A stretch of DNA of 64,000 bases from NCBI GenBank assembly GCA_041940025.1, contig JBGTSY010000001.1, positions 445,362 to 509,361 on the forward strand. The letters run 5' to 3'. The notes beneath the pieces were generated by a model. That model did not search any database. It was not told the DNA's origin and saw only the letters and a program-made list of their open reading frames with translations. Positions 1 through 64,000 of this stretch are shown here, piece after piece. Source of the DNA: Thiotrichaceae bacterium. Lineage in GTDB: Bacteria > Pseudomonadota > Gammaproteobacteria > UBA5859. The position numbers and the translations under genes were made by a program. Each line of letters starts with the position of its first letter. Within the stretch, counting starts at the first letter, position 1.

Positions 1-1005
1 GGTTACCAAGTCTATAGTGCGGAACATGGTGGGCGTGCTTTATCGACACTTTCAGAGCGTGATATAGATCTTGTTTTGTTAGATATCGTGATGCCGGTGA
101 AAGATGGTTTTCAAGTTCTGTTCGAAATGAAGTCCAACGAAAAGTTGAGAGATATCCCGGTTATTGTGATCACCGCCGATGATGAAATTGATAGTCTCGT
201 TCGATGCGTGGAAATGGGTGCAGACGACTATCTCACCAAACCTTTCAATCCAGTTATCCTGCGTGCACGGATTAACTCCTCATTGGAGAAAAAAATTCAG
301 CATGGTATAGAGCGCCGGTTACGGGTTGAGCTTGAGGCAAAAGTCAAAGCACAGATGGAAGAGTTAATTTCTGCTCAATTAGGTGTCATTCTGGCGATGT
401 CGAAATTGGCGGAATCAAAGGATCCAGAAACCGGGGCTCATTTAGAAAGGATGCAGGAATACTGCCGCGCCTTGGCAAATAACTTATCCAAGCAACCTAA
501 GTACCGTGAATTTGTAGATAGTGACTTTATTGAAGCGCTCTATTGCGCCGCACCTTTGCATGATATTGGTAAGGTAGGGATCCCGGATAGTATTTTGCTC
601 AAGCCTGGCAAATTGAGTGAAGAAGAGTTTGAAGTGATGAAGAGCCACACTTCTATAGGTGCGTCAACATTACTGGCCGTGAATGAAAAATATCCAGGAA
701 ATCAGTTTGTCTGGATGGGCATAGAAATCGCGCAATCTCACCACGAAAAATGGGACGGTAGTGGCTACCCAGATGGCTTGGTGGGACTCGAAATTCCTCT
801 TTCGGCGCGGATACTGGCTTTAAGCGATGTGTATGATGCGTTGACCTCCAAACGTTGTTATAAAGAAAAATTCTCTCATGAGAAGGCAAAAAATCTCATT
901 CTTGAAGGTGCTGCGTCTCACTTCGATCCTGAGGTGGTGGACGCCTTTCTTAACATGGAAGATGAATTTATTCGCATTCGACGTGAAGTCCAGGAACAAG
1001 AGTAG
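1..1005 (+). CDS. Response regulator with receiver domain and HD-GYP domain (c-di-GMP phosphodiesterase type, RpfG-like). The 5' end is truncated by the window edge.
   Basis: The reading frame is open from position 1 (GYQVYSAEHGGRALSTLSERDIDLVLLDIVMP is the receiver phospho-acceptor region). HD motif (PLHDIGKVGIP) and GYP motif (WDGSGYPDGL) are present. Stop at 1005. Confidence 0.85.
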   Translation, partial: GYQVYSAEHGGRALSTLSERDIDLVLLDIVMPVKDGFQVLFEMKSNEKLRDIPVIVITADDEIDSLVRCVEMGADDYLTKPFNPVILRARINSSLEKKIQHGIERRLRVELEAKVKAQMEELISAQLGVILAMSKLAESKDPETGAHLERMQEYCRALANNLSKQPKYREFVDSDFIEALYCAAPLHDIGKVGIPDSILLKPGKLSEEEFEVMKSHTSIGASTLLAVNEKYPGNQFVWMGIEIAQSHHEKWDGSGYPDGLVGLEIPLSARILALSDVYDALTSKRCYKEKFSHEKAKNLILEGAASHFDPEVVDAFLNMEDEFIRIRREVQEQE

Positions 1006-1317
1006 AATCACCCTTTCTAGATCCTCTATTTTGACCCGGTTTAGCGAAGGTGGACACGACCACAAAAGGGGTTATTGTCGGCAGAGTTCAAACGTCAGTG
1101 GATACAGGTGGAGATCCGGGCGAATAGCCATTGAATGTATTTTTCTTCAGAGTGAATGACAACTAGGTTAAGAAATAGTTTGAGCGGCATCTCTAACCTT
1201 TGCCCAACTCACCGTAAACCAGGACAACAAATTTTTCTCATTTTGATGAAGCGTGCTATCCTTAAAAAACTAAAATCAGTTGTCCTGCCGGTAGGTTGGA
1301 ATTAAATTTCCCCTGTT

Positions 1318-2244
1318 ATGTCAGTTTATACTTCCATTGAAAAAAAGGAGCTTGAGAATTATTTGGCCGATTATTCGGTTGGAGAGTTGTTGGGCTATGA
1401 AGGCATTTCTGATGGCATAGAAAATACCAATTATTTTGTAGATACAGTGGATGCTCGCTGGGTGCTAACGATTTTCGAACACCATACTACTGAAGAATTG
1501 GGATTTTATTTGGAGCTTATGGAGTTTCTGGCTCAGCACCAGATCCCTTCCGCATTGCCAATGCGCAATAACAGTGGCGTTATCCTGGGGCAAGTGAAGA
1601 ACAAACCGGCTGCGTTGGTGCAGCGGTTAAATGGAAAAAGTGTGCAATTGGCGACACTAGCACAATGTCGAGCGGTTGGTCGGGCGTTGGGACAATTACA
1701 CATTGTCGGTCAAGGGTATCAGCAGAAGCGTGCCAATGATCGCGATATTGTTTGGTGTGATAGTACCGCTTCACAGTTAAATGGCGTGCTAGATAAAGAG
1801 CGAAACCAGTTATTGCAAGATGAGCTTTTGCAGCAGCAGCAAACCGACAATCGGGGCTTACCCCATGGTATCGTGCATTGTGATCTGTTTCGCGACAATG
1901 TGCTTTTTGTGGATAATGAGGTTACCGGATTAATAGATTTCTACTACGCTTGTACAGATATATTACTTTACGATATTGCGGTGACAGTGAATGATTGGTG
2001 CAGTGCCGAGAATGGCCCTTTGGTGCCTAGTTTGGTACAGGCATTTTTAGAGGGCTATGAAACCCAGCGCTCGTTAACGGAAGAAGAACAAAATCAGTGG
2101 TGGTCAATGCTGCGCTTAGCAGCGCTAAGATTTTGGCTCTCTCGACTAAAAGATCGGGCGTTTCCCAGGGAAGGAGAGTTAACCCATTTGAAAGATCCAG
2201 ATTTTTTTCGAGATGTGTTGGTGGCGCGTCGAGATGAACGGTAG
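1318..2244 (+). CDS. thrB: Homoserine kinase, type II (APH-fold ThrB, Pseudomonas type)
   Basis: The 308-aa product has an N-terminus and length typical of type II ThrB. It has the kinase motifs HCDLFRDNVLF and IDFYYA. Its position upstream of polA matches Pseudomonas-like synteny. Confidence 0.8.
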   Translation: MSVYTSIEKKELENYLADYSVGELLGYEGISDGIENTNYFVDTVDARWVLTIFEHHTTEELGFYLELMEFLAQHQIPSALPMRNNSGVILGQVKNKPAALVQRLNGKSVQLATLAQCRAVGRALGQLHIVGQGYQQKRANDRDIVWCDSTASQLNGVLDKERNQLLQDELLQQQQTDNRGLPHGIVHCDLFRDNVLFVDNEVTGLIDFYYACTDILLYDIAVTVNDWCSAENGPLVPSLVQAFLEGYETQRSLTEEEQNQWWSMLRLAALRFWLSRLKDRAFPREGELTHLKDPDFFRDVLVARRDER

Positions 2245-2518
2245 TTGATTAAAACTTATCCACAATTTTTGTGGATAACTCTGTGTATAAAACACGGACA
2301 TCATCCTTCTTAATGCAGTTATTTGTTTGGTTATTTTTTAATCAATTATTCTAGATGCTGCATAATTATATTTAATTCAATAGCTTATATGTACATAAAT
2401 GTGTAAATTGTTAAAAATATGTTATAAGAAAGAAAAAATAGCATTTCATTCAAATTTCTGTCGGTTGTGAATAAAGTTGATCACTTCAATTGTTACATAT
2501 TTTAGCTGAAGCCGAATC

Positions 2519-3058
2519 GTGTCCGTACATTCCTATCCCTTAATCCTATTTTTGAGACGTTTTGCTCAGGTTATTGATCTTGTTAATGATCGATTGGGCC
2601 GAGCCCTGTCACTGCTAACGATTTTTATGGTGTTTACACAGTTTACTTTAGTGGGACTGCGATATTTTCTGAATATCAATTGGATTGCACTGCAAGAGTC
2701 TGTGCTGTATATGCATGCAACTCTATTTTTACTGGCGGCAGCATATACCTATCAGCAGGATCGGCAGGTTCGCGTAGATATTTTTTATCAGCGTCTAAGT
2801 AGGCGCTCTAAAGCGCTGGTCAACATGTGCGGTATTCTTTTTTTCTTATTGCCGATGGTGATATTTATTTTTTATATCAGTTGGTCCTATGTGGCAGATT
2901 CCTGGTCAATCAAAGAGGGCTCTCGTGAGGCTGGCGGTTTGGCAGCAGTTTTTCTGCTGAAGACCAATATCTTACTTATGGCAGCGTTGTTGGGTATACA
3001 GAGCTTGTCTCAGTTTGCTAGAGAATTTCTATTCTGGATAGATGAGGCAGAAACCTGA
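2519..3058 (+). CDS. dctQ: TRAP transporter small permease (DctQ family)
   Basis: 179-aa polytopic membrane protein. Its stop overlaps the start of the downstream DctM-like gene (ATGATGG). Confidence 0.7.
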   Translation: MSVHSYPLILFLRRFAQVIDLVNDRLGRALSLLTIFMVFTQFTLVGLRYFLNINWIALQESVLYMHATLFLLAAAYTYQQDRQVRVDIFYQRLSRRSKALVNMCGILFFLLPMVIFIFYISWSYVADSWSIKEGSREAGGLAAVFLLKTNILLMAALLGIQSLSQFAREFLFWIDEAET

Positions 3059-4431
3059 TGATGGCACTTGCTCTGTTTTTGCTTGTTGCCCTTGCAATTT
3101 TAACTGGATTTCCTGTGGCGTTCGCTTTAGGGGGGGCATCCCTGGTGGTGGCGGCAATCGGTATACTGTTAGGACACTTCGATCCTGCCTTTTTGCAAGC
3201 TCTGCCAAACAGATTATACGGAGTAATGACTAACGCCACTCTGTTGGCGGTACCTCTATTCGTATTTATGGGCGTCATGTTAGAACGCGCCCGAATTGCA
3301 GAGCAGTTATTAGAGACAATGGCGATTCTATTTGGCAGCTTGCGAGGTGGTTTGGGCATATCTGTGGTGTTGGTGGGCATGCTGCTTGCTGCCAGTACCG
3401 GTATTGTTGGCGCGACGGTTGTGACCATGGGCTTGCTTTCTCTGCCAACCATGTTGAAGCGGGGATATGATGCAAAAGTGGCAACGGGTGTGATCTGCGC
3501 CTCTGGCACCCTGGGCCAGATCATTCCCCCGTCCATCGTATTAGTGTTACTGGGAGATGTATTGTCTAGTGCTTATCAGCAAGCGCAGCTCGACATGGGC
3601 ATATTTTCACCAGAAACAGTCTCTGTGGGAGATCTATTTATCGGTGCCTTGATACCGGGACTAATTTTAGTGCTGCTTTACCTTGTCTGGGTGAGCTTGT
3701 TAGCTTGGCGGGTGCCAGATAGTATGCCCTCAGTCTCGCAGGCGGAAGTCATAAGTGATAAGAGTTTGCGGAGTAATATATTTAAGGTATTAGTGCCGCC
3801 AATTTTGTTAATTGTAGCGGTCTTGGGTTCAATAATCGGCGGCGTCGCAACGCCCACCGAGGCGGCGTCAGTGGGGGCTGCGGGCGCAGTATTTTTGGCT
3901 TATTTTTATAAGCAATTTTCTATAGAAAACCTCTACGAAGTAGCGCGCAGTACCACTCAGGTGACCTGTATGGTTTTTACTATTTTGATTGGTGCTGCCA
4001 TTTTCTCCTTGGTGTTTCGAGGTTTCGGTGGCGATGAATTGGTGACGGACTTTTTGACTAATCTGCCGGGAGGTAAGGTTAGTGCTCTGGCGATGACTAT
4101 GTTGGTTCTTTTCCTATTAGGATTTATTCTAGATTTTATTGAAATCATATTTATAGTGGTGCCGATTGTTGGACCTATCTTATTGGCAATGGGGATCGAT
4201 CCGGTATGGTTAGGGGTGATGATTGCAGTCAATTTGCAAACCTCATTTTTGACACCGCCTTTCGGTTTTGCCCTCTTTTACTTAAGAGGAGTTGCGCCTA
4301 CTGAGGTAAAAACGCGGGAAATCTATTTAGGAAGTCTTCCCTTTATTGGTTTACAGTTAATCGTATTGTCTGCCTTGGCAATTTGGCCTGCGTTAGTAAC
4401 CTATTTACCGGATCTATTTAATAAAGTGTGA
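3058..4431 (+). CDS. dctM: TRAP transporter large permease (DctM family)
   Basis: 457-aa, about 12-TM protein with the overall DctM architecture. It is translationally coupled to dctQ. Confidence 0.85.
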   Translation: MMALALFLLVALAILTGFPVAFALGGASLVVAAIGILLGHFDPAFLQALPNRLYGVMTNATLLAVPLFVFMGVMLERARIAEQLLETMAILFGSLRGGLGISVVLVGMLLAASTGIVGATVVTMGLLSLPTMLKRGYDAKVATGVICASGTLGQIIPPSIVLVLLGDVLSSAYQQAQLDMGIFSPETVSVGDLFIGALIPGLILVLLYLVWVSLLAWRVPDSMPSVSQAEVISDKSLRSNIFKVLVPPILLIVAVLGSIIGGVATPTEAASVGAAGAVFLAYFYKQFSIENLYEVARSTTQVTCMVFTILIGAAIFSLVFRGFGGDELVTDFLTNLPGGKVSALAMTMLVLFLLGFILDFIEIIFIVVPIVGPILLAMGIDPVWLGVMIAVNLQTSFLTPPFGFALFYLRGVAPTEVKTREIYLGSLPFIGLQLIVLSALAIWPALVTYLPDLFNKV

Positions 4432-4446
4432 GAAATTGCCCAGGGA

Positions 4447-5286
4447 CTATTTTTCACCCACCACGATGCCATAATGCCAGGCCTCTTTTTTAAGACAGAC
4501 ATACTGATAATTTGCCGCAATAATATTCTGCGTCTGAATGGGTTTACGAATTTTTAACCATTCGAGAATCTTCCCTCCGGGATATAGCAGTACAGCGGCT
4601 AAATGCATACGTATGGCGGAAGGCAGTATGGCCTCCGAGACATCGTGAAATTGAATATGCTTAAAGCCAGTTTCCGTCATATCGGTCTGAAATTGTTGTT
4701 GCCCGGCCAGATCAGGAACCGCCCAGCCATCTAGCCAGATCCGGTATTCCGCAGGACATTTAAAATTGATGTCCACGTCATTAAAAAAGCCATCTGCTAC
4801 TACTAATTTGCCCCCTGGTTTTAACAGTCTGTAGGCTTCTTTAATAAAGTCTTTTTTTTCTTCTGCATAACAGACGGCCTCCATTCCCCAAACCACATCG
4901 AAGGAGTCGGCCTTGAGCCCGGTGTCTGTAAAGCTGGCTTCTTTGTACTCAATTTGGTCTGACAACATCTTATCTTTGGCTAGTTGTCGGGCCCGCTCAA
5001 GTTGATATGCGGAAATATTCACGCCTGTCATGCGGGCACCAAGATTTTCTGCTAACCACACACAGCTGCCGCCGATCCCGCATCCTGCGTCTAATACTCG
5101 GCTCTCTGAGGTGATGCCCGCGTGTTGTGCAACCACACGATTCATGTTGAGTACTGCGGCATGGTGCCTTTTGTGTTGTGTGTCATGATAGCCATAATGT
5201 AATGAAAAACTTCGATTTGCGCCCCAAATCAGTTGGTAGTCGATATGGCATTTTTCATAGTAATTTAGGATTTGTTGCTGTTCCAT
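4447..5286 (-). CDS. Class I SAM-dependent methyltransferase
   Basis: Motif I VLDAGCGIGG. The acidic post-I residue and the VVWGMEAV motif II fit the Methyltransf_11/25 fold. Confidence 0.7.
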   Translation of the reverse strand: MEQQQILNYYEKCHIDYQLIWGANRSFSLHYGYHDTQHKRHHAAVLNMNRVVAQHAGITSESRVLDAGCGIGGSCVWLAENLGARMTGVNISAYQLERARQLAKDKMLSDQIEYKEASFTDTGLKADSFDVVWGMEAVCYAEEKKDFIKEAYRLLKPGGKLVVADGFFNDVDINFKCPAEYRIWLDGWAVPDLAGQQQFQTDMTETGFKHIQFHDVSEAILPSAIRMHLAAVLLYPGGKILEWLKIRKPIQTQNIIAANYQYVCLKKEAWHYGIVVGEK

Positions 5287-5406
5287 GGTTCCCGTTTCCG
5301 ACGATTTTAAAACAAGAGCTTACCTGGTTTGGGATTTCAAATTGTTTCTAAATTTTCAGGCCACACTGGTCGATTTTAATACTATTGAGAATAGTATTCG
5401 TATGTC

Positions 5407-7338
5407 ATGCAGATCCAATTTTCCCACAATCGTCCCCATTATGCCTACCTATTCGCTTGCTATGGCCTGTTATTAGGATTGATATTCGTTTTGGGATGCA
5501 CACTGGCGCAAAGTTGGGTGCAATTTGATAGTTTATCCCTAACTTCACTGTGGCGTACCCAGTCGGAATTACACTGGTTTTGGACCATCGACGCCATTCC
5601 GTTCCTCGTCAGCTTAGGCGCATTCTATCGCGGGCAACACCAGGATCTACTCCATCAGAGCAGGTTAGATAGACAAAATTTCATTCTTGAATTGGAACGA
5701 CGTAATCAGCAGCTAGATGTTAAAGTTCAAGATCAAACGCGGGAAATTAAAAGTGCAATGGATCGTCTGGAACGTGCTTATGCAGCTAAGAGCGAGTTTT
5801 TAGCTTTCATTAGTCATGAATTACGGACCCCGATAAATGGCTTAATGGGTTTTTTAGATCTGCTAAGGGACACAGAACTCACCACACCTCAAGCAGATTA
5901 TGTGGATACGGCACACCACTCTGGCGAGCATCTACTCACCTTAATTAACAACATACTCGATTTTTCGAAAATTGAGTCTGGCCACATTGAACTCGAAGCT
6001 ATTGATTTCGAACTTCGTACCATGCTGGAAGATGTGGTAGAGATGGTCTCACCTGTCGCCTTGGGTAAAGAAATCGAGCTGTCTCTATTGGTCTCTTCTG
6101 CTGTCCCGCAAATGGTGAAGGGTGACCCGACACGATTGCGCCAAATCTTAATAAACCTTGTAAATAATGCCATTAAATTTACCGAAGAAGGAGATATCAC
6201 AATTTTCGTTTCTGTCGACTCTCTCGACGGCAAACAGACAGCTATCCAGTTTCAAGTTCGGGATACCGGGTGTGGCATTACTTCTGACGCTCAAGCAAAA
6301 ATATTTGATAGTTTTACTCAAGCTAGTCGCTCCACAACCAGAGAATTTGGGGGCTCCGGTCTCGGCCTTGCCATTGCTAAAAAATTGACTGAATTGATGC
6401 ATGGACAAATTGGTGTGCGTAGCCAACCTGCAGTGGGCAGTACATTTTGGTTTATAGTCCCCTTAGAGTTGAGTTTCTTAAGTCCGCCCAATTTTTTTCC
6501 AAAACAAGATTTATCAGGAAAAAGAGTGCTTATATTTATCGACAACGACAGTAATCGAGAAAGCATTTCACAACAATTAACAGAGTGGCATTTAGATGTC
6601 TCTATCCTGGCAAGGAAAACAGACTTAATGCGCACGCTATCGGAGGCGGCAAAGCAACACAGAGCATTTGACTTAGTATTGGTGGATAGTTACCTGAGTC
6701 AGCAGGACTTACAGCATTCTCGGGAGATTAAGTCTTCGTCTGAGCACCATTCAAAGTTAGTTAAACTTGTTAATTTAGCCAGTTTTGGAAAACGGGGTGA
6801 TGCAAGATCAGCTGCCGATGCAGGATACGATGCCTATTTGAGCAAACCGGTCAGACGAGATCAATTAAGAGAGTGTTTGGCGACCTTATTAAATGAGGAA
6901 ACCGAGCAGTCGAAACAACTGATTACCAAGCATAGACTAGCAGAATCAGCCGCACAGAAGGAAAATTGCATCTTGTTAGTAGAAGATAACGAAATCAATC
7001 AAAAGGTAACTCAAGCCATGTTGAATAAATTAGGGTATCGGGTCGATGTGGCACACAATGGTGAAGAGGCATTGAAGGCAGTAGAGAAACATGATTATGT
7101 GTTAATTCTGATGGATTGTTATATGCCGGTGATGGATGGATTTGAAGCGACTAGAACAATCCGTAGCGATCGAAACCATACGCAGATCCCCATTATTGCC
7201 GCTAGCGGCATGTCCACCGAGGTGGATAAAGATAAATGTTTAGAGTCCGGAATGGATGATTGGTTGATAAAACCGATCAAAATGGATGCCCTTGAGAGTT
7301 GTCTGGATAAATGGCTAGAGAAAGAAAAGGAGCCGTGA
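5407..7338 (+). CDS. Hybrid sensor histidine kinase / response regulator
   Basis: N-terminal TM helices. HisKA H-box FISHELRTPING. HATPase N/G boxes (NLVNNAIKFT, DTGCGI, GGSGLGLAIAK). C-terminal receiver (LLVEDNEINQ...LILMDCYMPVMDG). Confidence 0.85.
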   Translation: MQIQFSHNRPHYAYLFACYGLLLGLIFVLGCTLAQSWVQFDSLSLTSLWRTQSELHWFWTIDAIPFLVSLGAFYRGQHQDLLHQSRLDRQNFILELERRNQQLDVKVQDQTREIKSAMDRLERAYAAKSEFLAFISHELRTPINGLMGFLDLLRDTELTTPQADYVDTAHHSGEHLLTLINNILDFSKIESGHIELEAIDFELRTMLEDVVEMVSPVALGKEIELSLLVSSAVPQMVKGDPTRLRQILINLVNNAIKFTEEGDITIFVSVDSLDGKQTAIQFQVRDTGCGITSDAQAKIFDSFTQASRSTTREFGGSGLGLAIAKKLTELMHGQIGVRSQPAVGSTFWFIVPLELSFLSPPNFFPKQDLSGKRVLIFIDNDSNRESISQQLTEWHLDVSILARKTDLMRTLSEAAKQHRAFDLVLVDSYLSQQDLQHSREIKSSSEHHSKLVKLVNLASFGKRGDARSAADAGYDAYLSKPVRRDQLRECLATLLNEETEQSKQLITKHRLAESAAQKENCILLVEDNEINQKVTQAMLNKLGYRVDVAHNGEEALKAVEKHDYVLILMDCYMPVMDGFEATRTIRSDRNHTQIPIIAASGMSTEVDKDKCLESGMDDWLIKPIKMDALESCLDKWLEKEKEP

Positions 7339-7399
7339 TATGGTTCGATTTCAATATAGGTTTCGATTGTTTAGGTTAATATTAGATTAGGAATGATAA

Positions 7400-8077
7400 A
7401 TGAAAAAATTAGGTTATTTTGGATGGATTCTACCGGCCATACTTAGTCTCAGCTTTGCAGCATTTGCGGAAAAACCTAAAAATCAAATGGACCAATTCAG
7501 CTACACAATTGGTTATCGATTCGCTACTGATATTCAAAATCAAGGTTTAGATCTAGATCCAGATTGGGTTGGACGTGCGATATCTGATGTATTAAAAGGT
7601 AAAAGTGTGGCTTTAACTATAGAAGAAATGAATGCGTCAATGGAGGCGTACAAAAAGCAAAGACTGGCTGAATTGACGGAAGCAGGCAATAAAAATTTAC
7701 AAGTAGGACAACAGTATTTGGATAAAAATAAACAGAACAAAAATGTGGTCACATTAGACAATGGGTTGCAATATAAAATTGTAAAGGAAGGGACAGGTAG
7801 AACACCTAAGTTGCAGGATAAAGTAGTAGTGCACTATAAGGGAACCTTAATTGATGGAACTGAATTTGATAGTTCCTATCGTCGAGGTGAACCTGCCTCA
7901 TTTAATGTGAATGGCGTGATACAAGGTTGGCAACAGGCATTAACATTGATGTCTGAAGGAGCGAAGTGGGAACTAGCGATACCCCCGCATTTAGCATATG
8001 GTGCTCGTGGCAGTGGCCCAAGAATTGGTCCGAATGAAACTTTGTTATTTGAGGTGGAATTATTAGAAGTTAAATGA
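7400..8077 (+). CDS. fkpA: FKBP-type peptidyl-prolyl cis-trans isomerase, periplasmic (FkpA-like)
   Basis: Signal peptide, N-terminal dimerisation helix, and a C-terminal FKBP domain (VHYKGTLIDGTEFDSS...GWQQAL...LLFEVELL). Confidence 0.85.
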   Translation: MKKLGYFGWILPAILSLSFAAFAEKPKNQMDQFSYTIGYRFATDIQNQGLDLDPDWVGRAISDVLKGKSVALTIEEMNASMEAYKKQRLAELTEAGNKNLQVGQQYLDKNKQNKNVVTLDNGLQYKIVKEGTGRTPKLQDKVVVHYKGTLIDGTEFDSSYRRGEPASFNVNGVIQGWQQALTLMSEGAKWELAIPPHLAYGARGSGPRIGPNETLLFEVELLEVK

Positions 8078-8096
8078 GTTTAACTGAATCAAAAAA

Positions 8097-8121
8097 GGCA
8101 GCTTCTGGCTGCCTTTTTTTA
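8097..8121 (+). terminator. Rho-independent terminator after fkpA
   Basis: Hairpin ggcagc-ttctg-gctgcc followed by a T7 run. Confidence 0.5.
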
Positions 8122-8162
8122 TTTGCAGTATGATGGCTTATCGCTTAAGAAGAATCAAAGTC

Positions 8163-8831
8163 ATGTCTGAAAATGTGATAGAGATTAACAATCTTTCTTT
8201 TAGGTACAATGAGACAAGTCCATGGTTACTGAAAGAGTTAACTCTTTCGGTAAAAAAAGGTGAGTTTATTGCGATACGTGGGCCTAGCGGCGTCGGCAAG
8301 AGCACCCTATTAAATTTAATCGCGTTGTTAGCCAAGCCCGACAAGGGTCAGATCAGGTTAATCGGTGAAGATGTGACGAATTTTTCGGAATCGCACGCTA
8401 CCCTGTGGCGGCGACACAATCTGGGATTTATCTTCCAACAATTTCATTTGTTGCCGCATTTGACCGTTGTGGAGAATATTCAATTGCCATTGGCTTTAAA
8501 TCGGCTAAGTTTAGTCTCTCCAGAGCTAACAGAAATATTGCACATATTGAACATTGCCGATCTTAGTGATGAATACCCGCGCCATCTTTCCGGAGGTCAA
8601 ATGCAACGGGTGGCGATTGCCAGGGCGATGATTCATCAACCTGCAATTTTATTGGCAGATGAGCCAACCGGAAATCTGGACGAGGAGCTTTCCGACGAAG
8701 TGCTGAAGTTAATGGTCAAGCAAATCAGATTAAGACAAGTGACAACATTGATGGTGACCCATTCCGATTCTGCTGCGTCCTATGCGGATAAGGCTTGCTA
8801 TTTTGAAAACCATAAACTTACATTGGCGTAG
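8163..8831 (+). CDS. ABC transporter ATP-binding protein (YbbA/LolD-like)
   Basis: Walker A GPSGVGKST, signature LSGGQMQRVAIARA, Walker B LLADEPTGNLD. The start is chosen at MSENVIEINNL; the ORF track begins at 8130. Confidence 0.85.
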   Translation: MSENVIEINNLSFRYNETSPWLLKELTLSVKKGEFIAIRGPSGVGKSTLLNLIALLAKPDKGQIRLIGEDVTNFSESHATLWRRHNLGFIFQQFHLLPHLTVVENIQLPLALNRLSLVSPELTEILHILNIADLSDEYPRHLSGGQMQRVAIARAMIHQPAILLADEPTGNLDEELSDEVLKLMVKQIRLRQVTTLMVTHSDSAASYADKACYFENHKLTLA

Positions 8832-11358
8832 TGTCTCGCTTTTAGTCAAAAGTATTGTTCTCGGTCCAATTCGATTTCATCCGGGACGCACCTTGACGAT
8901 GCTAATTAGTGTTGTCATTGGTGTGGCCTTGTGTGTGGCCGTAGATGCCATCAATAGTGCTGCGCTAAAGCAGTTTCAAGTCAGCGCAAGCATGTTGTCC
9001 GCTCAGTCGGATTTTTATCTTGAGTCGCGCGACGGACAGATTGACCCTTCCATATTACAGACGATTAGTCATTGGCCGGAAGTTGATAATACCTTTGCGA
9101 TGATTCAACGTGATTGGCCACTCAGCCACAAGCACAATGGTGACACGATAACGGTAACAGCCTTTGATTTTTCACAGGATGACAGGTTCAATGCATTAGG
9201 CGATGTAGGCACGGCGCTGAAATTACTGTCCATACCCGTACCTTTTACGATTCCCGCACTGGTCTCCTACGAAACTTTGTCCCACTTCGGTTGGCAGATT
9301 AACAGTCAGATCTGGCTAGAGACTGAAACAGGCCAACAATCGGTGACTATTGTCGCGGCATTTCCGGCCACGGGACTGATCACCGATGGCATTCTTATGG
9401 ACATTCAGCAAGCCAGGCAGCGATTGAGTTTAGATGGAAAAATTGATCGCTTAGACGTGCGATTAAAAATGCCAGAGCGCATGTATGCGGTTCAACAAAA
9501 GATCACTAAAACCTGGCCAAACATCATACTCTCTAATGCATTAATCGATCGTCAGAGAGTGAAAGCGATGACGCGAGCGTACCGTATTAATCTCGGCATG
9601 CTCTCATTAGTGGCTTTACTGACAGCGGGTTTTCTGGTGTTTAGTTTGTTGTCTCTTTCGTTCCGCCGTCGGCGAGAACAGTTACAGTTATTGAGATTAT
9701 TAGGCTTATCTCGTTTTTCCTTATTAATTAATTTGGCATTCGAAAGCTTATTGATAGGGGTGGTGGGAAGCACGATTGGTTTACTACTGGGTATCGCATT
9801 AGCGCAGATAGGAGTTCAGTTATTAGGCGGAGATTTGGGCGCCGGCTATTTTAAAATTGATGTGTCTACAATAGAGTTACAGATACACAAGATATCAATC
9901 TATTTTTTTCTTGGACTGGGTGTGACTGTGTTAAGCAGCGTGATACCCATTAGCTTGATATTCTTGCAGACCAAACAACCGATGATTCGATCTGGGGCGG
10001 CGGAGGATGTGCATTGGATCTCTGGGAAAACGGGTTTGATAGCTGCTGCTCTACTGTTGTTGTTGGCGTACTATTTAGCCACACAGCCCGCAATTGCCTC
10101 CCTACCGATAGGTGGATACGGCGCTATCCTGGCATGTTTAATGAGTGGCTATTTCATCTTGCCCGCGTTTATTCAGTTGTGTTTAGGTTGGGTTCGATTG
10201 AGTCGAGTTCCCCCAGCTCTGTTTGTCGCCATTAACCAACTTAGAGGGGCACCCGGCCGTGCAGCGAATGCCAGTGGTGCAGTGTTAGTGAGTTTTGCGT
10301 TACTGGTTGCCATGACCTCAATGGTGTATTCATTTCGGACTACAGTGGTGGCATGGTTAGATGATGTATTGGCTGCGGACTATTATCTATTTGTCAAAGG
10401 TGACGATCCATCTTTTCGCTTTCAACTGGCAGATCTAGAAGAGATCCGAAAACTGCCCTATATCTTTAGAGCATCGCCGATTCTGGATATGGACTATCTA
10501 TATGGAAGCGATCCACTGAGTCATCCGATTAAATTCAGTGCCAGGGATTTCGCTGATGCCAAAATAAGAGAACTGTTTATTCAGGAAAAGGCCACAGTAA
10601 ACACATTTGATCGAAGAAATGAGATAATTGTTTCAGAAACGTTTTCTGGCATCTATAAAAAGGAAGTTGGCGAGACAGTTCAACTCAATTTTCAAGGAGA
10701 GGAGTATTCGTTCCGAATTGCAAGTATATGGCGCGACTATGGTTACCAATTCGGCCGTATTCTGATGGATTTCGACCGATATCGAGAGTTGACAGGTAGT
10801 CACGATTTTAATGGCATCGCATTAGTGACAGAAACTGCTATTTCGTCAATAGAGTTAAAAAAACAAATGAAAGAACAATTGCCAGGCAGTTTACATTTAG
10901 AATTGGTGAGTAGTTCTGATATTAAATCAGTTAGTATCAATATATTTGACAGAACCTTTGCAATCACCTACGTATTGGTTTTTATTGCGGGAGTTGTGGG
11001 GCTGTTTTCAGTGATCAATACATTGGCAATGCAGTCCCGGGAAAGGTTATCAGAGTTTGGCATGTTGCGACACCTTGGCATGGGTTCTTCTTCCGTAGCC
11101 AATTGTTTAGCGTTTGAATCCATGTTGTTAATGATGGTTGGCGTGCTTACTGGAACCCTGGTGGGATTGGCCATATCGATGATTTTGATTCATGTAGTGA
11201 ATGCGCAATCTTTTCATTGGACCATTGATACTTATCTTCCAATAGTACAATTAACCCTGTTTATTTTCGGATTTATTGCATTAGGTTGGTTCGGCGGCAT
11301 GATTTTTGGCTGGCAAACTGCTCGACAGGATCCAGTGGCGGCAGTTCGTTCAGAGTAG
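8782..11358 (+). CDS. FtsX-family ABC transporter permease (YbbP-like, duplicated FtsX domains)
   Basis: 858 aa. N-terminal WRSVSLL resembles the YbbP N-terminus. There are two MacB-like permease halves. The exact start is uncertain because it overlaps the ATPase gene by about 50 nt. Confidence 0.75.
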   Translation: MRIRLAILKTINLHWRSVSLLVKSIVLGPIRFHPGRTLTMLISVVIGVALCVAVDAINSAALKQFQVSASMLSAQSDFYLESRDGQIDPSILQTISHWPEVDNTFAMIQRDWPLSHKHNGDTITVTAFDFSQDDRFNALGDVGTALKLLSIPVPFTIPALVSYETLSHFGWQINSQIWLETETGQQSVTIVAAFPATGLITDGILMDIQQARQRLSLDGKIDRLDVRLKMPERMYAVQQKITKTWPNIILSNALIDRQRVKAMTRAYRINLGMLSLVALLTAGFLVFSLLSLSFRRRREQLQLLRLLGLSRFSLLINLAFESLLIGVVGSTIGLLLGIALAQIGVQLLGGDLGAGYFKIDVSTIELQIHKISIYFFLGLGVTVLSSVIPISLIFLQTKQPMIRSGAAEDVHWISGKTGLIAAALLLLLAYYLATQPAIASLPIGGYGAILACLMSGYFILPAFIQLCLGWVRLSRVPPALFVAINQLRGAPGRAANASGAVLVSFALLVAMTSMVYSFRTTVVAWLDDVLAADYYLFVKGDDPSFRFQLADLEEIRKLPYIFRASPILDMDYLYGSDPLSHPIKFSARDFADAKIRELFIQEKATVNTFDRRNEIIVSETFSGIYKKEVGETVQLNFQGEEYSFRIASIWRDYGYQFGRILMDFDRYRELTGSHDFNGIALVTETAISSIELKKQMKEQLPGSLHLELVSSSDIKSVSINIFDRTFAITYVLVFIAGVVGLFSVINTLAMQSRERLSEFGMLRHLGMGSSSVANCLAFESMLLMMVGVLTGTLVGLAISMILIHVVNAQSFHWTIDTYLPIVQLTLFIFGFIALGWFGGMIFGWQTARQDPVAAVRSE

Positions 11359-11372
11359 GCATGATACGCCCT

Positions 11373-12098
11373 CTATAAATTCAGAATCATTTCCCACTCC
11401 TCTGCCGAAGGTTCGAATTCTCTTCCCTTATAGAATTCGAAAATTGCATCTACTACCTCTTTTGCAGAATCTGCGATTTGAATCAGATCTAAATCTTCTT
11501 CGTCGATCATGTTTTCGCCCAACATTCTTTCTTTCACCCAATCGAGAAAGCCTTGCCAATAGGTAGACTTCACTAACACAATGGGGATCTGGCGAGATTT
11601 TCCGGTTTGCACCAATGTTAAGATTTCGGCGAGTTCATCTAACGTGCCGAACCCACCCGGCAACACCACGTACGCGGAGGCATATTTCACGAACATGACT
11701 TTGCGGGCGAAGAAGTGTCTAAAATGGAGCGAGATATCTTGGTAATCATTGGCAGACTGTTCATTGGGCAAAATGATATTCAAACCAATACTGGGGGAGC
11801 TGCCGGCGGCAGCGCCTTTATTGGCAGCTTCCATAATTCCGGGGCCGCCACCACTGACCACAGAGAAGCCAGAGTTTGACAGTTCATTGGCGATATCTTC
11901 TGCCAACTTATAATATGGATGGTTCTGTGCCATGCGCGCTGAACCAAAAATGCTTACCGAAGGTTTGATTTTGGCGAGCTTTTCAAATCCCTCCACAAAT
12001 TCTGCGATGATTTGAAAGATTTTCCAAGATTCGCGGGTTAATGCGCGATCGTTTAGCGGTTCCATGCGTAGGTGGGCAGAGGGATCTAAATCATCCAT
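11373..12098 (-). CDS. LOG family protein (TIGR00730; cytokinin riboside 5'-monophosphate phosphoribohydrolase-like)
   Basis: Motifs GGGPGIMEAANKGA and PGGFGTLDE. Confidence 0.8.
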   Translation of the reverse strand: MDDLDPSAHLRMEPLNDRALTRESWKIFQIIAEFVEGFEKLAKIKPSVSIFGSARMAQNHPYYKLAEDIANELSNSGFSVVSGGGPGIMEAANKGAAAGSSPSIGLNIILPNEQSANDYQDISLHFRHFFARKVMFVKYASAYVVLPGGFGTLDELAEILTLVQTGKSRQIPIVLVKSTYWQGFLDWVKERMLGENMIDEEDLDLIQIADSAKEVVDAIFEFYKGREFEPSAEEWEMILNL

Positions 12099-12137
12099 AA
12101 TAGTATCTCTTACATTCTCAATAAAAGTTTAAGTGAT

Positions 12138-14819
12138 ATGAATTCACCCAAGCCAATTATCTTGGTTGACGGCTCTTCCTTTCTATATCGGGCGTACCAC
12201 GCCATGCCTACACTCACAAATTCAAAAGGGGCGCATACTGGTGCGATATACGGCGTTGTCAATATGCTACGTCGCCTAATTAAAGAGGCTCAGCCGGAGT
12301 GTATGGCGGTGGTGTTTGATGCCAAGGGAAAAACCTTTCGCGATGACTGGTATGCGGAATATAAAGCCAACAGGCCGCCGATGCCAGCAGATTTACGGGC
12401 GCAAATTGAGCCACTCCACGCCATTATTCAGGCTTTAGGGATACCCATCATTGTTGAATCTGGCGTGGAAGCGGACGACGTTATTGGTACCTTGGTCTCT
12501 CAGGTTGAGGGATGGAACACACCTACCTGGATAGTATCTGGTGATAAAGATTTAGCGCAATTAGTGAATGACCAGGTATTGCTGTATGACACCATGAAAG
12601 AAGAAAAATATGGTCCTCAGGAAGTAGAGAATAAATTTGGTGTCAAACCGAGCCAACTCGTTGATTTTTTAACTTTGGTGGGAGATGCAGTGGACAATAT
12701 CCCCGGTGTCCCCAAAGTCGGCCCAAAAACGGCCGCGAAGTGGTTGAATATGTATGGTGATTTAAGTTCGATTCTCGATTCAGCTGATGAAATCAAGGGG
12801 CAAGTGGGCAATCAATTACGTCAATCTCGGGAGCAACTTCCGCTCTCCAAAAAGCTAGTGACCATCGTGAGAGACTTAGATTTACCGGTTGAAGTGAATC
12901 AATTGCATATTGGCGAGCCCAATGAGCAAGAGCTGAAGCAGTTGTATCAGGAGTTAGAGTTCAAAAGTTGGTTGAAAGAGCTGTTGGATAAAGAGCCGCA
13001 ACCCGCCCGTGAACCAAAATATGAAATAGTCTTCACTGAGAGCCAATTGAATCAATGGATAGACAGATTGTCTCAAGCGAAGTTGTTTGCTTTTGACACC
13101 GAGACCACCAGTCTGAATTATATGCAGGCTGAGTTGGTTGGAGTCTCTTTTGCTGTTGAAACAGGATCCGCCGCCTATGTACCACTGGCACATGACTATG
13201 AGTCTGCGCCTCCACAGTTGTCCAGGGAAGATGTTCTGAAGGTGTTAAAACCTTTGTTGGAGAGTGACGTACACGCCAAGGTGGGTCAAAACCTAAAATA
13301 TGACATGAATGTCTTGGCCAATCACGACGTGCATCTCAAGGGAGTGGAATTTGACACCATGCTGGAATCCTATGTTTTAGACAGTACGGTGACTCGCCAT
13401 GATATGGATTCGTTGGCACTCAAGTATCTTGGCCATAACTGTATCCATTTTGAAGACATTGCAGGTAAGGGCAAAAATCAATCCACATTCAACCAAATTC
13501 AAATTGAACAGGCGGGGCCATATGCCGCTGAGGACGCGGATATTACTTTACAACTACATCAGGTTCTATGGCCCAAACTGACTCAGCAGAGTGCACTTCA
13601 GCAGATCTTTGTAGAGATTGAAATGCCATTGCTAGCAATCTTGTCTCGTATGGAGAGAAACGGAGTGCTTCTGGATGCGGATAAATTACATCAACAAAGC
13701 AAAGAGCTTAGCAAGGAACTAGAACAACTTGAACAGCGGGCATTTGACGAGGCAGGTACCACATTTAATTTAAATTCACCTAAACAGATCCAGGAAATTT
13801 TATATACTCAGCTAGAACTTCCTGTATTGGCAAAAACGCCCAAGGGACAGCCCTCCACTGCTGAGCCGGTGTTACAAGAATTGGCGCAAGACTACCTGTT
13901 ACCTGAACTTATTTTGCACTATCGAAGTTTAAGTAAACTAAAGTCTACCTATACAGACAAATTGCCGGAACTCATCGTGCGAGAGACGGGAAGGGTTCAT
14001 ACTTCATATCATCAAGCCGTTGCCAGCACCGGTAGACTATCTTCATCTGATCCAAATTTACAAAACATTCCCATACGCACAGAGGCGGGTAGAAGAATCA
14101 GACAGGCATTTATTGCTGCTGAGGGTTATCAATTTGTAGCTGCAGATTATTCTCAAATCGAACTACGCATCATGGCGCATCTATCTAAAGATCCCATGCT
14201 GTTAGAGGCATTTTCATTGAACTTGGATATTCACCGTGCGACCGCAGCAGAAGTGTTTGCGACCGATCTGCACGATGTGAGTGGGGAGCAGAGACGTCGG
14301 GCAAAAGCGATAAACTTTGGCTTGATCTATGGCATGTCTGCATTCGGTTTGGCGAAACAGATCAAAGTCTCCAGAGCGGAAGCGCAGAAATATATTGATG
14401 TTTATTTTGAGCGTTATCCCGGCGTACACAGATACATGGAGGAGACGGTCACGCGCGCCAAAGAAGAAGGCTTTGTAGAAACGATATTCGGACGCCGACT
14501 TTATCTTCCGGAAATAAATTCGCGGAACGCCCAACGCCGTCAATATGCAGAGCGCACGGCAATCAACGCGCCGATGCAGGGTAGTGCAGCAGATATAATC
14601 AAGAAAGCGATGATTACATCGGATGAAATAATAAAAAAAGATAAATACGATGCTAAGATGATTCTTCAAGTTCATGATGAGTTGGTATTTGAGGTAAAAA
14701 ATAGTCATCAAGAGCAGCTGAAAAAAAATATTAAAGATTGTATGGAGCACGCCGTTCAATTGGATGTACCACTCGTTGTCAATATTGGGATAGGCAGCAA
14801 CTGGGATGAAGCACATTGA
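12138..14819 (+). CDS. polA: DNA polymerase I
   Basis: 893 aa. 5'-3' exonuclease N-terminus, 3'-5' exonuclease (FDTETTSL) and polymerase motifs (DYSQIELRIMAHLS, QVHDELVFE). Confidence 0.97.
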   Translation: MNSPKPIILVDGSSFLYRAYHAMPTLTNSKGAHTGAIYGVVNMLRRLIKEAQPECMAVVFDAKGKTFRDDWYAEYKANRPPMPADLRAQIEPLHAIIQALGIPIIVESGVEADDVIGTLVSQVEGWNTPTWIVSGDKDLAQLVNDQVLLYDTMKEEKYGPQEVENKFGVKPSQLVDFLTLVGDAVDNIPGVPKVGPKTAAKWLNMYGDLSSILDSADEIKGQVGNQLRQSREQLPLSKKLVTIVRDLDLPVEVNQLHIGEPNEQELKQLYQELEFKSWLKELLDKEPQPAREPKYEIVFTESQLNQWIDRLSQAKLFAFDTETTSLNYMQAELVGVSFAVETGSAAYVPLAHDYESAPPQLSREDVLKVLKPLLESDVHAKVGQNLKYDMNVLANHDVHLKGVEFDTMLESYVLDSTVTRHDMDSLALKYLGHNCIHFEDIAGKGKNQSTFNQIQIEQAGPYAAEDADITLQLHQVLWPKLTQQSALQQIFVEIEMPLLAILSRMERNGVLLDADKLHQQSKELSKELEQLEQRAFDEAGTTFNLNSPKQIQEILYTQLELPVLAKTPKGQPSTAEPVLQELAQDYLLPELILHYRSLSKLKSTYTDKLPELIVRETGRVHTSYHQAVASTGRLSSSDPNLQNIPIRTEAGRRIRQAFIAAEGYQFVAADYSQIELRIMAHLSKDPMLLEAFSLNLDIHRATAAEVFATDLHDVSGEQRRRAKAINFGLIYGMSAFGLAKQIKVSRAEAQKYIDVYFERYPGVHRYMEETVTRAKEEGFVETIFGRRLYLPEINSRNAQRRQYAERTAINAPMQGSAADIIKKAMITSDEIIKKDKYDAKMILQVHDELVFEVKNSHQEQLKKNIKDCMEHAVQLDVPLVVNIGIGSNWDEAH

Positions 14820-14982
14820 CTCTCTTTCGATTGGACGGATGTAAGATTTAATTCTTGAGCTTCATTTTTTGCTGTGATATAGGTATGTTTTTGAATCACG
14901 CATTGCGATGCAATGTAAGCTACCAAGTGAGATCGACGTTGGTAGGTAACGATCCCCGGCGACCCCAGGCCGGGTAAATTCA

Positions 14983-15021
14983 CCCCGGTTCCTCCCCCCT
15001 TATAAACCGGGGTATTTTTTT
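14983..15021 (+). terminator. Rho-independent terminator after polA (a second hairpin lies at about 14954-14977)
   Basis: ccccggtt...aaccgggg stem followed by tattttttt. Confidence 0.5.
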
Positions 15022-15042
15022 GCCTGAAGAAAAGGATGACTT

Positions 15043-15651
15043 TCAATCGATACCAAGCTTAATCGCAATTATCGATCTGGCTTCATTGACTCCTAATTTC
15101 TTTGTGGCGGAAAAGAGGATCACCTGAATATCTAGATCGTAGTCAGCGCAGTGGTTGCGCACTAGCTTTAACTGCTTTTGCCGCTCACTTTGATTTAACT
15201 TATCAGTCTTGGTGAGCAAAATCAGTGCAGGTAAATTTGAGGATTGGCACCATGCCAACATTTGTCGATCATAGTCTGTTAATGGGTGGCGGACATCCAT
15301 TACCAGGACCAATGCTTTTAAACTAAGCCGTTGCTGTAAATATTGAGACAAGGTGTGTTGCCAACGGCGTTTCACCGCGTGAGGAACTTTGGCGAAGCCA
15401 TAACCGGGCAGATCCACTAGCCGACGTGCCGAATCCAACTGAAAGAAATTGATCTGCTGCGTTCGTCCTGGTGATTTACTCGTACGTGCGAGGTTTCGTC
15501 TAAGCGTCAACGCATTGATTGCACTGGATTTACCAGAATTTGAGCGGCCCGCAAAAGCCACTTCTGTACCCTCGTCTGGGGGTAGTTGGGAGAGATCGGC
15601 TGCGCCGCCAATGAATTGCGTGTGCTGGAATAAAGATTGTACGTCCATCAA
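15043..15651 (-). CDS. engB: Ribosome biogenesis GTP-binding protein EngB/YihA
   Basis: G1 box GRSNSGKSSAINAL. 202 aa. Divergent from polA as in many gammaproteobacteria. Confidence 0.9.
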   Translation of the reverse strand: MMDVQSLFQHTQFIGGAADLSQLPPDEGTEVAFAGRSNSGKSSAINALTLRRNLARTSKSPGRTQQINFFQLDSARRLVDLPGYGFAKVPHAVKRRWQHTLSQYLQQRLSLKALVLVMDVRHPLTDYDRQMLAWCQSSNLPALILLTKTDKLNQSERQKQLKLVRNHCADYDLDIQVILFSATKKLGVNEARSIIAIKLGID

Positions 15652-15802
15652 AAGTTAGAGATCCCTATATTATTTCTCATGATCGTGTAGAATGGCGCCG
15701 CATTCCAAGTTCCCCTAGAGAATGTGAGCCTTAATAATGAAAGTCATTATTTTGAGCCGGATAATTGTATCTTAGGTATAGAATATTTATGGAGATGATG
15801 TC

Positions 15803-16129
15803 ATGAAGAACCTTGTTGCTGTAGTCGGGTTTTGTCTATTGTCTGTAGCGTCCTTTGTGCAAGCAGAAGAAGATGGTAAAAAAATTTATGAGAGTGCCTG
15901 TTTTGCATGTCATAACGCCGGTATTGCAGGAGCCCCCAAACTAGGGGATGCCGCACAGTGGGGACCACGTTTAGAAAAAGGTGTGGCTACCATCAAACAG
16001 AACGCGATTAAAGGATTTTCTGGCAAGACGGGGTTTATGCCGGCGAAAGGTGGTCGTGCAGATCTTTCCGATGCCGCCGTCGAGGCAGCTGTGGATTATA
16101 TGTTGTCTCAAACAAAAACTGCTGAATAA
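15803..16129 (+). CDS. Cytochrome c5 (mono-haem, class I)
   Basis: Signal peptide and a single CxxCH (CFACHNAG). 108 aa. Confidence 0.75.
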   Translation: MKNLVAVVGFCLLSVASFVQAEEDGKKIYESACFACHNAGIAGAPKLGDAAQWGPRLEKGVATIKQNAIKGFSGKTGFMPAKGGRADLSDAAVEAAVDYMLSQTKTAE

Positions 16130-16152
16130 TCTAAGGCTAAGAGGAGTTTACC

Positions 16153-16779
16153 ATGAATTTGCGTTGCCTTCTTGGTATGGCTTTAGCGCTATCATCACAG
16201 GTGCTAACGGCTGCTTCTGACAAGCATGAAATACTTGCAGATGCAAAAGCTGGTGAGAAAGCTGCTGTTGTTTGCGGAAGTTGTCATGGCGTCAAGGGCG
16301 AAAGCTCAAATGCGCTTTTTCCCAGTATTGCCGGTCAAAACGAAAAATATATCATAAAACAGCTTAAAGACTTTCAGTCTTCAAAACGCCAAGATCCAGT
16401 GATGAATGCACAGGTGGCGAATCTCTCTGAAGAGGACATCGTCAATATTGCCGCATTTTATGCGCAACAGGATATGCCCATGGGAGAGGCGGATCCCTCA
16501 GTAGTGGCACTGGGGGAGGCTATTTATCGGGGTGGAAATTTGACTAAACAGATTACTGCCTGCGGCGCCTGTCACGGACCATCAGGAGCGGGCAATTTAC
16601 CCGCCGGATTTCCGCAATTGTCCGGACAACAGGTGGCCTATACTGTCAAACAACTCGAAGCTTTCCGTAGAGGAGATCGCGCTAACGATGCAAATGGTAT
16701 GATGCGTTCCATAGCCGCACGCATGAGTGACGCCGAAATCAAGGCGGTGGCGGAATATATACGTGGCTTGAGGCCCTAG
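16153..16779 (+). CDS. Cytochrome c4 (di-haem)
   Basis: Signal peptide and two CxxCH motifs (CGSCHG, CGACHG). 208 aa. Confidence 0.85.
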   Translation: MNLRCLLGMALALSSQVLTAASDKHEILADAKAGEKAAVVCGSCHGVKGESSNALFPSIAGQNEKYIIKQLKDFQSSKRQDPVMNAQVANLSEEDIVNIAAFYAQQDMPMGEADPSVVALGEAIYRGGNLTKQITACGACHGPSGAGNLPAGFPQLSGQQVAYTVKQLEAFRRGDRANDANGMMRSIAARMSDAEIKAVAEYIRGLRP

Positions 16780-16807
16780 TACGGATCAGGAGCCATCCAG
16801 AGAAAAA

Positions 16808-16833
16808 GGGAGCTTATGCTCCCTTTTCTTTTT
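16808..16833 (+). terminator. Rho-independent terminator after cytochrome c4
   Basis: gggagc-ttat-gctccc followed by a T-rich run. Confidence 0.5.
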
Positions 16834-16904
16834 GTCGAATAAGAATGTAGGCAGTGAAATCTCTGATAAAATAAAAGCGAGTCGTTCTACAAAGGAGTGA
16901 TAGG

Positions 16905-17558
16905 GTGAAGATGCAAAAGATGCAGTGGTATAAGGGTTTTCTGATCTGTTTGTTCTGTTGGCTAAACACGTGGACACTAAATGCTGCCGAACAAATTGTT
17001 GAGGGTAAACACTATTTCCTCATCGAACCTGTTCAGGAAACAGCCGATGCGGAGAAAATAGAAGTGCGGGAATATTTTTGGTATGGCTGTCCACACTGCT
17101 ACCAATTTGAGCCTTTATTAGACAGATGGAAAGAAAACAAACCAGCCGATGTGCTCTTCAGACGAGAGCCTGCTGCTTTGGGAAAACATTGGGTGAATCA
17201 CGCGAAAGCCTATTATGCCGCAGATCAACTTGGTGTCTTAGAGCAAGTGCATGGTGCACTTTTTGAGGCCATGCATATGAAAAAAGAGCGTCTCAGTAGT
17301 GAAAAAGAGTTGGCGCAGTTTTTTGCCAAGTTTGGTGTGGAAAAAGAAGCATTTGAAAAAGCATTTTCTTCTTTTTCTGTTGATCAAAAACTTCGAAAAT
17401 CTCGTGCAGAGATGTTGGCCACCGGTGCAACGGGCGTGCCTGTGATTATCGTGAATGGAAAATATCGGACTGATGGACCAGCGGCAGGAAGTCATGAGCG
17501 TCTTTTAGAAGTAGTAGATTTTTTAATTCGGCAGGAGCGGGTAGCAGATTCGCAATAG
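16905..17558 (+). CDS. dsbA: Thiol:disulfide interchange protein DsbA
   Basis: Signal peptide and CPHC active site (YGCPHCYQFEP). 217 aa. Confidence 0.85.
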   Translation: MKMQKMQWYKGFLICLFCWLNTWTLNAAEQIVEGKHYFLIEPVQETADAEKIEVREYFWYGCPHCYQFEPLLDRWKENKPADVLFRREPAALGKHWVNHAKAYYAADQLGVLEQVHGALFEAMHMKKERLSSEKELAQFFAKFGVEKEAFEKAFSSFSVDQKLRKSRAEMLATGATGVPVIIVNGKYRTDGPAAGSHERLLEVVDFLIRQERVADSQ

Positions 17559-17586
17559 AGCAGGATCTGAAGTTGGAGTTGCTGCT

Positions 17587-18423
17587 ATGTCAGTTAGAAA
17601 CGAGGTTCTGGTGCATCACGGCGCGCATCGTGAACTAAAACACACTATGTCAGGACAGTCACGGCTTCGATTGGTTAGTTATAACATTCAAGTCGGGATA
17701 GAAACCAATCGTTATCGAGATTATGTGAGTGGCGGCTGGCGTCATTTTTTACCTTGCCCTAGAAGACAACGGAACCTGGAGCACATTGCCAATTTAATTC
17801 GGGATTATGACATTGTTGCCTTGCAGGAGGTGGATGCCGGAAGTTTGCGAGGTGATTATATCAATCAAGTTGAATACCTGGCTATGCGAGGTAATTTCCC
17901 TCACTGGTACTTGCAGATTAATCGCAATATAGGTCGATTTGCACAACACGCTCTTGGCCTGCTTAGTCGGGTGCCCCCACAGGAGATCACAGAGCATAAA
18001 TTACCAGGCGTTGTACCGGGAAGAGGGGCAATGGTTGCTCGATTTGGTAGCAACACGCGACCCCTAGTTGTGGTGATTCTGCATCTAGCGTTAGGGCGCA
18101 GAACAAGAAACTTACAGTTAGAATATGTACGGGAACTAACACAAGATGACAAACATGTCATTTTGATGGGTGATTTTAATTGTGAGGCAGCAGAGCTGAT
18201 GCATGAATCGCCCTTGATGGATTCTCCATTCATCATTGCCGATGAAGGACTGCATACTTTTCCCAGTTGGGCACCGCAAAAAAAATTAGATCACATTTTA
18301 TTGACCCATCAGTTTCCCATTCAGAATGCATTTGTTTTGGAAAATGCCACTTCAGATCACCTACCTCTTGCGGTAGAAGTGGAATTACCCCACGACTTAA
18401 GAAAATCTCTCCACAAACGTTAG
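17587..18423 (+). CDS. Endonuclease/exonuclease/phosphatase (EEP) family protein
   Basis: VALQEVD and LMGDFN motifs, and a C-terminal SDHLPL. Conserved next to dsbA in Pseudomonas-like synteny. Confidence 0.75.
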   Translation: MSVRNEVLVHHGAHRELKHTMSGQSRLRLVSYNIQVGIETNRYRDYVSGGWRHFLPCPRRQRNLEHIANLIRDYDIVALQEVDAGSLRGDYINQVEYLAMRGNFPHWYLQINRNIGRFAQHALGLLSRVPPQEITEHKLPGVVPGRGAMVARFGSNTRPLVVVILHLALGRRTRNLQLEYVRELTQDDKHVILMGDFNCEAAELMHESPLMDSPFIIADEGLHTFPSWAPQKKLDHILLTHQFPIQNAFVLENATSDHLPLAVEVELPHDLRKSLHKR

Positions 18424-18630
18424 TGTTGTCCTATGTATCTGCATGGTGCGAGGCTACCGTTTGTCGGCACTAGGCTATAGTTCTTCTTGCGACATACCGA
18501 TAGGGTAAGTAATAAATTAAAAAAACAGTTAATTGACTCTGCAATCATTTTAGATAGTTGAGTCGCAGCTAAACTGAAAATCCTTAGTTATTCATATTAG
18601 ATGGATCCATAGCGATTCAGAGGGTTTTCT

Positions 18631-21252
18631 ATGCGACGAATACTTTCCAATACACTATTTCTAATTTTCTCGTCGACATTCATTTTCGGCTGTCAAACCT
18701 CGCAAACTGGATTGGAAAATTTGCAACAGGCGTCAGACGGTGCGTCTCAACAACAAACCTCCTTGGTGAAACCGAGAGGCTATGTTCTCCCCACCAGCTT
18801 TTCAATAGCGCCTCATACCCAGGATTCCACTCTCTCCACTGTAGGGGATTTAATTGGCTCAATATTAAGTGATGGCGATGGCATGCCCGCAGATTCGGAC
18901 AATTTTCACGTGGTAAAACGCTCGTACGTATATGAGCCCTTACTAGAACAGTTTGGTTTAGTTGACAACATTCTTTTTGGTCTGGCGCAAACTCACTATG
19001 ATGAAAGAGAGAATGTCAATGTTGGTCCATACTCAGCTAGAGTATACATTCGTGACGGATCCAGTTTAGTTCCGGCTACTACTTATCAGGACTGGGTGAT
19101 TGAATCTGAAGTAGAAACGAAAGAGGGCGAAACAGACATTCATACGGTTCGTGCCTGGATTGATAGTTATACAGATTCGGGCCTTCAGTCAATGCACGTA
19201 GAGTTGACAATATACAGCCCAGCTTATGTCGATGGCGAAGGGGCAGTGAGTGATTTTGGACAATGGGATTTACGGGTAAATTTTCCTGCGCAGCCCAATG
19301 ATTTCATGGTGACAAAGGTTCGATATCTGAATAGCGAAGCACTAATACATATTAATAGCCGTAAAACTCATTGGCTGGATTCGGCGAACACCAATGTCGC
19401 ATTGGTTTATCAAGGCGAACTGCACCGAGGTCGTGATAGAGGTTTTGGTAAATTTCGTTTCAGTGATCTAGATTTTTGTCACCAACAATTGGCGGCGGAG
19501 GCAGCACCCTGTTCTTCAGAGGTGCCTGTGCGTGAGGTATCTTACGCCTATAACAAAGAAGGAATGAGTGTACAGCGGGCAGGAGATGTTGCGGTCTATC
19601 GTGATCGGAAACAGTCAGTACAGATCCCAATAGAGTATGGGTTATACAATAGCGTCACCGGAGAGGATATCAAGAATAGTTTTCAGTTTGAATTTCCAAT
19701 CTCTTATACGGACCCCTTGGGACAAGAGCAGTGGGCACGTTACCTCACGGAAAATGGCCGGCACCATTTAGCTGGTTTGACCGCAGGACAACCTCCAGTC
19801 GATTCAACTGTTATTCGGCGACAGATTGCCAATCGTGCAATTGAACGTCCTTATCAAGTCGCGCATCATACTGAAGGTGTGTTATATCAAGTGGTTTCAT
19901 CCAATGAAGGTGTCAGCAATGAGCTTGAGCATTGGAATTGGGAAGTTGAATATGACCGTCATTGGATCTTGAAATATGATGCCCATGACTCAGTTTGGCG
20001 CCGCTGTTTATCGCTATGGCACGAATTGACAGGGTGTGGTGAAGGCGATGCGGATTGGATAGAGTTTGCTGACATGGAGTCATTGACTCACATCGAGCAA
20101 CAGCGACTGCTGAATTATGACATGATCTCCAAAACAAATAATATTCAGTTGGTTTACTTAGAGGATGCTCGTGCCCATTCTGGCGACGGGTTTTACGAAG
20201 CTGGCTATCATGTAGAAACAGGTCAACTAGAGTCGGTTGGTGCGCGTTGGAGCCCTAGTGATGGTGAAGTGATTGAGTTGAATATGCAGGCATCGCTATT
20301 ACTGAAGAAAGAAACAGACACGAACCAATGGTACCGATTCCGCGTCACTGATTCATTACTCTCAAGTCAATTACCGATCTCCTCGGGTGATACAGATCTT
20401 CATGATTGGCAACCTGGAGTCTATCACCTACGCCAACCTGGTAGAAAATTAATGCTCAAAGTAGAGGAAGATGGCTCAAAAAGAGTGGTTCACGAACACT
20501 GGCACGCATTACACCCCAATACCGTATCCGAGAAGGAGATTTCCGACCAGATCCTATTTCGTGGTGGGGAAGACAGTAGCCAGTTGTACAGGTTTCAAAA
20601 TAACGACAGTCAAACACACTTCATGTCCTTAGTCTACGCCAGCGGTGCACAAGAAGGAGAATTGGTGCGCCATAGCGTTTGGGATCTTTGGCAAGTCGAT
20701 AATACTGGTGCGTTGGTGGATTCTGAAGGTAACATACTTACCACCGAGCAACTTGCAGCGGACGAGGCAAATGATCTTGTAAACCAATATCGATGGGTTT
20801 ATCGAGAGGATGGATCTAGTCACCAGACCTTTTTCAAGGATGCCATCGGAGATTGGGTTCAGTTAGCTGCTCCAAGAAGCTTCGAAGCTGTGAAAATTTC
20901 CAAACAAACCGTCTCGTTAAGATATGATTCGCAATTACAAGGATTAATACATCCTATTCGTGATCTAACAAAGCTAGGGTGGCAACTACATGCAGAAACC
21001 GAAAAACATCTGGTGCAAATTCGAGAAGAGATTGAACTGCAAGATAGGGAGACACAAGTAAAATATTTAGCGAAACCAATTGTTCAATTTAATTTGTCTC
21101 AGCACCTGGATGAAAATAGTGTGAGTGGCCCCGATCTTACTCAAGCGCATCACATAGAATTTGATGGCTTACCTGAGGCAGAGCAAACTTCTTTGACCCA
21201 CATGCCAGCCGTCAGTGGGCCAAAATATATCGGTGGTTTACGCACTCAGTGA
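18631..21252 (+). CDS. Large lipoprotein (873 aa) of unknown function
   Basis: Signal peptide with lipobox LIFSSTFIFGC. No recognisable catalytic motif. A good RBS lies upstream. Confidence 0.6.
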   Translation: MRRILSNTLFLIFSSTFIFGCQTSQTGLENLQQASDGASQQQTSLVKPRGYVLPTSFSIAPHTQDSTLSTVGDLIGSILSDGDGMPADSDNFHVVKRSYVYEPLLEQFGLVDNILFGLAQTHYDERENVNVGPYSARVYIRDGSSLVPATTYQDWVIESEVETKEGETDIHTVRAWIDSYTDSGLQSMHVELTIYSPAYVDGEGAVSDFGQWDLRVNFPAQPNDFMVTKVRYLNSEALIHINSRKTHWLDSANTNVALVYQGELHRGRDRGFGKFRFSDLDFCHQQLAAEAAPCSSEVPVREVSYAYNKEGMSVQRAGDVAVYRDRKQSVQIPIEYGLYNSVTGEDIKNSFQFEFPISYTDPLGQEQWARYLTENGRHHLAGLTAGQPPVDSTVIRRQIANRAIERPYQVAHHTEGVLYQVVSSNEGVSNELEHWNWEVEYDRHWILKYDAHDSVWRRCLSLWHELTGCGEGDADWIEFADMESLTHIEQQRLLNYDMISKTNNIQLVYLEDARAHSGDGFYEAGYHVETGQLESVGARWSPSDGEVIELNMQASLLLKKETDTNQWYRFRVTDSLLSSQLPISSGDTDLHDWQPGVYHLRQPGRKLMLKVEEDGSKRVVHEHWHALHPNTVSEKEISDQILFRGGEDSSQLYRFQNNDSQTHFMSLVYASGAQEGELVRHSVWDLWQVDNTGALVDSEGNILTTEQLAADEANDLVNQYRWVYREDGSSHQTFFKDAIGDWVQLAAPRSFEAVKISKQTVSLRYDSQLQGLIHPIRDLTKLGWQLHAETEKHLVQIREEIELQDRETQVKYLAKPIVQFNLSQHLDENSVSGPDLTQAHHIEFDGLPEAEQTSLTHMPAVSGPKYIGGLRTQ

Positions 21253-21315
21253 GTGTCCGCAGAATGATCTAAATTGAACTGACGGTTCTGGTTAGTACAA
21301 TCGGAGTGACATGGA

Positions 21316-22089
21316 TTGCAAGGTGACGCAGCCAGTAAACAAGTTGAAAAAGGAATTCAAATCTATACAAAATCTACTCATAGTGTCACAGATGAGCAGA
21401 TAGCGTACTGGGTGAAACACTGGTTTTCTCAGCAAGAGAAGAAAAAATATTCGGCTTTTCGAACCGCCGAGGACAAGCGTTTATATGCTGTGGCTCATGG
21501 TTTAACAAGATTCGTCTTGTCTCAACATGCGCCTATTGCACCGCGAGATTGGTGCTTTAATTTTAATGAGTACGGCAAACCAGAAATCGCCAATAGTCTA
21601 CCTGATAGTCTGTTTTTCAATTTATCTCATACTAAAGGGCTTGCTGCATGTGCGTTGAGTTGGCATCAGGTATGTGGTGTTGATGTGGAATTAACAGCCC
21701 ACTTGGATGATTTAGAGCAGGTCGCTCAGGAGGTTTACTCTGCTCAGGAATTGAGCCACCTAATGTCATTGAAGGGCCATGAACGTCTGTTTAGATTTTA
21801 TTGGTTGTGGACGCATAAAGAAGCATTTATTAAAGCTTGTGGTATCGGAATGTCATTACCCTTGAAAACTTTTACGATGAAGGGCGAAAAAAATCATTGT
21901 AAAATGGTGTTTCATCCTGGGTTTCCCGGTGATCATGAGCACAGTTTTGATGCCTCCCGATGGGGTTTCTTTTGGCGTGTGCTCCATGATAACTATCAAC
22001 TGACGGTTTCTTCACCTGATCACGATAAGTGTCGAAACAGCGTGATCCATTCATTGGACGCGTTGGATTTTAGTGAGTCATATAACTAA
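21316..22089 (+). CDS. 4'-phosphopantetheinyl transferase, Sfp/EntD/PcpS type
   Basis: Motifs FNLSHTKGLAACAL (the FNxSHS block) and WTHKEAFIKACG (the WxxKEAxxK block). Confidence 0.8.
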   Translation: MQGDAASKQVEKGIQIYTKSTHSVTDEQIAYWVKHWFSQQEKKKYSAFRTAEDKRLYAVAHGLTRFVLSQHAPIAPRDWCFNFNEYGKPEIANSLPDSLFFNLSHTKGLAACALSWHQVCGVDVELTAHLDDLEQVAQEVYSAQELSHLMSLKGHERLFRFYWLWTHKEAFIKACGIGMSLPLKTFTMKGEKNHCKMVFHPGFPGDHEHSFDASRWGFFWRVLHDNYQLTVSSPDHDKCRNSVIHSLDALDFSESYN

Positions 22090-22246
22090 ATTTCAATTTT
22101 TTAGCATATTTTTCGTCATTCATGACTTGTAGTCGGACAAATGGTCTTGTAAATCGATTGCAGTCGGTTCACATTTGTTCTATATAAATAAATATATGAG
22201 TACAAAATATAAGAACTTAGCAAAATTGGAAAGCGGGAGAATTCAA

Positions 22247-23008
22247 ATGATCTATAGAATTTTTGTATCCACCCTATTTGTTATCTCCTTGGGTCTGTCT
22301 GGCACCGCTGCCGCAGAAAAGATGGCGTACGACCTACCGAACGGTGACTATTATGAAGGACAAATTGAAAATGGTGTGAAACAGGGTAAGGGCATTTATC
22401 GCTGGAGCAATGGCGATCGATATGAAGGGGAATGGCACAATAATCAGTTCTCAGGCCAGGGAACATTCACCTTCGCCAATCAAGATCACTACAAGGGTCA
22501 GTGGAAAGATGGACTGTTTTCCGGAAAAGGAACCTATACCTGGGCCACCGGTAGTCGTTATGTGGGAGAATTTAAGAACGGTCAGAAGCATGGATTTGGA
22601 GAATACATTTGGGGTGAAGGAGAACGTTACGAAGGAAATTGGAAGGAAAACAAACGTCACGGTAAGGGGACTCGTTACTGGCCAGACGGAAAAAAATACA
22701 TGGGGGAGTATCGTCATGATAAACGTCATGGGAAAGGGGTAATGACCTGGCCGGGAGGAGAAAAATATGTGGGCGAATACCAAAATGGCCAACAATCGGG
22801 TACGGGTGTATTGACCTGGCCAGATGGGCATCGCTATGAAGGTCAATTTGTGAAGAATAAGAAGACTGGCGAAGGCACATTTCAGTGGCCTAATGGCGAT
22901 AAATACGTGGGCAGATTCGTTGATGATCTACCTGAAGGTGAGAGTACTTGTTATTTTTCCGGACGGGAAGAAAAGTGTATTTATCGCCGCGGTCAGCGAA
23001 TCAATTAG
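22247..23008 (+). CDS. MORN-repeat protein, secreted
   Basis: Signal peptide followed by about 9 tandem 23-aa MORN repeats (Y.G.W.NG..HG.G.). Start chosen at MIYRIF, which has an RBS. Confidence 0.7.
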   Translation: MIYRIFVSTLFVISLGLSGTAAAEKMAYDLPNGDYYEGQIENGVKQGKGIYRWSNGDRYEGEWHNNQFSGQGTFTFANQDHYKGQWKDGLFSGKGTYTWATGSRYVGEFKNGQKHGFGEYIWGEGERYEGNWKENKRHGKGTRYWPDGKKYMGEYRHDKRHGKGVMTWPGGEKYVGEYQNGQQSGTGVLTWPDGHRYEGQFVKNKKTGEGTFQWPNGDKYVGRFVDDLPEGESTCYFSGREEKCIYRRGQRIN

Positions 23009-23072
23009 AATGTGCTCCCACTAATAGGCAGGACGCCATTGCATCTGTCAGGGGATGTTAAGTTAGTGATGA

Positions 23073-24500
23073 CTATTCAGTCTTTGGAAGGGGTACTGTT
23101 TCCAACCATTTACTAACTTGATTGAGATCTTGCACCGTTAAATCACCTACAGCTTGTTTGAGTCGAAAATTGTGGAGAACATAGTCAATACGCGCGAGAT
23201 TAAGATCTCTCTGTGCGTTTAGTAAGGTGCGTTGCGCGTTTAACACATCCATCAAAGTACGGGTACCACTTTCAAAACTCGCTTTAGTGGCTTGTACCGC
23301 CCTTTTATTGGAAACAATCGCTAATTTTTGTGCAGTGACTCTGGTAACTGCCGCGTTAACCAAGTGGAATTGATTCTCTGTGAATATTGCCACTGAACGC
23401 TTTTGAGCATGATAGAGTTCTTCAGCCTCGCGAAACTTATAGTAAGATTGTCTCGTTGCTGCACTCACACCACCACCGCTAAAAATCGGAACAAACAGTT
23501 CTAGACCAAGGCTTTCGGTGTCTGCTGGCGGAATAAATCCAGAGCCGTCCTCAGTGTCTACCCGGTTGATCGCACCGACAAAATTTAAAGTTGGTAGATG
23601 ACCGGATTGGTTTTTTTGCGTCTCACGTTGTGCTGCTTGCACGCCTTGCTTCGAAGCAAATAGTTCTAAATTGGATTCCAAGGCGCGGGTGATCCAAGCG
23701 TCCGTACTGTTTGGGGTCGGTTTGGAAATGGGGAATTCTGCTTTCAAACGCCCAATCTCCCGAATACTGGTGCCGGTTAGGTTTTCCAGATTACGAAGCG
23801 CCAGTGCCAATCCACTTTTTGCGAGCAAGATTTGGGTTTGGCTCAGATCGGCGGCTGCCTGCGCTTCGAATACAGCGGTATTGGCCATCAAACCCAACTC
23901 AAAACGTTTATTCGCCTGTTGCAGCTGGAAGTCCACCGATTGTTGTTCTCGGGTAGCGAATTCTAAGTCTTCTAGAGCACGCAATACGTCGAAGTAGGTT
24001 TCAGTGACTCTCAGAATGAGATTCTGTTGTTCTGCATCAAACTTCCATTCAGCTTGATTTCTGAGCGCTTTGGATTGTTGATAATCGTACCAGCGATCAA
24101 TTTGAAACAGAGGTTGTCGGAGTCGCAGAGAAAGGGATTGGCTTCGATAGTCTATCGCCCTTTCTTGGGTAACGAAGAGACAAGTGGGGTCAAACTGGTT
24201 CAGGTTGGCTACATTAAAGTCGCAATCAGAAAGTGCGTCGGTATTAAATTCTGGTGTGCCTGGACCGTCATAGGAGTTCTCTGTATAGGTTGCCGATGCG
24301 GAGATGTTGGGTAGTAGACGAGACCGACCTATCTTGGGTAGTTCACGACCCGCTCGAAGGGCAGCTCTGGCAGCTATCCACTGGTGATCATGTTCTGTTG
24401 CCAACTCATATATGGCGGTTAGCTCCGAGGAGTGAGTGGTAGTTGGTAGAAGAGCGATTAAAGCAAGTGCCAGCGGCAAGAGACGAATTTGGTACATCAT
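23073..24500 (-). CDS. TolC-family outer membrane efflux protein
   Basis: Signal peptide MMYQIRLLPLALALIALLP. Two repeated alpha-helical/beta-barrel halves typical of OEP/TolC. Start chosen at the MMYQ methionine. Confidence 0.85.
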   Translation of the reverse strand: MMYQIRLLPLALALIALLPTTTHSSELTAIYELATEHDHQWIAARAALRAGRELPKIGRSRLLPNISASATYTENSYDGPGTPEFNTDALSDCDFNVANLNQFDPTCLFVTQERAIDYRSQSLSLRLRQPLFQIDRWYDYQQSKALRNQAEWKFDAEQQNLILRVTETYFDVLRALEDLEFATREQQSVDFQLQQANKRFELGLMANTAVFEAQAAADLSQTQILLAKSGLALALRNLENLTGTSIREIGRLKAEFPISKPTPNSTDAWITRALESNLELFASKQGVQAAQRETQKNQSGHLPTLNFVGAINRVDTEDGSGFIPPADTESLGLELFVPIFSGGGVSAATRQSYYKFREAEELYHAQKRSVAIFTENQFHLVNAAVTRVTAQKLAIVSNKRAVQATKASFESGTRTLMDVLNAQRTLLNAQRDLNLARIDYVLHNFRLKQAVGDLTVQDLNQVSKWLETVPLPKTE

Positions 24501-25404
24501 GTTGTTTAACTTTCTTTTAATAATTACGACTTCAATGAATTCAGAGCGAATTACCCATACAGATCTGGATCTGCCATTTTGCACTGTTGCAGGTATCCGC
24601 ATTCATTTGGCCAGTATCTCAAACTTTGAACTCTCAGTCGGGCCAATCTCGATTGTGATGAATTTCAGATAATCTTCTCAGTAGTCAATTTTTCACGTTT
24701 AGAGTTTCTTCTCGTGTTATCGATTCATTTTTTACTGATAAACTCATCCTAAGGGGGCCCTATTGCTAATTTTAAGTGTGGTTAGTAAGCCATCCAAGGG
24801 CTAATTTCTGTATCTTTAGAAAATTAACATATATTGTCATTTATGATAGCCTCGATTAAATAGTCCAAATACGATTATATTTCATAAATTGTCACAACAA
24901 CTCATTGTTAGCAAACATGTCCATAGATTTCCAATGATCGCGTAATAGAACCTATGGAATGGAGTAGTCGAAACTCATAAAGACAACTATAAATACAGGT
25001 GTTTAATCCATTTGTTGCGGAAATATTTGGTCGATAAACTAAAATGACGTTAAATTAACTGAATTCGCTTTTTATAATGACTTTAGTCCCTGGTCCTCAG
25101 TTATATTTTCCTTCAAAATGAGCAAAATCGGGTCGACACAGAGGGTCACTTTGAGACTATTCAAAAGGCACGCGATCCCTTAGCAATCATTGTAATTACT
25201 TTGTCTAAAAGTATTAGATGAAAAATATGATTATAAATCAATAGATTGAAATATCGAAAAGATGGATTGGAGACGATAAAAAGTACAGGCGCAAAAGATG
25301 GGCTAGACAGTTCTTCGCAACAGAAACTGCAATGGAATACAAAGTTTCACCTCCTCAAGCAAGAAGTGTTTTAACAATCAATACAGTTTAGATGAGATGT
25401 TTCA

Positions 25405-26178
25405 TTGATGAGTGTTAATTTGCATAAAAATCCATGGTTCCATATACCGCGTCCTAGTGAGAACGCGCGAGTGAGACTATTCTGTTTTAGCTACGCCGGT
25501 GGCAGCGCTCAAGTTTTCCACGACTGGCCGAATTATTTGTCAGATCAAATAGAAGTGTATGCCATTCAGCTTCCTGGCCGTGGATCCCGTCTGCTCGAAG
25601 CGCCTCTGGTTTCTATGGAAGAGTTGGTTCAAGAACTGTATTTAGCCTTGGCGGCTGAAATCAAGGTTCCCTTCGCATTTTTCGGGCATAGTATGGGGGC
25701 GCAAGTGGCGTTCGATCTGCTTCAGCGAATGCGGGCAGAGGGGACCGCCCTGCCTAGCATGCTCATGGTGAGTGGTCGTCGGGCCCCTCAACTTAAGCAC
25801 CGAAAAAGAAAGATTTATGATTTACCTGAAGATGAGTTTAAACGAGAATTAGATCGATTGAATGGCACACCCGCAGAAGTACTTGAACAACCTGAGTTGA
25901 TGGAGTTGTTAAGTCCGGCGTTGAGAGCGGATTTCCAGTTAATTGAAACATGGTGTTATCAACCTAAACCGCCAATTAACATTCCAATTGCCGCCTTTGG
26001 TGGCATCGAAGACGTGGAGGTGAGTTTTAGTGATTTGGATGCCTGGAGTCAGCAGACTGATTCTGTTTTTTCTGTGCAGATGTTTCGGGGAGACCATTTT
26101 TTCTTGAATTCAGATAAGGAAGAGTTATTGACTCGAATTCAATATTTGTTGGCACCAGAACAGCATGCCGATGTGTAA
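25405..26178 (+). CDS. Type II thioesterase (alpha/beta hydrolase, GrsT/RifR/PchC-like)
   Basis: LFCFSYAGGSAQVF N-terminal block. GHSMGAQVA nucleophile elbow (GxSxG). Conserved C-terminal GDHFF (His). Confidence 0.8.
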   Translation: MMSVNLHKNPWFHIPRPSENARVRLFCFSYAGGSAQVFHDWPNYLSDQIEVYAIQLPGRGSRLLEAPLVSMEELVQELYLALAAEIKVPFAFFGHSMGAQVAFDLLQRMRAEGTALPSMLMVSGRRAPQLKHRKRKIYDLPEDEFKRELDRLNGTPAEVLEQPELMELLSPALRADFQLIETWCYQPKPPINIPIAAFGGIEDVEVSFSDLDAWSQQTDSVFSVQMFRGDHFFLNSDKEELLTRIQYLLAPEQHADV

Positions 26179-26216
26179 AAATGCATTCTTAGAGAAAAGA
26201 GATAAAGAAGTGAACA

Positions 26217-27620
26217 ATGAATAAAACTATAAAAATATTAGTGCCCTTTATCGTATTAATAGGGAGTATGGGAGTAGCTTGGTTCCTGATTCAATTTGGT
26301 CCCGAAGTCGAGCAGGCACAAGTTGAGAAGCGTGTACCGGCTGTTAGTGTTGTGGCGGCCGAGGCCAAGACCTTAAGTATTCCTGTCTATACTCGTGGAA
26401 CCGTGATCCCTGGTACTGAAATCCAACTATCCGCCGAAGTGGCGGGAAAAATTATTAGTGTATCTAAAAATTTTAAAAACGGTGGATTTTTTAAAAAGGG
26501 AGAAACTCTATTCACCGTCGATCCGACTTTGTTTCAGTTAGACGTTAAAAAAGCTGAGGCGATGGTTGCCACCGCTAAACTAAATTATGAAAAAGCGCAA
26601 GCCAACGTAGAGGCGAATCGTTCAATCTCAGGTTTGCCTCAGACCGATTTTTCGCTCGGGATCCCACAACTGGAAGAGGCGCGCACACGCTATGAAGCGG
26701 CTAAAGCGGATGCACAATTAGCACAAATTCAGTTACGAAGCGCATCCTTAAAAGCTCCTTTTCGTGGACGTATTCGCCAAAAATTGGTGGACGTGGGTAA
26801 ATATGTGACACCAGGCATGCCGGTGGCTATCTATTATGCGACTGCAACCGCAGAGGTGCGTTTACCGCTAACCGATGAACAGCAGAAGTTAATTGATATC
26901 CCGCTGCAATATGAGGACAACGAGCCTTTTACCGAGCCTGTGAATGTCAGTTTCACCGATACCAGTGGTCGGTATGAGTGGCAGGGTAAGTTAGTTCGAA
27001 GCGAAGCGGGGTTTGATGAAACCAATAGATTATTTTATGTGGTTGCAGAAGTAAATGCGCCTTATAAAAGGGACCCTAGGCAACCAGAAAAACCACCGTT
27101 TGCTGCGGGATTATTTGTCGATGCGCAAATTGAAGGACGTGTGCATGATCGGATAATAGAATTGCCACGTGAAGTATTGCATGCCAATGATGTTGTTTGG
27201 ACTGTGGATGAATCCTCAAAATTGAAGAAAAAGCAGGTGGAGGTATTGCATCGAGGACGTGATACCGTTTTTATTGCAAATGGCATCAACGCCGGCGAGC
27301 AAGTGATTACCACCTTGCTTGACGTGGCAGTGGACGGTATGCAGGTGAAAATATTGCGACCTCAGATGAGAGAAAAAGTTGACAATAGTCAATCAAAAGA
27401 ACCCATACCAAGTAATGAGTCATTAGATAATCAAACTGTTGTCGTCAAAACTACCAATACTAAGACTAAAGAACAGAAATCTACTGAATTAGAAAAACCC
27501 AGTGAATCTGAATCTAAAGCCGAAGTTCGGAGTGACTCGGTTGAGGACAGCAATAGGGCGCCAAACTTGGCCGAACAGATTGTAGTTGGCATCAAACCCA
27601 TGAAGGAAACACCTAGGTGA
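26217..27620 (+). CDS. RND efflux periplasmic adaptor (HlyD-family MFP) with a low-complexity Ser/Lys/Glu-rich C-terminal extension
   Basis: N-terminal TM anchor, coiled-coil and beta-barrel MFP domains. The tail (about 90 aa) is SKEPIPSNESLD...SESESKAEVRSDS. Confidence 0.85.
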   Translation: MNKTIKILVPFIVLIGSMGVAWFLIQFGPEVEQAQVEKRVPAVSVVAAEAKTLSIPVYTRGTVIPGTEIQLSAEVAGKIISVSKNFKNGGFFKKGETLFTVDPTLFQLDVKKAEAMVATAKLNYEKAQANVEANRSISGLPQTDFSLGIPQLEEARTRYEAAKADAQLAQIQLRSASLKAPFRGRIRQKLVDVGKYVTPGMPVAIYYATATAEVRLPLTDEQQKLIDIPLQYEDNEPFTEPVNVSFTDTSGRYEWQGKLVRSEAGFDETNRLFYVVAEVNAPYKRDPRQPEKPPFAAGLFVDAQIEGRVHDRIIELPREVLHANDVVWTVDESSKLKKKQVEVLHRGRDTVFIANGINAGEQVITTLLDVAVDGMQVKILRPQMREKVDNSQSKEPIPSNESLDNQTVVVKTTNTKTKEQKSTELEKPSESESKAEVRSDSVEDSNRAPNLAEQIVVGIKPMKETPR

Positions 27621-30600
27621 ACGCGATCATTAGATGGTTTGCATATAATCGGGTTGCAGCGAATCTGATGATGGCGCTTATCTTGATTTCAGGACTGTTA
27701 GCTTTACCAGAGATCAGAAAAGAGATCTTACCGAATATGGAAATGGATGCGATTTCCATTACGACCGCATTTCCTGGTGCCTCTCCGTCTGATGTGGAAG
27801 AAGCCGTTTGTCAGCGCATTGAATCAAATTTACTAGGGATGGATGGAGTTAAAAATTTAACCTCTCTTGCGAGTGAAGGTATTTGTCAGACTACTGTCGC
27901 CGTTGATTATGGGGTTAATGTTCGAGAGGTGGTAGAGAACATTAAAGTGACTGTGAGCGGTATCGGCACTTTTCCAAAAGAGGTCATCACTCCGATAGTG
28001 AAGCAAATTAAAGTCTCTCCAATGGTGGCAAAAGTTGTGGTTTCTGGCGATGTGGACGATGCAGTGTTAAAAACTGTCGCCGAAAAAGTAAAGGCAGATC
28101 TATTTGCGTTACCTGAAATCACACAGGTCTCCTTTGATAATATAAAGAAAACTGAGATATCAATTGAAGTCTCAGAAGTTGCCTTACAGCGTTATCGACT
28201 CAGTTTTGCTGAAATAGCAGCACGAATTCGCGAGTCGTCCGTCAATGTACCAGGTGGCAGTATCAATACTACTGCGGGAAAGGTTGCTGTTAGTATTCAG
28301 GGGAGACGTGCAAATGCAGAGCAATTTGAAAATATCGTTATTCGTGCATTACCTGATGGCGCACATATTAGATTAAAAGATGTTGCGACGGTGACGGAAG
28401 GGTTCGCCGTTCAGCGTATTGAAGGACGCTATAATGGCCGTCCAGCCATCGCAATCAGTGCATTTCGTACAGGTAATCAAAGTATCTTACAGATTGCTGA
28501 CTCTATGCATCAGTATGTGAATGAGCAAGAAAAAGGATTGCCGCAAGGGGTGTATCTAAATGTCTGGCAGGATAATTCAAGCTACCTAAAAAGTCGCATA
28601 AAGTTAATGTCGAACAATGCCGTCGGTGGCTTTTTCTTGGTTTGGGCGATATTAATGTTGTTCATGCGTTTTCAGCTCTCGTTCTGGACAAGCTTAGGGA
28701 TCCCCATATCTTTCTTAGGAACCTTGTGGTTATTGCCTTACTTTGGCGGTTCGATCAATATGGTTTCCCTGTTCGCCTTTATCCTGGTGCTCGGCATTGT
28801 TGTTGATGATGCCATTATTGTGGGGGAACAAGTTTATACCGAACATGGTCGAGGTAAGAGTGGGACGGAAGCCGCAGTAAGCGGTGCTCAAGAAGTAGCT
28901 AAGCCGGTAATTTATGCTGTTTGCACGACAATCTTAATATTTTTACCTCTACTATTCCTCCCTGGACCACAAGGTAAATTGATGTACGCCATTCCTCTGG
29001 TGGTGACCATTACTCTATTTTTTTCTTTGGTGGAATCCTTGTTAATTTTACCTGCCCATTTATCTACAATCCGACCTGAGAATCATCAGCAAACAGGATG
29101 GTTTGACAGAATGCACAAGACATTTGATGACGGCATTGAAAATTTTGTCGATCAGTATTACCGACCATTTTTGAGTCGTACATTGGAATTGCGATATCTC
29201 ACTGTGGCTCTCTTTGTTGGAATGATGTTTTTAACGCTTTCTTTAATGATTGGAGGGTGGCTCAAGGTCAACTGGTTTCCATCAATCGAGGCAGATGTCG
29301 CTATCGCCAATTTGAGTTTTGCCAAGCAGACGCCTCACGAGGTGACCGCTGATGCTATGCAGCGAGTGGAGCAAGCTGCTGTTGAGTTGAGGAAAAAATT
29401 GAGAGAGGAAAATGGTGAAGATCAAATTACCAATTTGGTTACCATTATTGGAATAAAAGGTGAGAATACAGGTCGAATCGTGGTGGATTTAGCACCTTCT
29501 GAAGCGCGTAAAGTCTCTGGTGAAGAAATCAGTAGACGTTGGCGGGAGACGGTCGGCGAAATCCCTGGTGCCACTGAGTTTAAAATCGAATCCACCTTAG
29601 ATACCACCGGTCCCACATTAGACATAGAATTCATTGGCCAACATCTCGATGCTCTAGAATTAGCGGCAAATTCCTTCAGACGTCATTTGGAAACCTATCC
29701 TGCTGTATACGAAATTCGTGATTCTTTACAAAGCTCGAAACAGGAGATACAGATTCAGTTAAAGCCTCGTGCCCAGGAACTGGGTCTGAGTGTGAATGAA
29801 TTAGCGGCCCAAGTACGCCAGGCGTTTTACGGTACTCAGGTGCAAACCGTTCATCGAGGCGAAGAGGAGGTAGATGTCATAGTACGTTATCCAGAATCTT
29901 CAAGAGAGTCTCTGTGGCATCTGGAAAATATGAACGTCATGTTGCGATCGGGTGCCGTGGCACCTCTCCACAGTGTCGCCCTACTGTCCTATGGCGAAGG
30001 GCCATCTGAAATCAGACGTAAAAACGGTGCCAGAACTGTTCGTGTCAGAGCCTATGTGGATAGCGGGATGGATGGCTCCGATCTTGTAGAATCGCATGTT
30101 AAATCAGAGTTTCTAAATAAGTTAGAAAATAATTTTCCAGGAGTCAGTTGGCAACCTTCCGGTGCGCAAAAAAATAAACAGGAATTTTTAGACTATTTAT
30201 CCCGTAGTTATATTCTGGCGCTTTTGGCAATGTATATTTTAATGGCAGTGTTGTTTCGATCTTATTCGCAACCATTAATGATTTTGTGGGCGGTGCCCTT
30301 TGGTGCAATTGGCGCACTGATTGGTCACCTCTTCATTGGTATAGAGGTGACCTTGTGGTCTTTGGTGGGTATCTTTGCAGTGAGCGGGGTAGTGGTAAAT
30401 GACAACTTGGTGCTGATTGATTTTATCAACAAGGATTTAGCGCGCGGCGCGCGCTTGTTGGATGCCATTAAGGATGCCGGTGCGGAACGATTTAGACCGA
30501 TTGTGTTGACCTCAGTGACGACTTTTGGTGGATTAACACCAATGATGTTGGAGCAAAGCTTACAAGCGAAATTTATGATTCCGATGGCGGTTTCTCTCGC

Positions 30601-30736
30601 TTTCGGTGTGGTTTTTGCGACCTTTGTGAGTCTCCTTTTGGTGCCAGCCACTTACCATATACTAGACGACATTCAGCAATTGATCGGTGTTGCAGGGGCT
30701 AGATTTGGAGATAATAAATCAATGAAAAAGCCGTAA
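27617..30736 (+). CDS. RND efflux permease (AcrB/HAE1-like, 12 TM)
   Basis: 1039 aa. Start overlaps the MFP stop (GTGA). Canonical AcrB N-terminus MNAIIRWFAYNRV... Confidence 0.9.
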   Translation: MNAIIRWFAYNRVAANLMMALILISGLLALPEIRKEILPNMEMDAISITTAFPGASPSDVEEAVCQRIESNLLGMDGVKNLTSLASEGICQTTVAVDYGVNVREVVENIKVTVSGIGTFPKEVITPIVKQIKVSPMVAKVVVSGDVDDAVLKTVAEKVKADLFALPEITQVSFDNIKKTEISIEVSEVALQRYRLSFAEIAARIRESSVNVPGGSINTTAGKVAVSIQGRRANAEQFENIVIRALPDGAHIRLKDVATVTEGFAVQRIEGRYNGRPAIAISAFRTGNQSILQIADSMHQYVNEQEKGLPQGVYLNVWQDNSSYLKSRIKLMSNNAVGGFFLVWAILMLFMRFQLSFWTSLGIPISFLGTLWLLPYFGGSINMVSLFAFILVLGIVVDDAIIVGEQVYTEHGRGKSGTEAAVSGAQEVAKPVIYAVCTTILIFLPLLFLPGPQGKLMYAIPLVVTITLFFSLVESLLILPAHLSTIRPENHQQTGWFDRMHKTFDDGIENFVDQYYRPFLSRTLELRYLTVALFVGMMFLTLSLMIGGWLKVNWFPSIEADVAIANLSFAKQTPHEVTADAMQRVEQAAVELRKKLREENGEDQITNLVTIIGIKGENTGRIVVDLAPSEARKVSGEEISRRWRETVGEIPGATEFKIESTLDTTGPTLDIEFIGQHLDALELAANSFRRHLETYPAVYEIRDSLQSSKQEIQIQLKPRAQELGLSVNELAAQVRQAFYGTQVQTVHRGEEEVDVIVRYPESSRESLWHLENMNVMLRSGAVAPLHSVALLSYGEGPSEIRRKNGARTVRVRAYVDSGMDGSDLVESHVKSEFLNKLENNFPGVSWQPSGAQKNKQEFLDYLSRSYILALLAMYILMAVLFRSYSQPLMILWAVPFGAIGALIGHLFIGIEVTLWSLVGIFAVSGVVVNDNLVLIDFINKDLARGARLLDAIKDAGAERFRPIVLTSVTTFGGLTPMMLEQSLQAKFMIPMAVSLAFGVVFATFVSLLLVPATYHILDDIQQLIGVAGARFGDNKSMKKP

Positions 30737-30756
30737 ACCGATTCTCGGACTCAGCA

Positions 30757-31554
30757 CTAAAAACTCATACGAAATACTATTCCTGCGCCACCGCCTACAG
30801 CCATGGGCAAAAACAGTGGTTTTCTTTTATGATCATTTTTAAAGATAGTACCGGTCGATAAATAAGCCAATGACCAACCGAAGAGAACCTGAGAGCCGTA
30901 GTGTTTATCGTCACTTATTCGCGCCAACCCAGGAAGGGTAGAGGCTGTATAATATGCAGCACGTAACCAAGGTTGACGAGTCATACGAGCTAATGTGATA
31001 AGAGGCAATGCGCCATATAGTGCATGTCCACTGACTCCATTATTATCGTCAAATGGTCGCCAGCTGCTAGCGCCTTCGGTGGGACGTCCAGCACCGGTTG
31101 CGATACCCAACAAAAGATGCTGCGGCGCAGCCAATAGCGCAGCCCTCAATGCTCGGTTTCCCCATTTGCCCAGATTATTTGTGCCAATAAAATGAAATCT
31201 TTCTGATAATAAATAAACACTCGCGTAGATTGGAAGCGAGATAAGAAGTTGGCCTGCATCACCAATTTGAGTGCCTATCTCAAATAGTTCAAGATTAGTA
31301 TTGGTATTAATATGTTGTTGGAACTCAGATCTAAGCGTCGCATCCAAATTGCTGTTGGCAAACAGCGCCGCACCTAAACTGAGATAACCCAGCTGAGCTA
31401 GGTTATCTGGCTGATAATAAGCAAGATAGTCTCGCTTTATTTGCTCCTGTATTGGCAGCTGAATCTGAGCGTTGATCTGCTCGCAGACTAAAAAGAGACT
31501 GATAAGCAGCCCATAAACCGGGTAGCGGTATCTATTTTCCAATTGATTGGACAA
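30757..31554 (-). CDS. Secreted/membrane protein with degenerate PAP2 (acid phosphatase) motifs
   Basis: Signal peptide. Blocks R-x-RP (AGRPTEGASSWRP), SGH (GVSGHA) and R-x5-H (ARISDDKHYG) resemble PAP2 KX6RP/PSGH/SRX5HX3D. C-terminal Phe. Confidence 0.4.
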   Translation of the reverse strand: MSNQLENRYRYPVYGLLISLFLVCEQINAQIQLPIQEQIKRDYLAYYQPDNLAQLGYLSLGAALFANSNLDATLRSEFQQHINTNTNLELFEIGTQIGDAGQLLISLPIYASVYLLSERFHFIGTNNLGKWGNRALRAALLAAPQHLLLGIATGAGRPTEGASSWRPFDDNNGVSGHALYGALPLITLARMTRQPWLRAAYYTASTLPGLARISDDKHYGSQVLFGWSLAYLSTGTIFKNDHKRKPLFLPMAVGGGAGIVFRMSF

Positions 31555-31850
31555 CTACACATCCTTAAGAATTTCTCCTGTTTAATTTTTAGCGTTGGCA
31601 GGATGTTTTTTATTAGGGCGGTGATGGAGAAAGCAGGCGAGCGGTATCACATCATCAGTGGGTCTGCACTAAAACAGAGCATGGGATGGGCAGTGTTCTG
31701 TACCCAAATAGTGCAATTATTCGCGACCTTAGCTATGATGCTCATGCACAAACTCGACAATAGATTGAAATATAAGAAGTTACTAATCGTGTTGAGCTGT
31801 TCGACTAGGGGACATCTAAGGTTGGAATTGGCTATTAGCTAGGAGGAAAT

Positions 31851-33053
31851 ATGGAGGCGCTACAGTCGGGATCTGATGTACTTTTTATATTATTAGGCGC
31901 CATCATGGTGCTAGCGATGCATTCTGGATTTGCCTTTTTAGAAGTGGGTACGGTACGCCATAAGAATCAGGTCAATGCGCTGGCCAAAATTATGGCTGAT
32001 TTTGCGGTCTCCACAGTCGTGTATTTTTTTATTGGCTATAGTGTTGCATACGGAGTGGGTTTCATGGAGTCGGCTGAAACCTTAAGCGAAAAAAATGGCT
32101 ACGAGTTAGTGAAGTTTTTCTTCCTGCTTACTTTTGCCGCTGCAATTCCGGCAATCATCTCAGGTGGAATTGCAGAACGTGCCAAGTTTTATCCTAATCT
32201 GATCGCCACCGCGATTTTTGTGGGAGTGATCTATCCATTGTTTGAAGGTATCAGTTGGAACGGTTTATTTGGTGTCCAAAGCTGGATCGAGAGGCAATTT
32301 GGCTTTGCATTCCATGATTTTGCCGGTTCCATTGTGGTTCACGCAATGGGTGGGTGGTTGGCGCTGGGGTGTGTCGTCATGTTGGGGGCGCGTAAGGGTC
32401 GCTATACTAAATCGGGGGAGACTATTGGTATTCCGCCATCCAGCATCCCATTCTTGGCTCTGGGTTCATGGATCCTGACCGTGGGCTGGTTTGGATTTAA
32501 TGTGATGTCTGCGCAAACTATTGAGTCCGTTTCCGGGTTGGTTGCGATGAACTCTTTAATGGCCATGGTGGGCGGAATCTTAGGCGCCTTGGTAGTAGGA
32601 AAGAATGATCCGGGATTTCTTCACAATGGGCCTTTAGCAGGTTTGGTAGCGGTCTGTGCAGGATCCGATGTGATGCATCCGGTTGGTGCTCTGGCCACGG
32701 GGTTAATCGCGGGGGTGATTTTTGTGGTGACTTTTACCCTCACGCAAAATCGATGGAAGATTGACGATGTGTTGGGGGTGTGGCCCTTGCACGGTCTGTG
32801 TGGTCTTTGGGGAGGCTTAGCCTGTGGCATATTCGGTACCACTGCCTTTGGTGGTTTAGGAGGAGTGAGTTTGATGGCTCAGATAGTGGGCAGTGGTCTT
32901 GGGATTGGTCTTGCTCTGGTGGGGGGGTTTGCCGTATATGGAATGCTCAAATTCACTGTGGGGATTAGACTCACCGAAGAGGAGGAATATCAGGGGGCAG
33001 ATCTGAGCATTCATAAAATAGGTTCGAATCCAGAGGCGGATTCTCATCCCTAG
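31851..33053 (+). CDS. amtB: Ammonium transporter (Amt family)
   Basis: 400 aa, 11-12 TM. Typical Amt N-terminus (DVLFILLGAIMVLAMHSGFAFLEVG) and conserved His-containing helices. Confidence 0.9.
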   Translation: MEALQSGSDVLFILLGAIMVLAMHSGFAFLEVGTVRHKNQVNALAKIMADFAVSTVVYFFIGYSVAYGVGFMESAETLSEKNGYELVKFFFLLTFAAAIPAIISGGIAERAKFYPNLIATAIFVGVIYPLFEGISWNGLFGVQSWIERQFGFAFHDFAGSIVVHAMGGWLALGCVVMLGARKGRYTKSGETIGIPPSSIPFLALGSWILTVGWFGFNVMSAQTIESVSGLVAMNSLMAMVGGILGALVVGKNDPGFLHNGPLAGLVAVCAGSDVMHPVGALATGLIAGVIFVVTFTLTQNRWKIDDVLGVWPLHGLCGLWGGLACGIFGTTAFGGLGGVSLMAQIVGSGLGIGLALVGGFAVYGMLKFTVGIRLTEEEEYQGADLSIHKIGSNPEADSHP

Positions 33054-33247
33054 GTAGCCACTCAATTCTTCAGAAATGAGTGGCCCCAATTAGGTCACTA
33101 TAGACGGATTAATAGTCGCTGAAGACTACTTCCTAATGCTTGCTGCCCGCTGCAAGGCGTATTTGCTTACCGCAAAATAACCTATTTCATTTTCTTTATT
33201 TTGTTTGTCTGTTCAAGGACTAAGGATCTGGTTTGGAAAGCTAAGAG

Positions 33248-33661
33248 CTAAAACTTTAATTTCCCTCCACCGGGTCCTAAAAGTCCGCCTGCACCTGGGC
33301 CGCCACCCATTCCACCGCCCACGTCACCTGCGCCTGGGACCACTAACGAGCTTGCTTGTTCGCGCTGTAACTCACGTAACTCCTCAACCGCTTGCTGTAC
33401 TGCGATTTCTGCTGCGGGACCAAAACCGGCGACGGCCTCTTTAAGTGATTTAGCTTTAATATCAAAGCTTAAGGGTAAAGAGCCAACGGGCGTCATGAGT
33501 TGCGCCTGGCCAACAAATAGCACCTCTCGCGTACTATCCACTTCACCCTCGGCAGTTAGGGGAGTCATAATCCGTATACTACCGGAACGGCGATCGCTCA
33601 CTACTTCTTCACGGTAAAGGTCGCTGGCATTCATGCCAATTTCCACTTTGTCTTCGGCCAT
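33248..33661 (-). CDS. Conserved hypothetical cytoplasmic protein with Gly-rich C-terminal tail
   Basis: 137-aa ORF with a strong coding signal. The tail is GAGDVGGGMGGGPGAGGLLGPGGGKLKF. No assignable family. Confidence 0.5.
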   Translation of the reverse strand: MAEDKVEIGMNASDLYREEVVSDRRSGSIRIMTPLTAEGEVDSTREVLFVGQAQLMTPVGSLPLSFDIKAKSLKEAVAGFGPAAEIAVQQAVEELRELQREQASSLVVPGAGDVGGGMGGGPGAGGLLGPGGGKLKF

Positions 33662-34092
33662 GTCTAATCCTTATTTTCGATTAATTGCTCATATAGCGCG
33701 CAGGGTACGGCATCTTGTGCGTGAGTGCCAGTCGCCCTGGCGTAAATGCAGGATCTGTATGTCAGTCTCATCTGTCACAGGGAAATTCTCGCATTACGCA
33801 TTAGGAAATGCTGTCCAGATCCTTGTCGAATCAATGTGGGCATGAGCGAGTTGCAAACTGCACGGATGAGGCTGGGAATCAATCCGGAGGACTGATTTTA
33901 GGATTATACACTTGGATGCCAAACAGGGAAGCGTTAGGTAGCTGGAATAGATTTTTCGCTAGCACTTTGCCTGTTCGATAGAGCATATGCTGGCGGCGCT
34001 TATAGTTGTCAGAAGACGACAGGGGGCCAAACTTAAGAAGGCTCGGCAACGGATGTGATCATCGTGTGCAAAAACGCGAATCGAATTGAAGC

Positions 34093-34791
34093 CTAGTTTG
34101 ATGTGACTTCAGATTCGAAATCTCGGTTGGAAAGGTCGTTAAGATGAATATCACTCGCTGAGCCCAGTATGCCTCCATATACTTCTGCATAAGCTTTTGC
34201 CATTTCTTCTCTGGGAAAATCGGCGAAATCTCCTCTCTCTTTCAGGTATTCCATATGTTTGTTTCCTGAGTTATCTAGTGCATGAAATAAAGAGTCTGAT
34301 GTTCCATCAAACTCCAATGGTTTGACGTTGGCTTTTTCACATAAACTTAAATTGAAAGCAGGAGTACATTTAACCCATCTGTTGTTCAGAAAGAATCCGG
34401 TATTGCCATGAAACGCAAATATATCCGTTTGCATCAATTGCTTGAGTTTTGGTGAGGTCAAATGGTTGCGGACATCTGCAAAACCGAGACGGGTGGGGAT
34501 CCCCACTGCCCTGCCGACTGCCGCCAGTAGGATTGCCTTGGGCACACAATAGCCTTCTTTTTTGTCAAGTACACAACTTGCTCGAAAAGTATCGTCACCA
34601 CCGGAAAAGGCGTAGGGATTATATCGGATATCGTCTCGAACGGCGTAGTAGAGCTTAACGGCTTGAGTGATTTGATCCGTCTCCGTGCCAATCACGTCAC
34701 GAGCGTATTTGATTATTGTTGAGTTATCAGAATCAATATAGTTTGTTGGTTGTAAGTAAAGGCCTAATGTTTCTTCTGTCATGATGGGCAC
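34093..34791 (-). CDS. Transglutaminase-like cysteine peptidase superfamily protein
   Basis: Cys block KEGYCVPKAILLAAVGRAVGIPTR and downstream His/Asp blocks (FHGNTGFFLNNRWV). Confidence 0.65.
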   Translation of the reverse strand: MPIMTEETLGLYLQPTNYIDSDNSTIIKYARDVIGTETDQITQAVKLYYAVRDDIRYNPYAFSGGDDTFRASCVLDKKEGYCVPKAILLAAVGRAVGIPTRLGFADVRNHLTSPKLKQLMQTDIFAFHGNTGFFLNNRWVKCTPAFNLSLCEKANVKPLEFDGTSDSLFHALDNSGNKHMEYLKERGDFADFPREEMAKAYAEVYGGILGSASDIHLNDLSNRDFESEVTSN

Positions 34792-35062
34792 AACTTTGTA
34801 TAGTTTATGATTGAAGTATTTATTAGTGATGTACTGGCGTTCAAATTACCGAATTGCATTGATAATGACAACTCTTGCAAGGCGCAGTAATCAATTCACT
34901 GCTTATAATCTCAATTCACGGGCATTCTGGTTGAGAGAATCAGTGTCGGTTATTAGAGGGGATATTTGTCTAAAATGTGGCTCAAGAAGTGCAGTGAATA
35001 TAGTGAATTGCTGAAACCTATTTAGAATACCATCTTAGCTGCGCGCGTATACTTATATTAAT

Positions 35063-36217
35063 CTAAAAAACCAAATTGACCGCAGCAGTGATGGTGTTAA
35101 TTTCGTCATCTATAGTCGGACCCCCGAAAACAGTCGGTATCGAATCAAATAGTCCATTTGCGTTCTCCCGTCCATCCAGTTCCGTGAAGCCATATTCAAA
35201 TTTGACCGCTACTGAATCAGTCATACTAAACTTGATCCCAAGTGTCGCGGTGTGTTGATCCTGATTAAAGAATTCTACATCTTCCGCATCGGCTACACTG
35301 TAAGTAAAATGTGGAAAGAGATGACCAAATTCATATCCAATGGTGGCAAACCAGTTTTGAGAGCTGGAGAAAATAGAATTAGAAACATCGCGGTGCGCCC
35401 ACTCGGCGAGAAATCTGATTTGATTCCAACTGATATCGACACCTACTGAACTGAAGACCACTTCACCGTCAGTGGTATCTTCAATACCAAATGAATTAAT
35501 CGCAGAAACCGGTAGCCCTGTGGCCGCGGCCAGAGTGTCTACTAACTCGGCGGTGAGTTTTGGAACCACATGGTGGCTGGCACGCACAGTAATATTTGGG
35601 TGAATCAGCTCTAATATAATCCCACCTATGCGAAATTCCCCGAGCGTGAAAATTTCACCAATTAAAGGTAAATCTGTCTCAGGAGTTTGTGCAATATATA
35701 TTTGACTAACAAAGTCGAAAGGAGGAGCGGCGATTTTTCCAACGGCATTCAATCCATTTATTGCCGTGATTGGAACATTGGCAAATCCATACAGCTCTTC
35801 TGGTGGGGTGATCCAGGGGTAGCTCACACCAACATCATAGTATTGAGAAATCATAAAACCAGGGAATCTGAAGCGTCCCGCTTGTAACTCAACCTGATTA
35901 TTGGGTTGGTAAGCAAGATAGGCCCACTCGGCGTCAATTTCCCAACTATTTTTACCTCTTGCGAGTAACTGAGACACGAGTTGAATAGAACTCTCATTGG
36001 GTGTGAAACTCGTTTGGATGCCAATTACAGAGAGTTTTGAGAAATTCATCTCATCTTTGACACCTGTATAGGACACATCCTGGTCATTCTGACTAAAGCC
36101 GGCGGTCAAGAATCCGTTTGTCTGAATGCTTCGCTCAGCGTATGCCCCAGTACAGAAGCAGCAAAACAGCACTAATAATGATATTTCTTTCATTTCTCGA
36201 TACGTAAAGATTTTCAT
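35063..36217 (-). CDS. Outer membrane beta-barrel protein (porin-like), unknown specificity
   Basis: Signal peptide (LLVLFCCFCTGAYA), alternating amphipathic beta-strands, C-terminal ...VNLVF. The start is ambiguous between 36217 and 36193; the ORF track extends to 36301. Confidence 0.5.
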   Translation of the reverse strand: MKIFTYREMKEISLLVLFCCFCTGAYAERSIQTNGFLTAGFSQNDQDVSYTGVKDEMNFSKLSVIGIQTSFTPNESSIQLVSQLLARGKNSWEIDAEWAYLAYQPNNQVELQAGRFRFPGFMISQYYDVGVSYPWITPPEELYGFANVPITAINGLNAVGKIAAPPFDFVSQIYIAQTPETDLPLIGEIFTLGEFRIGGIILELIHPNITVRASHHVVPKLTAELVDTLAAATGLPVSAINSFGIEDTTDGEVVFSSVGVDISWNQIRFLAEWAHRDVSNSIFSSSQNWFATIGYEFGHLFPHFTYSVADAEDVEFFNQDQHTATLGIKFSMTDSVAVKFEYGFTELDGRENANGLFDSIPTVFGGPTIDDEINTITAAVNLVF

Positions 36218-36961
36218 GTATTGCCTTTGCCAGGTCGATTCACTTCTTGGTCCGTTCAAAATAGGTGTTGAATTGCCCCACTCATTTTCAACCGCGGTCA
36301 TGCGTAGAGAACATTCTTATTGGTTGATATATTTTTCCTAAAACGCTAAAACCGATAATCTGCTGCGTCAGGAATCCTTTCCAACCGGTACCCAAATTTA
36401 AACGGTGAGGCTCGACTGAGTACATTTAGCTACCTAGCGCACTGGCACTCAAACCGCCTGTCGTTTCGATAGCAATTAACATGCCGCTAATCTGTCCATT
36501 CTAAAGTGTTTCTACAGCCTGGTAGAGTCTTTGTGCCCCACGCCTTGATGAAATCTGTGTCCATGGCGTTCTGAATTTTGCAATATGTTGGTCAATAATG
36601 ATACTAATCGACCAGAATGTTGTGTACTAAATTTTTTTTGGGTCGGTGGGCTAATTAAACCGCATTAGGAGTAGGAGTATTCTAAAGATAATGTCACTAG
36701 CCCATCCTCTTTATTCAATTTGCGTGCGGTGTCACGGCTATATTATGGATGCATCAAAGAGACCACATTATCTAAATGAAATGTGAGGAAATCATTACAG
36801 TTGTCGATAAATTAATTAGGCGGAAGCAAGCGTATTTGGGTGTGACCCCTGCTTTATCTTGTGTGCCGATATAATTATAAAAAGAAAATAAGCTTTGTAT
36901 TAAATGTTATCGCTAAGTAACAAATTTTAAATTGTTAATATTCTTTCCAGATCCTTAATCG

Positions 36962-36988
36962 TTTTTTGAATTTTTTGAATTTTTTGTA
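36962..36988. repeat. Short tandem repeat (ttttttgaa)x2 plus a degenerate copy, in an AT-rich intergenic region
   Basis: Direct reading of the sequence ttttttgaattttttgaattttttgta. Confidence 0.6.
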
Positions 36989-37188
36989 TTTTACGACGAG
37001 CTTCAATAGCTATGATTTATTGAGAGACTCAACTGAATTCAATAATAGAAAAACCATTTGTTAGTCCACGGGTTATATAGGGTGAAAGAGTACTTAAATT
37101 GGGGATTAAATATTAAGACTCGTTAACACATTAAGTGTACTAGTCCACATATTTGATTCGTTTAATTATATATTTTTACTAATAACGA

Positions 37189-38118
37189 ATGAATAGCGAG
37201 ATGAATCTAAAAAAACTAAAGGCACGGGTGTTGTTTGCTGGGTTATTCAACTTCATGGTACACCGACGTACCGTTTTATCTATTATTGGTTGGCTCAATA
37301 GACGTTTTAATTTTCTTTCCACTTTCTTTGTCATGTATCCAGCATCTGAAGAGTACGCTAAATCTTACGTTTGTCCTAGCCAGAGGGAAAAGATGCGCTG
37401 GTCACCTTGGATTGTCGGTCTCTACATTCAGAACGGAAAGTTAGGATTATCCGCAGTGATTTCATCGACAGAACGCGATTTTCGCAATCAAGACAATGTC
37501 CCCAATCTGAAGCGTATGTATGACAAAGCGTATGAGTTGGCAACAATAGTCGGCGCGACGCAAGTCAGCTTCGCGGGTGTCTTACCTGGTGTGCTGAATA
37601 AGCAAAGAATTGTAAAAGGTTCCGTCGAAGCACAAGTCACTGTTGAAACGGTCATAAAGGCGGAAGAGTCGCTTCGACGATCTCTCGATTTAACAGAGGA
37701 TACGCCAATAATAATATTCGGCAGCGCTGGCTTCATTGGGCGTCGAGTTGTGCGTCGTTTATCTCATCGAAATCTATTTTTGGTTGATAAGGCAGATCCC
37801 AAAACTGTAGAGAATACATCTTGGTATCAATCATTAAGAGGAATGCCAGCCATTTTATTGAACCTTGCTAGCCAGGATGCACTAATACAAAATCTACCCA
37901 ACTTGTGGCGTGAAGTTGTGGTGCTAAACGAGGTCTATCCCGAACCCGAGCCAGAAACGGTAAGCGCGTTAGGTGCGATGGGATGTGCTGCCTATCATAT
38001 TATTGGTTTGAGAGCGTTCACGTTGCCACCATTTCCAAAGGCCTATAGGGGAGGGATACCTTGTTGCGCGGGAAGGCTTTCCCACGGCATGGAGGCATTG
38101 GTTAGAAAGCTCAATTAA
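37189..38118 (+). CDS. NAD(P)-binding Rossmann protein resembling the long-chain acyl-ACP reductase (AAR) family
   Basis: IIIFGSAGFIGRRVVRRL dinucleotide-binding motif. The upstream blocks RWSPWIV and GATQVSFAGVLPGVL parallel cyanobacterial AAR blocks WSSAPPQIV, GIDISALGGFTSII and AVVGATGDIGSAV. This is recalled similarity, not a computed alignment. Confidence 0.45.
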   Translation: MNSEMNLKKLKARVLFAGLFNFMVHRRTVLSIIGWLNRRFNFLSTFFVMYPASEEYAKSYVCPSQREKMRWSPWIVGLYIQNGKLGLSAVISSTERDFRNQDNVPNLKRMYDKAYELATIVGATQVSFAGVLPGVLNKQRIVKGSVEAQVTVETVIKAEESLRRSLDLTEDTPIIIFGSAGFIGRRVVRRLSHRNLFLVDKADPKTVENTSWYQSLRGMPAILLNLASQDALIQNLPNLWREVVVLNEVYPEPEPETVSALGAMGCAAYHIIGLRAFTLPPFPKAYRGGIPCCAGRLSHGMEALVRKLN

Positions 38119-38131
38119 GTTATCAGATCCT

Positions 38132-38791
38132 TTAAATTGAATTTAGGGATTGGATGAATTGATCTGCAGATTGAATAGATTTGTTCATGTCTATTATTAG
38201 ATTAGCAACTTCCTTTTCTATATTCGTCACTTCTACGTCAATTTGACTTAATGCCTGGGCATTGAGGTTATGTTTTAAAAAGAGCACTTGATCATGCATG
38301 GATTTAAGAACAGGCTGCATGGTTGCTTCAGCGGCCCACATGGATTTCAGCATAAATTTATAGTCGCCTTCGGTTTGATTAAGGAGTATTTGGCTTTTTT
38401 GTTTCAGTTTTTTATTCTGATATTGCGACAATTCAGATCGCCATTCTTTAAATAATAATTGTGCTACCTTGTCCATAGCTTCTATGCGTTTAGATACCTC
38501 TAGTGCACGTGCTTCTGTTTTTTCATAGCTTTTATTTAATTGTCGATAAGTTTTTTCGAGTTCACCCCCTTCAAACGCCACCAGTTGTTTAAAAGCCGTG
38601 AGTGAATCTGAAAACTGTTCTTTAGCCAATGTTTGAGATTGTTTTGTTTTAATGACGCGGGAATGCAATACCTCTCTTTTTTCAATCCCGATTTGTTCCA
38701 ATGAGTTCAGGTAGAGTGTTTGACATCCTGTTAGATAAGCAATCAGAAATGTGAGTGTAATATAGCGAAAAGTTATGGCGTGTGTATTCAT
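38132..38791 (-). CDS. Coiled-coil lipoprotein of unknown function
   Basis: Lipobox LTGCQT. Predicted helical. 219 aa. Confidence 0.55.
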   Translation of the reverse strand: MNTHAITFRYITLTFLIAYLTGCQTLYLNSLEQIGIEKREVLHSRVIKTKQSQTLAKEQFSDSLTAFKQLVAFEGGELEKTYRQLNKSYEKTEARALEVSKRIEAMDKVAQLLFKEWRSELSQYQNKKLKQKSQILLNQTEGDYKFMLKSMWAAEATMQPVLKSMHDQVLFLKHNLNAQALSQIDVEVTNIEKEVANLIIDMNKSIQSADQFIQSLNSI

Positions 38792-38875
38792 AATGAATCC
38801 CGTAAAGATTAAATAGGAGTATAGAAAAAATAGCTATAAACACTTCAATAAATCAAACAAGAATCTATTGAACAA

Positions 38876-39823
38876 TTATGTTTGTGTCTCTAACCAATTC
38901 ATGTAGTCACCAACACCTTCGGCAACCGATAGAAATTTCTGATCATATCCGACAGATCTTAAGCGTTCGATATTCGCTTCAGTAAAACTTTGATAACAAC
39001 CTTTTAGATGTTCTGGAAATGGAATATATTCAATTTCGCCTTTGCCCAGATGATTGATGATGGCATTTGCTACGTCGTTAAAGGATTCGGCTCGCCCGGT
39101 ACCCACATTATAAATACCACTTGCTGGTGTGTTCTCTTGGAACCAAAAATTTACCTTTATGATGTCTTTTACAAAGACAAAGTCTCGCTTTTGTTCGCCA
39201 GGACCGAAGCCACCGCTTCCTTCGAAAAGTTTAGGGTTTTCCTGGTTTAGCATCTGTTGATGTAGGTGAAACGCGACGCTGGCCATATTACCCTTATGTT
39301 GTTCTCGGGGACCATAGACATTGAAATAACGAAAACCCGCCCAGGGAATAGTTATTTCTGAAGCGCGGCGGCGAATGTATTGATCGAAAAGTAGCTTTGA
39401 ATATCCATACACGTTTAATGGATGTTCATGTTGGGGTTGTTCGACAAACTGAGTGCTTGCACCATAGACCGCAGCGGAAGAAGCGTAATAGAAAGGTATA
39501 TTATGTCTGACACAATAGTGAAGTAATAACTTGGTATATTCAAAATTGTTCTGCATCATCATTTTGCCATTCCACTCGGTAGTGGTCGAGCAGGCACCTT
39601 GATGGAATATTGCATCTATAGAACCCAATGATTCATTTCGTTCGATGTGAGAAATAAAGGTTTCTTTATCTACGTAATCGTCAATCTGACAATCCGCAAT
39701 ATTGATATACTTATGACCATCAGAAAGATCGTCTACGCAAATGACATTGGTTTCGCCCCTCTCATTTAGGCCTTTAATCAAATTGCTACCAATAAAACCG
39801 GCACCACCCGTGACGATGATCAT
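38876..39823 (-). CDS. hldD: ADP-L-glycero-D-manno-heptose 6-epimerase
   Basis: [16 protein letters not shown]-terminus, an SDR YxxxK block, 315 aa. Confidence 0.92.
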
Positions 39824-39968
39824 CGCAAGAACACCTCTCTATTGTGAAAACATGATTTAATAATAAGCACTGAATGACACATGGTTTTTTTCAGAGGGAA
39901 TGATCCGCCGGTAGAGATCCAGATAGAGTGTAAGATAAATGTCATAATCTAAAAAACTGAATTAGGGA

Positions 39969-41393
39969 TTATACTTTTTGTGCTTGTTCAATGATTGCTG
40001 AGCTTGAGTAGCCTTCGACAAAATCAATTAGTACTACTTTGCCGCCATGTGTTTTAACCCATTGACCACCTACCACCTCAGACTCAGTATAATCGCCACC
40101 TTTAACTAAATAATCTGGTTGAATTGCTTCGATCAGGCTTTGGGGTGTGTCTTCGCTAAATGCAACAACCCAGTCTACCGCTCTTAAACCTGCCAATACA
40201 GACATACGATCTGAAAGTGTGTTAATTGGTCTGTCAGAACCTTTTAACCTTTTCACCGAGTCGTCATCATTGACGGCGACGATTAGTTTGTCCCCTAGTT
40301 TTTTGGCCTTTTCTAAATAGTGTACGTGCCCTGGATGTAACAGATCAAAACAACCGTTAGTGAATACAATGCGTTCTCCGGCGTTACGAAAATTTCGAAC
40401 AGCTTGTAGTAACAGTGGGAGTTCTATTTTGCCTTGGTGAAAATTCGGAGAGCTGTCTAATGATTGTTGCAACTCTTCTAATGTAATCACAGAAGTGCCC
40501 AGTTTACCTACCACAATACCAGCGGCAACATTGGCCAGCTGTGCGGCATCTGGAAAACTCTGTCCACAGGCGATACTGGCCGCTAGGGTAGCTATGACTG
40601 TATCACCCGCACCGGTGACATCATATACCTCTTTTGCCTGCGTTGGATAATGAGTGTAGTTGCCCGATTGTTCAATTAGAGTCATACCCTGTTCTCCCTG
40701 AGTGATTAACAGGGCAGAAAGTTGCACATCTGAAAGTAATCGAGTTGCCTTTGCGACTAACTCTTCTTGGTGAGCACATGCCCCTACTACAGCCTCGAAC
40801 TCGCTGAGATTCGGAGTGAGCATTGTTGCGCCTTTGTATAGAGTAAAATCCGTTCCTTTTGGATCTACTAAAATTTCTTTATCTGCGGCCTTCGCAATGG
40901 CAATAAGTTCTCGGATGGGTTTCAATGTTCCTTTAGCATAGTCGCTGAACACTACCAAATCACACTCTTTAACGTGATCCCTAAATTTTTGTACAAAAAA
41001 TTCCGAATCCCAGTCGCCTAAATTTTTCTCAAAATCTAGCCTAATGAGTTGTTGGTTCTGACTCATGACGCGTAGTTTCGTAATGGTTGCAATGTCTGGT
41101 AGAGTCGCGAAGAGACAGTGTATCCCTGCTTTTTTAAGGGTTTGCGTGAGTAATTCCGCATCTGCATCGTTGCCAACGATAGACATCAGGGAAACCTGAG
41201 CGCCTAGCCCAGCACTATTTAATGCGACATTGCCGGCACCACCGGGTAGTTCGGTCTGATTAAGAACATTCACAACCGGTACGGGTGCTTCAGGAGAGAT
41301 CCGTTGAGTATGCCCGCCCCAATAGCGATCTAACATGAGATCGCCGACCACCAGCAGCCTGCCATCTTTCATTAAGTGAGTTTTGCCATTCAT
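39969..41393 (-). CDS. hldE: Bifunctional D-beta-D-heptose 7-phosphate kinase / D-beta-D-heptose 1-phosphate adenylyltransferase
   Basis: 474 aa. N-terminal ribokinase-like domain and C-terminal cytidylyltransferase domain (FTNGCFDLLHPGHVHYL). Confidence 0.92.
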   Translation of the reverse strand: MNGKTHLMKDGRLLVVGDLMLDRYWGGHTQRISPEAPVPVVNVLNQTELPGGAGNVALNSAGLGAQVSLMSIVGNDADAELLTQTLKKAGIHCLFATLPDIATITKLRVMSQNQQLIRLDFEKNLGDWDSEFFVQKFRDHVKECDLVVFSDYAKGTLKPIRELIAIAKAADKEILVDPKGTDFTLYKGATMLTPNLSEFEAVVGACAHQEELVAKATRLLSDVQLSALLITQGEQGMTLIEQSGNYTHYPTQAKEVYDVTGAGDTVIATLAASIACGQSFPDAAQLANVAAGIVVGKLGTSVITLEELQQSLDSSPNFHQGKIELPLLLQAVRNFRNAGERIVFTNGCFDLLHPGHVHYLEKAKKLGDKLIVAVNDDDSVKRLKGSDRPINTLSDRMSVLAGLRAVDWVVAFSEDTPQSLIEAIQPDYLVKGGDYTESEVVGGQWVKTHGGKVVLIDFVEGYSSSAIIEQAQKV

Positions 41394-41412
41394 AAATCGT
41401 AACGTCCCGAGA

Positions 41413-41997
41413 CTAATTGGTACTGGTAACAGGTACTAACAAATGCTCAACAGCTTGCAGATCTCGTAGGTGGGCCATTTCAATCGTGGCTTTGGAATTG
41501 TTACCGGCGGTACCTAACAGAATGCGATGGACTATACCCGCACTTTCAGCAGCTTGCATGTCAGTTTCTTTATCACCAATTAATATAGAGTTGCTAGGCT
41601 CAATATTATAGTCGTTTATTGCCTCAATGATGAGCCCTGGTGCAGGTTTGCGGCAGTTGCACTTTTGTAAATATTCTCCTTTAGCGTGAATAGGGTGGTG
41701 AGGGCAATAATAAATTCTATCTAAAGATACATGCTGTTGCTTGAGTTGGGCCGTCATCCATTCACTGAGACTGAGAAATTCTGTTTCAGTGTAGTAGCCT
41801 CGCCCGATCCCAGATTGATTCGTCACCACGATTAATAGGTAACCGGCTGCCTGAAACTGTTGACAAAATTCAAATATGCCGGGTACGAACTCAATTTGAT
41901 CGGGGCGACAGGCGTAGCCAACATCACAATTAATCACCCCATCCCTATCCAGAAACAACGCTCTTTGTTTACTCATGATCAGCGAAATGAGCTTCAA
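41413..41997 (-). CDS. gmhB: D-glycero-D-manno-heptose 1,7-bisphosphate 7-phosphatase
   Basis: HAD motif I LFLDRDGVIN. Cys-rich Zn site (CPHHP...CNCRKP). Confidence 0.85.
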   Translation of the reverse strand: MKLISLIMSKQRALFLDRDGVINCDVGYACRPDQIEFVPGIFEFCQQFQAAGYLLIVVTNQSGIGRGYYTETEFLSLSEWMTAQLKQQHVSLDRIYYCPHHPIHAKGEYLQKCNCRKPAPGLIIEAINDYNIEPSNSILIGDKETDMQAAESAGIVHRILLGTAGNNSKATIEMAHLRDLQAVEHLLVPVTSTN

Positions 41998-42538
41998 TCA
42001 GATCACAGAGTACATGTCCGAGAAAAATGTGCGCTTCCTGAATTCGCGCCGTATCCTTTTCTGTCACGTTAAGTGAGAAATCAGCGATCTGTGCGAGTGT
42101 GCCACCATCGCGTCCGGTGAAGGCCACGGTTTTTGCACCCTTATTTTTCGCGGACTGAATCGCCTTTAGAACGTTAGGACTTTGACCAGACGTGCTGATG
42201 CCTACTAGCACATCCAACTCGACGCACAATCCCTCAACCTGGCGAGAAAAAATCTGCTCATATTGATAATCATTCGCAACCGCGGTTAAGATGGAGGAAT
42301 CTGTGGTCAGAGCAATGGCGGGTAAGGCTCTTCTCTCTCGTGTGAATCTGCCGATCAATTCAGCGGCCAAGTGTTGGCTATCTGCGGCGCTGCCACCGTT
42401 ACCGCACCATAAAATTTTGCCTCCTTTTTCCAAGCACTGGATCATGACTTTGGCGACATCTTCTACCTCAGGTTCAAGTTTTTTAACTTGGTCAAAGGTG
42501 GATAGATGATGATTTAAGCTTTCTTGAAATACGCTCAT
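41969..42538 (-). CDS. gmhA: Phosphoheptose isomerase (SIS domain)
   Basis: CGNGGSAADSQHLAAEL and ISTSGQSPN blocks. 189 aa. Confidence 0.9.
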   Translation of the reverse strand: MSVFQESLNHHLSTFDQVKKLEPEVEDVAKVMIQCLEKGGKILWCGNGGSAADSQHLAAELIGRFTRERRALPAIALTTDSSILTAVANDYQYEQIFSRQVEGLCVELDVLVGISTSGQSPNVLKAIQSAKNKGAKTVAFTGRDGGTLAQIADFSLNVTEKDTARIQEAHIFLGHVLCDLIEAHFADHE

Positions 42539-42689
42539 TGGAATAACTTTATCTTTTCATTGGGTGAATACGGATTGCGTTGCATCAGCTTCCTATTAAA
42601 ATAACCGGTTTTGTAGATTTAAGGATTTTCCCATAAAGCTTGAACCACGTCATTTTTATCCTCGCTATTGGCTGGCTTGGTTTGGCCTG

Positions 42690-43574
42690 GTGTTGTTACG
42701 CCTGAGTCTGTTGCTGCCGCCGCGAATGTGGGAAAAGACGGCAAAAAGACTGGGACATATTCTCTATTTTTTGGCAACACGCCGCCGAACAATCATTCAA
42801 GCCAATATTGAACACTGTTTTAATGACTTACCTAAATCGGAACAACAGCAGTTGGTAAAAAGAAATTTTACCTATTTTGCATATGCAGTTCTGGATTTGG
42901 GGCGTGCCTGGTGGTCGACGGAAGAACAGCTAGAGGGCAATTTGGAAGTAATGGGGTTGGATCATGTCACGCGCGCAATGGAACTCGGTAAACCGATAAT
43001 TCTTCTTGGGGCTCACTACATGAATTTGGAAATAGCGGGTCGTCTCATTGCGAATCAATTGAAAATATCCACTGTGTATCGACCTCATGAGAATGACATT
43101 GTGAATTATTTCATGTTGAAGAGTCGCACTCGTCAGTTTGAGCAGATCATTGAGCGAAATAATCTACGTCAGTTGGTTAAACTTTTGAAACAAGGAAAAA
43201 TAATTTGGTACGCTGGCGATCAGGACATGGGTAAAAAACAGTCGGTCTTTGCACCGTTTTTTGGCCATCCCGCCGCAACATTGACCGCTTTGAGCCGCTT
43301 GGCCAAGTTGACTCAAGCGGAAGTGATCCCGATGGTTTTTATTCGTGGCGCCAATCCGAGACGACACCGTATCATTTTTCATGCGCCATGGCAGAATTTT
43401 CCGAGTGGCAACTTGATTGAAGATGCGACTCGTCATAATCGGTGTGTGCAAGAAGCCATCCGCATGCAACCAGAAAATTACCTCTGGGCTCATCGACGAT
43501 TTAAGTCTCGTCCTGAAGGAGAGAAAAACTGGTACCCGAAAAAAGATCGTTCTAACAAAAAGAAATATAAATGA
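42690..43574 (+). CDS. lpxL: Lipid A biosynthesis late acyltransferase (LpxL/LpxM/HtrB family)
   Basis: LABLAT family. H(X4)D-like block (LGAHYMNLE). In-frame homology (HFYPRYWLAWFGL, like the E. coli LpxL N-terminus) extends upstream to about 42618 without a canonical start, so the true start is probably upstream of the GTG at 42690. Confidence 0.75.
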   Translation: MLLRLSLLLPPRMWEKTAKRLGHILYFLATRRRTIIQANIEHCFNDLPKSEQQQLVKRNFTYFAYAVLDLGRAWWSTEEQLEGNLEVMGLDHVTRAMELGKPIILLGAHYMNLEIAGRLIANQLKISTVYRPHENDIVNYFMLKSRTRQFEQIIERNNLRQLVKLLKQGKIIWYAGDQDMGKKQSVFAPFFGHPAATLTALSRLAKLTQAEVIPMVFIRGANPRRHRIIFHAPWQNFPSGNLIEDATRHNRCVQEAIRMQPENYLWAHRRFKSRPEGEKNWYPKKDRSNKKKYK

Positions 43575-44755
43575 ATAGTCATACTCTTAGAACATTTTAT
43601 TCAAACCCTTGGGCACTTGGTTATGTCGCCTTTTTAACAGGTTTTTTTGTACTTCCCTACGAACAGGGACGATTACATAAAAACGGATTTGCCATGTTTG
43701 TGATTTTGTTTTCAATACTGTCATTTAGCAAAATAAATTGGCGGTCTTTCAAAGAACCTTTGATTATCTTTACAGTGCTATATTTACTTTACGCCGCCTT
43801 GAGTATATTTTGGTCGTCTCACTACACCAATGCCTATTTAGTTAAATACATAGCACTGGCAATTTCTACGATTGTATTTTGCTTTATTCCAAGTTATCTG
43901 AAAACTGTGACACATTTATCAGCAAAAGATTTGGTCTTTCTAATTTTTATAGTGCTGTTTCCAATTGCGGTTTTGTCAACAATATATTCAGCTTTGTCGT
44001 TTTATCAGCTTCATTCGATCGACCAACGACTGATTTTTTTCGGTAGATTGGATGGACCTATTACGCATAGTGTGGTCAATGCATTGCTGATTTTAGTGTC
44101 GATTGGATTGATTAAGCAAATCAATAATAGGTGGTGGTATAGTGGTATTATTATCGGCGTGGCTATATTAGTTACAGGGATCCTGCTGTCCCAAAGTAGA
44201 GGGCCTATTTTAGCACTGTGTATCGCTTTACCTATTCAGATTTTTGTTTTAAAAATGTATCGCACATTAACTTTGTATCTGATTTTTTTGGGTCTCGGTA
44301 CATTCCTTCTGATAAACAATCCGGTGTTAACAGAATTAGTCACAAGTCGGGGCGTCTCATTTAGACCCGAAATATGGAAACTGATTTGGCAAAGTATGCC
44401 GGGACACATGTATATTGGCCACAGTATTTTACCTGAACAGAGATTCACACTACCAATCTTGGGTGAGGTACATCACCCACACAACTTAATTATTGCGAGT
44501 TTTTATCACTTGGGAGTGTTAGGCTTGGTGTTACATTTAGGTGTCATTGTGATGTGGATTAAATACGCTTTGTCAATTCAGGTTCAAGCTTTTAAAGCCG
44601 TATCTGCCGGTGTTTTTTTATATTCGTTTATACACTTTCAATTTGATGGTGGAATATTGCTCACAAAGCCTGATGTGTTGTGGTGGGGTGTTTGGTTGCC
44701 AATTTCTTGGGTTTTAGTGGAACAAAATCAAATAAAAATATTTAAAGATTGTTAA
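43571..44755 (+). CDS. O-antigen ligase family protein (WaaL-like polytopic membrane protein)
   Basis: 394 aa, about 10-12 TM, with a large periplasmic loop carrying conserved R/H (GHSILPEQRF...HHPHNL). Start overlaps the lpxL stop. Confidence 0.6.
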   Translation: MNSHTLRTFYSNPWALGYVAFLTGFFVLPYEQGRLHKNGFAMFVILFSILSFSKINWRSFKEPLIIFTVLYLLYAALSIFWSSHYTNAYLVKYIALAISTIVFCFIPSYLKTVTHLSAKDLVFLIFIVLFPIAVLSTIYSALSFYQLHSIDQRLIFFGRLDGPITHSVVNALLILVSIGLIKQINNRWWYSGIIIGVAILVTGILLSQSRGPILALCIALPIQIFVLKMYRTLTLYLIFLGLGTFLLINNPVLTELVTSRGVSFRPEIWKLIWQSMPGHMYIGHSILPEQRFTLPILGEVHHPHNLIIASFYHLGVLGLVLHLGVIVMWIKYALSIQVQAFKAVSAGVFLYSFIHFQFDGGILLTKPDVLWWGVWLPISWVLVEQNQIKIFKDC

Positions 44756-44762
44756 GGCATTT

Positions 44763-45488
44763 ATGAGAATTCAGCAACAAGATTTGGATTATTTATCAGG
44801 CAAAAAGTTTTCTACGACTTATGATTTTGTTTTTAACTGGGACGATGAGGATAAATTATTGGTGACCAGGCAAGATTGCTTGATACAGTTGGTAAATCAT
44901 AAAAAAGTAATTCATGTGGGTTGTGTTGATCATGATATTGACACGATAATAAAAAAAATTAAAAAGAATGAATGGCTTCATGGTTTATTATGTGACAATG
45001 CAGAAACCTGTTTGGGAATCGATATCAATCAAACGGGGATTGATTACATTAAGAATCAATTAGGGTATCCCCTAGTTGAGCAATTAGATATTGGGGAAGA
45101 AACCAGTGCTGTTATTAGTCAAAGCAAATGGGATGCATTGGTATTGGCAGAAATTGTAGAGCATTTTGATAATCCAGTGACATTCTTAGCCAATATCAGA
45201 GAACGATACAAGCCATACGTCAACTCAATTATCGTGACCGTACCAAACGCATTTGCATTGAAAAATCACCGTCACTCTAAGCAACACATTGAAAGAATCA
45301 ATAGTGATCACCGTTTCTGGTTCACTCCCTATACTATTGCCAAGATATTGATTCAGGCTGGGTACGAAATAGATCTAGTAAGATTATGTGTGCGTAAAAA
45401 ACCAAAAAAAAGACAATTGCTGAAAGAATGGCAGTTAACAACCTATCCTTTGTTTAGAAACGGTATCGTTGTGACTGCAAAATTATAG
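44763..45488 (+). CDS. Methyltransferase-like protein with degenerate motifs
   Basis: VIHVGCVDHD sits in place of motif I. DALVLAEIVEHFDNP resembles motif II/III of class I methyltransferases. Confidence 0.4.
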   Translation: MRIQQQDLDYLSGKKFSTTYDFVFNWDDEDKLLVTRQDCLIQLVNHKKVIHVGCVDHDIDTIIKKIKKNEWLHGLLCDNAETCLGIDINQTGIDYIKNQLGYPLVEQLDIGEETSAVISQSKWDALVLAEIVEHFDNPVTFLANIRERYKPYVNSIIVTVPNAFALKNHRHSKQHIERINSDHRFWFTPYTIAKILIQAGYEIDLVRLCVRKKPKKRQLLKEWQLTTYPLFRNGIVVTAKL

Positions 45489-45594
45489 GGAACTAATTTT
45501 TGTGTTGATTCATATAGCGACTATTCGATCGAGTTTTGGATGTTCAGTAGACGGGTTTCCCTGTACTAAACGGGAACGTAGATAGTAGGAAATA

Positions 45595-46233
45595 ATGAAT
45601 ACAACTAACAGTCCTATACCGTGGAGTCGCTTGTATCAATATCGTCGGGAGGTGAATCATATCTATTCCGATCCGATGAAAATAAAGATCGCAAAACGAC
45701 CGCAGACACTTCTCAAACCCTTTATAGTCAGCCGCAGTACGATTTTAGAAATTGGCGCAGGTCAAAGAAAATTGAAGGATCAATTATCAAGCTTATGTGA
45801 TGACATCGAGTATAAAAGCTATGATATCGATACAGATAATTTTCATGATTACTACGACTTAGATAAGATTGAGGGTAAGTTTCAAATTATTTGTATGTTT
45901 GAGGTCATTGAACATTTGACCATTGACATGGCGTTTCAAATATTAAGTCGCTGTTATGATTTGCTCGACACAAATGGAATCATGCTTATTACCACACCAA
46001 ACATCTATTATCCGCCCGCGTTCTTAAGAGACATCACTCATATAACCCCTTGGGCATACGATGAGTTGGCAGGATTTGGTAAATTGATCGGATTTGAGGT
46101 ATCTGATATTTATCGGCTCTATCATGATGCACTGCATAGAAAAATAGTTAGACGATATTTGTTACATCCACTGCATAAATTGATTGGCATTGATTATGCG
46201 AAACAGGTGGCAGTTCTATTGCGAAAGCCTTAG
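45595..46233 (+). CDS. Class I SAM-dependent methyltransferase
   Basis: Motif I ILEIGAGQRKL, acidic post-I YDID, motif II FQIICMFEVIEHLT, motif III NGIMLITTP. Confidence 0.6.
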   Translation: MNTTNSPIPWSRLYQYRREVNHIYSDPMKIKIAKRPQTLLKPFIVSRSTILEIGAGQRKLKDQLSSLCDDIEYKSYDIDTDNFHDYYDLDKIEGKFQIICMFEVIEHLTIDMAFQILSRCYDLLDTNGIMLITTPNIYYPPAFLRDITHITPWAYDELAGFGKLIGFEVSDIYRLYHDALHRKIVRRYLLHPLHKLIGIDYAKQVAVLLRKP

Positions 46234-47060
46234 ATATTTTTACGCTTTCTTAGTTTGGATATGCGATTATCTATATAATAATCGAGTTTATTAATTTTCG
46301 ATTTTGAGTGTTGGAAATTATCTAAATACTGTTTTTTTAGATTATTTATAGTTTCTAAATCGTAATTGTCTTCTAAGAAACCCACAAGCAATCTCGCCAT
46401 ATCATTGGCATGTCCTTTTAGTGAGTCGCTTTTCTTTAACTTGTCCCAATCGACAATAATTATCTGATCCTCTTGTGCATGCCATAATAGATTGCTCCAC
46501 TTTAAATCTCCATGAATAAAACCAAATTGATGTAGTTTAGAAACCTGATCCACGAAACGAGACAGTAAATCAATCATGTGATCAGATGTCAGATGACCGA
46601 GTTTATTGATAACTTTTAGATTCGAAAAGCCTTCCAGATAAGCATCAATTTGCCATGCGTCTTTCGGCGCATTTATTCGTCTCATAAGAAATAAAGTAGG
46701 AGGTAGATAAAAGTCGTGTTGCGTTAGTAGTGTACGCCATTTGGTTTGTTGCTTTAGTTTATGCCATATATAGTGTCTATGTATGCTATTAACATGGTCG
46801 GTGTGTAAAGTCTTTACGAAATAATTGACATATGAATTGTGTTGAGGTTGTTTTATAGTCCATATCCAAGAGTGACGTTTCGATTCGCTTTTTATCGTCC
46901 TGGTTTGAAGTGAATTTAAGAGTCCTTTAGAACGCGCTAAAGTGTGTGAAACTAGATTTAACTGTCCCGTTTCTGTCGGGCTGACTTCTATAAGGATAAA
47001 ATCTTCGGTTTTCAGTTTAATCTTATTCATCAATTCGATTACTTGATAAATTATGCTCAT
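46230..47060 (-). CDS. Lipopolysaccharide kinase family protein (Kdo/WaaP/InaA-like)
   Basis: Catalytic loop FIHGDLKWSNLLW and DFG-like IVDWDK. Confidence 0.65.
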   Translation of the reverse strand: MSIIYQVIELMNKIKLKTEDFILIEVSPTETGQLNLVSHTLARSKGLLNSLQTRTIKSESKRHSWIWTIKQPQHNSYVNYFVKTLHTDHVNSIHRHYIWHKLKQQTKWRTLLTQHDFYLPPTLFLMRRINAPKDAWQIDAYLEGFSNLKVINKLGHLTSDHMIDLLSRFVDQVSKLHQFGFIHGDLKWSNLLWHAQEDQIIIVDWDKLKKSDSLKGHANDMARLLVGFLEDNYDLETINNLKKQYLDNFQHSKSKINKLDYYIDNRISKLRKRKNI

Positions 47061-48183
47061 CGAGACTGTGTATTAAATTTTCGTAGTCCTGCGTCATTCG
47101 TCTATCGCTGAACTGCTCCTGGATACGAATAAAAGCATTGTGCCCGATATGTTGCAATTGTTGTTGTGGCATGCGACTGAACTCAAGCATGTACTCAATC
47201 CATTTGTCCACTTGTTCTGGAGAGGCGAGACGGCCGATTGAGTCAGATTGAATCACTTCACGATTGCAAGGGATGTCTGAAGCAATACAGGGTTTACTCA
47301 ATGCCATTGCTTCTAGAAGTGATAAGGGCAATCCTTCGCGAAAACTTGGAAAGACGAACACATCTATTAAACTCAGTAACGAAGGCACGTCGTCTCTATG
47401 TCCTGTGAACCAGATACGATCTTCGATGCCAAGTTCCTCAACTAGGGCTTTTAAACTATTTTCGAGCGGGCCAGTTCCCATAATCATTAGCCGTGCATCA
47501 TCTCGTATTTTTGACACTTCAGAAAATGCTTTTAACAAAAGAGACTGATTTTTTTTGGCGGCTAAACGACCAACCGTAGCAAAAACAAAACAGTCTTTCA
47601 TATGCGGAGGTAATAAAGTGCTCGAATCTTTTGACTTGGATCTTTCGATGAGTGTGGCAATATCGATTCCGTTTTGTATGCTGAATACTTTATCCTCAGG
47701 GAGAGCCCAATTTTGATCAATAATATCTTTAACCCCGGACTTGGATACGCTCACGATTTTGTCCATTCTTTTAAAAGCCAACCAGTTGCGAAGCTGTTTA
47801 TTCAACGGCAAATGATCGGCACCAACGACTCCGTGTATGACACCGATATAAGACGAATGGGTTTTAGAAAAGTATGAAGATAATGCTGATAGGTGTATCG
47901 TTTTTTCCAAATGGGCTATCACAAAGTTTGCGTTAATAGAATCGATTAATTGACCGAGTTGTTTGGCGATGTCCAATCGGTAGGGATGTAGTTTTCCTTT
48001 GGAATGTAAATAATATGTTTGTGTGCCCTGGTCTACAATAAGATTATTGCCGTCGTCATTACCTGTTAAATAGCAGACATGGGATTGAAATATATTATTA
48101 TCCATGTTTGTGATTTGATTTAATAAAGGGTAATTACCACGATATGCCTTAACTATATGTAAAATATTTATAAAGTTATCCAC
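47023..48183 (-). CDS. Glycosyltransferase family 4
   Basis: C-terminal EGLPLSLLEAMA (the EX7E region) and GT-B fold organisation. Confidence 0.8.
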   Translation of the reverse strand: MDNFINILHIVKAYRGNYPLLNQITNMDNNIFQSHVCYLTGNDDGNNLIVDQGTQTYYLHSKGKLHPYRLDIAKQLGQLIDSINANFVIAHLEKTIHLSALSSYFSKTHSSYIGVIHGVVGADHLPLNKQLRNWLAFKRMDKIVSVSKSGVKDIIDQNWALPEDKVFSIQNGIDIATLIERSKSKDSSTLLPPHMKDCFVFATVGRLAAKKNQSLLLKAFSEVSKIRDDARLMIMGTGPLENSLKALVEELGIEDRIWFTGHRDDVPSLLSLIDVFVFPSFREGLPLSLLEAMALSKPCIASDIPCNREVIQSDSIGRLASPEQVDKWIEYMLEFSRMPQQQLQHIGHNAFIRIQEQFSDRRMTQDYENLIHSLDEHNLSSNRIDE

Positions 48184-48187
48184 TCAA

Positions 48188-49036
48188 TCAGCCCTGCTGT
48201 ATAGGAAAGTTAGGTAGCTGTTTATGACGCATTCGTTTCTGCGTGATGAAAAGCACTCGATTCAAAATTAATTTTCTTTGACTGAAGCTCAGTTGTCGTT
48301 TTTCAGCATAACATTGGAAAAAACGTAACCTGTCTGTTCTGGTCAACACCACTGGGAAAATCATATTGAGTTGAACAAGATTTTTCACTATTTTACGAAT
48401 AGGTGGGCGGTGACGATAGAGATAATTTCTTTCATTATCAATAAAGGAGAATGACGTAGAATTATTTTCAGTATGTATTAATAAGTTATTTGGCCGTAGA
48501 TCGCCATGGATCAACCCTAGGTTGTGCAACTCCGCTATATGTAACGCCAGCTCCTTGATGATGTGTCTTTTGTGCAGTATTTGTTGCCGAGTCAACGGTC
48601 GTTGCCAATATCGATACATATAATCAGCCAGGCCTTCACCAGCCATGCCTTCGGATATGAGAAAAATGTGTTGATTGATTTTACCCCAAGCGAAGGTAGT
48701 CGGTGCGTTAAAACCATTTTTCCGGAGGAGATCACTGTGTTTATGAGCGCGTGTCGAACGTGATCCCTTTAACAGTGCTTTGACCGATTCCCAACGGTTA
48801 CGATTAAAATATATTTTAAAATACAGAGTCTGTCCCAACTCACTAGGGGGGTTTTCCATGCGCGCGACCCAAGCATGAGCAGAGCAAGGTATTGTTTGCC
48901 AGCCATGGGGAAGTTGACGCGAACTTAAGGGGGTGATGCATGTCTTTAAAAACCGTACGCTGTCAGCGCTTAAGTTAGAGTTGAAGAAAAGGGTTCTCAT
49001 AGGTTTAGTGTTGCTGCAGTGCCCTAAACTGTTCAA
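48188..49036 (-). CDS. Lipopolysaccharide kinase family protein
   Basis: Catalytic loop LIHGDLRPNNLLIH and IDNERN. Overlaps the upstream glycosyltransferase by about 30 nt. Confidence 0.65.
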   Translation of the reverse strand: MNSLGHCSNTKPMRTLFFNSNLSADSVRFLKTCITPLSSRQLPHGWQTIPCSAHAWVARMENPPSELGQTLYFKIYFNRNRWESVKALLKGSRSTRAHKHSDLLRKNGFNAPTTFAWGKINQHIFLISEGMAGEGLADYMYRYWQRPLTRQQILHKRHIIKELALHIAELHNLGLIHGDLRPNNLLIHTENNSTSFSFIDNERNYLYRHRPPIRKIVKNLVQLNMIFPVVLTRTDRLRFFQCYAEKRQLSFSQRKLILNRVLFITQKRMRHKQLPNFPIQQG

Positions 49037-49994
49037 TCAAGACATCTGCATAGGATGCCAAATTGTATTGTGATGCGATCGTTCGTCGTGCCTCTTGACC
49101 TAACCGATGGCGCAGGGGAATATCGTCAATGAGCTTTGTGAGTGAATTGTGCCATTCTTCATCAGACTGGGCCCAGAACCCGTTCATGTTTGGTTTGACA
49201 ATGTCACGATTCACCCCTACTGGGCTACAGACCACAGGTTTGCCCACAGCCATGCATTGCAGTAGTTTGAATCCACATTTGCCTCGTGTCCAAGGATCGT
49301 CGCTCAAAGGCATGAGTCCTATATCAAAACTGTTGAGATCCTCGATCTCTTCATCATAATTCCACACCTTGCGAATGACGTCGATATTTTTTAAGTTAAT
49401 GAATTCATTCGATACAATTTTTAGCCGTACATTCGGGTACTTTTCCCCGATTTTTTCCAATGGATCTCGAATGAGATCTAAGTAGGGTAACGTCACTGCG
49501 CTGCCAATCCAACCTAGGGTCACGGTGTGTCCAGGTTCTTTTGCTAATATGAGATATCGGCTGAGATCAATACAGGTGGGAATACATAGGATTTGATTTG
49601 TATAAGGACGAGCGCGATCGGCGAGATAAGCGTTACCTGCAATCACGGTGTCAACGGTTTTCACCATACGGGAGAATTTTTTTATTCGAGTCGTGCTGTT
49701 GTTCGCTTTCGCATGGCTGTCTGGAAACATAATCGCATCATCGAAATCAAAAATTAGCTTTTTAGAACAAGCACGAAGCAACTTTAAGTCTAAATATGCC
49801 ATTAATTTTTTCTGAATGACCACACAATCAACCTGATTTGCAGAATCAAGTAATTTCAATTTTTCTCGCCAAGTGTTCGCGAAAGTTTGAATCTGCACGT
49901 CAAATCCGGCTGCTTCCAGATAGGGTCGATATTGTAGGATTCGATATCGAGCACTGGCTTTGTCCAGTCGCGTCACTAGGAACAGGATACGCAT
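49005..49994 (-). CDS. Glycosyltransferase (LPS core)
   Basis: 329 aa with a GT-B-like C-terminal domain. Lies between waaP and the LPS kinase, as does the glycosyltransferase in the Pseudomonas core cluster. Confidence 0.6.
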   Translation of the reverse strand: MRILFLVTRLDKASARYRILQYRPYLEAAGFDVQIQTFANTWREKLKLLDSANQVDCVVIQKKLMAYLDLKLLRACSKKLIFDFDDAIMFPDSHAKANNSTTRIKKFSRMVKTVDTVIAGNAYLADRARPYTNQILCIPTCIDLSRYLILAKEPGHTVTLGWIGSAVTLPYLDLIRDPLEKIGEKYPNVRLKIVSNEFINLKNIDVIRKVWNYDEEIEDLNSFDIGLMPLSDDPWTRGKCGFKLLQCMAVGKPVVCSPVGVNRDIVKPNMNGFWAQSDEEWHNSLTKLIDDIPLRHRLGQEARRTIASQYNLASYADVLIEQFRALQQH

Positions 49995-50004
49995 GTATTC
50001 ACTA

Positions 50005-50832
50005 CTACCTTAGATCTGGGGGTGTTTTTTTCCATACTTTTTGATAAGTATTGACTGCCCGCGAGTGGACTTTCGCCCAAAACGTCTTGTCTTGCCTCAG
50101 TGTTTGCGACAATGATCGATCGCTATAGTGATGAATAAATCTGAGGATATCTCTATTAGTCAGCCCTATATCCATTGCAGAAAAATAGAGGCTACCGAGA
50201 TCTTTAATTTTCCATCGTTTGGGCGTACGCCGCCTGATTTGCATTCTATGCAAATCGATCAAATATATGCATGCTAAACTGGTGTTTTTTAGATCGCGCT
50301 GTCGCAGTAAAAAATGGCAGAGATAAAAGTCACGATGATTCAAACCGTTGTCATGCAAAGTTTTGGCGATTTGCGCTAAAGATTTAATGACGTGATATCT
50401 TGTCACCGGATCCGGTGGAGACTGTTGCCACTGTGAGGTCAAGTCCTCTAAGCTGATATTGGGCCCCAGATCTAGAGTCACCAAGAATGAGCGTTGGCGC
50501 GCAGGATTCATACCACGCTTACCGAATGCGACCGGCATTAATGTGGGTATGCCTAACGCCTTGAGTTTGTGTAATGCAAGCCACTCATTTGTCGCACCCA
50601 ATATGGGTCGTTTCATTTGGCTTAAGTTTTTTATGATCTCTTGCCAGCCGATACCTTGATGACACTTGATATAGAAAGTTTGATTCGATCGTACAAACCG
50701 GCGGGTTTCGCGATTATCAATGCGTTTGGCGATATCCCCTTCTATTTCCTGAAATGCCTCTACTGTGCGCAATCCTTGGAAATAATTAATAAAGTCTGAT
50801 TCAATGCGAATCATGTCTGTTCGCACTTTCAA
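50005..50832 (-). CDS. waaP: Lipopolysaccharide core heptose(I) kinase
   Basis: LNHRDFYLCHFLL is the WaaP signature (HRDCYICHFLL in E. coli). 275 aa. Confidence 0.8.
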   Translation of the reverse strand: MKVRTDMIRIESDFINYFQGLRTVEAFQEIEGDIAKRIDNRETRRFVRSNQTFYIKCHQGIGWQEIIKNLSQMKRPILGATNEWLALHKLKALGIPTLMPVAFGKRGMNPARQRSFLVTLDLGPNISLEDLTSQWQQSPPDPVTRYHVIKSLAQIAKTLHDNGLNHRDFYLCHFLLRQRDLKNTSLACIYLIDLHRMQIRRRTPKRWKIKDLGSLYFSAMDIGLTNRDILRFIHHYSDRSLSQTLRQDKTFWAKVHSRAVNTYQKVWKKTPPDLR

Positions 50833-51931
50833 TGATGTCTGCGGCGTCGTGAATGAGACTAAAAAAGTTGTGTTGATTGGTGTAGTTTGGACCCTTCTGT
50901 GCCCAGTGTTCCAATTGATTGCCAGTTAACCAGCAGTCTAATGCCTGCGATAAGTGATCTTGTTTAAATGGATGTGGGAGTACTTCCCCAGCGTTAGCCT
51001 CAGAGACATAGTGTGAGAATCCACAATTGGCCGTGGTGAGTACCGGCAGGCCACAAATCATCGCCTCAATGAGCGTGGTGCCTGTATTCTCTGTGCGTGC
51101 CGGGTGAATTAATGCAGTTGCACTATAATAATATAAGGCCACATTGTGTTGCGCACCGAGGAAATGAACCCTATCTGAAACGTGCAGTTTCTTTGCCAGT
51201 CGTTTCATCGGGCCCACAGTCCCTTCTCCTACCACCAGATAATGAACATTTAGCCGCTTTTCCTCTGGTAACGCCGCGATAGCTCGAATGACTCGATCGA
51301 CACCTTTGGTCTTGTACCCTGAGCCAATAGTCAACAACACCTTACTTTTTAAATCGATCCCTAATTGATTGCGTAGGCGGGCTATCTCATTTTTCGACGG
51401 GGCGGGTTCAAGTCTCTCCTTCTGTATGCCAGGTGACAGTAGATGAAATCGTTCATCTTCTGTTTGGTAGTGATGTTGAAATTTCGCTTTTTGGTCATGA
51501 CTGATGAGTAAAATTTTCGTTGCCTCCCCCTTGCGAAATACGGCTTTCTCTAGATTTAAGTAACACCGATATCTGGGTAAATATTTTATCCAATTTGGCC
51601 TCTCTTCAGCCAATTGAGACGCTAAACAGGGATCCCCCGCATAATAAATATCCAGTCCGGCCACTTTATTGAAGCCGATCGCCAGATCAAAATTAGAATT
51701 TTCACTTGCTTCTATCCAGGTATCAGAGAAGCCTTTCATGCGGCCGTGATTGGTTGGCTTGTTAATGGAAAGTTGATGAATTGTACAGTTTGCAATGGCA
51801 GGACCCTGCCATTGCAAACAAAACACCTCAAGCTGGTGACCGCGTTTAATCAACTCCTCTGCAATACGCCTCATACTGCGCTGCATACCCCCATACTGAA
51901 AATATTTGGCAACCACTAATGCAATGCGCAT
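50801..51931 (-). CDS. waaG: Lipopolysaccharide glucosyltransferase I (GT4)
   Basis: N-terminus MRIALVVAKYFQYGGMQRSMRRIAEEL parallels WaaG (KYFPFGGLQRDFMRIA). Confidence 0.85.
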   Translation of the reverse strand: MRIALVVAKYFQYGGMQRSMRRIAEELIKRGHQLEVFCLQWQGPAIANCTIHQLSINKPTNHGRMKGFSDTWIEASENSNFDLAIGFNKVAGLDIYYAGDPCLASQLAEERPNWIKYLPRYRCYLNLEKAVFRKGEATKILLISHDQKAKFQHHYQTEDERFHLLSPGIQKERLEPAPSKNEIARLRNQLGIDLKSKVLLTIGSGYKTKGVDRVIRAIAALPEEKRLNVHYLVVGEGTVGPMKRLAKKLHVSDRVHFLGAQHNVALYYYSATALIHPARTENTGTTLIEAMICGLPVLTTANCGFSHYVSEANAGEVLPHPFKQDHLSQALDCWLTGNQLEHWAQKGPNYTNQHNFFSLIHDAADIIESANRHDSH

Positions 51932-51936
51932 GAGTA

Positions 51937-52956
51937 TTACTCAACTCCTAACTTGGCCAAACCCTGTAGAATTTCTGCAGGGGTGATCTGCTGGAAGCAG
52001 GGGGGTTGTACGCCCGTATCTGTCGGTTGATTGCAACGGCGACTTAAGCAGGGGGAGCAGGCGCGCTGACTTTGCAGATGCAATTGATTGTTTGCCAATG
52101 TGCCAGTGCGCGTTGCATCGGTTGCGCCATAAACTGAAACCGTTGGGACTGCAAAAGCCGCTGCCACATGAGCCAAACCCGTATCTACGGCAACCACTGC
52201 TTTGGCGGATGCCAGGTGCGCTGCGATTTCGCTGAGTCCCATTGCCGGGAGAATCTGAATGCGCTGAAGTGAGTCGCCGATGAATTCCGCTCTCTGACGC
52301 TCCTCCTGGTTGCCCCAAGGCAGAGTCACTGGCTGGCCAGCCTCATGCAATCTTTCGGCTAACTCACGCCAATATTCCAAGGGCCACATCTTAGTACTCC
52401 AGGTAGTACCATGTAAAAACACCACTGGTTTAACTTCATTCGGAAGTTTGATGGTGCGTTTTTGCAGGCCGTAATCGGGATAGCTATGGGGCAGTGGGTA
52501 AGATAATGCATGTGCAAATAGCTGTCGGTTTTTCTGTACCGCGTGCTCGGTTTTATTTACCGCAATCTTTTGCTGATATGCCCAACTGGCTACCCCTTCT
52601 CGTGCGCTATGCCACGTGTATCCGACACGATGCCCTCGCGCAGCGCGGGTCACGAGGGCGCTCTTAATTAATCCCTGAGCATCCAGAACCATGTCATACT
52701 GTTTCGCTTTCAACTCTTCGAGAAAGCCCTGAATTTCTCCATTTCTGTAGCTCGCCAGTGGATTGTGTCGCCAACGCCTGATGGAGATCGGGATGACGGC
52801 ATTCACCTTGGGATGCCAGTGGGGTACGGCATGAAATCCTTCTTCAACTACCCAATCTAATTCGAGATCCTGAAGCGCAGTAGCGGCGTCTGTGATTGCC
52901 GGGAAGGTGTGAATTAAATCTCCAAGCGATGAAGTTTTGACTAATAGGATTTTCAC
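51937..52956 (-). CDS. waaC: ADP-heptose:LPS heptosyltransferase I
   Basis: MKILLVKTSSLGDLIHTFPAITDA...WVVEEGF closely matches the WaaC N-terminus. GT9. Confidence 0.9.
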   Translation of the reverse strand: MKILLVKTSSLGDLIHTFPAITDAATALQDLELDWVVEEGFHAVPHWHPKVNAVIPISIRRWRHNPLASYRNGEIQGFLEELKAKQYDMVLDAQGLIKSALVTRAARGHRVGYTWHSAREGVASWAYQQKIAVNKTEHAVQKNRQLFAHALSYPLPHSYPDYGLQKRTIKLPNEVKPVVFLHGTTWSTKMWPLEYWRELAERLHEAGQPVTLPWGNQEERQRAEFIGDSLQRIQILPAMGLSEIAAHLASAKAVVAVDTGLAHVAAAFAVPTVSVYGATDATRTGTLANNQLHLQSQRACSPCLSRRCNQPTDTGVQPPCFQQITPAEILQGLAKLGVE

Positions 52957-52962
52957 GGGAGA

Positions 52963-53988
52963 CTAGGCATCCGTCTGTATCAATGCATGTAGATGTTGCC
53001 AGACACGATCCACAGATAGATCTGTCATACATCGATGATGCCCCAGTGGACATTGACGCTCGAAACAAGGGGCGCATTCGATTGGATTTTTCACAATTGT
53101 TGACTGCTCGCCCAAGGGCGGGGTGAAATCAGCGGAAGTGGAGCCGTACACTGCCACCAATGGGCGTGCCAATGAGGCGGCTACATGCATTAGGCCAGAG
53201 TCATTGGTGAGTACCAACTGAGCCAGCGCCAACAGATCTATGGCTTCTGAGAGCGACGTGTGACCCGTGAGATCGATATAGTGCTCTAGCAATTCAGAGG
53301 GCAGATGGCTTTGGATGTCGTGTGCATCTGTCGCATCGTTGTGAGATCCAAATACCCAAACCTGACATCCCTCTGAAATCAGTTTTTCGGTCACGCTTGC
53401 ATAATAGGACGCCGGCCATTTTTTAGACGGGCCGAATTCGGCGCCGGGACAGAGCGCGGCAATGGGTTTGGTGGTGTTTAATCCCAACTTTTGCAGGACC
53501 TGCTGCTGAGACTCTTGCTCGATTTGCAATTTTGGTTGCGGACAATCTGTGGGGATCCGATCCGCCTCATCGCCCAGCGCAACAAATCTTTGAATCATCA
53601 ATGGGTATTTTTGCTTATCTAAAATACGTACATCATTCAGCAGGCCATAGCGGAACTCGCCTCGCCAACCGGTTCGACGAGGAACCTTAGCAAACCAGGG
53701 AATCAGTGCGGATTTTAGGGAATTAGGCAGCACAATCGCCCAGTCGAAAGCTTTTTTCGCCAATTTCTGCGCGATGCGATGGCGCTCACCTAGGGCAAGC
53801 TCTCCGTGGCCAACGGGCATGGAATAAATGTCGTCCACTTCGGCCATGCGCTTCAGCAGCGGGCGGCTCCAATCCATGGCCAATACACTAATAGAGCACT
53901 CATATTGGCGTTTCAAATGAATGAATAAGCTCTGTGCCATTACCATGTCGCCTACCCATGAGGGGCCGATTATCAAGATGTTAGTCAA
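52963..53988 (-). CDS. waaF: ADP-heptose:LPS heptosyltransferase II
   Basis: ILIIGPSWVGDMVMAQSL closely matches the WaaF N-terminus. GT9. Confidence 0.9.
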   Translation of the reverse strand: MTNILIIGPSWVGDMVMAQSLFIHLKRQYECSISVLAMDWSRPLLKRMAEVDDIYSMPVGHGELALGERHRIAQKLAKKAFDWAIVLPNSLKSALIPWFAKVPRRTGWRGEFRYGLLNDVRILDKQKYPLMIQRFVALGDEADRIPTDCPQPKLQIEQESQQQVLQKLGLNTTKPIAALCPGAEFGPSKKWPASYYASVTEKLISEGCQVWVFGSHNDATDAHDIQSHLPSELLEHYIDLTGHTSLSEAIDLLALAQLVLTNDSGLMHVAASLARPLVAVYGSTSADFTPPLGEQSTIVKNPIECAPCFERQCPLGHHRCMTDLSVDRVWQHLHALIQTDA

Positions 53989-54252
53989 CGGGTGTCGCCT
54001 GTATGTTGGAAGGGGTATGCATCAATATGAGAATTCCTTGCTTTGATTCCGAAGCGGGAAGAAACCTCAGCTCCTTTAGGTTACTTACTTATATTTCAAT
54101 CAACTGCGACCATTATAACGCCGATTTTACGGCACGGGTGTGGATACTGGCGTTAGATTTTTCTTTCCGTTCAGTCTGGCTTATACTTGGCGCCCAATAT
54201 GAAACCCCTAGGGCTCAGGGGGAAATTTCCAGCTTAATTTGGAGAGTATAGT

Positions 54253-54711
54253 TTGGAAGACAAGACATTTATGGCTACTTTTCAGGCCATCATATTTTTT
54301 CTTATCGTATTGACGGTGATTTTGATCGGATTTACTTTTGCCATCGGCAAAGTCATTTCCCGTCAAGAGGTGGATCCGCTAGCTGAGGAAGCGGCCATAG
54401 TGAAACATATTTCACCTGTGGGTCAGGTGGCGATCTCCGGTGGTGATGCAGCCAGCGGCCCGCGTAGTGGAAAACAACTGGCGGAAACCGTCTGTCAAAC
54501 TTGTCATGGTTCAGGCGTGATGGGTGCACCGAAATTGGGTGTTCAGGCGGATTGGGAGGCGCGATTAGCACGAGGCGTGGATACTATATTAGATAACGCA
54601 ATCAATGGTATTGCAGCTATGCCGCCACGTGGAGGGGATGCCACACTCTCGGATGAAGAGCTAAAAGCGGCGGTTGATTATATGTTGCAATCGGTAGGTG
54701 CAAGTTTGTAG
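54253..54711 (+). CDS. Membrane-anchored c-type cytochrome (c5-like)
   Basis: N-terminal TM helix and a single CQTCHGSG haem site. C-terminal ...AAVDYMLQS resembles the c5 C-terminus at 16090-16129. Confidence 0.7.
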   Translation: MEDKTFMATFQAIIFFLIVLTVILIGFTFAIGKVISRQEVDPLAEEAAIVKHISPVGQVAISGGDAASGPRSGKQLAETVCQTCHGSGVMGAPKLGVQADWEARLARGVDTILDNAINGIAAMPPRGGDATLSDEELKAAVDYMLQSVGASL

Positions 54712-54738
54712 TCTGTTTAGATTGTCTAAACTCTCAAA

Positions 54739-54763
54739 GGGCGTCCATTGGCGCCCTTTTTTA
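54739..54763 (+). terminator. Rho-independent terminator after the cytochrome gene
   Basis: gggcg-tccattgg-cgccc followed by a T7 run. Confidence 0.5.
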
Positions 54764-55062
54764 TTCGAGACATTTTTTCTTTTGGTACACCAATTGTCTT
54801 TCTCAGGCGCGCTTATTCCATTAAATATCTATAGAAATTAAGACATTAATATCAATCGCTTACAAAGATTCGCGCTTATTTATTACGTCAATCAAGACCT
54901 GATGGATAGCTGAGGTGCAGCGGAGACGAATATTGAAAGTTGGGGATTCTATGCGACGGCTTTCGTTATGTCGATAGCCCCTGGAGGCACTGGATGTTCG
55001 AGAGATTTGACAGCATAGATCTGCTGGGTGGCCCATTTAACGGGGGCCAGAACGGACGGTAT

Positions 55063-57831
55063 TTAGAATCGCCAGTTTAGCAAATCTTTCGCCGCCATTG
55101 GCTGCGCCATAAAAAACCCTTGTGCGGAATCGCATTTTAAATCGGCCAGTTGATCCCAACAACGTTGGTTCTCCACTCCTTCTGCGACTACATCTAATCC
55201 GAGGTTATGGGCCAGCTCAATTGTGGAGCGCACAATTGCCGCATCGTCCGATTGATGGTGCATTTGTGATACAAAGGAACGATCTATTTTAAGTTCATCT
55301 ACCGGTAGCTGTTTTAGGTTCACCAGAGAAAAGAATCCGGTACCAAAATCGTCAATGGATAGGCTGATGCCCATGTTATCCAGTGCACGAGCGACTCTCT
55401 TGGCGCGTGCGGGATCGGTGAGCAGAGAGCTTTCAGTAATTTCTAATTTTAGGTTCTCCGAGCCCACTTGGTGTTTTTTGAGTAATGCGCCTATCTCTTT
55501 TGGTAACGAGGTGTCTTGAAGATTACGGGCGGAAAGATTGACAGATATTTTCATATCCAGCCCATCATCACGCCATTGCCGGCAATCTGCTAATGCTTGA
55601 TCCAAAACCCATGCGGTAAGAGGCAAAATGATTTCATTACGTTCAGCGGCGGGGATAAAGATATCTGGACCTACCAGGCCGCGGCTCGGATGTTGCCATC
55701 GAACTAAAGCCTCCACTCCACACATGGTGCCTGTGCTTAAATTAATTTTAGGTTGATAGTGCAGGACCAATTGCTCGTGCTTTAATGCATCTGCCAATTG
55801 AGAAATTAAAATAATTCTTTGCGGATTGTGGCTGTCTAACGCTGAATTATACACTGAGGCGACGCGACCAGTTTGCTTTGCATGAGTCATGGCCACGTCC
55901 GCGCAGCGCATCAACACTTCGGCCTCTGGTCCATGGTAAGGATAGAGTGCGATTCCGGTACTCACATCTATTTTCAAGTTTAAATCTTCAACCTGGAATG
56001 GGTGACTAAGGGAAGAGCGTACTCTTAGTGCGGTTTCCAAAGATTGATTCGGGTTACTGATAGGGTCAATGATTAGCGCAAACTCGTCACTCCCTAAACG
56101 TGCTGTAAAGGTGTTGTCGCTCATTTCGCTTCCCAAACGGTCAGCTATTTTTTGCAGCAGAAGATCACCGTAGCGATGACCGAAAGCGTCGTTGATCTCT
56201 TTGAAGCCATCCACATCTAGCAGGATTAAACCGATGCCATGTCCTTCTCGGTCAGCCTGTTCGATTCGGTGATTGAGTTGGCTGAGTAACAGATCCCGGT
56301 TGGGCAAACGAGTTAAGGCGTCATGGGTCGCCTGATATTCGATGGCGGCCACCTGCGCATAATGTTCGGTGAGATCTTCAATAAAAGCGATATAAGCCGG
56401 GGGCGCTTCAATAGAAGAATATTCAATGTTCATCTCCACTGGAAAACCTGATCCGTTCGCGCGTTCTAGCCGCGTTTCAAGGGTGATGCGATTACGGAGC
56501 CCTGTTTTAAGTGGGAGCAATAGTCGCCGAATTTCTACTTCATCAAACTCTGACAATAAATCTGTGATAGTTAAATGGTGAAATTCGGTTTCCGAATAGC
56601 CAAGATTTTTTCTAGCAGTTCTGTTGGTCAATCTAAATTTTAAGCTATATTCGTCAAAGATGAGGATTTGATTTTGCGAATTGTCCAATATTCTTGCTAA
56701 TCGATTACCGGACAATTCTGACTGATTTAATTTTTCCGTCGTCGTTTTGAGTTCATTGATGTCGGTTAATGTGCCAATCAAGCCGACTGGTAAGCTATGC
56801 TCGTTGAGCTCAATCACAATATGGGCGAGCACCCATCGAATCTCCTCGGAGCTTGCTAAAAATCTGTATTCAGCGATAAATTCTTGCTCTGTTTGTAGCG
56901 CCTGTTTGAATTCCTCCACTATGCGGTCATAATCATCATCATGAATATGTTTTAGCCAACTATTACCGATGATTTGCGTCGCATCTTGCCCAGTGATATC
57001 AGAACACTTTTGATTGGCGTAATAGATTGTGCCATCTATGTAGGCTCTGAAAATGCCTACGGGCGCGGCGTTTAATAGATTGTGAAATCGATCATCCTCT
57101 GCATTATTAGGCAGCACTATGTCTTGTTCTTCGATTAAAGAAATGATGTTACCTGCCATTCCTGAGATAGCATCGTCTGCGGTCAAACAGGGATGAGCTT
57201 CTATTAGGATCCAACTGTAGCTACCTTTTACATTGCGAATTCGACAACGAAGACTAATTAATTCACTAGAATTCGACACCTGATTCAGGTGATTTTTTAT
57301 GATAACTTTGTCATCCGGGTGAATAATGTCAGACCAGGCAGGGGGCTGTGGTGACTGTAAGCAATTCCCTAACCGACTATGCCAGCGTTCACTTAAGTAG
57401 GTGAGTTTTCCATTCTCATTTATTTCAATTAGGGAAAGCGGATCTAACACCAGCTTCAAATGGGAACCATTTTCGTCGGTTATTTGCGACACTTCTATGT
57501 CATTCGCTGCGGTTGCTACGCTGCTAAAATGAAAAATGACGAACGACTTTTCACTGATTTTAGCGCTGCGTGCTTTAACAATGACGTTGAGATGCGGATT
57601 TTTCAAAATTTGCACCGGTGTCGCATCGATTAAATCTAACGGTAGATCGGATGTTTGGTGGTTCAAGTTCGCATCCAAGTCGACCAAGCTATAAAAATTT
57701 CTGCCAATTAATTGGGCTGGACTGGTTGAGAATAATTCTTCACATGCCCGAGTCGCTTGGACAATTTCGCCAGCATCGTTCACAGTAATGAGTTGTGCTG
57801 CATGGGTCGGCAGTGGGCTGGGGCTTACCAT
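55063..57831 (-). CDS. PAS/PAC-GGDEF-EAL c-di-GMP signalling protein
   Basis: 922 aa with multiple PAS/PAC. GGDEF domain (RLGSDEF, a degenerate GGDEF) and EAL domain (EALVRW, DDFGTG, KIDRSF). Confidence 0.9.
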   Translation of the reverse strand: MVSPSPLPTHAAQLITVNDAGEIVQATRACEELFSTSPAQLIGRNFYSLVDLDANLNHQTSDLPLDLIDATPVQILKNPHLNVIVKARSAKISEKSFVIFHFSSVATAANDIEVSQITDENGSHLKLVLDPLSLIEINENGKLTYLSERWHSRLGNCLQSPQPPAWSDIIHPDDKVIIKNHLNQVSNSSELISLRCRIRNVKGSYSWILIEAHPCLTADDAISGMAGNIISLIEEQDIVLPNNAEDDRFHNLLNAAPVGIFRAYIDGTIYYANQKCSDITGQDATQIIGNSWLKHIHDDDYDRIVEEFKQALQTEQEFIAEYRFLASSEEIRWVLAHIVIELNEHSLPVGLIGTLTDINELKTTTEKLNQSELSGNRLARILDNSQNQILIFDEYSLKFRLTNRTARKNLGYSETEFHHLTITDLLSEFDEVEIRRLLLPLKTGLRNRITLETRLERANGSGFPVEMNIEYSSIEAPPAYIAFIEDLTEHYAQVAAIEYQATHDALTRLPNRDLLLSQLNHRIEQADREGHGIGLILLDVDGFKEINDAFGHRYGDLLLQKIADRLGSEMSDNTFTARLGSDEFALIIDPISNPNQSLETALRVRSSLSHPFQVEDLNLKIDVSTGIALYPYHGPEAEVLMRCADVAMTHAKQTGRVASVYNSALDSHNPQRIILISQLADALKHEQLVLHYQPKINLSTGTMCGVEALVRWQHPSRGLVGPDIFIPAAERNEIILPLTAWVLDQALADCRQWRDDGLDMKISVNLSARNLQDTSLPKEIGALLKKHQVGSENLKLEITESSLLTDPARAKRVARALDNMGISLSIDDFGTGFFSLVNLKQLPVDELKIDRSFVSQMHHQSDDAAIVRSTIELAHNLGLDVVAEGVENQRCWDQLADLKCDSAQGFFMAQPMAAKDLLNWRF

Positions 57832-58039
57832 AAGGGGTGACTTTTAACGAATTGGATAGGATTTTGCCTGAAGCAACGCATCGGAATCGGTCGCTTTGAA
57901 TTCAGTTGAATTCAATTTTCCGAGAACGGGGCGAAAATTTTTATCCGAAACGATTAATCTTAGATTTTATTTTGACAATCTTTTATAAGATGCACAAGTT
58001 TAGTGAATAGATAATATTCAAAATCACAGCCTCATCCGG

Positions 58040-58060
58040 TCTCCTGGTCCGACCAGGAGA
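58040..58060. promoter_or_regulatory. Perfect 10-1-10 palindrome tctcctggtc-c-gaccaggaga in the divergent promoter region; candidate operator
   Basis: Read directly. It lies 150 bp upstream of the ACAD operon and about 210 bp upstream of the GGDEF-EAL start. Confidence 0.4.
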
Positions 58061-58212
58061 GAGCGTGCAGTTAACAACCGACAAGTAAGATATCTGCTTT
58101 GCACGGCCAATTGGTGTTTTAACAATGATATCGATACCGTGAATTGAGTCGCGGATTAGTATTAAAATAGCGTGGTTCACAATAACTAATAGAAACGAAT
58201 GGAGAAGATAAT

Positions 58213-59364
58213 TTGATTTCTTTTCAACCCACAGACGAAGAACAACAATTGTTAGAAACTGTGCGTCGATTTAGTGATGATGTCATCACTCCCGATGCAC
58301 GAGAAGCGGATGTCAAAGGGGCAATCGAGCCCTCTATCTACAGTCAATACTACGATTTGGGGCTACATTTGCTTGGCATTCCTGAATCATTGGGCGGTAT
58401 AGGAGGCTTCACTCTAACCTCCAAATTGCTCATGGAGGAGGTGCTGGCAACGGCTTCTGCGAGTCATGCGCTGGCGCTTGATAGCGCAGGGCTAGGTGCA
58501 CAAACAATTGTTCGATTAGGCAGCGATGCACAGCAGCAGCGTTACCTGGAATCGATGGTTGAGAGACCAGATAGTGTATTTGCTTTTGCAGTGACTGAAG
58601 CTGATTTGGCTAGTCATACGGGATATTTTCAGACCCGGGTAGAGAAAAAAGGCTCAGGTTACCTGCTCAATGGCCAAAAATTGGCAGTCTTGAATGCTGA
58701 TAGAGCTGAACATTTTATTGTGCTGGCACGGGCAGATGGGGGAGCTGGCTTTTCTGGTGTCAAGGCGCTAGTAGTCAAGAAAGATACTCCTGGAGTGCAA
58801 GTTGGTAGCAGACAGAAATTTATGGGATTAAATGCTGCGCCTGCTTTTGAGGTGACTTTCACCGATTGTGAAGTGCCCCAAGAGGACGAGCTTTGTGATG
58901 CGGAAAATGTTGCCCAAGAGATTGTGCAAATTTTAAATATTGGGCGCGCCATGAATGGTGCTCGAAACGTAGCTGTTGGTCAGGCGGCATTGGCTATGGC
59001 GATTGATTATGCTCAGGAGCGTGAAGCATTCGGTAAGAAAATATGCCAGCATCAAGGTTTAGCATTCTTTATTGTGGATAAAGAAGTGGCGTTGAATGCA
59101 GCTCAGGCGCTTAACTATAAAGCGATCAGCCGCATTGTTCAGGGGAAAGATGCCACCCAAGCCGCCTGTTTGGCAATCAATTATTCCAATCGTGCCGCGG
59201 TTCAGGCCACCATTGATTCGATCCAGGTATTTGGTGGCGCGGGATTCATGAAAGATCTGAATGTAGAGCGTTATATGCGGGACGCCCGTACCTTAGCCAA
59301 TGTGTTAGGGAGTGAGGCAGAACATAACGAAGTCCTAGGTGAGTACCTCTACCCAGCAGCATAG
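58213..59364 (+). CDS. Acyl-CoA dehydrogenase family protein, probable non-catalytic partner subunit
   Basis: ACAD fold (three-domain). The canonical C-terminal YEGT catalytic-Glu block is replaced by VLGSEAEHN. Confidence 0.75.
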   Translation: MISFQPTDEEQQLLETVRRFSDDVITPDAREADVKGAIEPSIYSQYYDLGLHLLGIPESLGGIGGFTLTSKLLMEEVLATASASHALALDSAGLGAQTIVRLGSDAQQQRYLESMVERPDSVFAFAVTEADLASHTGYFQTRVEKKGSGYLLNGQKLAVLNADRAEHFIVLARADGGAGFSGVKALVVKKDTPGVQVGSRQKFMGLNAAPAFEVTFTDCEVPQEDELCDAENVAQEIVQILNIGRAMNGARNVAVGQAALAMAIDYAQEREAFGKKICQHQGLAFFIVDKEVALNAAQALNYKAISRIVQGKDATQAACLAINYSNRAAVQATIDSIQVFGGAGFMKDLNVERYMRDARTLANVLGSEAEHNEVLGEYLYPAA

Positions 59365-59385
59365 AACCGGATTTGGAGCACAAAC

Positions 59386-60612
59386 ATGATTGAATTAGAA
59401 ATTCCTCAGAACTTAAAAAATATTAGGGACATGCTGCACGGATTAATGCAATCCAAAGTACGTCCCCTTTGTATTCAGGCTGACCGTGATGGTAAGTATC
59501 CCGAAAGTTTTTATGACGAAATAGCGCCGATGATGAGTGGCATGTCCCTAGGCGGTGGCGGCGGAGGCAGTAGCAAAAAAGGTGGTGGTATGTCAGACGC
59601 TGCGGGCATGAAAAACATGGCGCTGATGGCAATAGTTGCCGGTGAAGAGATTGGGTGGGGTGATCCCACTTTTGCGCTTAATATGCCCGGTCCCGGCACC
59701 GGTGGTCCGGCATTAGCGGCGCGAGGGACACCGGAACAGAAAGAGAAATACTTCGGCATGTTGGAAGGCAAGGGCGCGAAGTGGGCCGCTTATGGTTTAA
59801 CCGAGCCGGGAGCGGGCTCCGACGTGGCCAATATTAAAACCAGTTGCCGAAAAGAAGGTAATGAGTGGGTGATCAATGGTAGGAAGTGTTTTATTTCCAA
59901 TGGCGCCAAAGCGGAATGGACGATTGTGTTTGCAACGGTGGATCCGAAGCTGGGTCATGCGGGACAAAGAGTGTTCATTGTCGAGAAGGATACGCCGGGA
60001 CTCACAATTGGTAAGATTGAAAACAAGCTCGGATTCCGTGCTTCGGAAACCGCAGAAATGATCTTCGAAGAGTGTCGTGTTCCGGAGGAAAATTTAGTTG
60101 GGGGTGAAGCGGCCTATGAAGGCAAAGATAAAGCAAAAGAAGGATTCAAGACTGCGATGCAGTTTTTTGATACCAGTCGACCGATGGTGGGCATCATGGG
60201 GGTGGGCATTGGTCGTGCCGCCTATGAAGAGTTAGAGGCGTGGATTAAAGATCATTATTGGTTATCCAGACCTATCCCTCGCTATGCGGCCATTCGCGAT
60301 CGCCTGTTTGAGATGCAACAAAAACTGGAAGCAGCGCGGTTACTCTGTTGGAAAGCAGCCTGGATGGCAGATAACGGTATCGCCAATACCAAAGAGGCTT
60401 CTATGTCTAAAATGTACGGGCCGGGTATCGCCATGGAGATCTGTTCCGAGGCAGTAGATATCATGGGTACTCATGGTTCACTGTCTGGCACCATTGTCGA
60501 TAAGTGTTATCGCGATATTAAGGTATTTGATATTTTTGAAGGCACACATCAGATCCAGCAGACAGTGATTGCCAAACATCTATTCGATAGGGTGCCAATG
60601 ACGACTGGTTAA
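59386..60612 (+). CDS. Acyl-CoA dehydrogenase, catalytic subunit, with Gly-rich insertion
   Basis: IFEGTHQIQQ contains the catalytic Glu. An unusual insert MSLGGGGGGSSKKGGGMSDAAGMKN lies in the N-terminal domain. Confidence 0.8.
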   Translation: MIELEIPQNLKNIRDMLHGLMQSKVRPLCIQADRDGKYPESFYDEIAPMMSGMSLGGGGGGSSKKGGGMSDAAGMKNMALMAIVAGEEIGWGDPTFALNMPGPGTGGPALAARGTPEQKEKYFGMLEGKGAKWAAYGLTEPGAGSDVANIKTSCRKEGNEWVINGRKCFISNGAKAEWTIVFATVDPKLGHAGQRVFIVEKDTPGLTIGKIENKLGFRASETAEMIFEECRVPEENLVGGEAAYEGKDKAKEGFKTAMQFFDTSRPMVGIMGVGIGRAAYEELEAWIKDHYWLSRPIPRYAAIRDRLFEMQQKLEAARLLCWKAAWMADNGIANTKEASMSKMYGPGIAMEICSEAVDIMGTHGSLSGTIVDKCYRDIKVFDIFEGTHQIQQTVIAKHLFDRVPMTTG

Positions 60613-60638
60613 ACCAGCTGTTCGGCGCTAGACTAAAA

Positions 60639-60665
60639 AGCACAGCTGGCGCTGTGCTTTTTTTA
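60639..60665 (+). terminator. Rho-independent terminator after the ACAD pair
   Basis: agcacagc-tggc-gctgtgct followed by a T7 run. Confidence 0.55.
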
Positions 60666-60720
60666 TGCTAGGGTTGATTCTATTTTGCTCTTGATGCCAA
60701 CCATATAACGATCCCATAAA

Positions 60721-61857
60721 ATGAAAACATCAAATTCATTATCCAAGGATGATCAATCGTATCTCACTCGCTTGCGTGAAGAGTTGACCACACAAGCGAA
60801 GCACGTACTCGGTTATCCTTGTTCTCAGGCGTTTGATTATTCTCCTTTATACGATTTTTTAAGCTTACCAATAAACAATATCGGTGATCCTTATCTACCG
60901 AGTAGCTTTCGAGTCAACACCCATGAAATTGAGACGCAAGTTTTAGATGAGTTTTTAACGCTAACAAATGGAGACAAAAATCACCACTGGGGCTATGTCA
61001 CCAACGGCGGGACCGAAGGAAATATGTATGGTCTATTTTTAGCGCGCGAATTGTTACCTCAGGGCATTGTGTATTATTCTGAAGAGACCCACTACAGTGT
61101 GACTAAAATTTTACGGGTGTTGAACTTGCGTAATATCATGATTCGTAGCCAAGAGGATGGTGTTATAGATTATGAGGACTTGAGAGAAACTGTTCGAATC
61201 TATCGTGATGTACCGCCGATCATTATTGCTAATATTGGTACCACTATGAAAGGCGCGGTAGATGAGATTAAGGCAATTAAAAGTATTCTAAAGGAATTCT
61301 CTATTCCTAACTTTTATATCCATTGCGACGCAGCATTGAGTGGGATGATTTTGCCTTTCTTGACGGACGCTCCTGCATTCGATTTTACCTCTGGAGTAGA
61401 TAGTATCGCCATCAGTGGTCACAAGATGATTGGCTCCCCAGTCCCCTGTGGTGTCGTGTTAAGCAAGCGCGCTCATGTAGAACGTATTGCGCGACTAGTG
61501 GAATATGTGGGCAGTAGAGATACCACTATCTCAGGATCTCGCAATGGGTTAACGCCACTGTTTATGTGGTATGCCTTCAAAACCAAAGGGCGTGCTGGAT
61601 TTCGTGAGCTTGTTCATAAGTGTATTGAGTTGGCGGAATTTGCTGTCCAGGCGTTAGCTGACATCGGCGTTTTAGCTTGGCGACATCCTTATTCCACTAC
61701 TGTAGTGATGCCCCGGCTCAATCAAGCAGTGATTGAAAAATGGCAATTAGCACGATACAAAGATGTGTCACACATAATTATCATGCCTAACGTGACCAAA
61801 CAACACATACAGTTGTTGCTAAAAGATATTCAGAACTCAAACCGAGTGGAGGATTAG
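60721..61857 (+). CDS. hdc: Pyridoxal-dependent histidine decarboxylase (group II decarboxylase)
   Basis: 378 aa. WGYVTNGGTEGNMYG, THYSV and SGHKMIGSPVPCGVV (PLP-Lys) are nearly identical in pattern to enterobacterial/Morganella HDC. Confidence 0.85.
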   Translation: MKTSNSLSKDDQSYLTRLREELTTQAKHVLGYPCSQAFDYSPLYDFLSLPINNIGDPYLPSSFRVNTHEIETQVLDEFLTLTNGDKNHHWGYVTNGGTEGNMYGLFLARELLPQGIVYYSEETHYSVTKILRVLNLRNIMIRSQEDGVIDYEDLRETVRIYRDVPPIIIANIGTTMKGAVDEIKAIKSILKEFSIPNFYIHCDAALSGMILPFLTDAPAFDFTSGVDSIAISGHKMIGSPVPCGVVLSKRAHVERIARLVEYVGSRDTTISGSRNGLTPLFMWYAFKTKGRAGFRELVHKCIELAEFAVQALADIGVLAWRHPYSTTVVMPRLNQAVIEKWQLARYKDVSHIIIMPNVTKQHIQLLLKDIQNSNRVED

Positions 61858-61862
61858 ACACG

Positions 61863-62258
61863 ATGAAGCAGATTTCTGTGGTCTCTGAAGATAAACCAGG
61901 TGTCGTGGCTTTGATCAGCGAAGTGCTTGCCAATCACCAGATCAATATTAACTCACTGGATGCGGAAACGTTCGGTCAATGGGCGGTGACATTGGTGACT
62001 GTAGATAAATATGACGAAGCTCTCAGGGCGTTACGTTCAGAAACTACCTACAGAATATTAACTGAGGATGTTATTTTGGTGCGCATTGAAGATCGGCCCG
62101 GCGCGCTGGCAAAATTGGCACGCCTATTTCGTGATCGAGGTATTAATATTCGTAGTATGCGCATTATTCAACGGGGCGCTAACGACAGTGCTGTGGCGAT
62201 ATCGACTGATAAAACCAAAGAAGCACTCGAATTAGTTAAAGATATTTTAATCTCTTAA
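61863..62258 (+). CDS. Tandem ACT-domain protein
   Basis: Two repeats of the beta-alpha-beta-beta-alpha-beta ACT pattern (ISVVSEDKPGVVALISEVLA and ILVRIEDRPGALAKLARLF). 131 aa. Starts 5 nt after the hdc stop. Confidence 0.7.
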   Translation: MKQISVVSEDKPGVVALISEVLANHQININSLDAETFGQWAVTLVTVDKYDEALRALRSETTYRILTEDVILVRIEDRPGALAKLARLFRDRGINIRSMRIIQRGANDSAVAISTDKTKEALELVKDILIS

Positions 62259-62265
62259 TTGGTGC

Positions 62266-63129
62266 TTATAGCCAGTTACGGCAACTGCGATACCAACTGG
62301 GAGAAGTTTCCTCATTAGTAAGCGCTTCGTCATTAGGATCGAAAAAAGAAAAATTACCGTCAGCATCCATAGTAATGCCAATGGATTGTGAGACCTGGTT
62401 AACAAATATATAGTGGTGAGCATCCACCTCTGTCTCTATACCTAGACAGATATCTTCTTGATCAACTGTATCTCCATTTTCTTCAATCTGGGCAAACACC
62501 ACGCCATCTAATCTGCTATAGATACTTGCCATGAAGTTCATGTTGTAGTCTTCGTCGAAGTTAACCTGAATTGTTCGATAATCTGCCAGTGTAGGATTTT
62601 CCACATTATTGACCGCGTTTGAGCCAAACACTTGTACGATAAGATCTTGCAGGACTTGTTGAGTAGCCGGGGGCAGCTCCGCTATCGGCCTATCTTCTTG
62701 GGGCGTGCCTTTGTAAAACTCATTTGAGCAATCCCAATCGAAATAGGTCCCTTCTAAAATTAGGTCCCAATTTTTGGCATCAAAAATGAGATACAACACA
62801 GTGTTATCCCAAGAGGATCGGGGTTGTACATTCGCTATGGAGGCAATTTCAGGATCACCACTATTGGCTGCTGTATTGCGTATCGCCGCTAACTCTATCA
62901 ACACTCTTTCGTAGGTATTATCTATCGCCAATAAGGTTTTATCTCCTTCATAGGAGAGTTGTTCCGCGTCGAGGGCGGGTCGAGGTGATGCCTCCAAATC
63001 TGCAGGGGTAATGACTGCCTCAAAACCATCACAGGCCTCAACAGTGGGGGATGACTCTCCGCTGTGTTGGCAGCCAGCGAGTACAATCGTGGCGAATAGA
63101 AGAGAAAAGATGTAGTGTCGATTGCTCAT
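62266..63129 (-). CDS. Lipoprotein of unknown function
   Basis: Lipobox VLAGCQHS. 287 aa, acidic. Confidence 0.5.
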   Translation of the reverse strand: MSNRHYIFSLLFATIVLAGCQHSGESSPTVEACDGFEAVITPADLEASPRPALDAEQLSYEGDKTLLAIDNTYERVLIELAAIRNTAANSGDPEIASIANVQPRSSWDNTVLYLIFDAKNWDLILEGTYFDWDCSNEFYKGTPQEDRPIAELPPATQQVLQDLIVQVFGSNAVNNVENPTLADYRTIQVNFDEDYNMNFMASIYSRLDGVVFAQIEENGDTVDQEDICLGIETEVDAHHYIFVNQVSQSIGITMDADGNFSFFDPNDEALTNEETSPSWYRSCRNWL

Positions 63130-63535
63130 AAGTTACTTACTATTTTGGGGCGAATTTATTATCTGGCGCTTAGAAAGTTATCTATTCAAACATGCGTTTA
63201 ATTAAATTAATGTACCCCTATTTTTGTACTGATCGCTCTTCAAGTGAATGATATAAATGATTATTTTAATCAATATGACAATGTCATCTAAACGTCAAAA
63301 AGCATATTCTAAGGGCTATCTGGCTGATGTGGAAGTGAAACCTGACTTATTTATGGATTCTAAGCCCATTTGAATCGGTGAAAGAATTTTAAGGAAGCAT
63401 CCTGCTAGACATTAGGGATAACCTCTGGATTAACTGAAATAGTTGTACAATTATTAAAGACGACCTAATATTAAAATCATTTTGATTCACCTAACATAAT
63501 TAGAAATTGACAATATATTTTTGGGAGGAGGCCGG

Positions 63536-64000
63536 ATGTCTAGTACTGTATTTTTGTCTGGGTTGGTTTTAGTGTCATCTCTGTTGGTCCATCGTTTTCG
63601 CCAGCGTCAGCTTTTTGCTGAACTGCCTAAACGCAATCATGAAGAGTTTGAAGGCACCTTGTTTCAGGTAGATAGAAGTTTGGTGGCCTATCGTGCGGCG
63701 CGAAATGGTAGCTCGCAAACGATTGTTGCTATGCATGGTTGGGTAGAAGATCATCGATATTTTACTGAGCTCTATGGTCCAACTGACGCGGAACTGATTT
63801 TAATCAATAGTTGTGATTATCATGGACCAAATATCGGACAAGTGCGCGACACACCCAGTTGGGCTCAGACACCCAATTATGGCTTGGGCTCTATCGAGTA
63901 TGATGCAGCAATTCTGATTCAGGCCGTTGAGAACTTAGCAACAGGCAGTCAATTAAGACTGCATGGTCACTCTCGCGGTGGTGCGGTCGTGTTGGAATCT
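63536..64000 (+). CDS. Alpha/beta-hydrolase fold protein (3' end truncated by the window edge)
   Basis: Strong RBS ggaggagg 6 nt upstream of the ATG. N-terminal TM. Nucleophile elbow LHGHSRGGAV. Open to the window end, so it is absent from the ORF track. Confidence 0.6.
   Translation, partial: MSSTVFLSGLVLVSSLLVHRFRQRQLFAELPKRNHEEFEGTLFQVDRSLVAYRAARNGSSQTIVAMHGWVEDHRYFTELYGPTDAELILINSCDYHGPNIGQVRDTPSWAQTPNYGLGSIEYDAAILIQAVENLATGSQLRLHGHSRGGAVVLES

Follow-up and report, generated by a model that had tools for sequence, protein, structure and literature searches.

We analysed a 64-kb stretch of DNA (hereafter the window, meaning the whole stretch), one segment of which encodes a 4'-phosphopantetheinyl transferase (PPTase), a type II thioesterase (TEII), a tripartite exporter and a protein with the predicted fold of acyl-ACP reductase (AAR; Table 1). 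The initial annotation had named an Sfp-type PPTase, a stand-alone TEII, an RND tripartite exporter, an outer-membrane beta-barrel and a PAP2-like protein, and these identifications hold. The PPTase matches PF01648 (ACPS) at 4.7e-14 (52.8 bits vs. a Pfam gathering cut-off of 25) and the Sfp structures 1QR0 and 4MRT at 2.4e-17, the Sfp alignment spanning residues 36-190. It carries both Mg/CoA motifs, GVDVE at 121-125 and WTHKEAFIKA at 165-174 (consensus G(I/V)D(I/V)E and (W/F)xxKE(A/S)xxK). The profile of the N-terminal half-domain (AASDHPPT_N, PF22624) gives 23.9 bits, under the cut-off of 27, and its top NCBIfam match, HetI, scores 95.5 bits, under the cut-off of 370. No second PF01648 protein was found within the window.

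Table 1 Features of the segment, in order of position in the window
Feature	Position	Strand	Remarks
873-aa predicted lipoprotein, unknown family	18631..21252	+	lipobox; 63 bp upstream of PPTase gene, same strand
Sfp-type PPTase	21316..22089	+	257 aa, TTG start; PF01648
Secreted MORN-repeat protein	22175..23008	+	PF02493, 8 repeats, 1.6e-59
TolC-family outer-membrane channel	23073..24602	-	PF02321, 6.7e-57; divergent from TEII operon
Divergent TolC/TEII control region	24603..25404	.	long conserved non-coding blocks, from comparison with L086/L087
Stand-alone TEII	25405..26178	+	PF00975; first gene of probable TEII-MFP-RND operon
RND periplasmic adaptor (MFP)	26217..27620	+	TIGR01730, 150 bits vs. 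94.9-bit cut-off
RND inner-membrane permease	27617..30736	+	PF00873, 1.2e-162; 4-bp overlap with MFP gene
PAP2 protein	30757..31554	-	
Porin-like barrel	35063..36301	-	
Stand-alone AAR/TAD-fold protein, predicted Cys- and NAD(H)-type enzyme, undescribed family	37189..38118	+	309 aa; AF2 fold

The TEII matches PF00975 at 2.3e-48 (165.8 bits) and, in the PDB, 6VAP (6.5e-48) and RifR (5.7e-40), as well as RedJ-type 3QMV, SrfD and YbtT. Its catalytic triad (Ser96/Asp203/His231, with GHSMG at 94-98) is intact and invariant in alignment A1, and a gap of 39 bp separates its gene from that of the MFP. With the MFP and RND genes and a TolC protein that scores 293 bits against TIGR01844 (cut-off 225), all three components of a tripartite RND efflux system, permease, adaptor and channel, are present. 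The MORN gene begins 85 bp downstream of the PPTase gene; its probable start is M25 at 22247, and the signal peptide of its product ends with AAA before EK. The 873-aa protein has a lipobox at residues 17-21 (FIFG before the Cys) and no match in Pfam, NCBIfam, PADLOC or the PDB; its single-sequence AF2 model (pLDDT 33.8) is unusable. It is kept in relatives (69% identity, dN/dS = 0.116), and its membership of the gene set discussed below is uncertain. Between the divergent TolC and TEII genes, blocks of the control region are identical or near-identical to those of two related loci (L086 and L087), although the flanking genes have dS of 1.1-1.3; no Rfam family matched this region, and a search for a Fur box returned nothing better than 6 mismatches in 19.

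No NRPS, PKS or PP-binding domain was found in any ORF of at least 100 aa in the window, and a six-frame scan of the window gave no carrier-protein-like ORF of at least 45 aa, as the initial annotation had stated for NRPS, PKS and stand-alone ACP. The TEII gene is not within or beside an NRPS/PKS cluster in these 64 kb: neither the 25 kb upstream of it nor the 38 kb downstream encodes a synthetase or carrier protein.

Conservation of the gene order and related loci

The segment had been described as non-backbone DNA, possibly a variable island. It is flanked by a polA-engB-cyt c4-dsbA block that is widely conserved and by LPS-core genes, and it encodes functions of accessory character, both of which would fit a horizontally acquired, strain-variable island. 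However, the order EngB-cyt c-DsbA-EEP-873aa-PPTase-MORN-TolC-TEII-MFP-RND-PAP2-Amt is entire in GCA_002432655.1 and GCA_003490045.1, two diverged relatives (dS >1, with values of 0.7-2.1). GC is uniform (0.39-0.49), no tRNA genes were found in the region, and no window ORF has an integrase or transposase domain. The island reading is therefore very improbable and, at the genus level, largely refuted. Every gene compared has dN/dS between 0.03 and 0.13. Compared with L086, dN/dS was 0.076 for the PPTase, 0.093 for the TEII, 0.061 for the MFP, 0.040 for the RND permease and 0.071 for the MORN protein, at dS of 1.1-1.9; these are therefore maintained genes, not decaying relics.

Loci of Ketobacter, HdN1 and gammaproteobacterial MAGs share just four proteins with the window, TEII, MFP, RND and MORN, which are encoded there in the order TEII-MFP-RND-MORN. 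The window MFP and the adaptor encoded after TEII in these Ketobacter-type loci are 37-42% identical, and Ketobacter, HdN1 and three MAG loci have a MORN homologue of 37-42% identity encoded immediately 3' of RND. At four loci (L003, L006, L007 and L077) a multimodular NRPS is encoded directly upstream of the TEII-MFP-RND block; the MORN gene is also present at all of these except L077. The NRPS of L003 terminates in C-A-T-TE and that of L077 in a TE domain, and at L010 an NRPS likewise lies upstream of TEII, the contig stopping before any pump gene. L006, L007 and L008, which rank first to third among the TEII matches in the genome collection, each have the cassette. Two loci have TEII-MFP-RND-MORN without an adjacent NRPS, HdN1 (L092) and the Moraxellaceae MAG L008. 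In the other genomes the cassette includes neither a TolC nor a PPTase gene (10 kb on each side).

More broadly, a PPTase 30-38% identical to that of the window accompanies TEII in 19 of the 80 TEII loci, all in other phyla (Acidobacteriota, Chloroflexota and cyanobacteria); it directly follows TEII except at L042, where it lies ~3 kb before. Because of this recurrence we consider the co-location of PPTase and TEII to be more than chance. Of the 57 TEII loci that span 12 kb or more, 38 have an ORF of at least 1000 aa, and 27 of these ORFs are NRPS-like.

The AAR/TAD-fold protein and its family

The deposited 241-aa model of the gene at 37189-38118 is N-terminally truncated; the full-length protein has 309 aa. 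Its proposed resemblance to AAR is upheld by the predicted structure and by none of the sequence or profile tests. As an AAR the protein has no Pfam or NCBIfam match, up to E = 10 neither PDB phmmer nor PDB hmmsearch with the family profile reached AAR chains, and hhalign of the family against AAR aligned only a 22-residue P-loop (probability 2.9%). The AF2 model (pLDDT 93.5), in contrast, has a two-domain AAR/TAD fold. In that model Rossmann strand 2 ends with Asp200, and a near-invariant C292-C293 pair opens a short helix that follows the Rossmann domain. Both TAD and AAR have an invariant catalytic Cys beside NAD, and the NAD-specificity of TAD is set by an Asp (bioRxiv 10.1101/2024.10.28.620694). 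Cys292/293 would be equivalent to Cys294 of AAR and Cys2238 of TAD, judging from sequence order and secondary structure. The modelled protein appears to combine the TAD fold with an invariant Cys and with an Asp that comes after strand 2 and would select NAD. On its model, we regard it as a member of a rare, unnamed family that shares the fold of AAR and of the terminal TAD domain of NRPSs. Neither Pfam nor NCBIfam has a model for this family.

The protein differs in several respects from these two proteins of like fold. Its identity to cyanobacterial AAR (PDB 6JZQ/6JZU) is 12-16%, without profile-level homology; unlike AAR, it has extra conserved N-terminal helices and the Cys-Cys doublet, and its Asp200 makes NAD(H) the predicted cofactor in place of NADPH. 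No window ORF has a domain of aldehyde-deformylating oxygenase, the partner of AAR. The TAD of CarI, the carmabin NRPS (PDB 9E4S), is a C-terminal NRPS domain of ~400 aa with a TTG motif, whereas the window protein is stand-alone and has FAG in its place. All of the best 150 of the 412 family clusters are likewise stand-alone (~200-450 aa). A PDB search with the family profile did not match 9E4S at E up to 10; because this TAD is unreached by sequence, the family is probably distinct from the discrete homologues that the TAD paper calls cluster 4.

PPTase, TEII and carrier-protein genes occur in 0 of 86 genomic contexts of the family. A 7TM histidine kinase adjoins family members in 35 of 57 cases, FadL/TodX is a neighbour at 4 loci, and at two loci (L138 and L140) a member is fused in frame to an AMP-binding, acyl-CoA-synthetase-like enzyme. 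Genetic coupling, in most lineages, to a 7TM sensor histidine kinase and response regulator, together with the occasional acyl-CoA synthetase fusion, would tentatively point to a lipid signal that the enzyme produces or removes and the kinase senses. This kinase, the dominant neighbour, is absent in the window, whose copy, on that view, would have branched off without a kinase and come to sit beside LPS-core genes.

Readings of the gene set

The reading that we prefer, at a probability of roughly one half, is that 21316-30736 is one NRPS helper-export cassette and that the AAR/TAD-fold protein is an independent, Cys/NAD(H)-dependent enzyme of fatty-acyl thioesters. The cassette would comprise the PPTase, the secreted MORN protein, TolC and then the TEII-MFP-RND operon, as the counterpart of the block that flanks multimodular NRPSs in Ketobacter-like gammaproteobacteria. 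The gene identities, intact catalytic motifs, synteny with NRPS-linked cassettes and purifying selection are observed; what is predicted from them is that the genes form operons, which synthetase they serve and what the pump exports. The PPTase would prime carrier domains with phosphopantetheine, the TEII would hydrolyze mis-primed or stalled acyl or aminoacyl thioesters off the primed carriers, and the MFP-RND-TolC pump, with the periplasmic MORN protein, would export the product. From the correspondence with the NRPS-flanking block, the client is most likely an NRPS-type assembly line elsewhere in the genome, acting in trans; loss of the synthetase is less likely. The independent enzyme would most likely form an acyl-enzyme thioester on Cys292/293 and use NAD(H), as Asp200 would suggest, to convert a fatty-acyl thioester by reduction or in some other way. 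Since HdN1 and L008 carry TEII-MFP-RND-MORN without an adjacent NRPS, the cassette may have a synthetase-independent role. These two loci count against the preferred reading, as do the synthetase-free surroundings of the TEII gene, the lack in the window of the other genes of the Ketobacter cluster, the place of TolC and PPTase outside the cassette in other genomes (10 kb on each side) and, for the AAR/TAD-fold enzyme, the missing histidine kinase. A more tentative version, possible in our view, holds that the AAR/TAD-fold protein represents a third, stand-alone branch of the AAR/TAD superfamily, a Cys- and NAD(H)-dependent enzyme that processes fatty-acyl thioesters, and that, separately, TEII-MFP-RND-MORN may act without a megasynthase.

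The initial annotation had joined PPTase, TEII, AAR-like enzyme and pump in one toolkit, of which the association of PPTase and TEII with the RND/TolC exporter stands and the inclusion of the AAR/TAD-fold gene is not supported. In the lipid-pathway form of that idea, the TEII or the AAR-like enzyme would free a fatty acid or aldehyde from acyl-ACP, with the housekeeping ACP as carrier, for export by RND/TolC. The relationship of the TEII to medium-chain acyl-ACP hydrolases (human OLAH 4XJV, 2.3e-28; JGI names) is compatible with it, as are the AAR fold of the modelled protein, the links of its family elsewhere to fatty-acid activation and uptake genes, and the two cassettes without an adjacent NRPS. 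Yet the gene lies 6.5 kb from the pump, separated by five unrelated genes on mixed strands (PAP2, Amt, a 137-aa ORF, a transglutaminase-like gene and the porin), none of the 86 contexts of its family has TEII or PPTase genes, no Ketobacter-type cassette locus has an AAR-like gene within 10 kb, and only in the absence of AcpS would the housekeeping ACP call for an Sfp-type PPTase of its own. With four TEII-MFP-RND loci adjoining a multimodular NRPS, the acyl-ACP pathway is less well supported, and we consider it unlikely. Doubtful, in our judgment, is also that the PPTase is the single PcpS-like housekeeping enzyme, near TEII by coincidence, and TEII-MFP-RND-MORN a lost-NRPS leftover or general efflux system. 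The synthase-free 64 kb, the place of the PPTase outside the cassette in other genomes (10 kb on each side) and its strong purifying selection, as in housekeeping neighbours, accord with this, as does the absence of AcpS from many Pseudomonadales. The intact triad and dN/dS of the TEII argue against a relic, however, and the PPTase has a dN (0.147) among the region's highest, lies 85 bp upstream of a gene that is a cassette member elsewhere, has homologues that accompany TEII in 19 of 80 loci, and has no close orthologues outside the genus (homologue identities of 100%, 76% and then <=45%).

Comparison with known systems

Tools for genome mining take megasynthases as the cores around which biosynthetic clusters are drawn. 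A conserved helper-export cassette (PPTase, TEII, RND/TolC and MORN) under selection while detached from any synthetase would mean that essential parts of clusters can be encoded in trans and be missed by such tools, and the recurrent linkage of a secreted MORN protein to an RND pump would offer an initial clue to what MORN proteins do in bacteria. The AAR/TAD-fold family would extend the AAR/TAD superfamily, which is of interest for biofuels (fatty aldehyde formation) and natural products (peptide C-terminal amidation), to stand-alone proteins, and its tight coupling to 7TM histidine kinases offers a lead, open to testing, towards a lipid-related signalling system that would be new.

The helper enzymes Sfp and SrfD of surfactin, RifR, RedJ and YbtT belong to the same families as those of the window by profile, structure and motifs, but they sit inside or beside synthetase clusters, whereas the window has no synthetase within 25-38 kb. 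In Pseudomonas syringae, PseABC beside syr/syp provides an NRPS cluster with a dedicated RND exporter, and A1S_0112-0119 of Acinetobacter baumannii is an NRPS cluster with an RND gene and a PPTase. Unlike the window, both include the synthetase; they are likened to it by concept, an RND pump and PPTase co-encoded with a lipopeptide NRPS, and not by sequence. The NRPS locus of Ketobacter alkanivorans GI5 (CP022684, 445-466 kb), which like the similar gammaproteobacterial MAG loci is uncharacterised, shares TEII (49% identity), MFP (41%), RND (52% over 1020 aa) and MORN (42%) with the window, and TEII, MFP and RND stand in the same order. In GI5 the block follows a 5484-aa NRPS with an aminotransferase, a C-like protein and an MFS protein, and a Ser/Thr kinase follows it; the window lacks all of these genes, and in it MORN, which comes after RND in Ketobacter, is relocated beside the PPTase, with the TolC gene adjacent.

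Gene content of the region and predicted enzymes

In the simplest reading, positions 21316-30736 would form one cassette for priming, proofreading and export, comprising the PPTase, a MORN-repeat protein, TolC, and the type II thioesterase (TEII) followed by MFP and RND (with TolC, the tripartite exporter genes). Cassettes of this kind normally accompany an NRPS, and this one would be detached from its synthetase in the window. The PPTase and MORN genes are separated by 85 bp and TEII and MFP by 39 bp, MFP and RND overlap by 4 bp, and an 800-bp region separates TEII from the divergently oriented TolC gene. The 15-42 kb map was obtained from ORF calling and from Pfam and NCBIfam scans.

Features mapped at 15-42 kb, with dN/dS measured against the relative GCA_002432655.1
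Feature	Coordinates	Strand	dN/dS
EngB	15043-15651	-	
Two c-type cytochromes	15803-16779	+	
DsbA (comparison gene)	16905-17558	+	0.115
EEP-family protein	17587-18423	+	
873-aa predicted lipoprotein, without family	18631-21252	+	
PPTase	21316-22089	+	0.076
MORN-repeat protein	22175-23008	+	0.071
TolC	23073-24602	-	0.062
Thioesterase (TEII)	25405-26178	+	0.093
MFP	26217-27620	+	0.061
RND	27617-30736	+	0.040
PAP2	30757-31554	-	
Amt	31851-33053	+	
137-aa ORF	33248-33661	-	
Transglutaminase-like	34093-34791	-	
Porin-like	35063-36301	-	
"AAR-like" ORF	37189-38118	+	
DUF2959	38132-38791	-	
HldD	38876-39823	-	
HldE	39969-41393	-	

The other window ORFs of at least 100 aa encode transporters, two-component proteins, PolA, LPS-core enzymes, a GGDEF-EAL protein and acyl-CoA dehydrogenases, and domain scans found no Condensation, AMP-binding, ketosynthase or PP-binding domain among them. 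A carrier-protein search with five queries against all six-frame window ORFs of at least 45 aa returned a best E of 0.85. Since both searches came back empty, the initial annotation was correct, within the window, in seeing no synthase or carrier protein. Rfam returned no family across the window, PADLOC defence models had no match among its proteins of no family, and the numbers of promoters and terminators predicted in 18.4-38.3 kb matched chance expectation. The sole compositional anomaly of the window is a GC dip at 43000-48000 (0.365-0.38), which covers the part of the LPS-core cluster with the O-antigen-ligase, methyltransferase and kinase genes.

The PPTase and the thioesterase of the initial annotation were both borne out. 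The PPTase is predicted to be Sfp-type: it matched PF01648 (52.8 bits) and Sfp structures (2.4e-17), and contains GVDVE and WTHKEAFIKA motifs. Equivalence to HetI or PfaE/PUFA was rejected; the best NCBIfam model was HetI at 95.5 bits, and because this is far under the 370-bit cut-off, the enzyme is not assignable to a named subtype. The stand-alone thioesterase is a textbook type II enzyme (PF00975, 2.3e-48; PDB matches including 6VAP, RifR, RedJ-type 3QMV, SrfD and YbtT), and its triad of Ser96 (in GHSMG), Asp203 and His231 is invariant among homologues. The 873-aa predicted lipoprotein ends 63 bp 5′ of the PPTase and is 69% identical in relatives (dN/dS = 0.116); it had no Pfam or PDB match and no detectable family or structural match, and its single-sequence AF2 model was unusable (pLDDT 33.8).

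A stand-alone protein with the AAR/TAD fold

The protein encoded at 37189-38118 (309 aa), initially likened to the cyanobacterial acyl-ACP reductase (AAR), found no sequence match in Pfam, NCBIfam or PDB. A profile built from 35 family members matched only the P-loops of SDR enzymes, and hhalign against a true AAR sequence aligned 22 residues; sequence homology of the family to AAR was rejected, the alignment being confined to the P-loop. An alignment-based AlphaFold model of the protein was confident (pLDDT 93.5, pTM 0.89), and two proteins stood out in structure searches with it. AAR and the NRPS terminal amidation domain (TAD) have a common two-domain architecture with a catalytic Cys beside the nicotinamide in both, and TAD has a (T)TG motif where its domains join and owes its NAD specificity to an Asp after strand 2 (bioRxiv 10.1101/2024.10.28.620694). 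Analogous elements are conserved, in matching order, in the family of the window protein: FAG130; G178-x-G-x-x-G, as GSAGFIG; D200; NEVYPEP (247-253); H270; and IPC292C293A. The resemblance to AAR thus stands at the level of fold, in the model and structure searches, and fails at the level of family membership, in the profile and sequence searches: the protein belongs neither to the AAR family nor to the NRPS-embedded TAD family, and falls in a stand-alone, so far undescribed branch of the AAR/TAD superfamily. This family is rare: 1.84 billion representatives yielded 412 clusters at E ≤ 1e-3, of which the best 150 are all stand-alone. The public model of the ORF (P0001) has 241 aa and starts at Met69. 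We prefer the 309-aa ORF because the shorter model drops 68 N-terminal residues that are conserved in the family alignment and folded in the structure model; the annotated start is probably wrong.

We collected 86 genomic contexts of the AAR/TAD-fold family and clustered the neighboring proteins. PPTase, TEII and carrier proteins occurred in none of the 86, and an RND pump in one. Of the 57 loci with 1.2 kb or more of downstream sequence, 35 have as the next same-strand gene a histidine kinase whose N-terminal domain is HisKA_7TM (L089, L090/L091, L094 and 32 more among L096-L175, e.g., L113, 7001-7885 and the next gene), frequently with a response regulator after it (16 loci). A FadL/TodX outer-membrane fatty-acid channel is nearby in four loci and a PlsC-type acyltransferase directly upstream in one. 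Two further loci, on independent metagenome contigs (L138, 453-3506; L140, 1507-3450), encode in-frame fusions of the protein with an AMP-binding, acyl-CoA-synthetase-like enzyme (PF00501, 8.9e-77). These neighbors tie the family to signaling, not to carrier-protein toolkits, and support a fatty-acyl-thioester substrate and therefore AAR-like chemistry. The clade of the window protein is without the kinase; it includes L096, an 82% identical homologue syntenic with DUF2959-HldD-HldE, and a clade of about 57% identity in which the next gene, wherever the downstream sequence extends to it, codes for an unannotated 307-aa protein. The usual partners (7TM kinase, FadL, acyl-CoA synthetase and the 307-aa protein) have no homologue in the window, where the hybrid kinase at 5407-7338 gave the sole partner-like signal, a generic similarity in the kinase core.

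Conservation of the proposed cassette and its counterparts elsewhere

Gene order from EngB onward is fully kept in two MAG relatives as far as the fetched loci reach, that is, to the transglutaminase-like gene in GCA_002432655.1 and to the 137-aa ORF in GCA_003490045.1. Divergence from the former is high (dS 0.7-2.1), with purifying selection on every gene compared, and the genes of the cassette region are functional and stably inherited. The earlier suggestion of a variable island is contradicted by this shared order in two diverged relatives, by flat GC, and by the absence of tRNA genes and, among the ORFs scanned, of mobility domains. In GCA_003490045.1, splits affect the 873-aa, RND and PAP2 genes, and a run of N interrupts the TolC-TEII spacer; both probably reflect assembly quality, not pseudogenization. 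The TolC-TEII intergenic region (24603-25404) contains long blocks nearly identical to relatives in which coding synonymous sites are saturated. One block, GTCACAACAACTCATTGTTAG, carries an AACAA/TTGTT inverted repeat, and a second spans about 110 bp around 25015-25125; the blocks had no Rfam match and may represent regulator sites or a small RNA.

From the matches listed in a species-representative genome collection, we fetched 80 TEII loci and checked them for similarity to every window protein. Beyond the genus, TEII identity falls to about 50%, and only four window proteins recur together among these matches: TEII, MFP, RND and MORN. They occur in this order in five places among the matches listed, namely Ketobacter alkanivorans (L003), HdN1 and the gammaproteobacterial MAG loci L006, L007 and L008; the Pseudomonadales MAG locus L077 has TEII-MFP-RND without MORN. 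In Ketobacter, genes for a 5484-aa NRPS, an aminotransferase, a condensation-like protein and an MFS exporter come just before the TEII (49% identical). An NRPS is immediately upstream of the block in L003, L006, L007 and L077, ending in C-A-T-TE in Ketobacter and also TE-terminated in L077; L010 has an NRPS upstream of TEII on a contig that stops before any pump gene is visible. Among the matches listed, 38 of the 57 TEII loci that span 12 kb or more contain an ORF of at least 1000 aa, and 27 of these 38 are NRPS-like. A PPTase 30-38% identical to that of the window accompanies TEII in 19 of the 80 loci listed, mostly from Acidobacteriota, Chloroflexota and cyanobacteria; it directly follows TEII except in L042, where it precedes TEII by about 3 kb.

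The initial annotation merges two unrelated things, the accessory and export cassette and the AAR/TAD-fold gene. A single lipid pathway using all parts together is possible but poorly supported. The family contexts devoid of PPTase, TEII and carrier protein argue that the AAR/TAD-fold gene is not part of the cassette. The PPTase may also be the sole housekeeping PPTase, a possibility on which the drop in homologue identity beyond the genus, from 76% to at most 45%, decides neither way. Siderophore export was rejected: near the TEII promoter no Fur-box match had fewer than 6/19 mismatches, and window-wide counts were close to shuffle expectation.

HdN1 (FP929140, 1.945-1.966 Mb) and the Moraxellaceae MAG locus L008 have a TEII-MFP-RND-MORN-kinase block with no adjacent NRPS, which raises the possibility of a semi-autonomous quartet. 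Upstream of its C-like protein and MFS genes, HdN1 carries a glycosyltransferase and a 638-aa protein of no family; its aminotransferase follows GSP_synth and DUF350 genes, not an NRPS. The MORN protein, which has a signal peptide, is syntenic with the RND pump in five other gammaproteobacterial loci (e.g., 15754-17163 in L003). We know of no established function for bacterial MORN proteins, and literature searches on TEII with RND and MORN, or on the Ketobacter NRPS, found nothing relevant; the linkage of a secreted MORN protein to an RND pump is one not remarked on before. The cassette, coherent and conserved, amounts to an NRPS-type set for accessory functions and export without its synthetase, a new version of a known arrangement.

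Follow-up and report, generated by a model that had tools for sequence, protein, structure and literature searches.

The region from 21.3 to 30.7 kb probably encodes the accessory functions of a carrier-protein pathway, namely priming, editing and export, and the pathway is most likely of the NRPS type with its synthetase encoded elsewhere in the genome. We hold this reading with moderate confidence. The window, meaning the whole 64-kb stretch of DNA analysed, carries a TolC-family gene on the minus strand that faces the genes for a type II thioesterase (TEII, or TE), a membrane fusion protein (MFP) and an RND permease on the plus strand, and profile matches confirm the family of each of the four. 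By sequence comparison, the TEII-MFP-RND set is homologous to the operon that closes a large NRPS cluster in Ketobacteraceae-like marine Gammaproteobacteria. Across the 64-kb window, profile searches find neither NRPS or PKS genes nor any gene for a carrier protein; the core synthetase with its C, A and PCP domains is absent from all of it. Therefore, the window holds just the accessory cassette.

Gene layout and the divergent spacer

The features of the region are as follows.

21316..22089, plus strand: Sfp-type 4'-phosphopantetheinyl transferase (PPTase), 257 aa; PF01648 and AASDHPPT_N matches
22247..23008, plus strand: secreted MORN-repeat protein, 253 aa; PF02493, 8 repeats, 1.6e-59
23073..24500, minus strand: TolC-family outer-membrane factor (OMF), 475 aa with the corrected start; TIGR01844 and PF02321
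24501..25407, no strand: AT-rich intergenic divergent spacer, 907 bp; GC 0.33-0.36
24821..24842, no strand: imperfect palindrome, candidate operator, AAATTAACATATATTGTCATTT; from a repeat search
25408..26178, plus strand: TEII, 256 aa, first gene of the operon; PF00975, 2.3e-48
26217..27620, plus strand: MFP of the RND pump, 467 aa; TIGR01730, 150 bits
27363..27617, plus strand: low-complexity C-terminal tail of the MFP, residues ~383-467; pLDDT <50, no secondary structure
27617..30736, plus strand: RND permease, 1039 aa; ACR_tran, 1.2e-162

The gene spacing supports a single TE-MFP-RND operon. The MFP gene starts 38 nt after the TE stop codon and shares 4 nt with the RND gene, an overlap by which the RND gene is, on its arrangement, translationally coupled to the MFP gene. 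The earlier note had described a TEII at the head of an MFP-RND operon and a tolC gene diverging from it across an AT-rich region of about 900 bp, and both descriptions hold, as does the size of the spacer. Its start positions needed revision, from 25405 (TTG) to 25408 (ATG) for the TE gene and from 24602 to ~24500 for tolC. We place the tolC start at ~24500 because the signal peptide MMYQIRLLPLALALIALLPTTTHS begins there, gene callers also choose this start, and the extra stretch upstream of it contains a 14-nt indel in the sister species. With both starts corrected, the divergent spacer spans 24501-25407, and its GC content of 0.33-0.36 compares with ~0.44-0.50 in the flanks.

Alignment with the sister species (L004) reveals conserved blocks in the spacer at ~24815-24860, 24885-24900, 25025-25125 and 25385-25410. 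The palindrome sits within the best-conserved of these and may be an operator. A candidate -10 element near 25074, found by eye, reads TATAAT (TAAAAT in the sister species), is conserved, and has TTAAAT 18 nt upstream. Promoter and terminator-like sites were as frequent as in shuffled sequence, and these counts are therefore uninformative. An Rfam search of the 907 bp for riboswitches and small RNAs returned no match at E <= 1, and no convincing small ORF was found there. For a Fur box, the spacer offers at most a 13/19 match, which lies in a non-conserved stretch and is no better than matches elsewhere in the window, so we reject it as evidence of iron regulation or a siderophore signature.

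The TolC-family assignment is firm (TIGR01844, 293 bits against a cutoff of 225; PF02321, 6.7e-57), and the gene has a dN/dS of 0.047 against the sister species, where the adjacent and divergent arrangement is kept. Its next-best homologue among 5.8 billion proteins is just 41% identical, and no OMF gene lies near the cassette in its relatives. To judge by the adjacency of its gene, this TolC may be the partner of the RND pump. The genes around the locus include housekeeping genes such as polA, engB, cytochrome c4 and dsbA. An 873-aa neighbour was considered as a hidden biosynthetic enzyme or system part and set aside; it matches nothing in Pfam or NCBIfam, not even at a cutoff of E = 10, bears a lipoprotein signal and is missing from the cassettes of relatives.

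The thioesterase, the pump and their companions

The TE is a stand-alone alpha/beta-hydrolase of the ~250-aa class (PF00975, 2.3e-48 over residues 24-245). Its catalytic residues Ser95 (in GHSMG), Asp202 and His230 are invariant in an alignment of 36 homologues. The closest solved relatives are stand-alone TEIIs: 6vap, which we take to be BorB (1.2e-47), RifR (5.7e-40) and the RedJ-type 3qmv/3qmw (~4e-36), followed by SrfTEII (2.9e-32), TesA (6fvj; 7.6e-28) and YbtT (9e-28). The family also includes 4xjv, a medium-chain acyl-ACP hydrolase. In addition, canonical TEIIs from the NRPS/PKS clusters of many phyla share 44-52% identity with the TE. The window TE thus has the triad, the fold family and the homology of a TEII and, within the 64-kb window, lies outside any NRPS/PKS gene cluster. 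No signal peptide was found in its sequence, and the enzyme is therefore expected to be cytoplasmic. Its dN/dS of 0.091 at dS ~1.1 against the sister species shows that it is not a decaying remnant; the earlier note had raised a relocated remnant as an option. Indeed, TolC, TE, MFP and RND have dN/dS values of 0.04-0.09 at dS of 1.1-1.6, so strong purifying selection acts on every gene of the cassette.

The MFP (TIGR01730 cutoff, 94.9 bits) has an N-terminal transmembrane anchor at residues 3-27 and a core at residues 37-382 homologous to MexA/AcrA. Beyond this core, the low-complexity tail of about 90 aa rich in Ser, Glu and Lys that the earlier note had described is indeed present; residues 381-467 contain 12 Glu, 11 Ser and 10 Lys among 87. 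The AlphaFold2 model has a mean pLDDT of 82, with the core above 90 and the ~85-aa tail below 50 and devoid of secondary structure, consistent with disorder. The tail bears the short conserved motif PNLAEQIV. In relatives the MFP tails are 170-220 aa long and have the motif (M)SPLAxQ(I/L) in common, while the closest MFPs that lack a tail measure 390-400 aa in total. Only the TE-linked clade has the tailed MFP and its MORN partner.

The RND protein is a full-length permease with 12 transmembrane segments (TM), matching ACR_tran over residues 5-1016 of 1039, and its dN/dS is 0.040. Its alignments with MdtB, MexB and AcrB span the full length, and MdtB is the closest solved structure (264 bits). 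We take the proton-relay residues of AcrB to be D407/D408 in TM4, K940 in TM10 and R971 in TM11. The window RND keeps VVDDAI in TM4 and RFRPI in TM11. Its TM10 reads VVNDNL, with Asn928 at the Lys position followed by Asp929, a pattern that does not vary within the clade. The best NCBIfam models for the pump are generic multidrug RND subfamilies. The MMPL model (PF03176) does not match the window RND, which sets it apart from MmpL-type exporters; a weak MMPL match is on record for its Ketobacter homologue.

AcrB-type RND pumps take up their substrate from the periplasm or the outer leaflet. Since the TE is cytoplasmic and the pump would load from the periplasmic side, a direct coupling of thioesterase release to export, as the earlier note had proposed, is unlikely; in addition, the NRPSs of the two relatives checked have a thioesterase domain in cis, and relatives encode a separate EntS-like MFS exporter just ahead of the TE.

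Two further genes adjoin the operon. The PPTase, on which the earlier note was silent, lies 3.3 kb upstream of the TE. It matches PF01648 (4.7e-14), the HetI NCBIfam model at 95 bits, which is below the cutoff, and the Sfp structure 1qr0 at 66 bits, and its position is kept in the sister species (L176). Of 80 unrelated TEII loci, 14 have a PPTase gene directly after the TEII gene. The PPTase is a possible priming component of the cassette; it could also be the general-purpose enzyme of the organism, unrelated to the cassette. The description of the TEII as an orphan accordingly needs a qualification: no NRPS, PKS or carrier gene accompanies it in the 64 kb, but a PPTase stands close by. The MORN-repeat gene is convergent with tolC and encodes the signal peptide MIYRIFVSTLFVISLGLSGTAAA. 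Homologues that are 39-50% identical follow the RND gene directly in six loci (L008, L009, L091, L093, L094, L100), and in L089, which lacks an RND gene, the homologue follows the MFP gene.

Relatives of the cassette and competing readings

The TEII-MFP-RND cassette recurs in marine Gammaproteobacteria, in most cases with a gene for a secreted MORN-repeat protein behind it, e.g. in Ketobacter alkanivorans (L008, CP022684) and strain HdN1 (L093). The gene order is maintained in >10 loci, so the co-occurrence suspected from the window alone extends to a conserved, co-inherited unit with a single TE clade. This clade of pump-linked TEs, including the window TE, has 71% neighbour-joining bootstrap support, its NRPS-type subclade has 100%, and the window TE nests within the NRPS-linked clade. 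The identities of TE, MFP and RND co-vary between lineages, and the TE rate is not accelerated relative to MFP and RND. Together with the kept gene order, these results argue that the thioesterase and the pump belong together, in agreement with the earlier note. Among 80 metagenome relatives of the RND, TE is carried only by those at ~49-51% identity; about 75, at <=44% identity, are plain MFP-RND pairs. The linkage of TE and pump is retained in at least four divergent lineages and survived removal of the NRPS, movement of the MORN gene and addition of tolC. In the sister species (GCA_002432655.1) the synteny is identical, and there too the cassette has no synthetase within 64 kb. One MAG of the sister species (L175) has split RND genes, but the split falls on a run of 1,329 Ns; pseudogenisation was therefore rejected there in favour of an assembly artefact.

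Seven distinct cassettes, not counting the sister species, lie directly downstream of a giant NRPS (L008, L089, L091, L094, L099, L100, L178). All seven have an EntS-like MFS_3 exporter gene, which lies directly upstream of TE; an Aminotran_3 gene is present in six (L178 being the exception) and a C-domain-like gene in five. A Ser/Thr kinase gene also adjoins the cassette in relatives. The window has neither the MFS_3 exporter nor the aminotransferase. In both loci checked (L008 and L178), the NRPS has its own C-terminal cis thioesterase domain, so the free-standing TE there most likely serves as an ordinary TEII for editing, while export of the NRPS product most likely falls to the pump of these relatives. 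None of the papers searched links Ketobacter to nonribosomal peptides. The earlier note had reasoned that a relocated remnant would have all its nearest homologues inside NRPS clusters. The nearest homologues are indeed NRPS-embedded, but the pump is carried along with the TE.

Based on these relatives, we propose the following mechanism for the window cassette. Carrier domains would be primed by the Sfp-type PPTase. The cytoplasmic TEII would then hydrolyse mis-acylated or stalled carrier-domain thioesters and keep the assembly line going, a role we infer from its family membership and from the cis thioesterase in the NRPSs of relatives. The finished product, probably together with amphiphilic shunt products freed by the TEII, would reach the periplasm or the outer leaflet, from where they would be expelled by the RND permease together with the MFP, anchored in the membrane, and the TolC encoded on the opposite strand. 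The secreted MORN protein and the disordered, motif-bearing MFP tail might be lineage-specific accessories of the pump. The synthetase would be encoded elsewhere in the genome, or the cassette may now serve another thioester-dependent pathway.

The 64-kb window without a synthetase could also mean that no matching NRPS exists at all. The TE would then hydrolyse another thioester, e.g. an acyl-ACP of fatty acid synthesis, and MFP-RND-TolC would expel the acyl product partitioned into the membrane, a natural secretion module of thioesterase and pump that is the idea of the earlier note in its strongest form. The purifying selection on the TE at dS ~1.1 implies that it has a substrate, and the PF00975 family includes the acyl-ACP hydrolase 4xjv. 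In E. coli, AcrAB-TolC is thought to export free fatty acids made by a thioesterase (PMC5331629). In addition, the gap between TE and MFP, ~200-290 nt in relatives, is reduced to 38 nt in the window. Adjacent NRPS genes are likewise lacking in a MAG (L009), which has a GGDEF gene upstream, and none occurs within 10 kb of the HdN1 cassette, so the cassette may work as its own unit. Against this stand the 44-52% identity of the TE to NRPS/PKS TEIIs, its nesting in the NRPS-linked clade, its unaccelerated rate relative to MFP and RND, and the unlikely direct coupling of a cytoplasmic enzyme to a periplasm-loaded pump. We regard this alternative as a minority reading that deserves some weight.

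It is doubtful, by our estimate, that TEII-MFP-RND(-MORN) is a self-contained module for thioester hydrolysis and efflux that operates with no assembly-line synthetase, and in which the MFP tail motif and the MORN protein form a new periplasmic accessory of RND pumps. In such a module, the TE would free a carrier-bound acyl or small peptidyl product, and the tailed-MFP pump would secrete it. An adjacent NRPS is missing in at least two lineages, those of the window and the MAG, and in HdN1 within 10 kb.

That MFP-RND-TolC serves as a pump for drugs or solvents in general, and that the TE is a functionally unrelated ancestral first gene of the operon that was merely retained, we judge rather improbable. 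Related MFP-RND pairs do occur alone or in other contexts, between RtcB/RtcA and DsbA genes (L096) and after a GH3 gene (L179); the top NCBIfam models are those generic multidrug subfamilies, and the surroundings are housekeeping. However, the TE-pump linkage has persisted in divergent lineages through rearrangement, the TE is constrained as strongly as the pump, and neither the tailed MFP nor the MORN partner occurs outside the TE-linked clade. Finally, it is very improbable that production was lost and the hydrolase and pump were kept to survive or recycle a lipopeptide or siderophore of neighbours, as editing and export genes retained without a local synthetase and relatives sharing marine habitats (by sample source) might suggest, given that the TE has no signal peptide and its family acts on carrier-protein thioesters rather than free peptides, and that no uptake receptor gene lies near the cassette in the window.

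Significance and comparison with known systems

RND pumps have been studied mostly as drug-resistance machines, and their native substrates are seldom known. The genomic company of this pump clade, a TEII leader and, in relatives, an EntS-like MFS exporter and a giant NRPS, points to a native role in secondary-metabolite secretion. The clade adds a disordered MFP tail with a short conserved motif and a secreted MORN-repeat partner, and Ketobacter alkanivorans, a cultured carrier, makes the question testable. The synthetase-less window is a natural experiment on how useful a TEII and a pump are once apart from their assembly line. These results do not overturn current ideas; they therefore add detail to what is known of cluster-encoded exporters and do not define a new kind of system.

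Compared with the stand-alone TEIIs RifR, SrfD/SrfTEII, RedJ, YbtT and 6vap, the window TE has the same PF00975 fold, size, GHSMG-Asp-His triad and cytoplasmic location, and it matches the solved ones at 1e-47 to 1e-27. The classical editing arrangement, a TEII beside an NRPS with a cis thioesterase, is seen in the relatives of the cassette. In the window, by contrast, the TE leads an efflux operon and is neither within nor beside synthetase genes, none of which occurs in the 64 kb.

In the mycobacterial PDIM system (TesA TEII, PpsE synthase, MmpL7, Ser/Thr kinases), a TEII and an RND-superfamily exporter also serve one assembly line, and the transporter MmpL7 is proposed to act as a scaffold on which synthesis and export meet (PMC3709824). 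The homology of TesA to the window TE is detectable, and the relatives of the cassette keep a Ser/Thr kinase gene. Still, MmpL proteins belong to a different RND family that works without MFP or TolC, and the window, compared here from its genes alone, has no synthase and no kinase.

As the relevant passages of PMC9408133 describe it, siderophores made by NRPSs can be exported in two steps, first by an MFS transporter and then by RND-TolC. Examples are an EntS-type MFS followed by AcrB/AcrD/MdtABC-TolC in E. coli, and VexGH in V. cholerae. The MFS_3 gene upstream of TE-MFP-RND in relatives fits this scheme, and MdtB is the closest solved RND to that of the window. In the known cases, however, the RND pumps are unlinked housekeeping pumps, whereas the pump of the cassette is cluster-encoded, and the window differs from a siderophore export locus in having neither an MFS_3 gene nor a Fur box.

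The relevant passages of PMC9408133 and PMC3039948 do not describe a TEII-MFP-RND operon. The latter report PseABC, a tripartite RND pump of Pseudomonas syringae that is encoded at the border of the syr-syp lipopeptide NRPS island and contributes 40-60% of lipopeptide output (PMC3039948). As in the cassette, the RND gene comes with genes for an MFP and an OMF, and the pump is dedicated to, or was recruited by, an NRPS cluster and contributes to product secretion. The two differ in their make-up. PseABC is a single OMF-MFP-RND unit, and we know of no thioesterase gene in its operon. In the window the OMF gene is divergent, a TEII leads the operon, the MFP tail is disordered and a MORN protein joins as partner.

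Gene layout and the divergent spacer

The thioesterase-led efflux operon is confirmed, and its organization proves more orderly than first impressions suggested. From the ORF list and Pfam/NCBIfam scans, four gene families were assigned, namely a type II thioesterase (TEII; the gene is called TE below), an RND adaptor (MFP), an RND permease and a divergent tolC. Directly upstream of TE-MFP-RND, tolC is accompanied by a phosphopantetheinyl transferase (PPTase) gene and a MORN-repeat gene, neither mentioned in the earlier note.

Genes of the locus
18631-21252, plus strand: predicted lipoprotein, 873 aa, lipobox ...FIFGC
21316-22089, plus strand: Sfp-type PPTase
22247-23008, plus strand: secreted MORN-repeat protein
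23073-24500, minus strand: TolC-family outer-membrane factor (TIGR01844, 293 bits, over its cutoff)
25408-26178, plus strand: TE, 256 aa (PF00975, 2.3e-48)
26217-27620, plus strand: MFP, 467 aa (TIGR01730, 150 bits)
27617-30736, plus strand: RND permease, 1039 aa (ACR_tran, 1.2e-162, full length)

The TE stop and the MFP start are 38 nt apart, compared with about 200-290 nt in relatives, and the MFP and RND genes overlap by 4 nt. Terminator-like hairpins show no excess over shuffled sequence. For tolC, a 509-aa ORF was rejected as too long; the 475-aa version starts at the signal-peptide Met and is also used by gene callers, and the extra upstream stretch has a 14-nt indel in the sister species (MAG GCA_002432655.1). 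Because the start was corrected to this form, the divergent spacer is 24501-25407 (907 bp). Its GC content is 0.33-0.36 versus about 0.45 nearby, which bears out the earlier description of the operon facing tolC across an AT-rich region of ~900 bp.

Alignment with the sister species reveals near-identical islands within an otherwise diverged spacer, with strongly conserved non-coding blocks at 24821-24842 and 25025-25125. The first holds a 22-nt imperfect palindrome, AAATTAACATATATTGTCATTT. A possible -10 box, TATAAT, lies near 25074 and would give a 5' leader of ~320 nt. No Fur box, Rfam family or credible small ORF was found in the spacer, and no regulator gene is adjacent to it. The operon and tolC could plausibly be regulated together.

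Elsewhere the window carries housekeeping genes (polA, engB, cytochromes c, dsbA, an ammonium transporter, LPS-core genes and acyl-CoA dehydrogenases), and no NRPS, PKS or carrier-protein gene was found across its 64 kb. The LPS-core cluster (46230-53988, minus strand) comprises three Kdo/WaaP-family kinase-like genes, three GT4 glycosyltransferases and two heptosyltransferases. Though unremarkable in itself, this cluster helps to place the organism among Pseudomonadales-like Gammaproteobacteria. For the 873-aa lipoprotein, encoded directly 5' of the PPTase gene, neither Pfam nor NCBIfam gave a match even at E = 10. Its homologues are rare: 1.84 billion cluster representatives include 102 of them at E <= 0.001, mostly 800-950 aa with 24-32% identity. 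The gene is kept in the sister species and missing from relatives' cassettes.

The cassette in relatives

The co-occurrence of TEII, MFP and RND, which the earlier note had left to a database search, recurs in the sister species, Ketobacter alkanivorans, strain HdN1 and several marine MAG scaffolds. The sister species shares 81-90% amino-acid identity and an identical gene order (polA ... 873-aa lipoprotein, PPTase, MORN, TolC, divergent TE, MFP, RND, then PAP2 and Amt). Beyond it, the nearest TE relatives reach only ~50% identity. Their contigs carry a recurring cluster of a giant NRPS (~5,500 aa), Aminotran_3, an opposite-strand C-domain-like gene and an MFS_3 (EntS-type) exporter, followed by TE, MFP (550-600 aa), RND (~1,113 aa), MORN (~365 aa) and an opposite-strand Ser/Thr kinase. 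A variant locus, L178, reads NRPS, MFS_3, TE, MFP, RND.

A TE-profile scan of representative genomes gave 80 TEII loci from many phyla. Window-type MFP, RND and MORN genes lie beside TE in only one, L009 (Moraxellaceae MAG NORP69); in the remaining 79, all from other groups, TE stands alone, and 46 of these show strong NRPS-domain matches within 10 kb. A PPTase gene directly follows TE in 14 of the 80. In the reverse test, an RND-profile scan of metagenomes, TE adjoins only the closest RNDs, those of L099 and L100 (49-51% identity), each of which lies in a full NRPS context. At 47% identity (L096), a plain MFP-RND pair is flanked by RNA-repair genes on one side and a DsbA gene on the other, and the ~75 RND loci with at most 44% identity are all plain pairs. 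Neighbour-joining of 88 TEs placed all pump-linked TEs, including that of the window, in one clade (71% bootstrap), and the NRPS-type subclade has 100% support. Since the identities of TE, MFP core and RND also co-vary between lineages, the three genes travelled together as a unit.

A Ser/Thr kinase gene, 65-83% identical among loci, stands next to relatives' cassettes; no counterpart was found near the window cassette. The MORN gene is retained through rearrangements, after RND in relatives and after MFP where RND is missing; in the window, tolC stands between it and the operon.

MORN and Ser/Thr kinase genes of relatives (kinase genes all on the minus strand)
L008 (Ketobacter alkanivorans, CP022684): MORN 16096-17166; kinase 17170-18153
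L093 (HdN1): MORN 16405-17586; kinase 19318-20079
L089 (NRPS-linked): MORN 12834-13949
L091 (NRPS-linked): kinase 17264-18247
L094 (NRPS-linked): kinase 17286-18260

In one marine lineage (L089/L090, 11032-13949), TE, a 600-aa MFP and MORN occur with the RND gene absent and NRPS, aminotransferase and MFS genes retained. In a Hahellaceae MAG (L179, 4204-12502), a GH3-family (acyl-amido synthetase-like) gene and two unknown genes precede a related MFP-RND pair whose adaptor has no tail. This arrangement suggests that the pump clade was recruited by other small-molecule pathways.

Thioesterase function without a local synthetase

By every sequence criterion the window TE belongs to the TEII family, and the one departure is its context, a synthetase-free locus. 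Its GHSMG-Asp-His triad is invariant across 36 homologues, and it matches the solved stand-alone TEIIs 6vap, RifR, 3qmv, SrfTEII, TesA and YbtT (1e-47 to 1e-27). Product release in the relatives would be supplied in cis, because the Ketobacter and L178 NRPSs each end in their own thioesterase domain. Therefore, their free-standing TE is most likely a classical editing TEII, which would regenerate mis-primed or stalled carrier domains. Editing is established for the family (see the works cited in PMC3039948).

The earlier note had proposed that hydrolytic release is coupled directly to export. The anatomy does not suggest this, because the TE lacks a signal peptide, AcrB-type RND pumps take up their substrate on the periplasmic side, and relatives have a distinct MFS exporter gene immediately 5' of TE. 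That exporter fits a two-step route from MFS to RND-TolC, reported for enterobactin and suggested for other siderophores (PMC9408133). A looser link is plausible: both editing and export serve clearance, and amphiphilic shunt products freed by the TEII could be removed by the pump.

Compared with its relatives, the window locus lacks the synthetase, aminotransferase and MFS genes, has gained tolC and has the MORN gene shifted to the other side. Low dN/dS values against the sister species (TE 0.09, MFP 0.06, RND 0.04, TolC 0.05; dS 1.1-1.6) indicate that these genes are not decaying. Such constraint would not be expected of a TEII that had lost its substrate. Either both genomes would encode a carrier-protein synthetase at another site, or TE acts on a substrate independent of any synthetase. 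The neighbouring PPTase favours a synthetase elsewhere, although it could be the cell's general enzyme; a TE acting on a substrate tied to no synthetase is the less likely alternative.

Two further cassettes, in L009 and HdN1, lack an adjacent NRPS. The L009 contig (11.8 kb only) carries TE-MFP-RND-MORN and a Ser/Thr kinase (1-10879), with a GGDEF gene upstream at the MFS/NRPS place. In HdN1, no NRPS match occurs within 10 kb of the cassette. Upstream (L093 1802-9490) are an aminotransferase, a GT4 glycosyltransferase, a 638-aa Pfam-less protein, a C-domain-like protein and MFS_3; a different chemistry may feed the same export cassette there. The TE-MFP-RND unit can clearly survive separation from its synthetase, and the window locus is a conserved predicted editing-and-export operon of an NRPS cluster, synthetase-free and joined to tolC and a PPTase gene.

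The pump, its tailed adaptor and known systems

The pump is predicted to be tripartite and belongs with RND systems of the AcrB/MdtB type. Its TM10 reads VVNDNL, with Asn then Asp at residues 928-930 (window 30398-30406) invariant in 6 sequences; the Asn presumably occupies the position of the canonical proton-relay lysine. The clade keeps the TM4 Asp-Asp and the TM11 Arg. Past their last TM segment, the RNDs of NRPS-linked relatives continue for ~75 aa in a C-terminal extension (about 15800-16025 in L008, and in homologues) with the conserved motif QWHVGLDEAY...SPFELEVLSASWEAGWDDG. A cytoplasmic partner might dock on this extension, which is absent from the window RND (nothing corresponding follows 30736).

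The low-complexity Ser/Glu/Lys-rich MFP tail of the earlier note holds up. Residues ~383-467 are E/S/K-rich and lie outside the MexA/AcrA-homologous core; an AlphaFold2 model from a 30-sequence alignment predicts them to be disordered (pLDDT below 50; core above 90) and an N-terminal TM helix at residues 3-27. Relatives' tails are 170-220 aa and Pro/Ala/Glu/Gln-rich. All clade tails share the motif (M)SPLAxQ(I/L), PNLAEQIV in the window, and the nearest MFPs outside the clade are tail-less (390-400 aa). Judged by sequence, the tail is a clade trait. We speculate that the co-conserved secreted MORN protein is its partner; solved structures matching this protein are, by their names, eukaryotic.

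The locus is of value for the apparent native role of a pump clade, for a tailed adaptor with a candidate MORN partner, and for a synthetase-less cassette as a natural experiment. The closest functional precedents are PseABC of the syr-syp lipopeptide island (PMC3039948) and RND-TolC siderophore export (PMC9408133). The cassette-linked kinase of relatives is reminiscent of mycobacterial PknD/MmpL7 regulation. Mycobacteria offer the known case in which physical coupling has been proposed between a TEII (TesA), a synthase (PpsE) and an exporter of the RND superfamily (MmpL7; PMC3709824); the likeness to the window cassette is one of analogy, with no family relationship.
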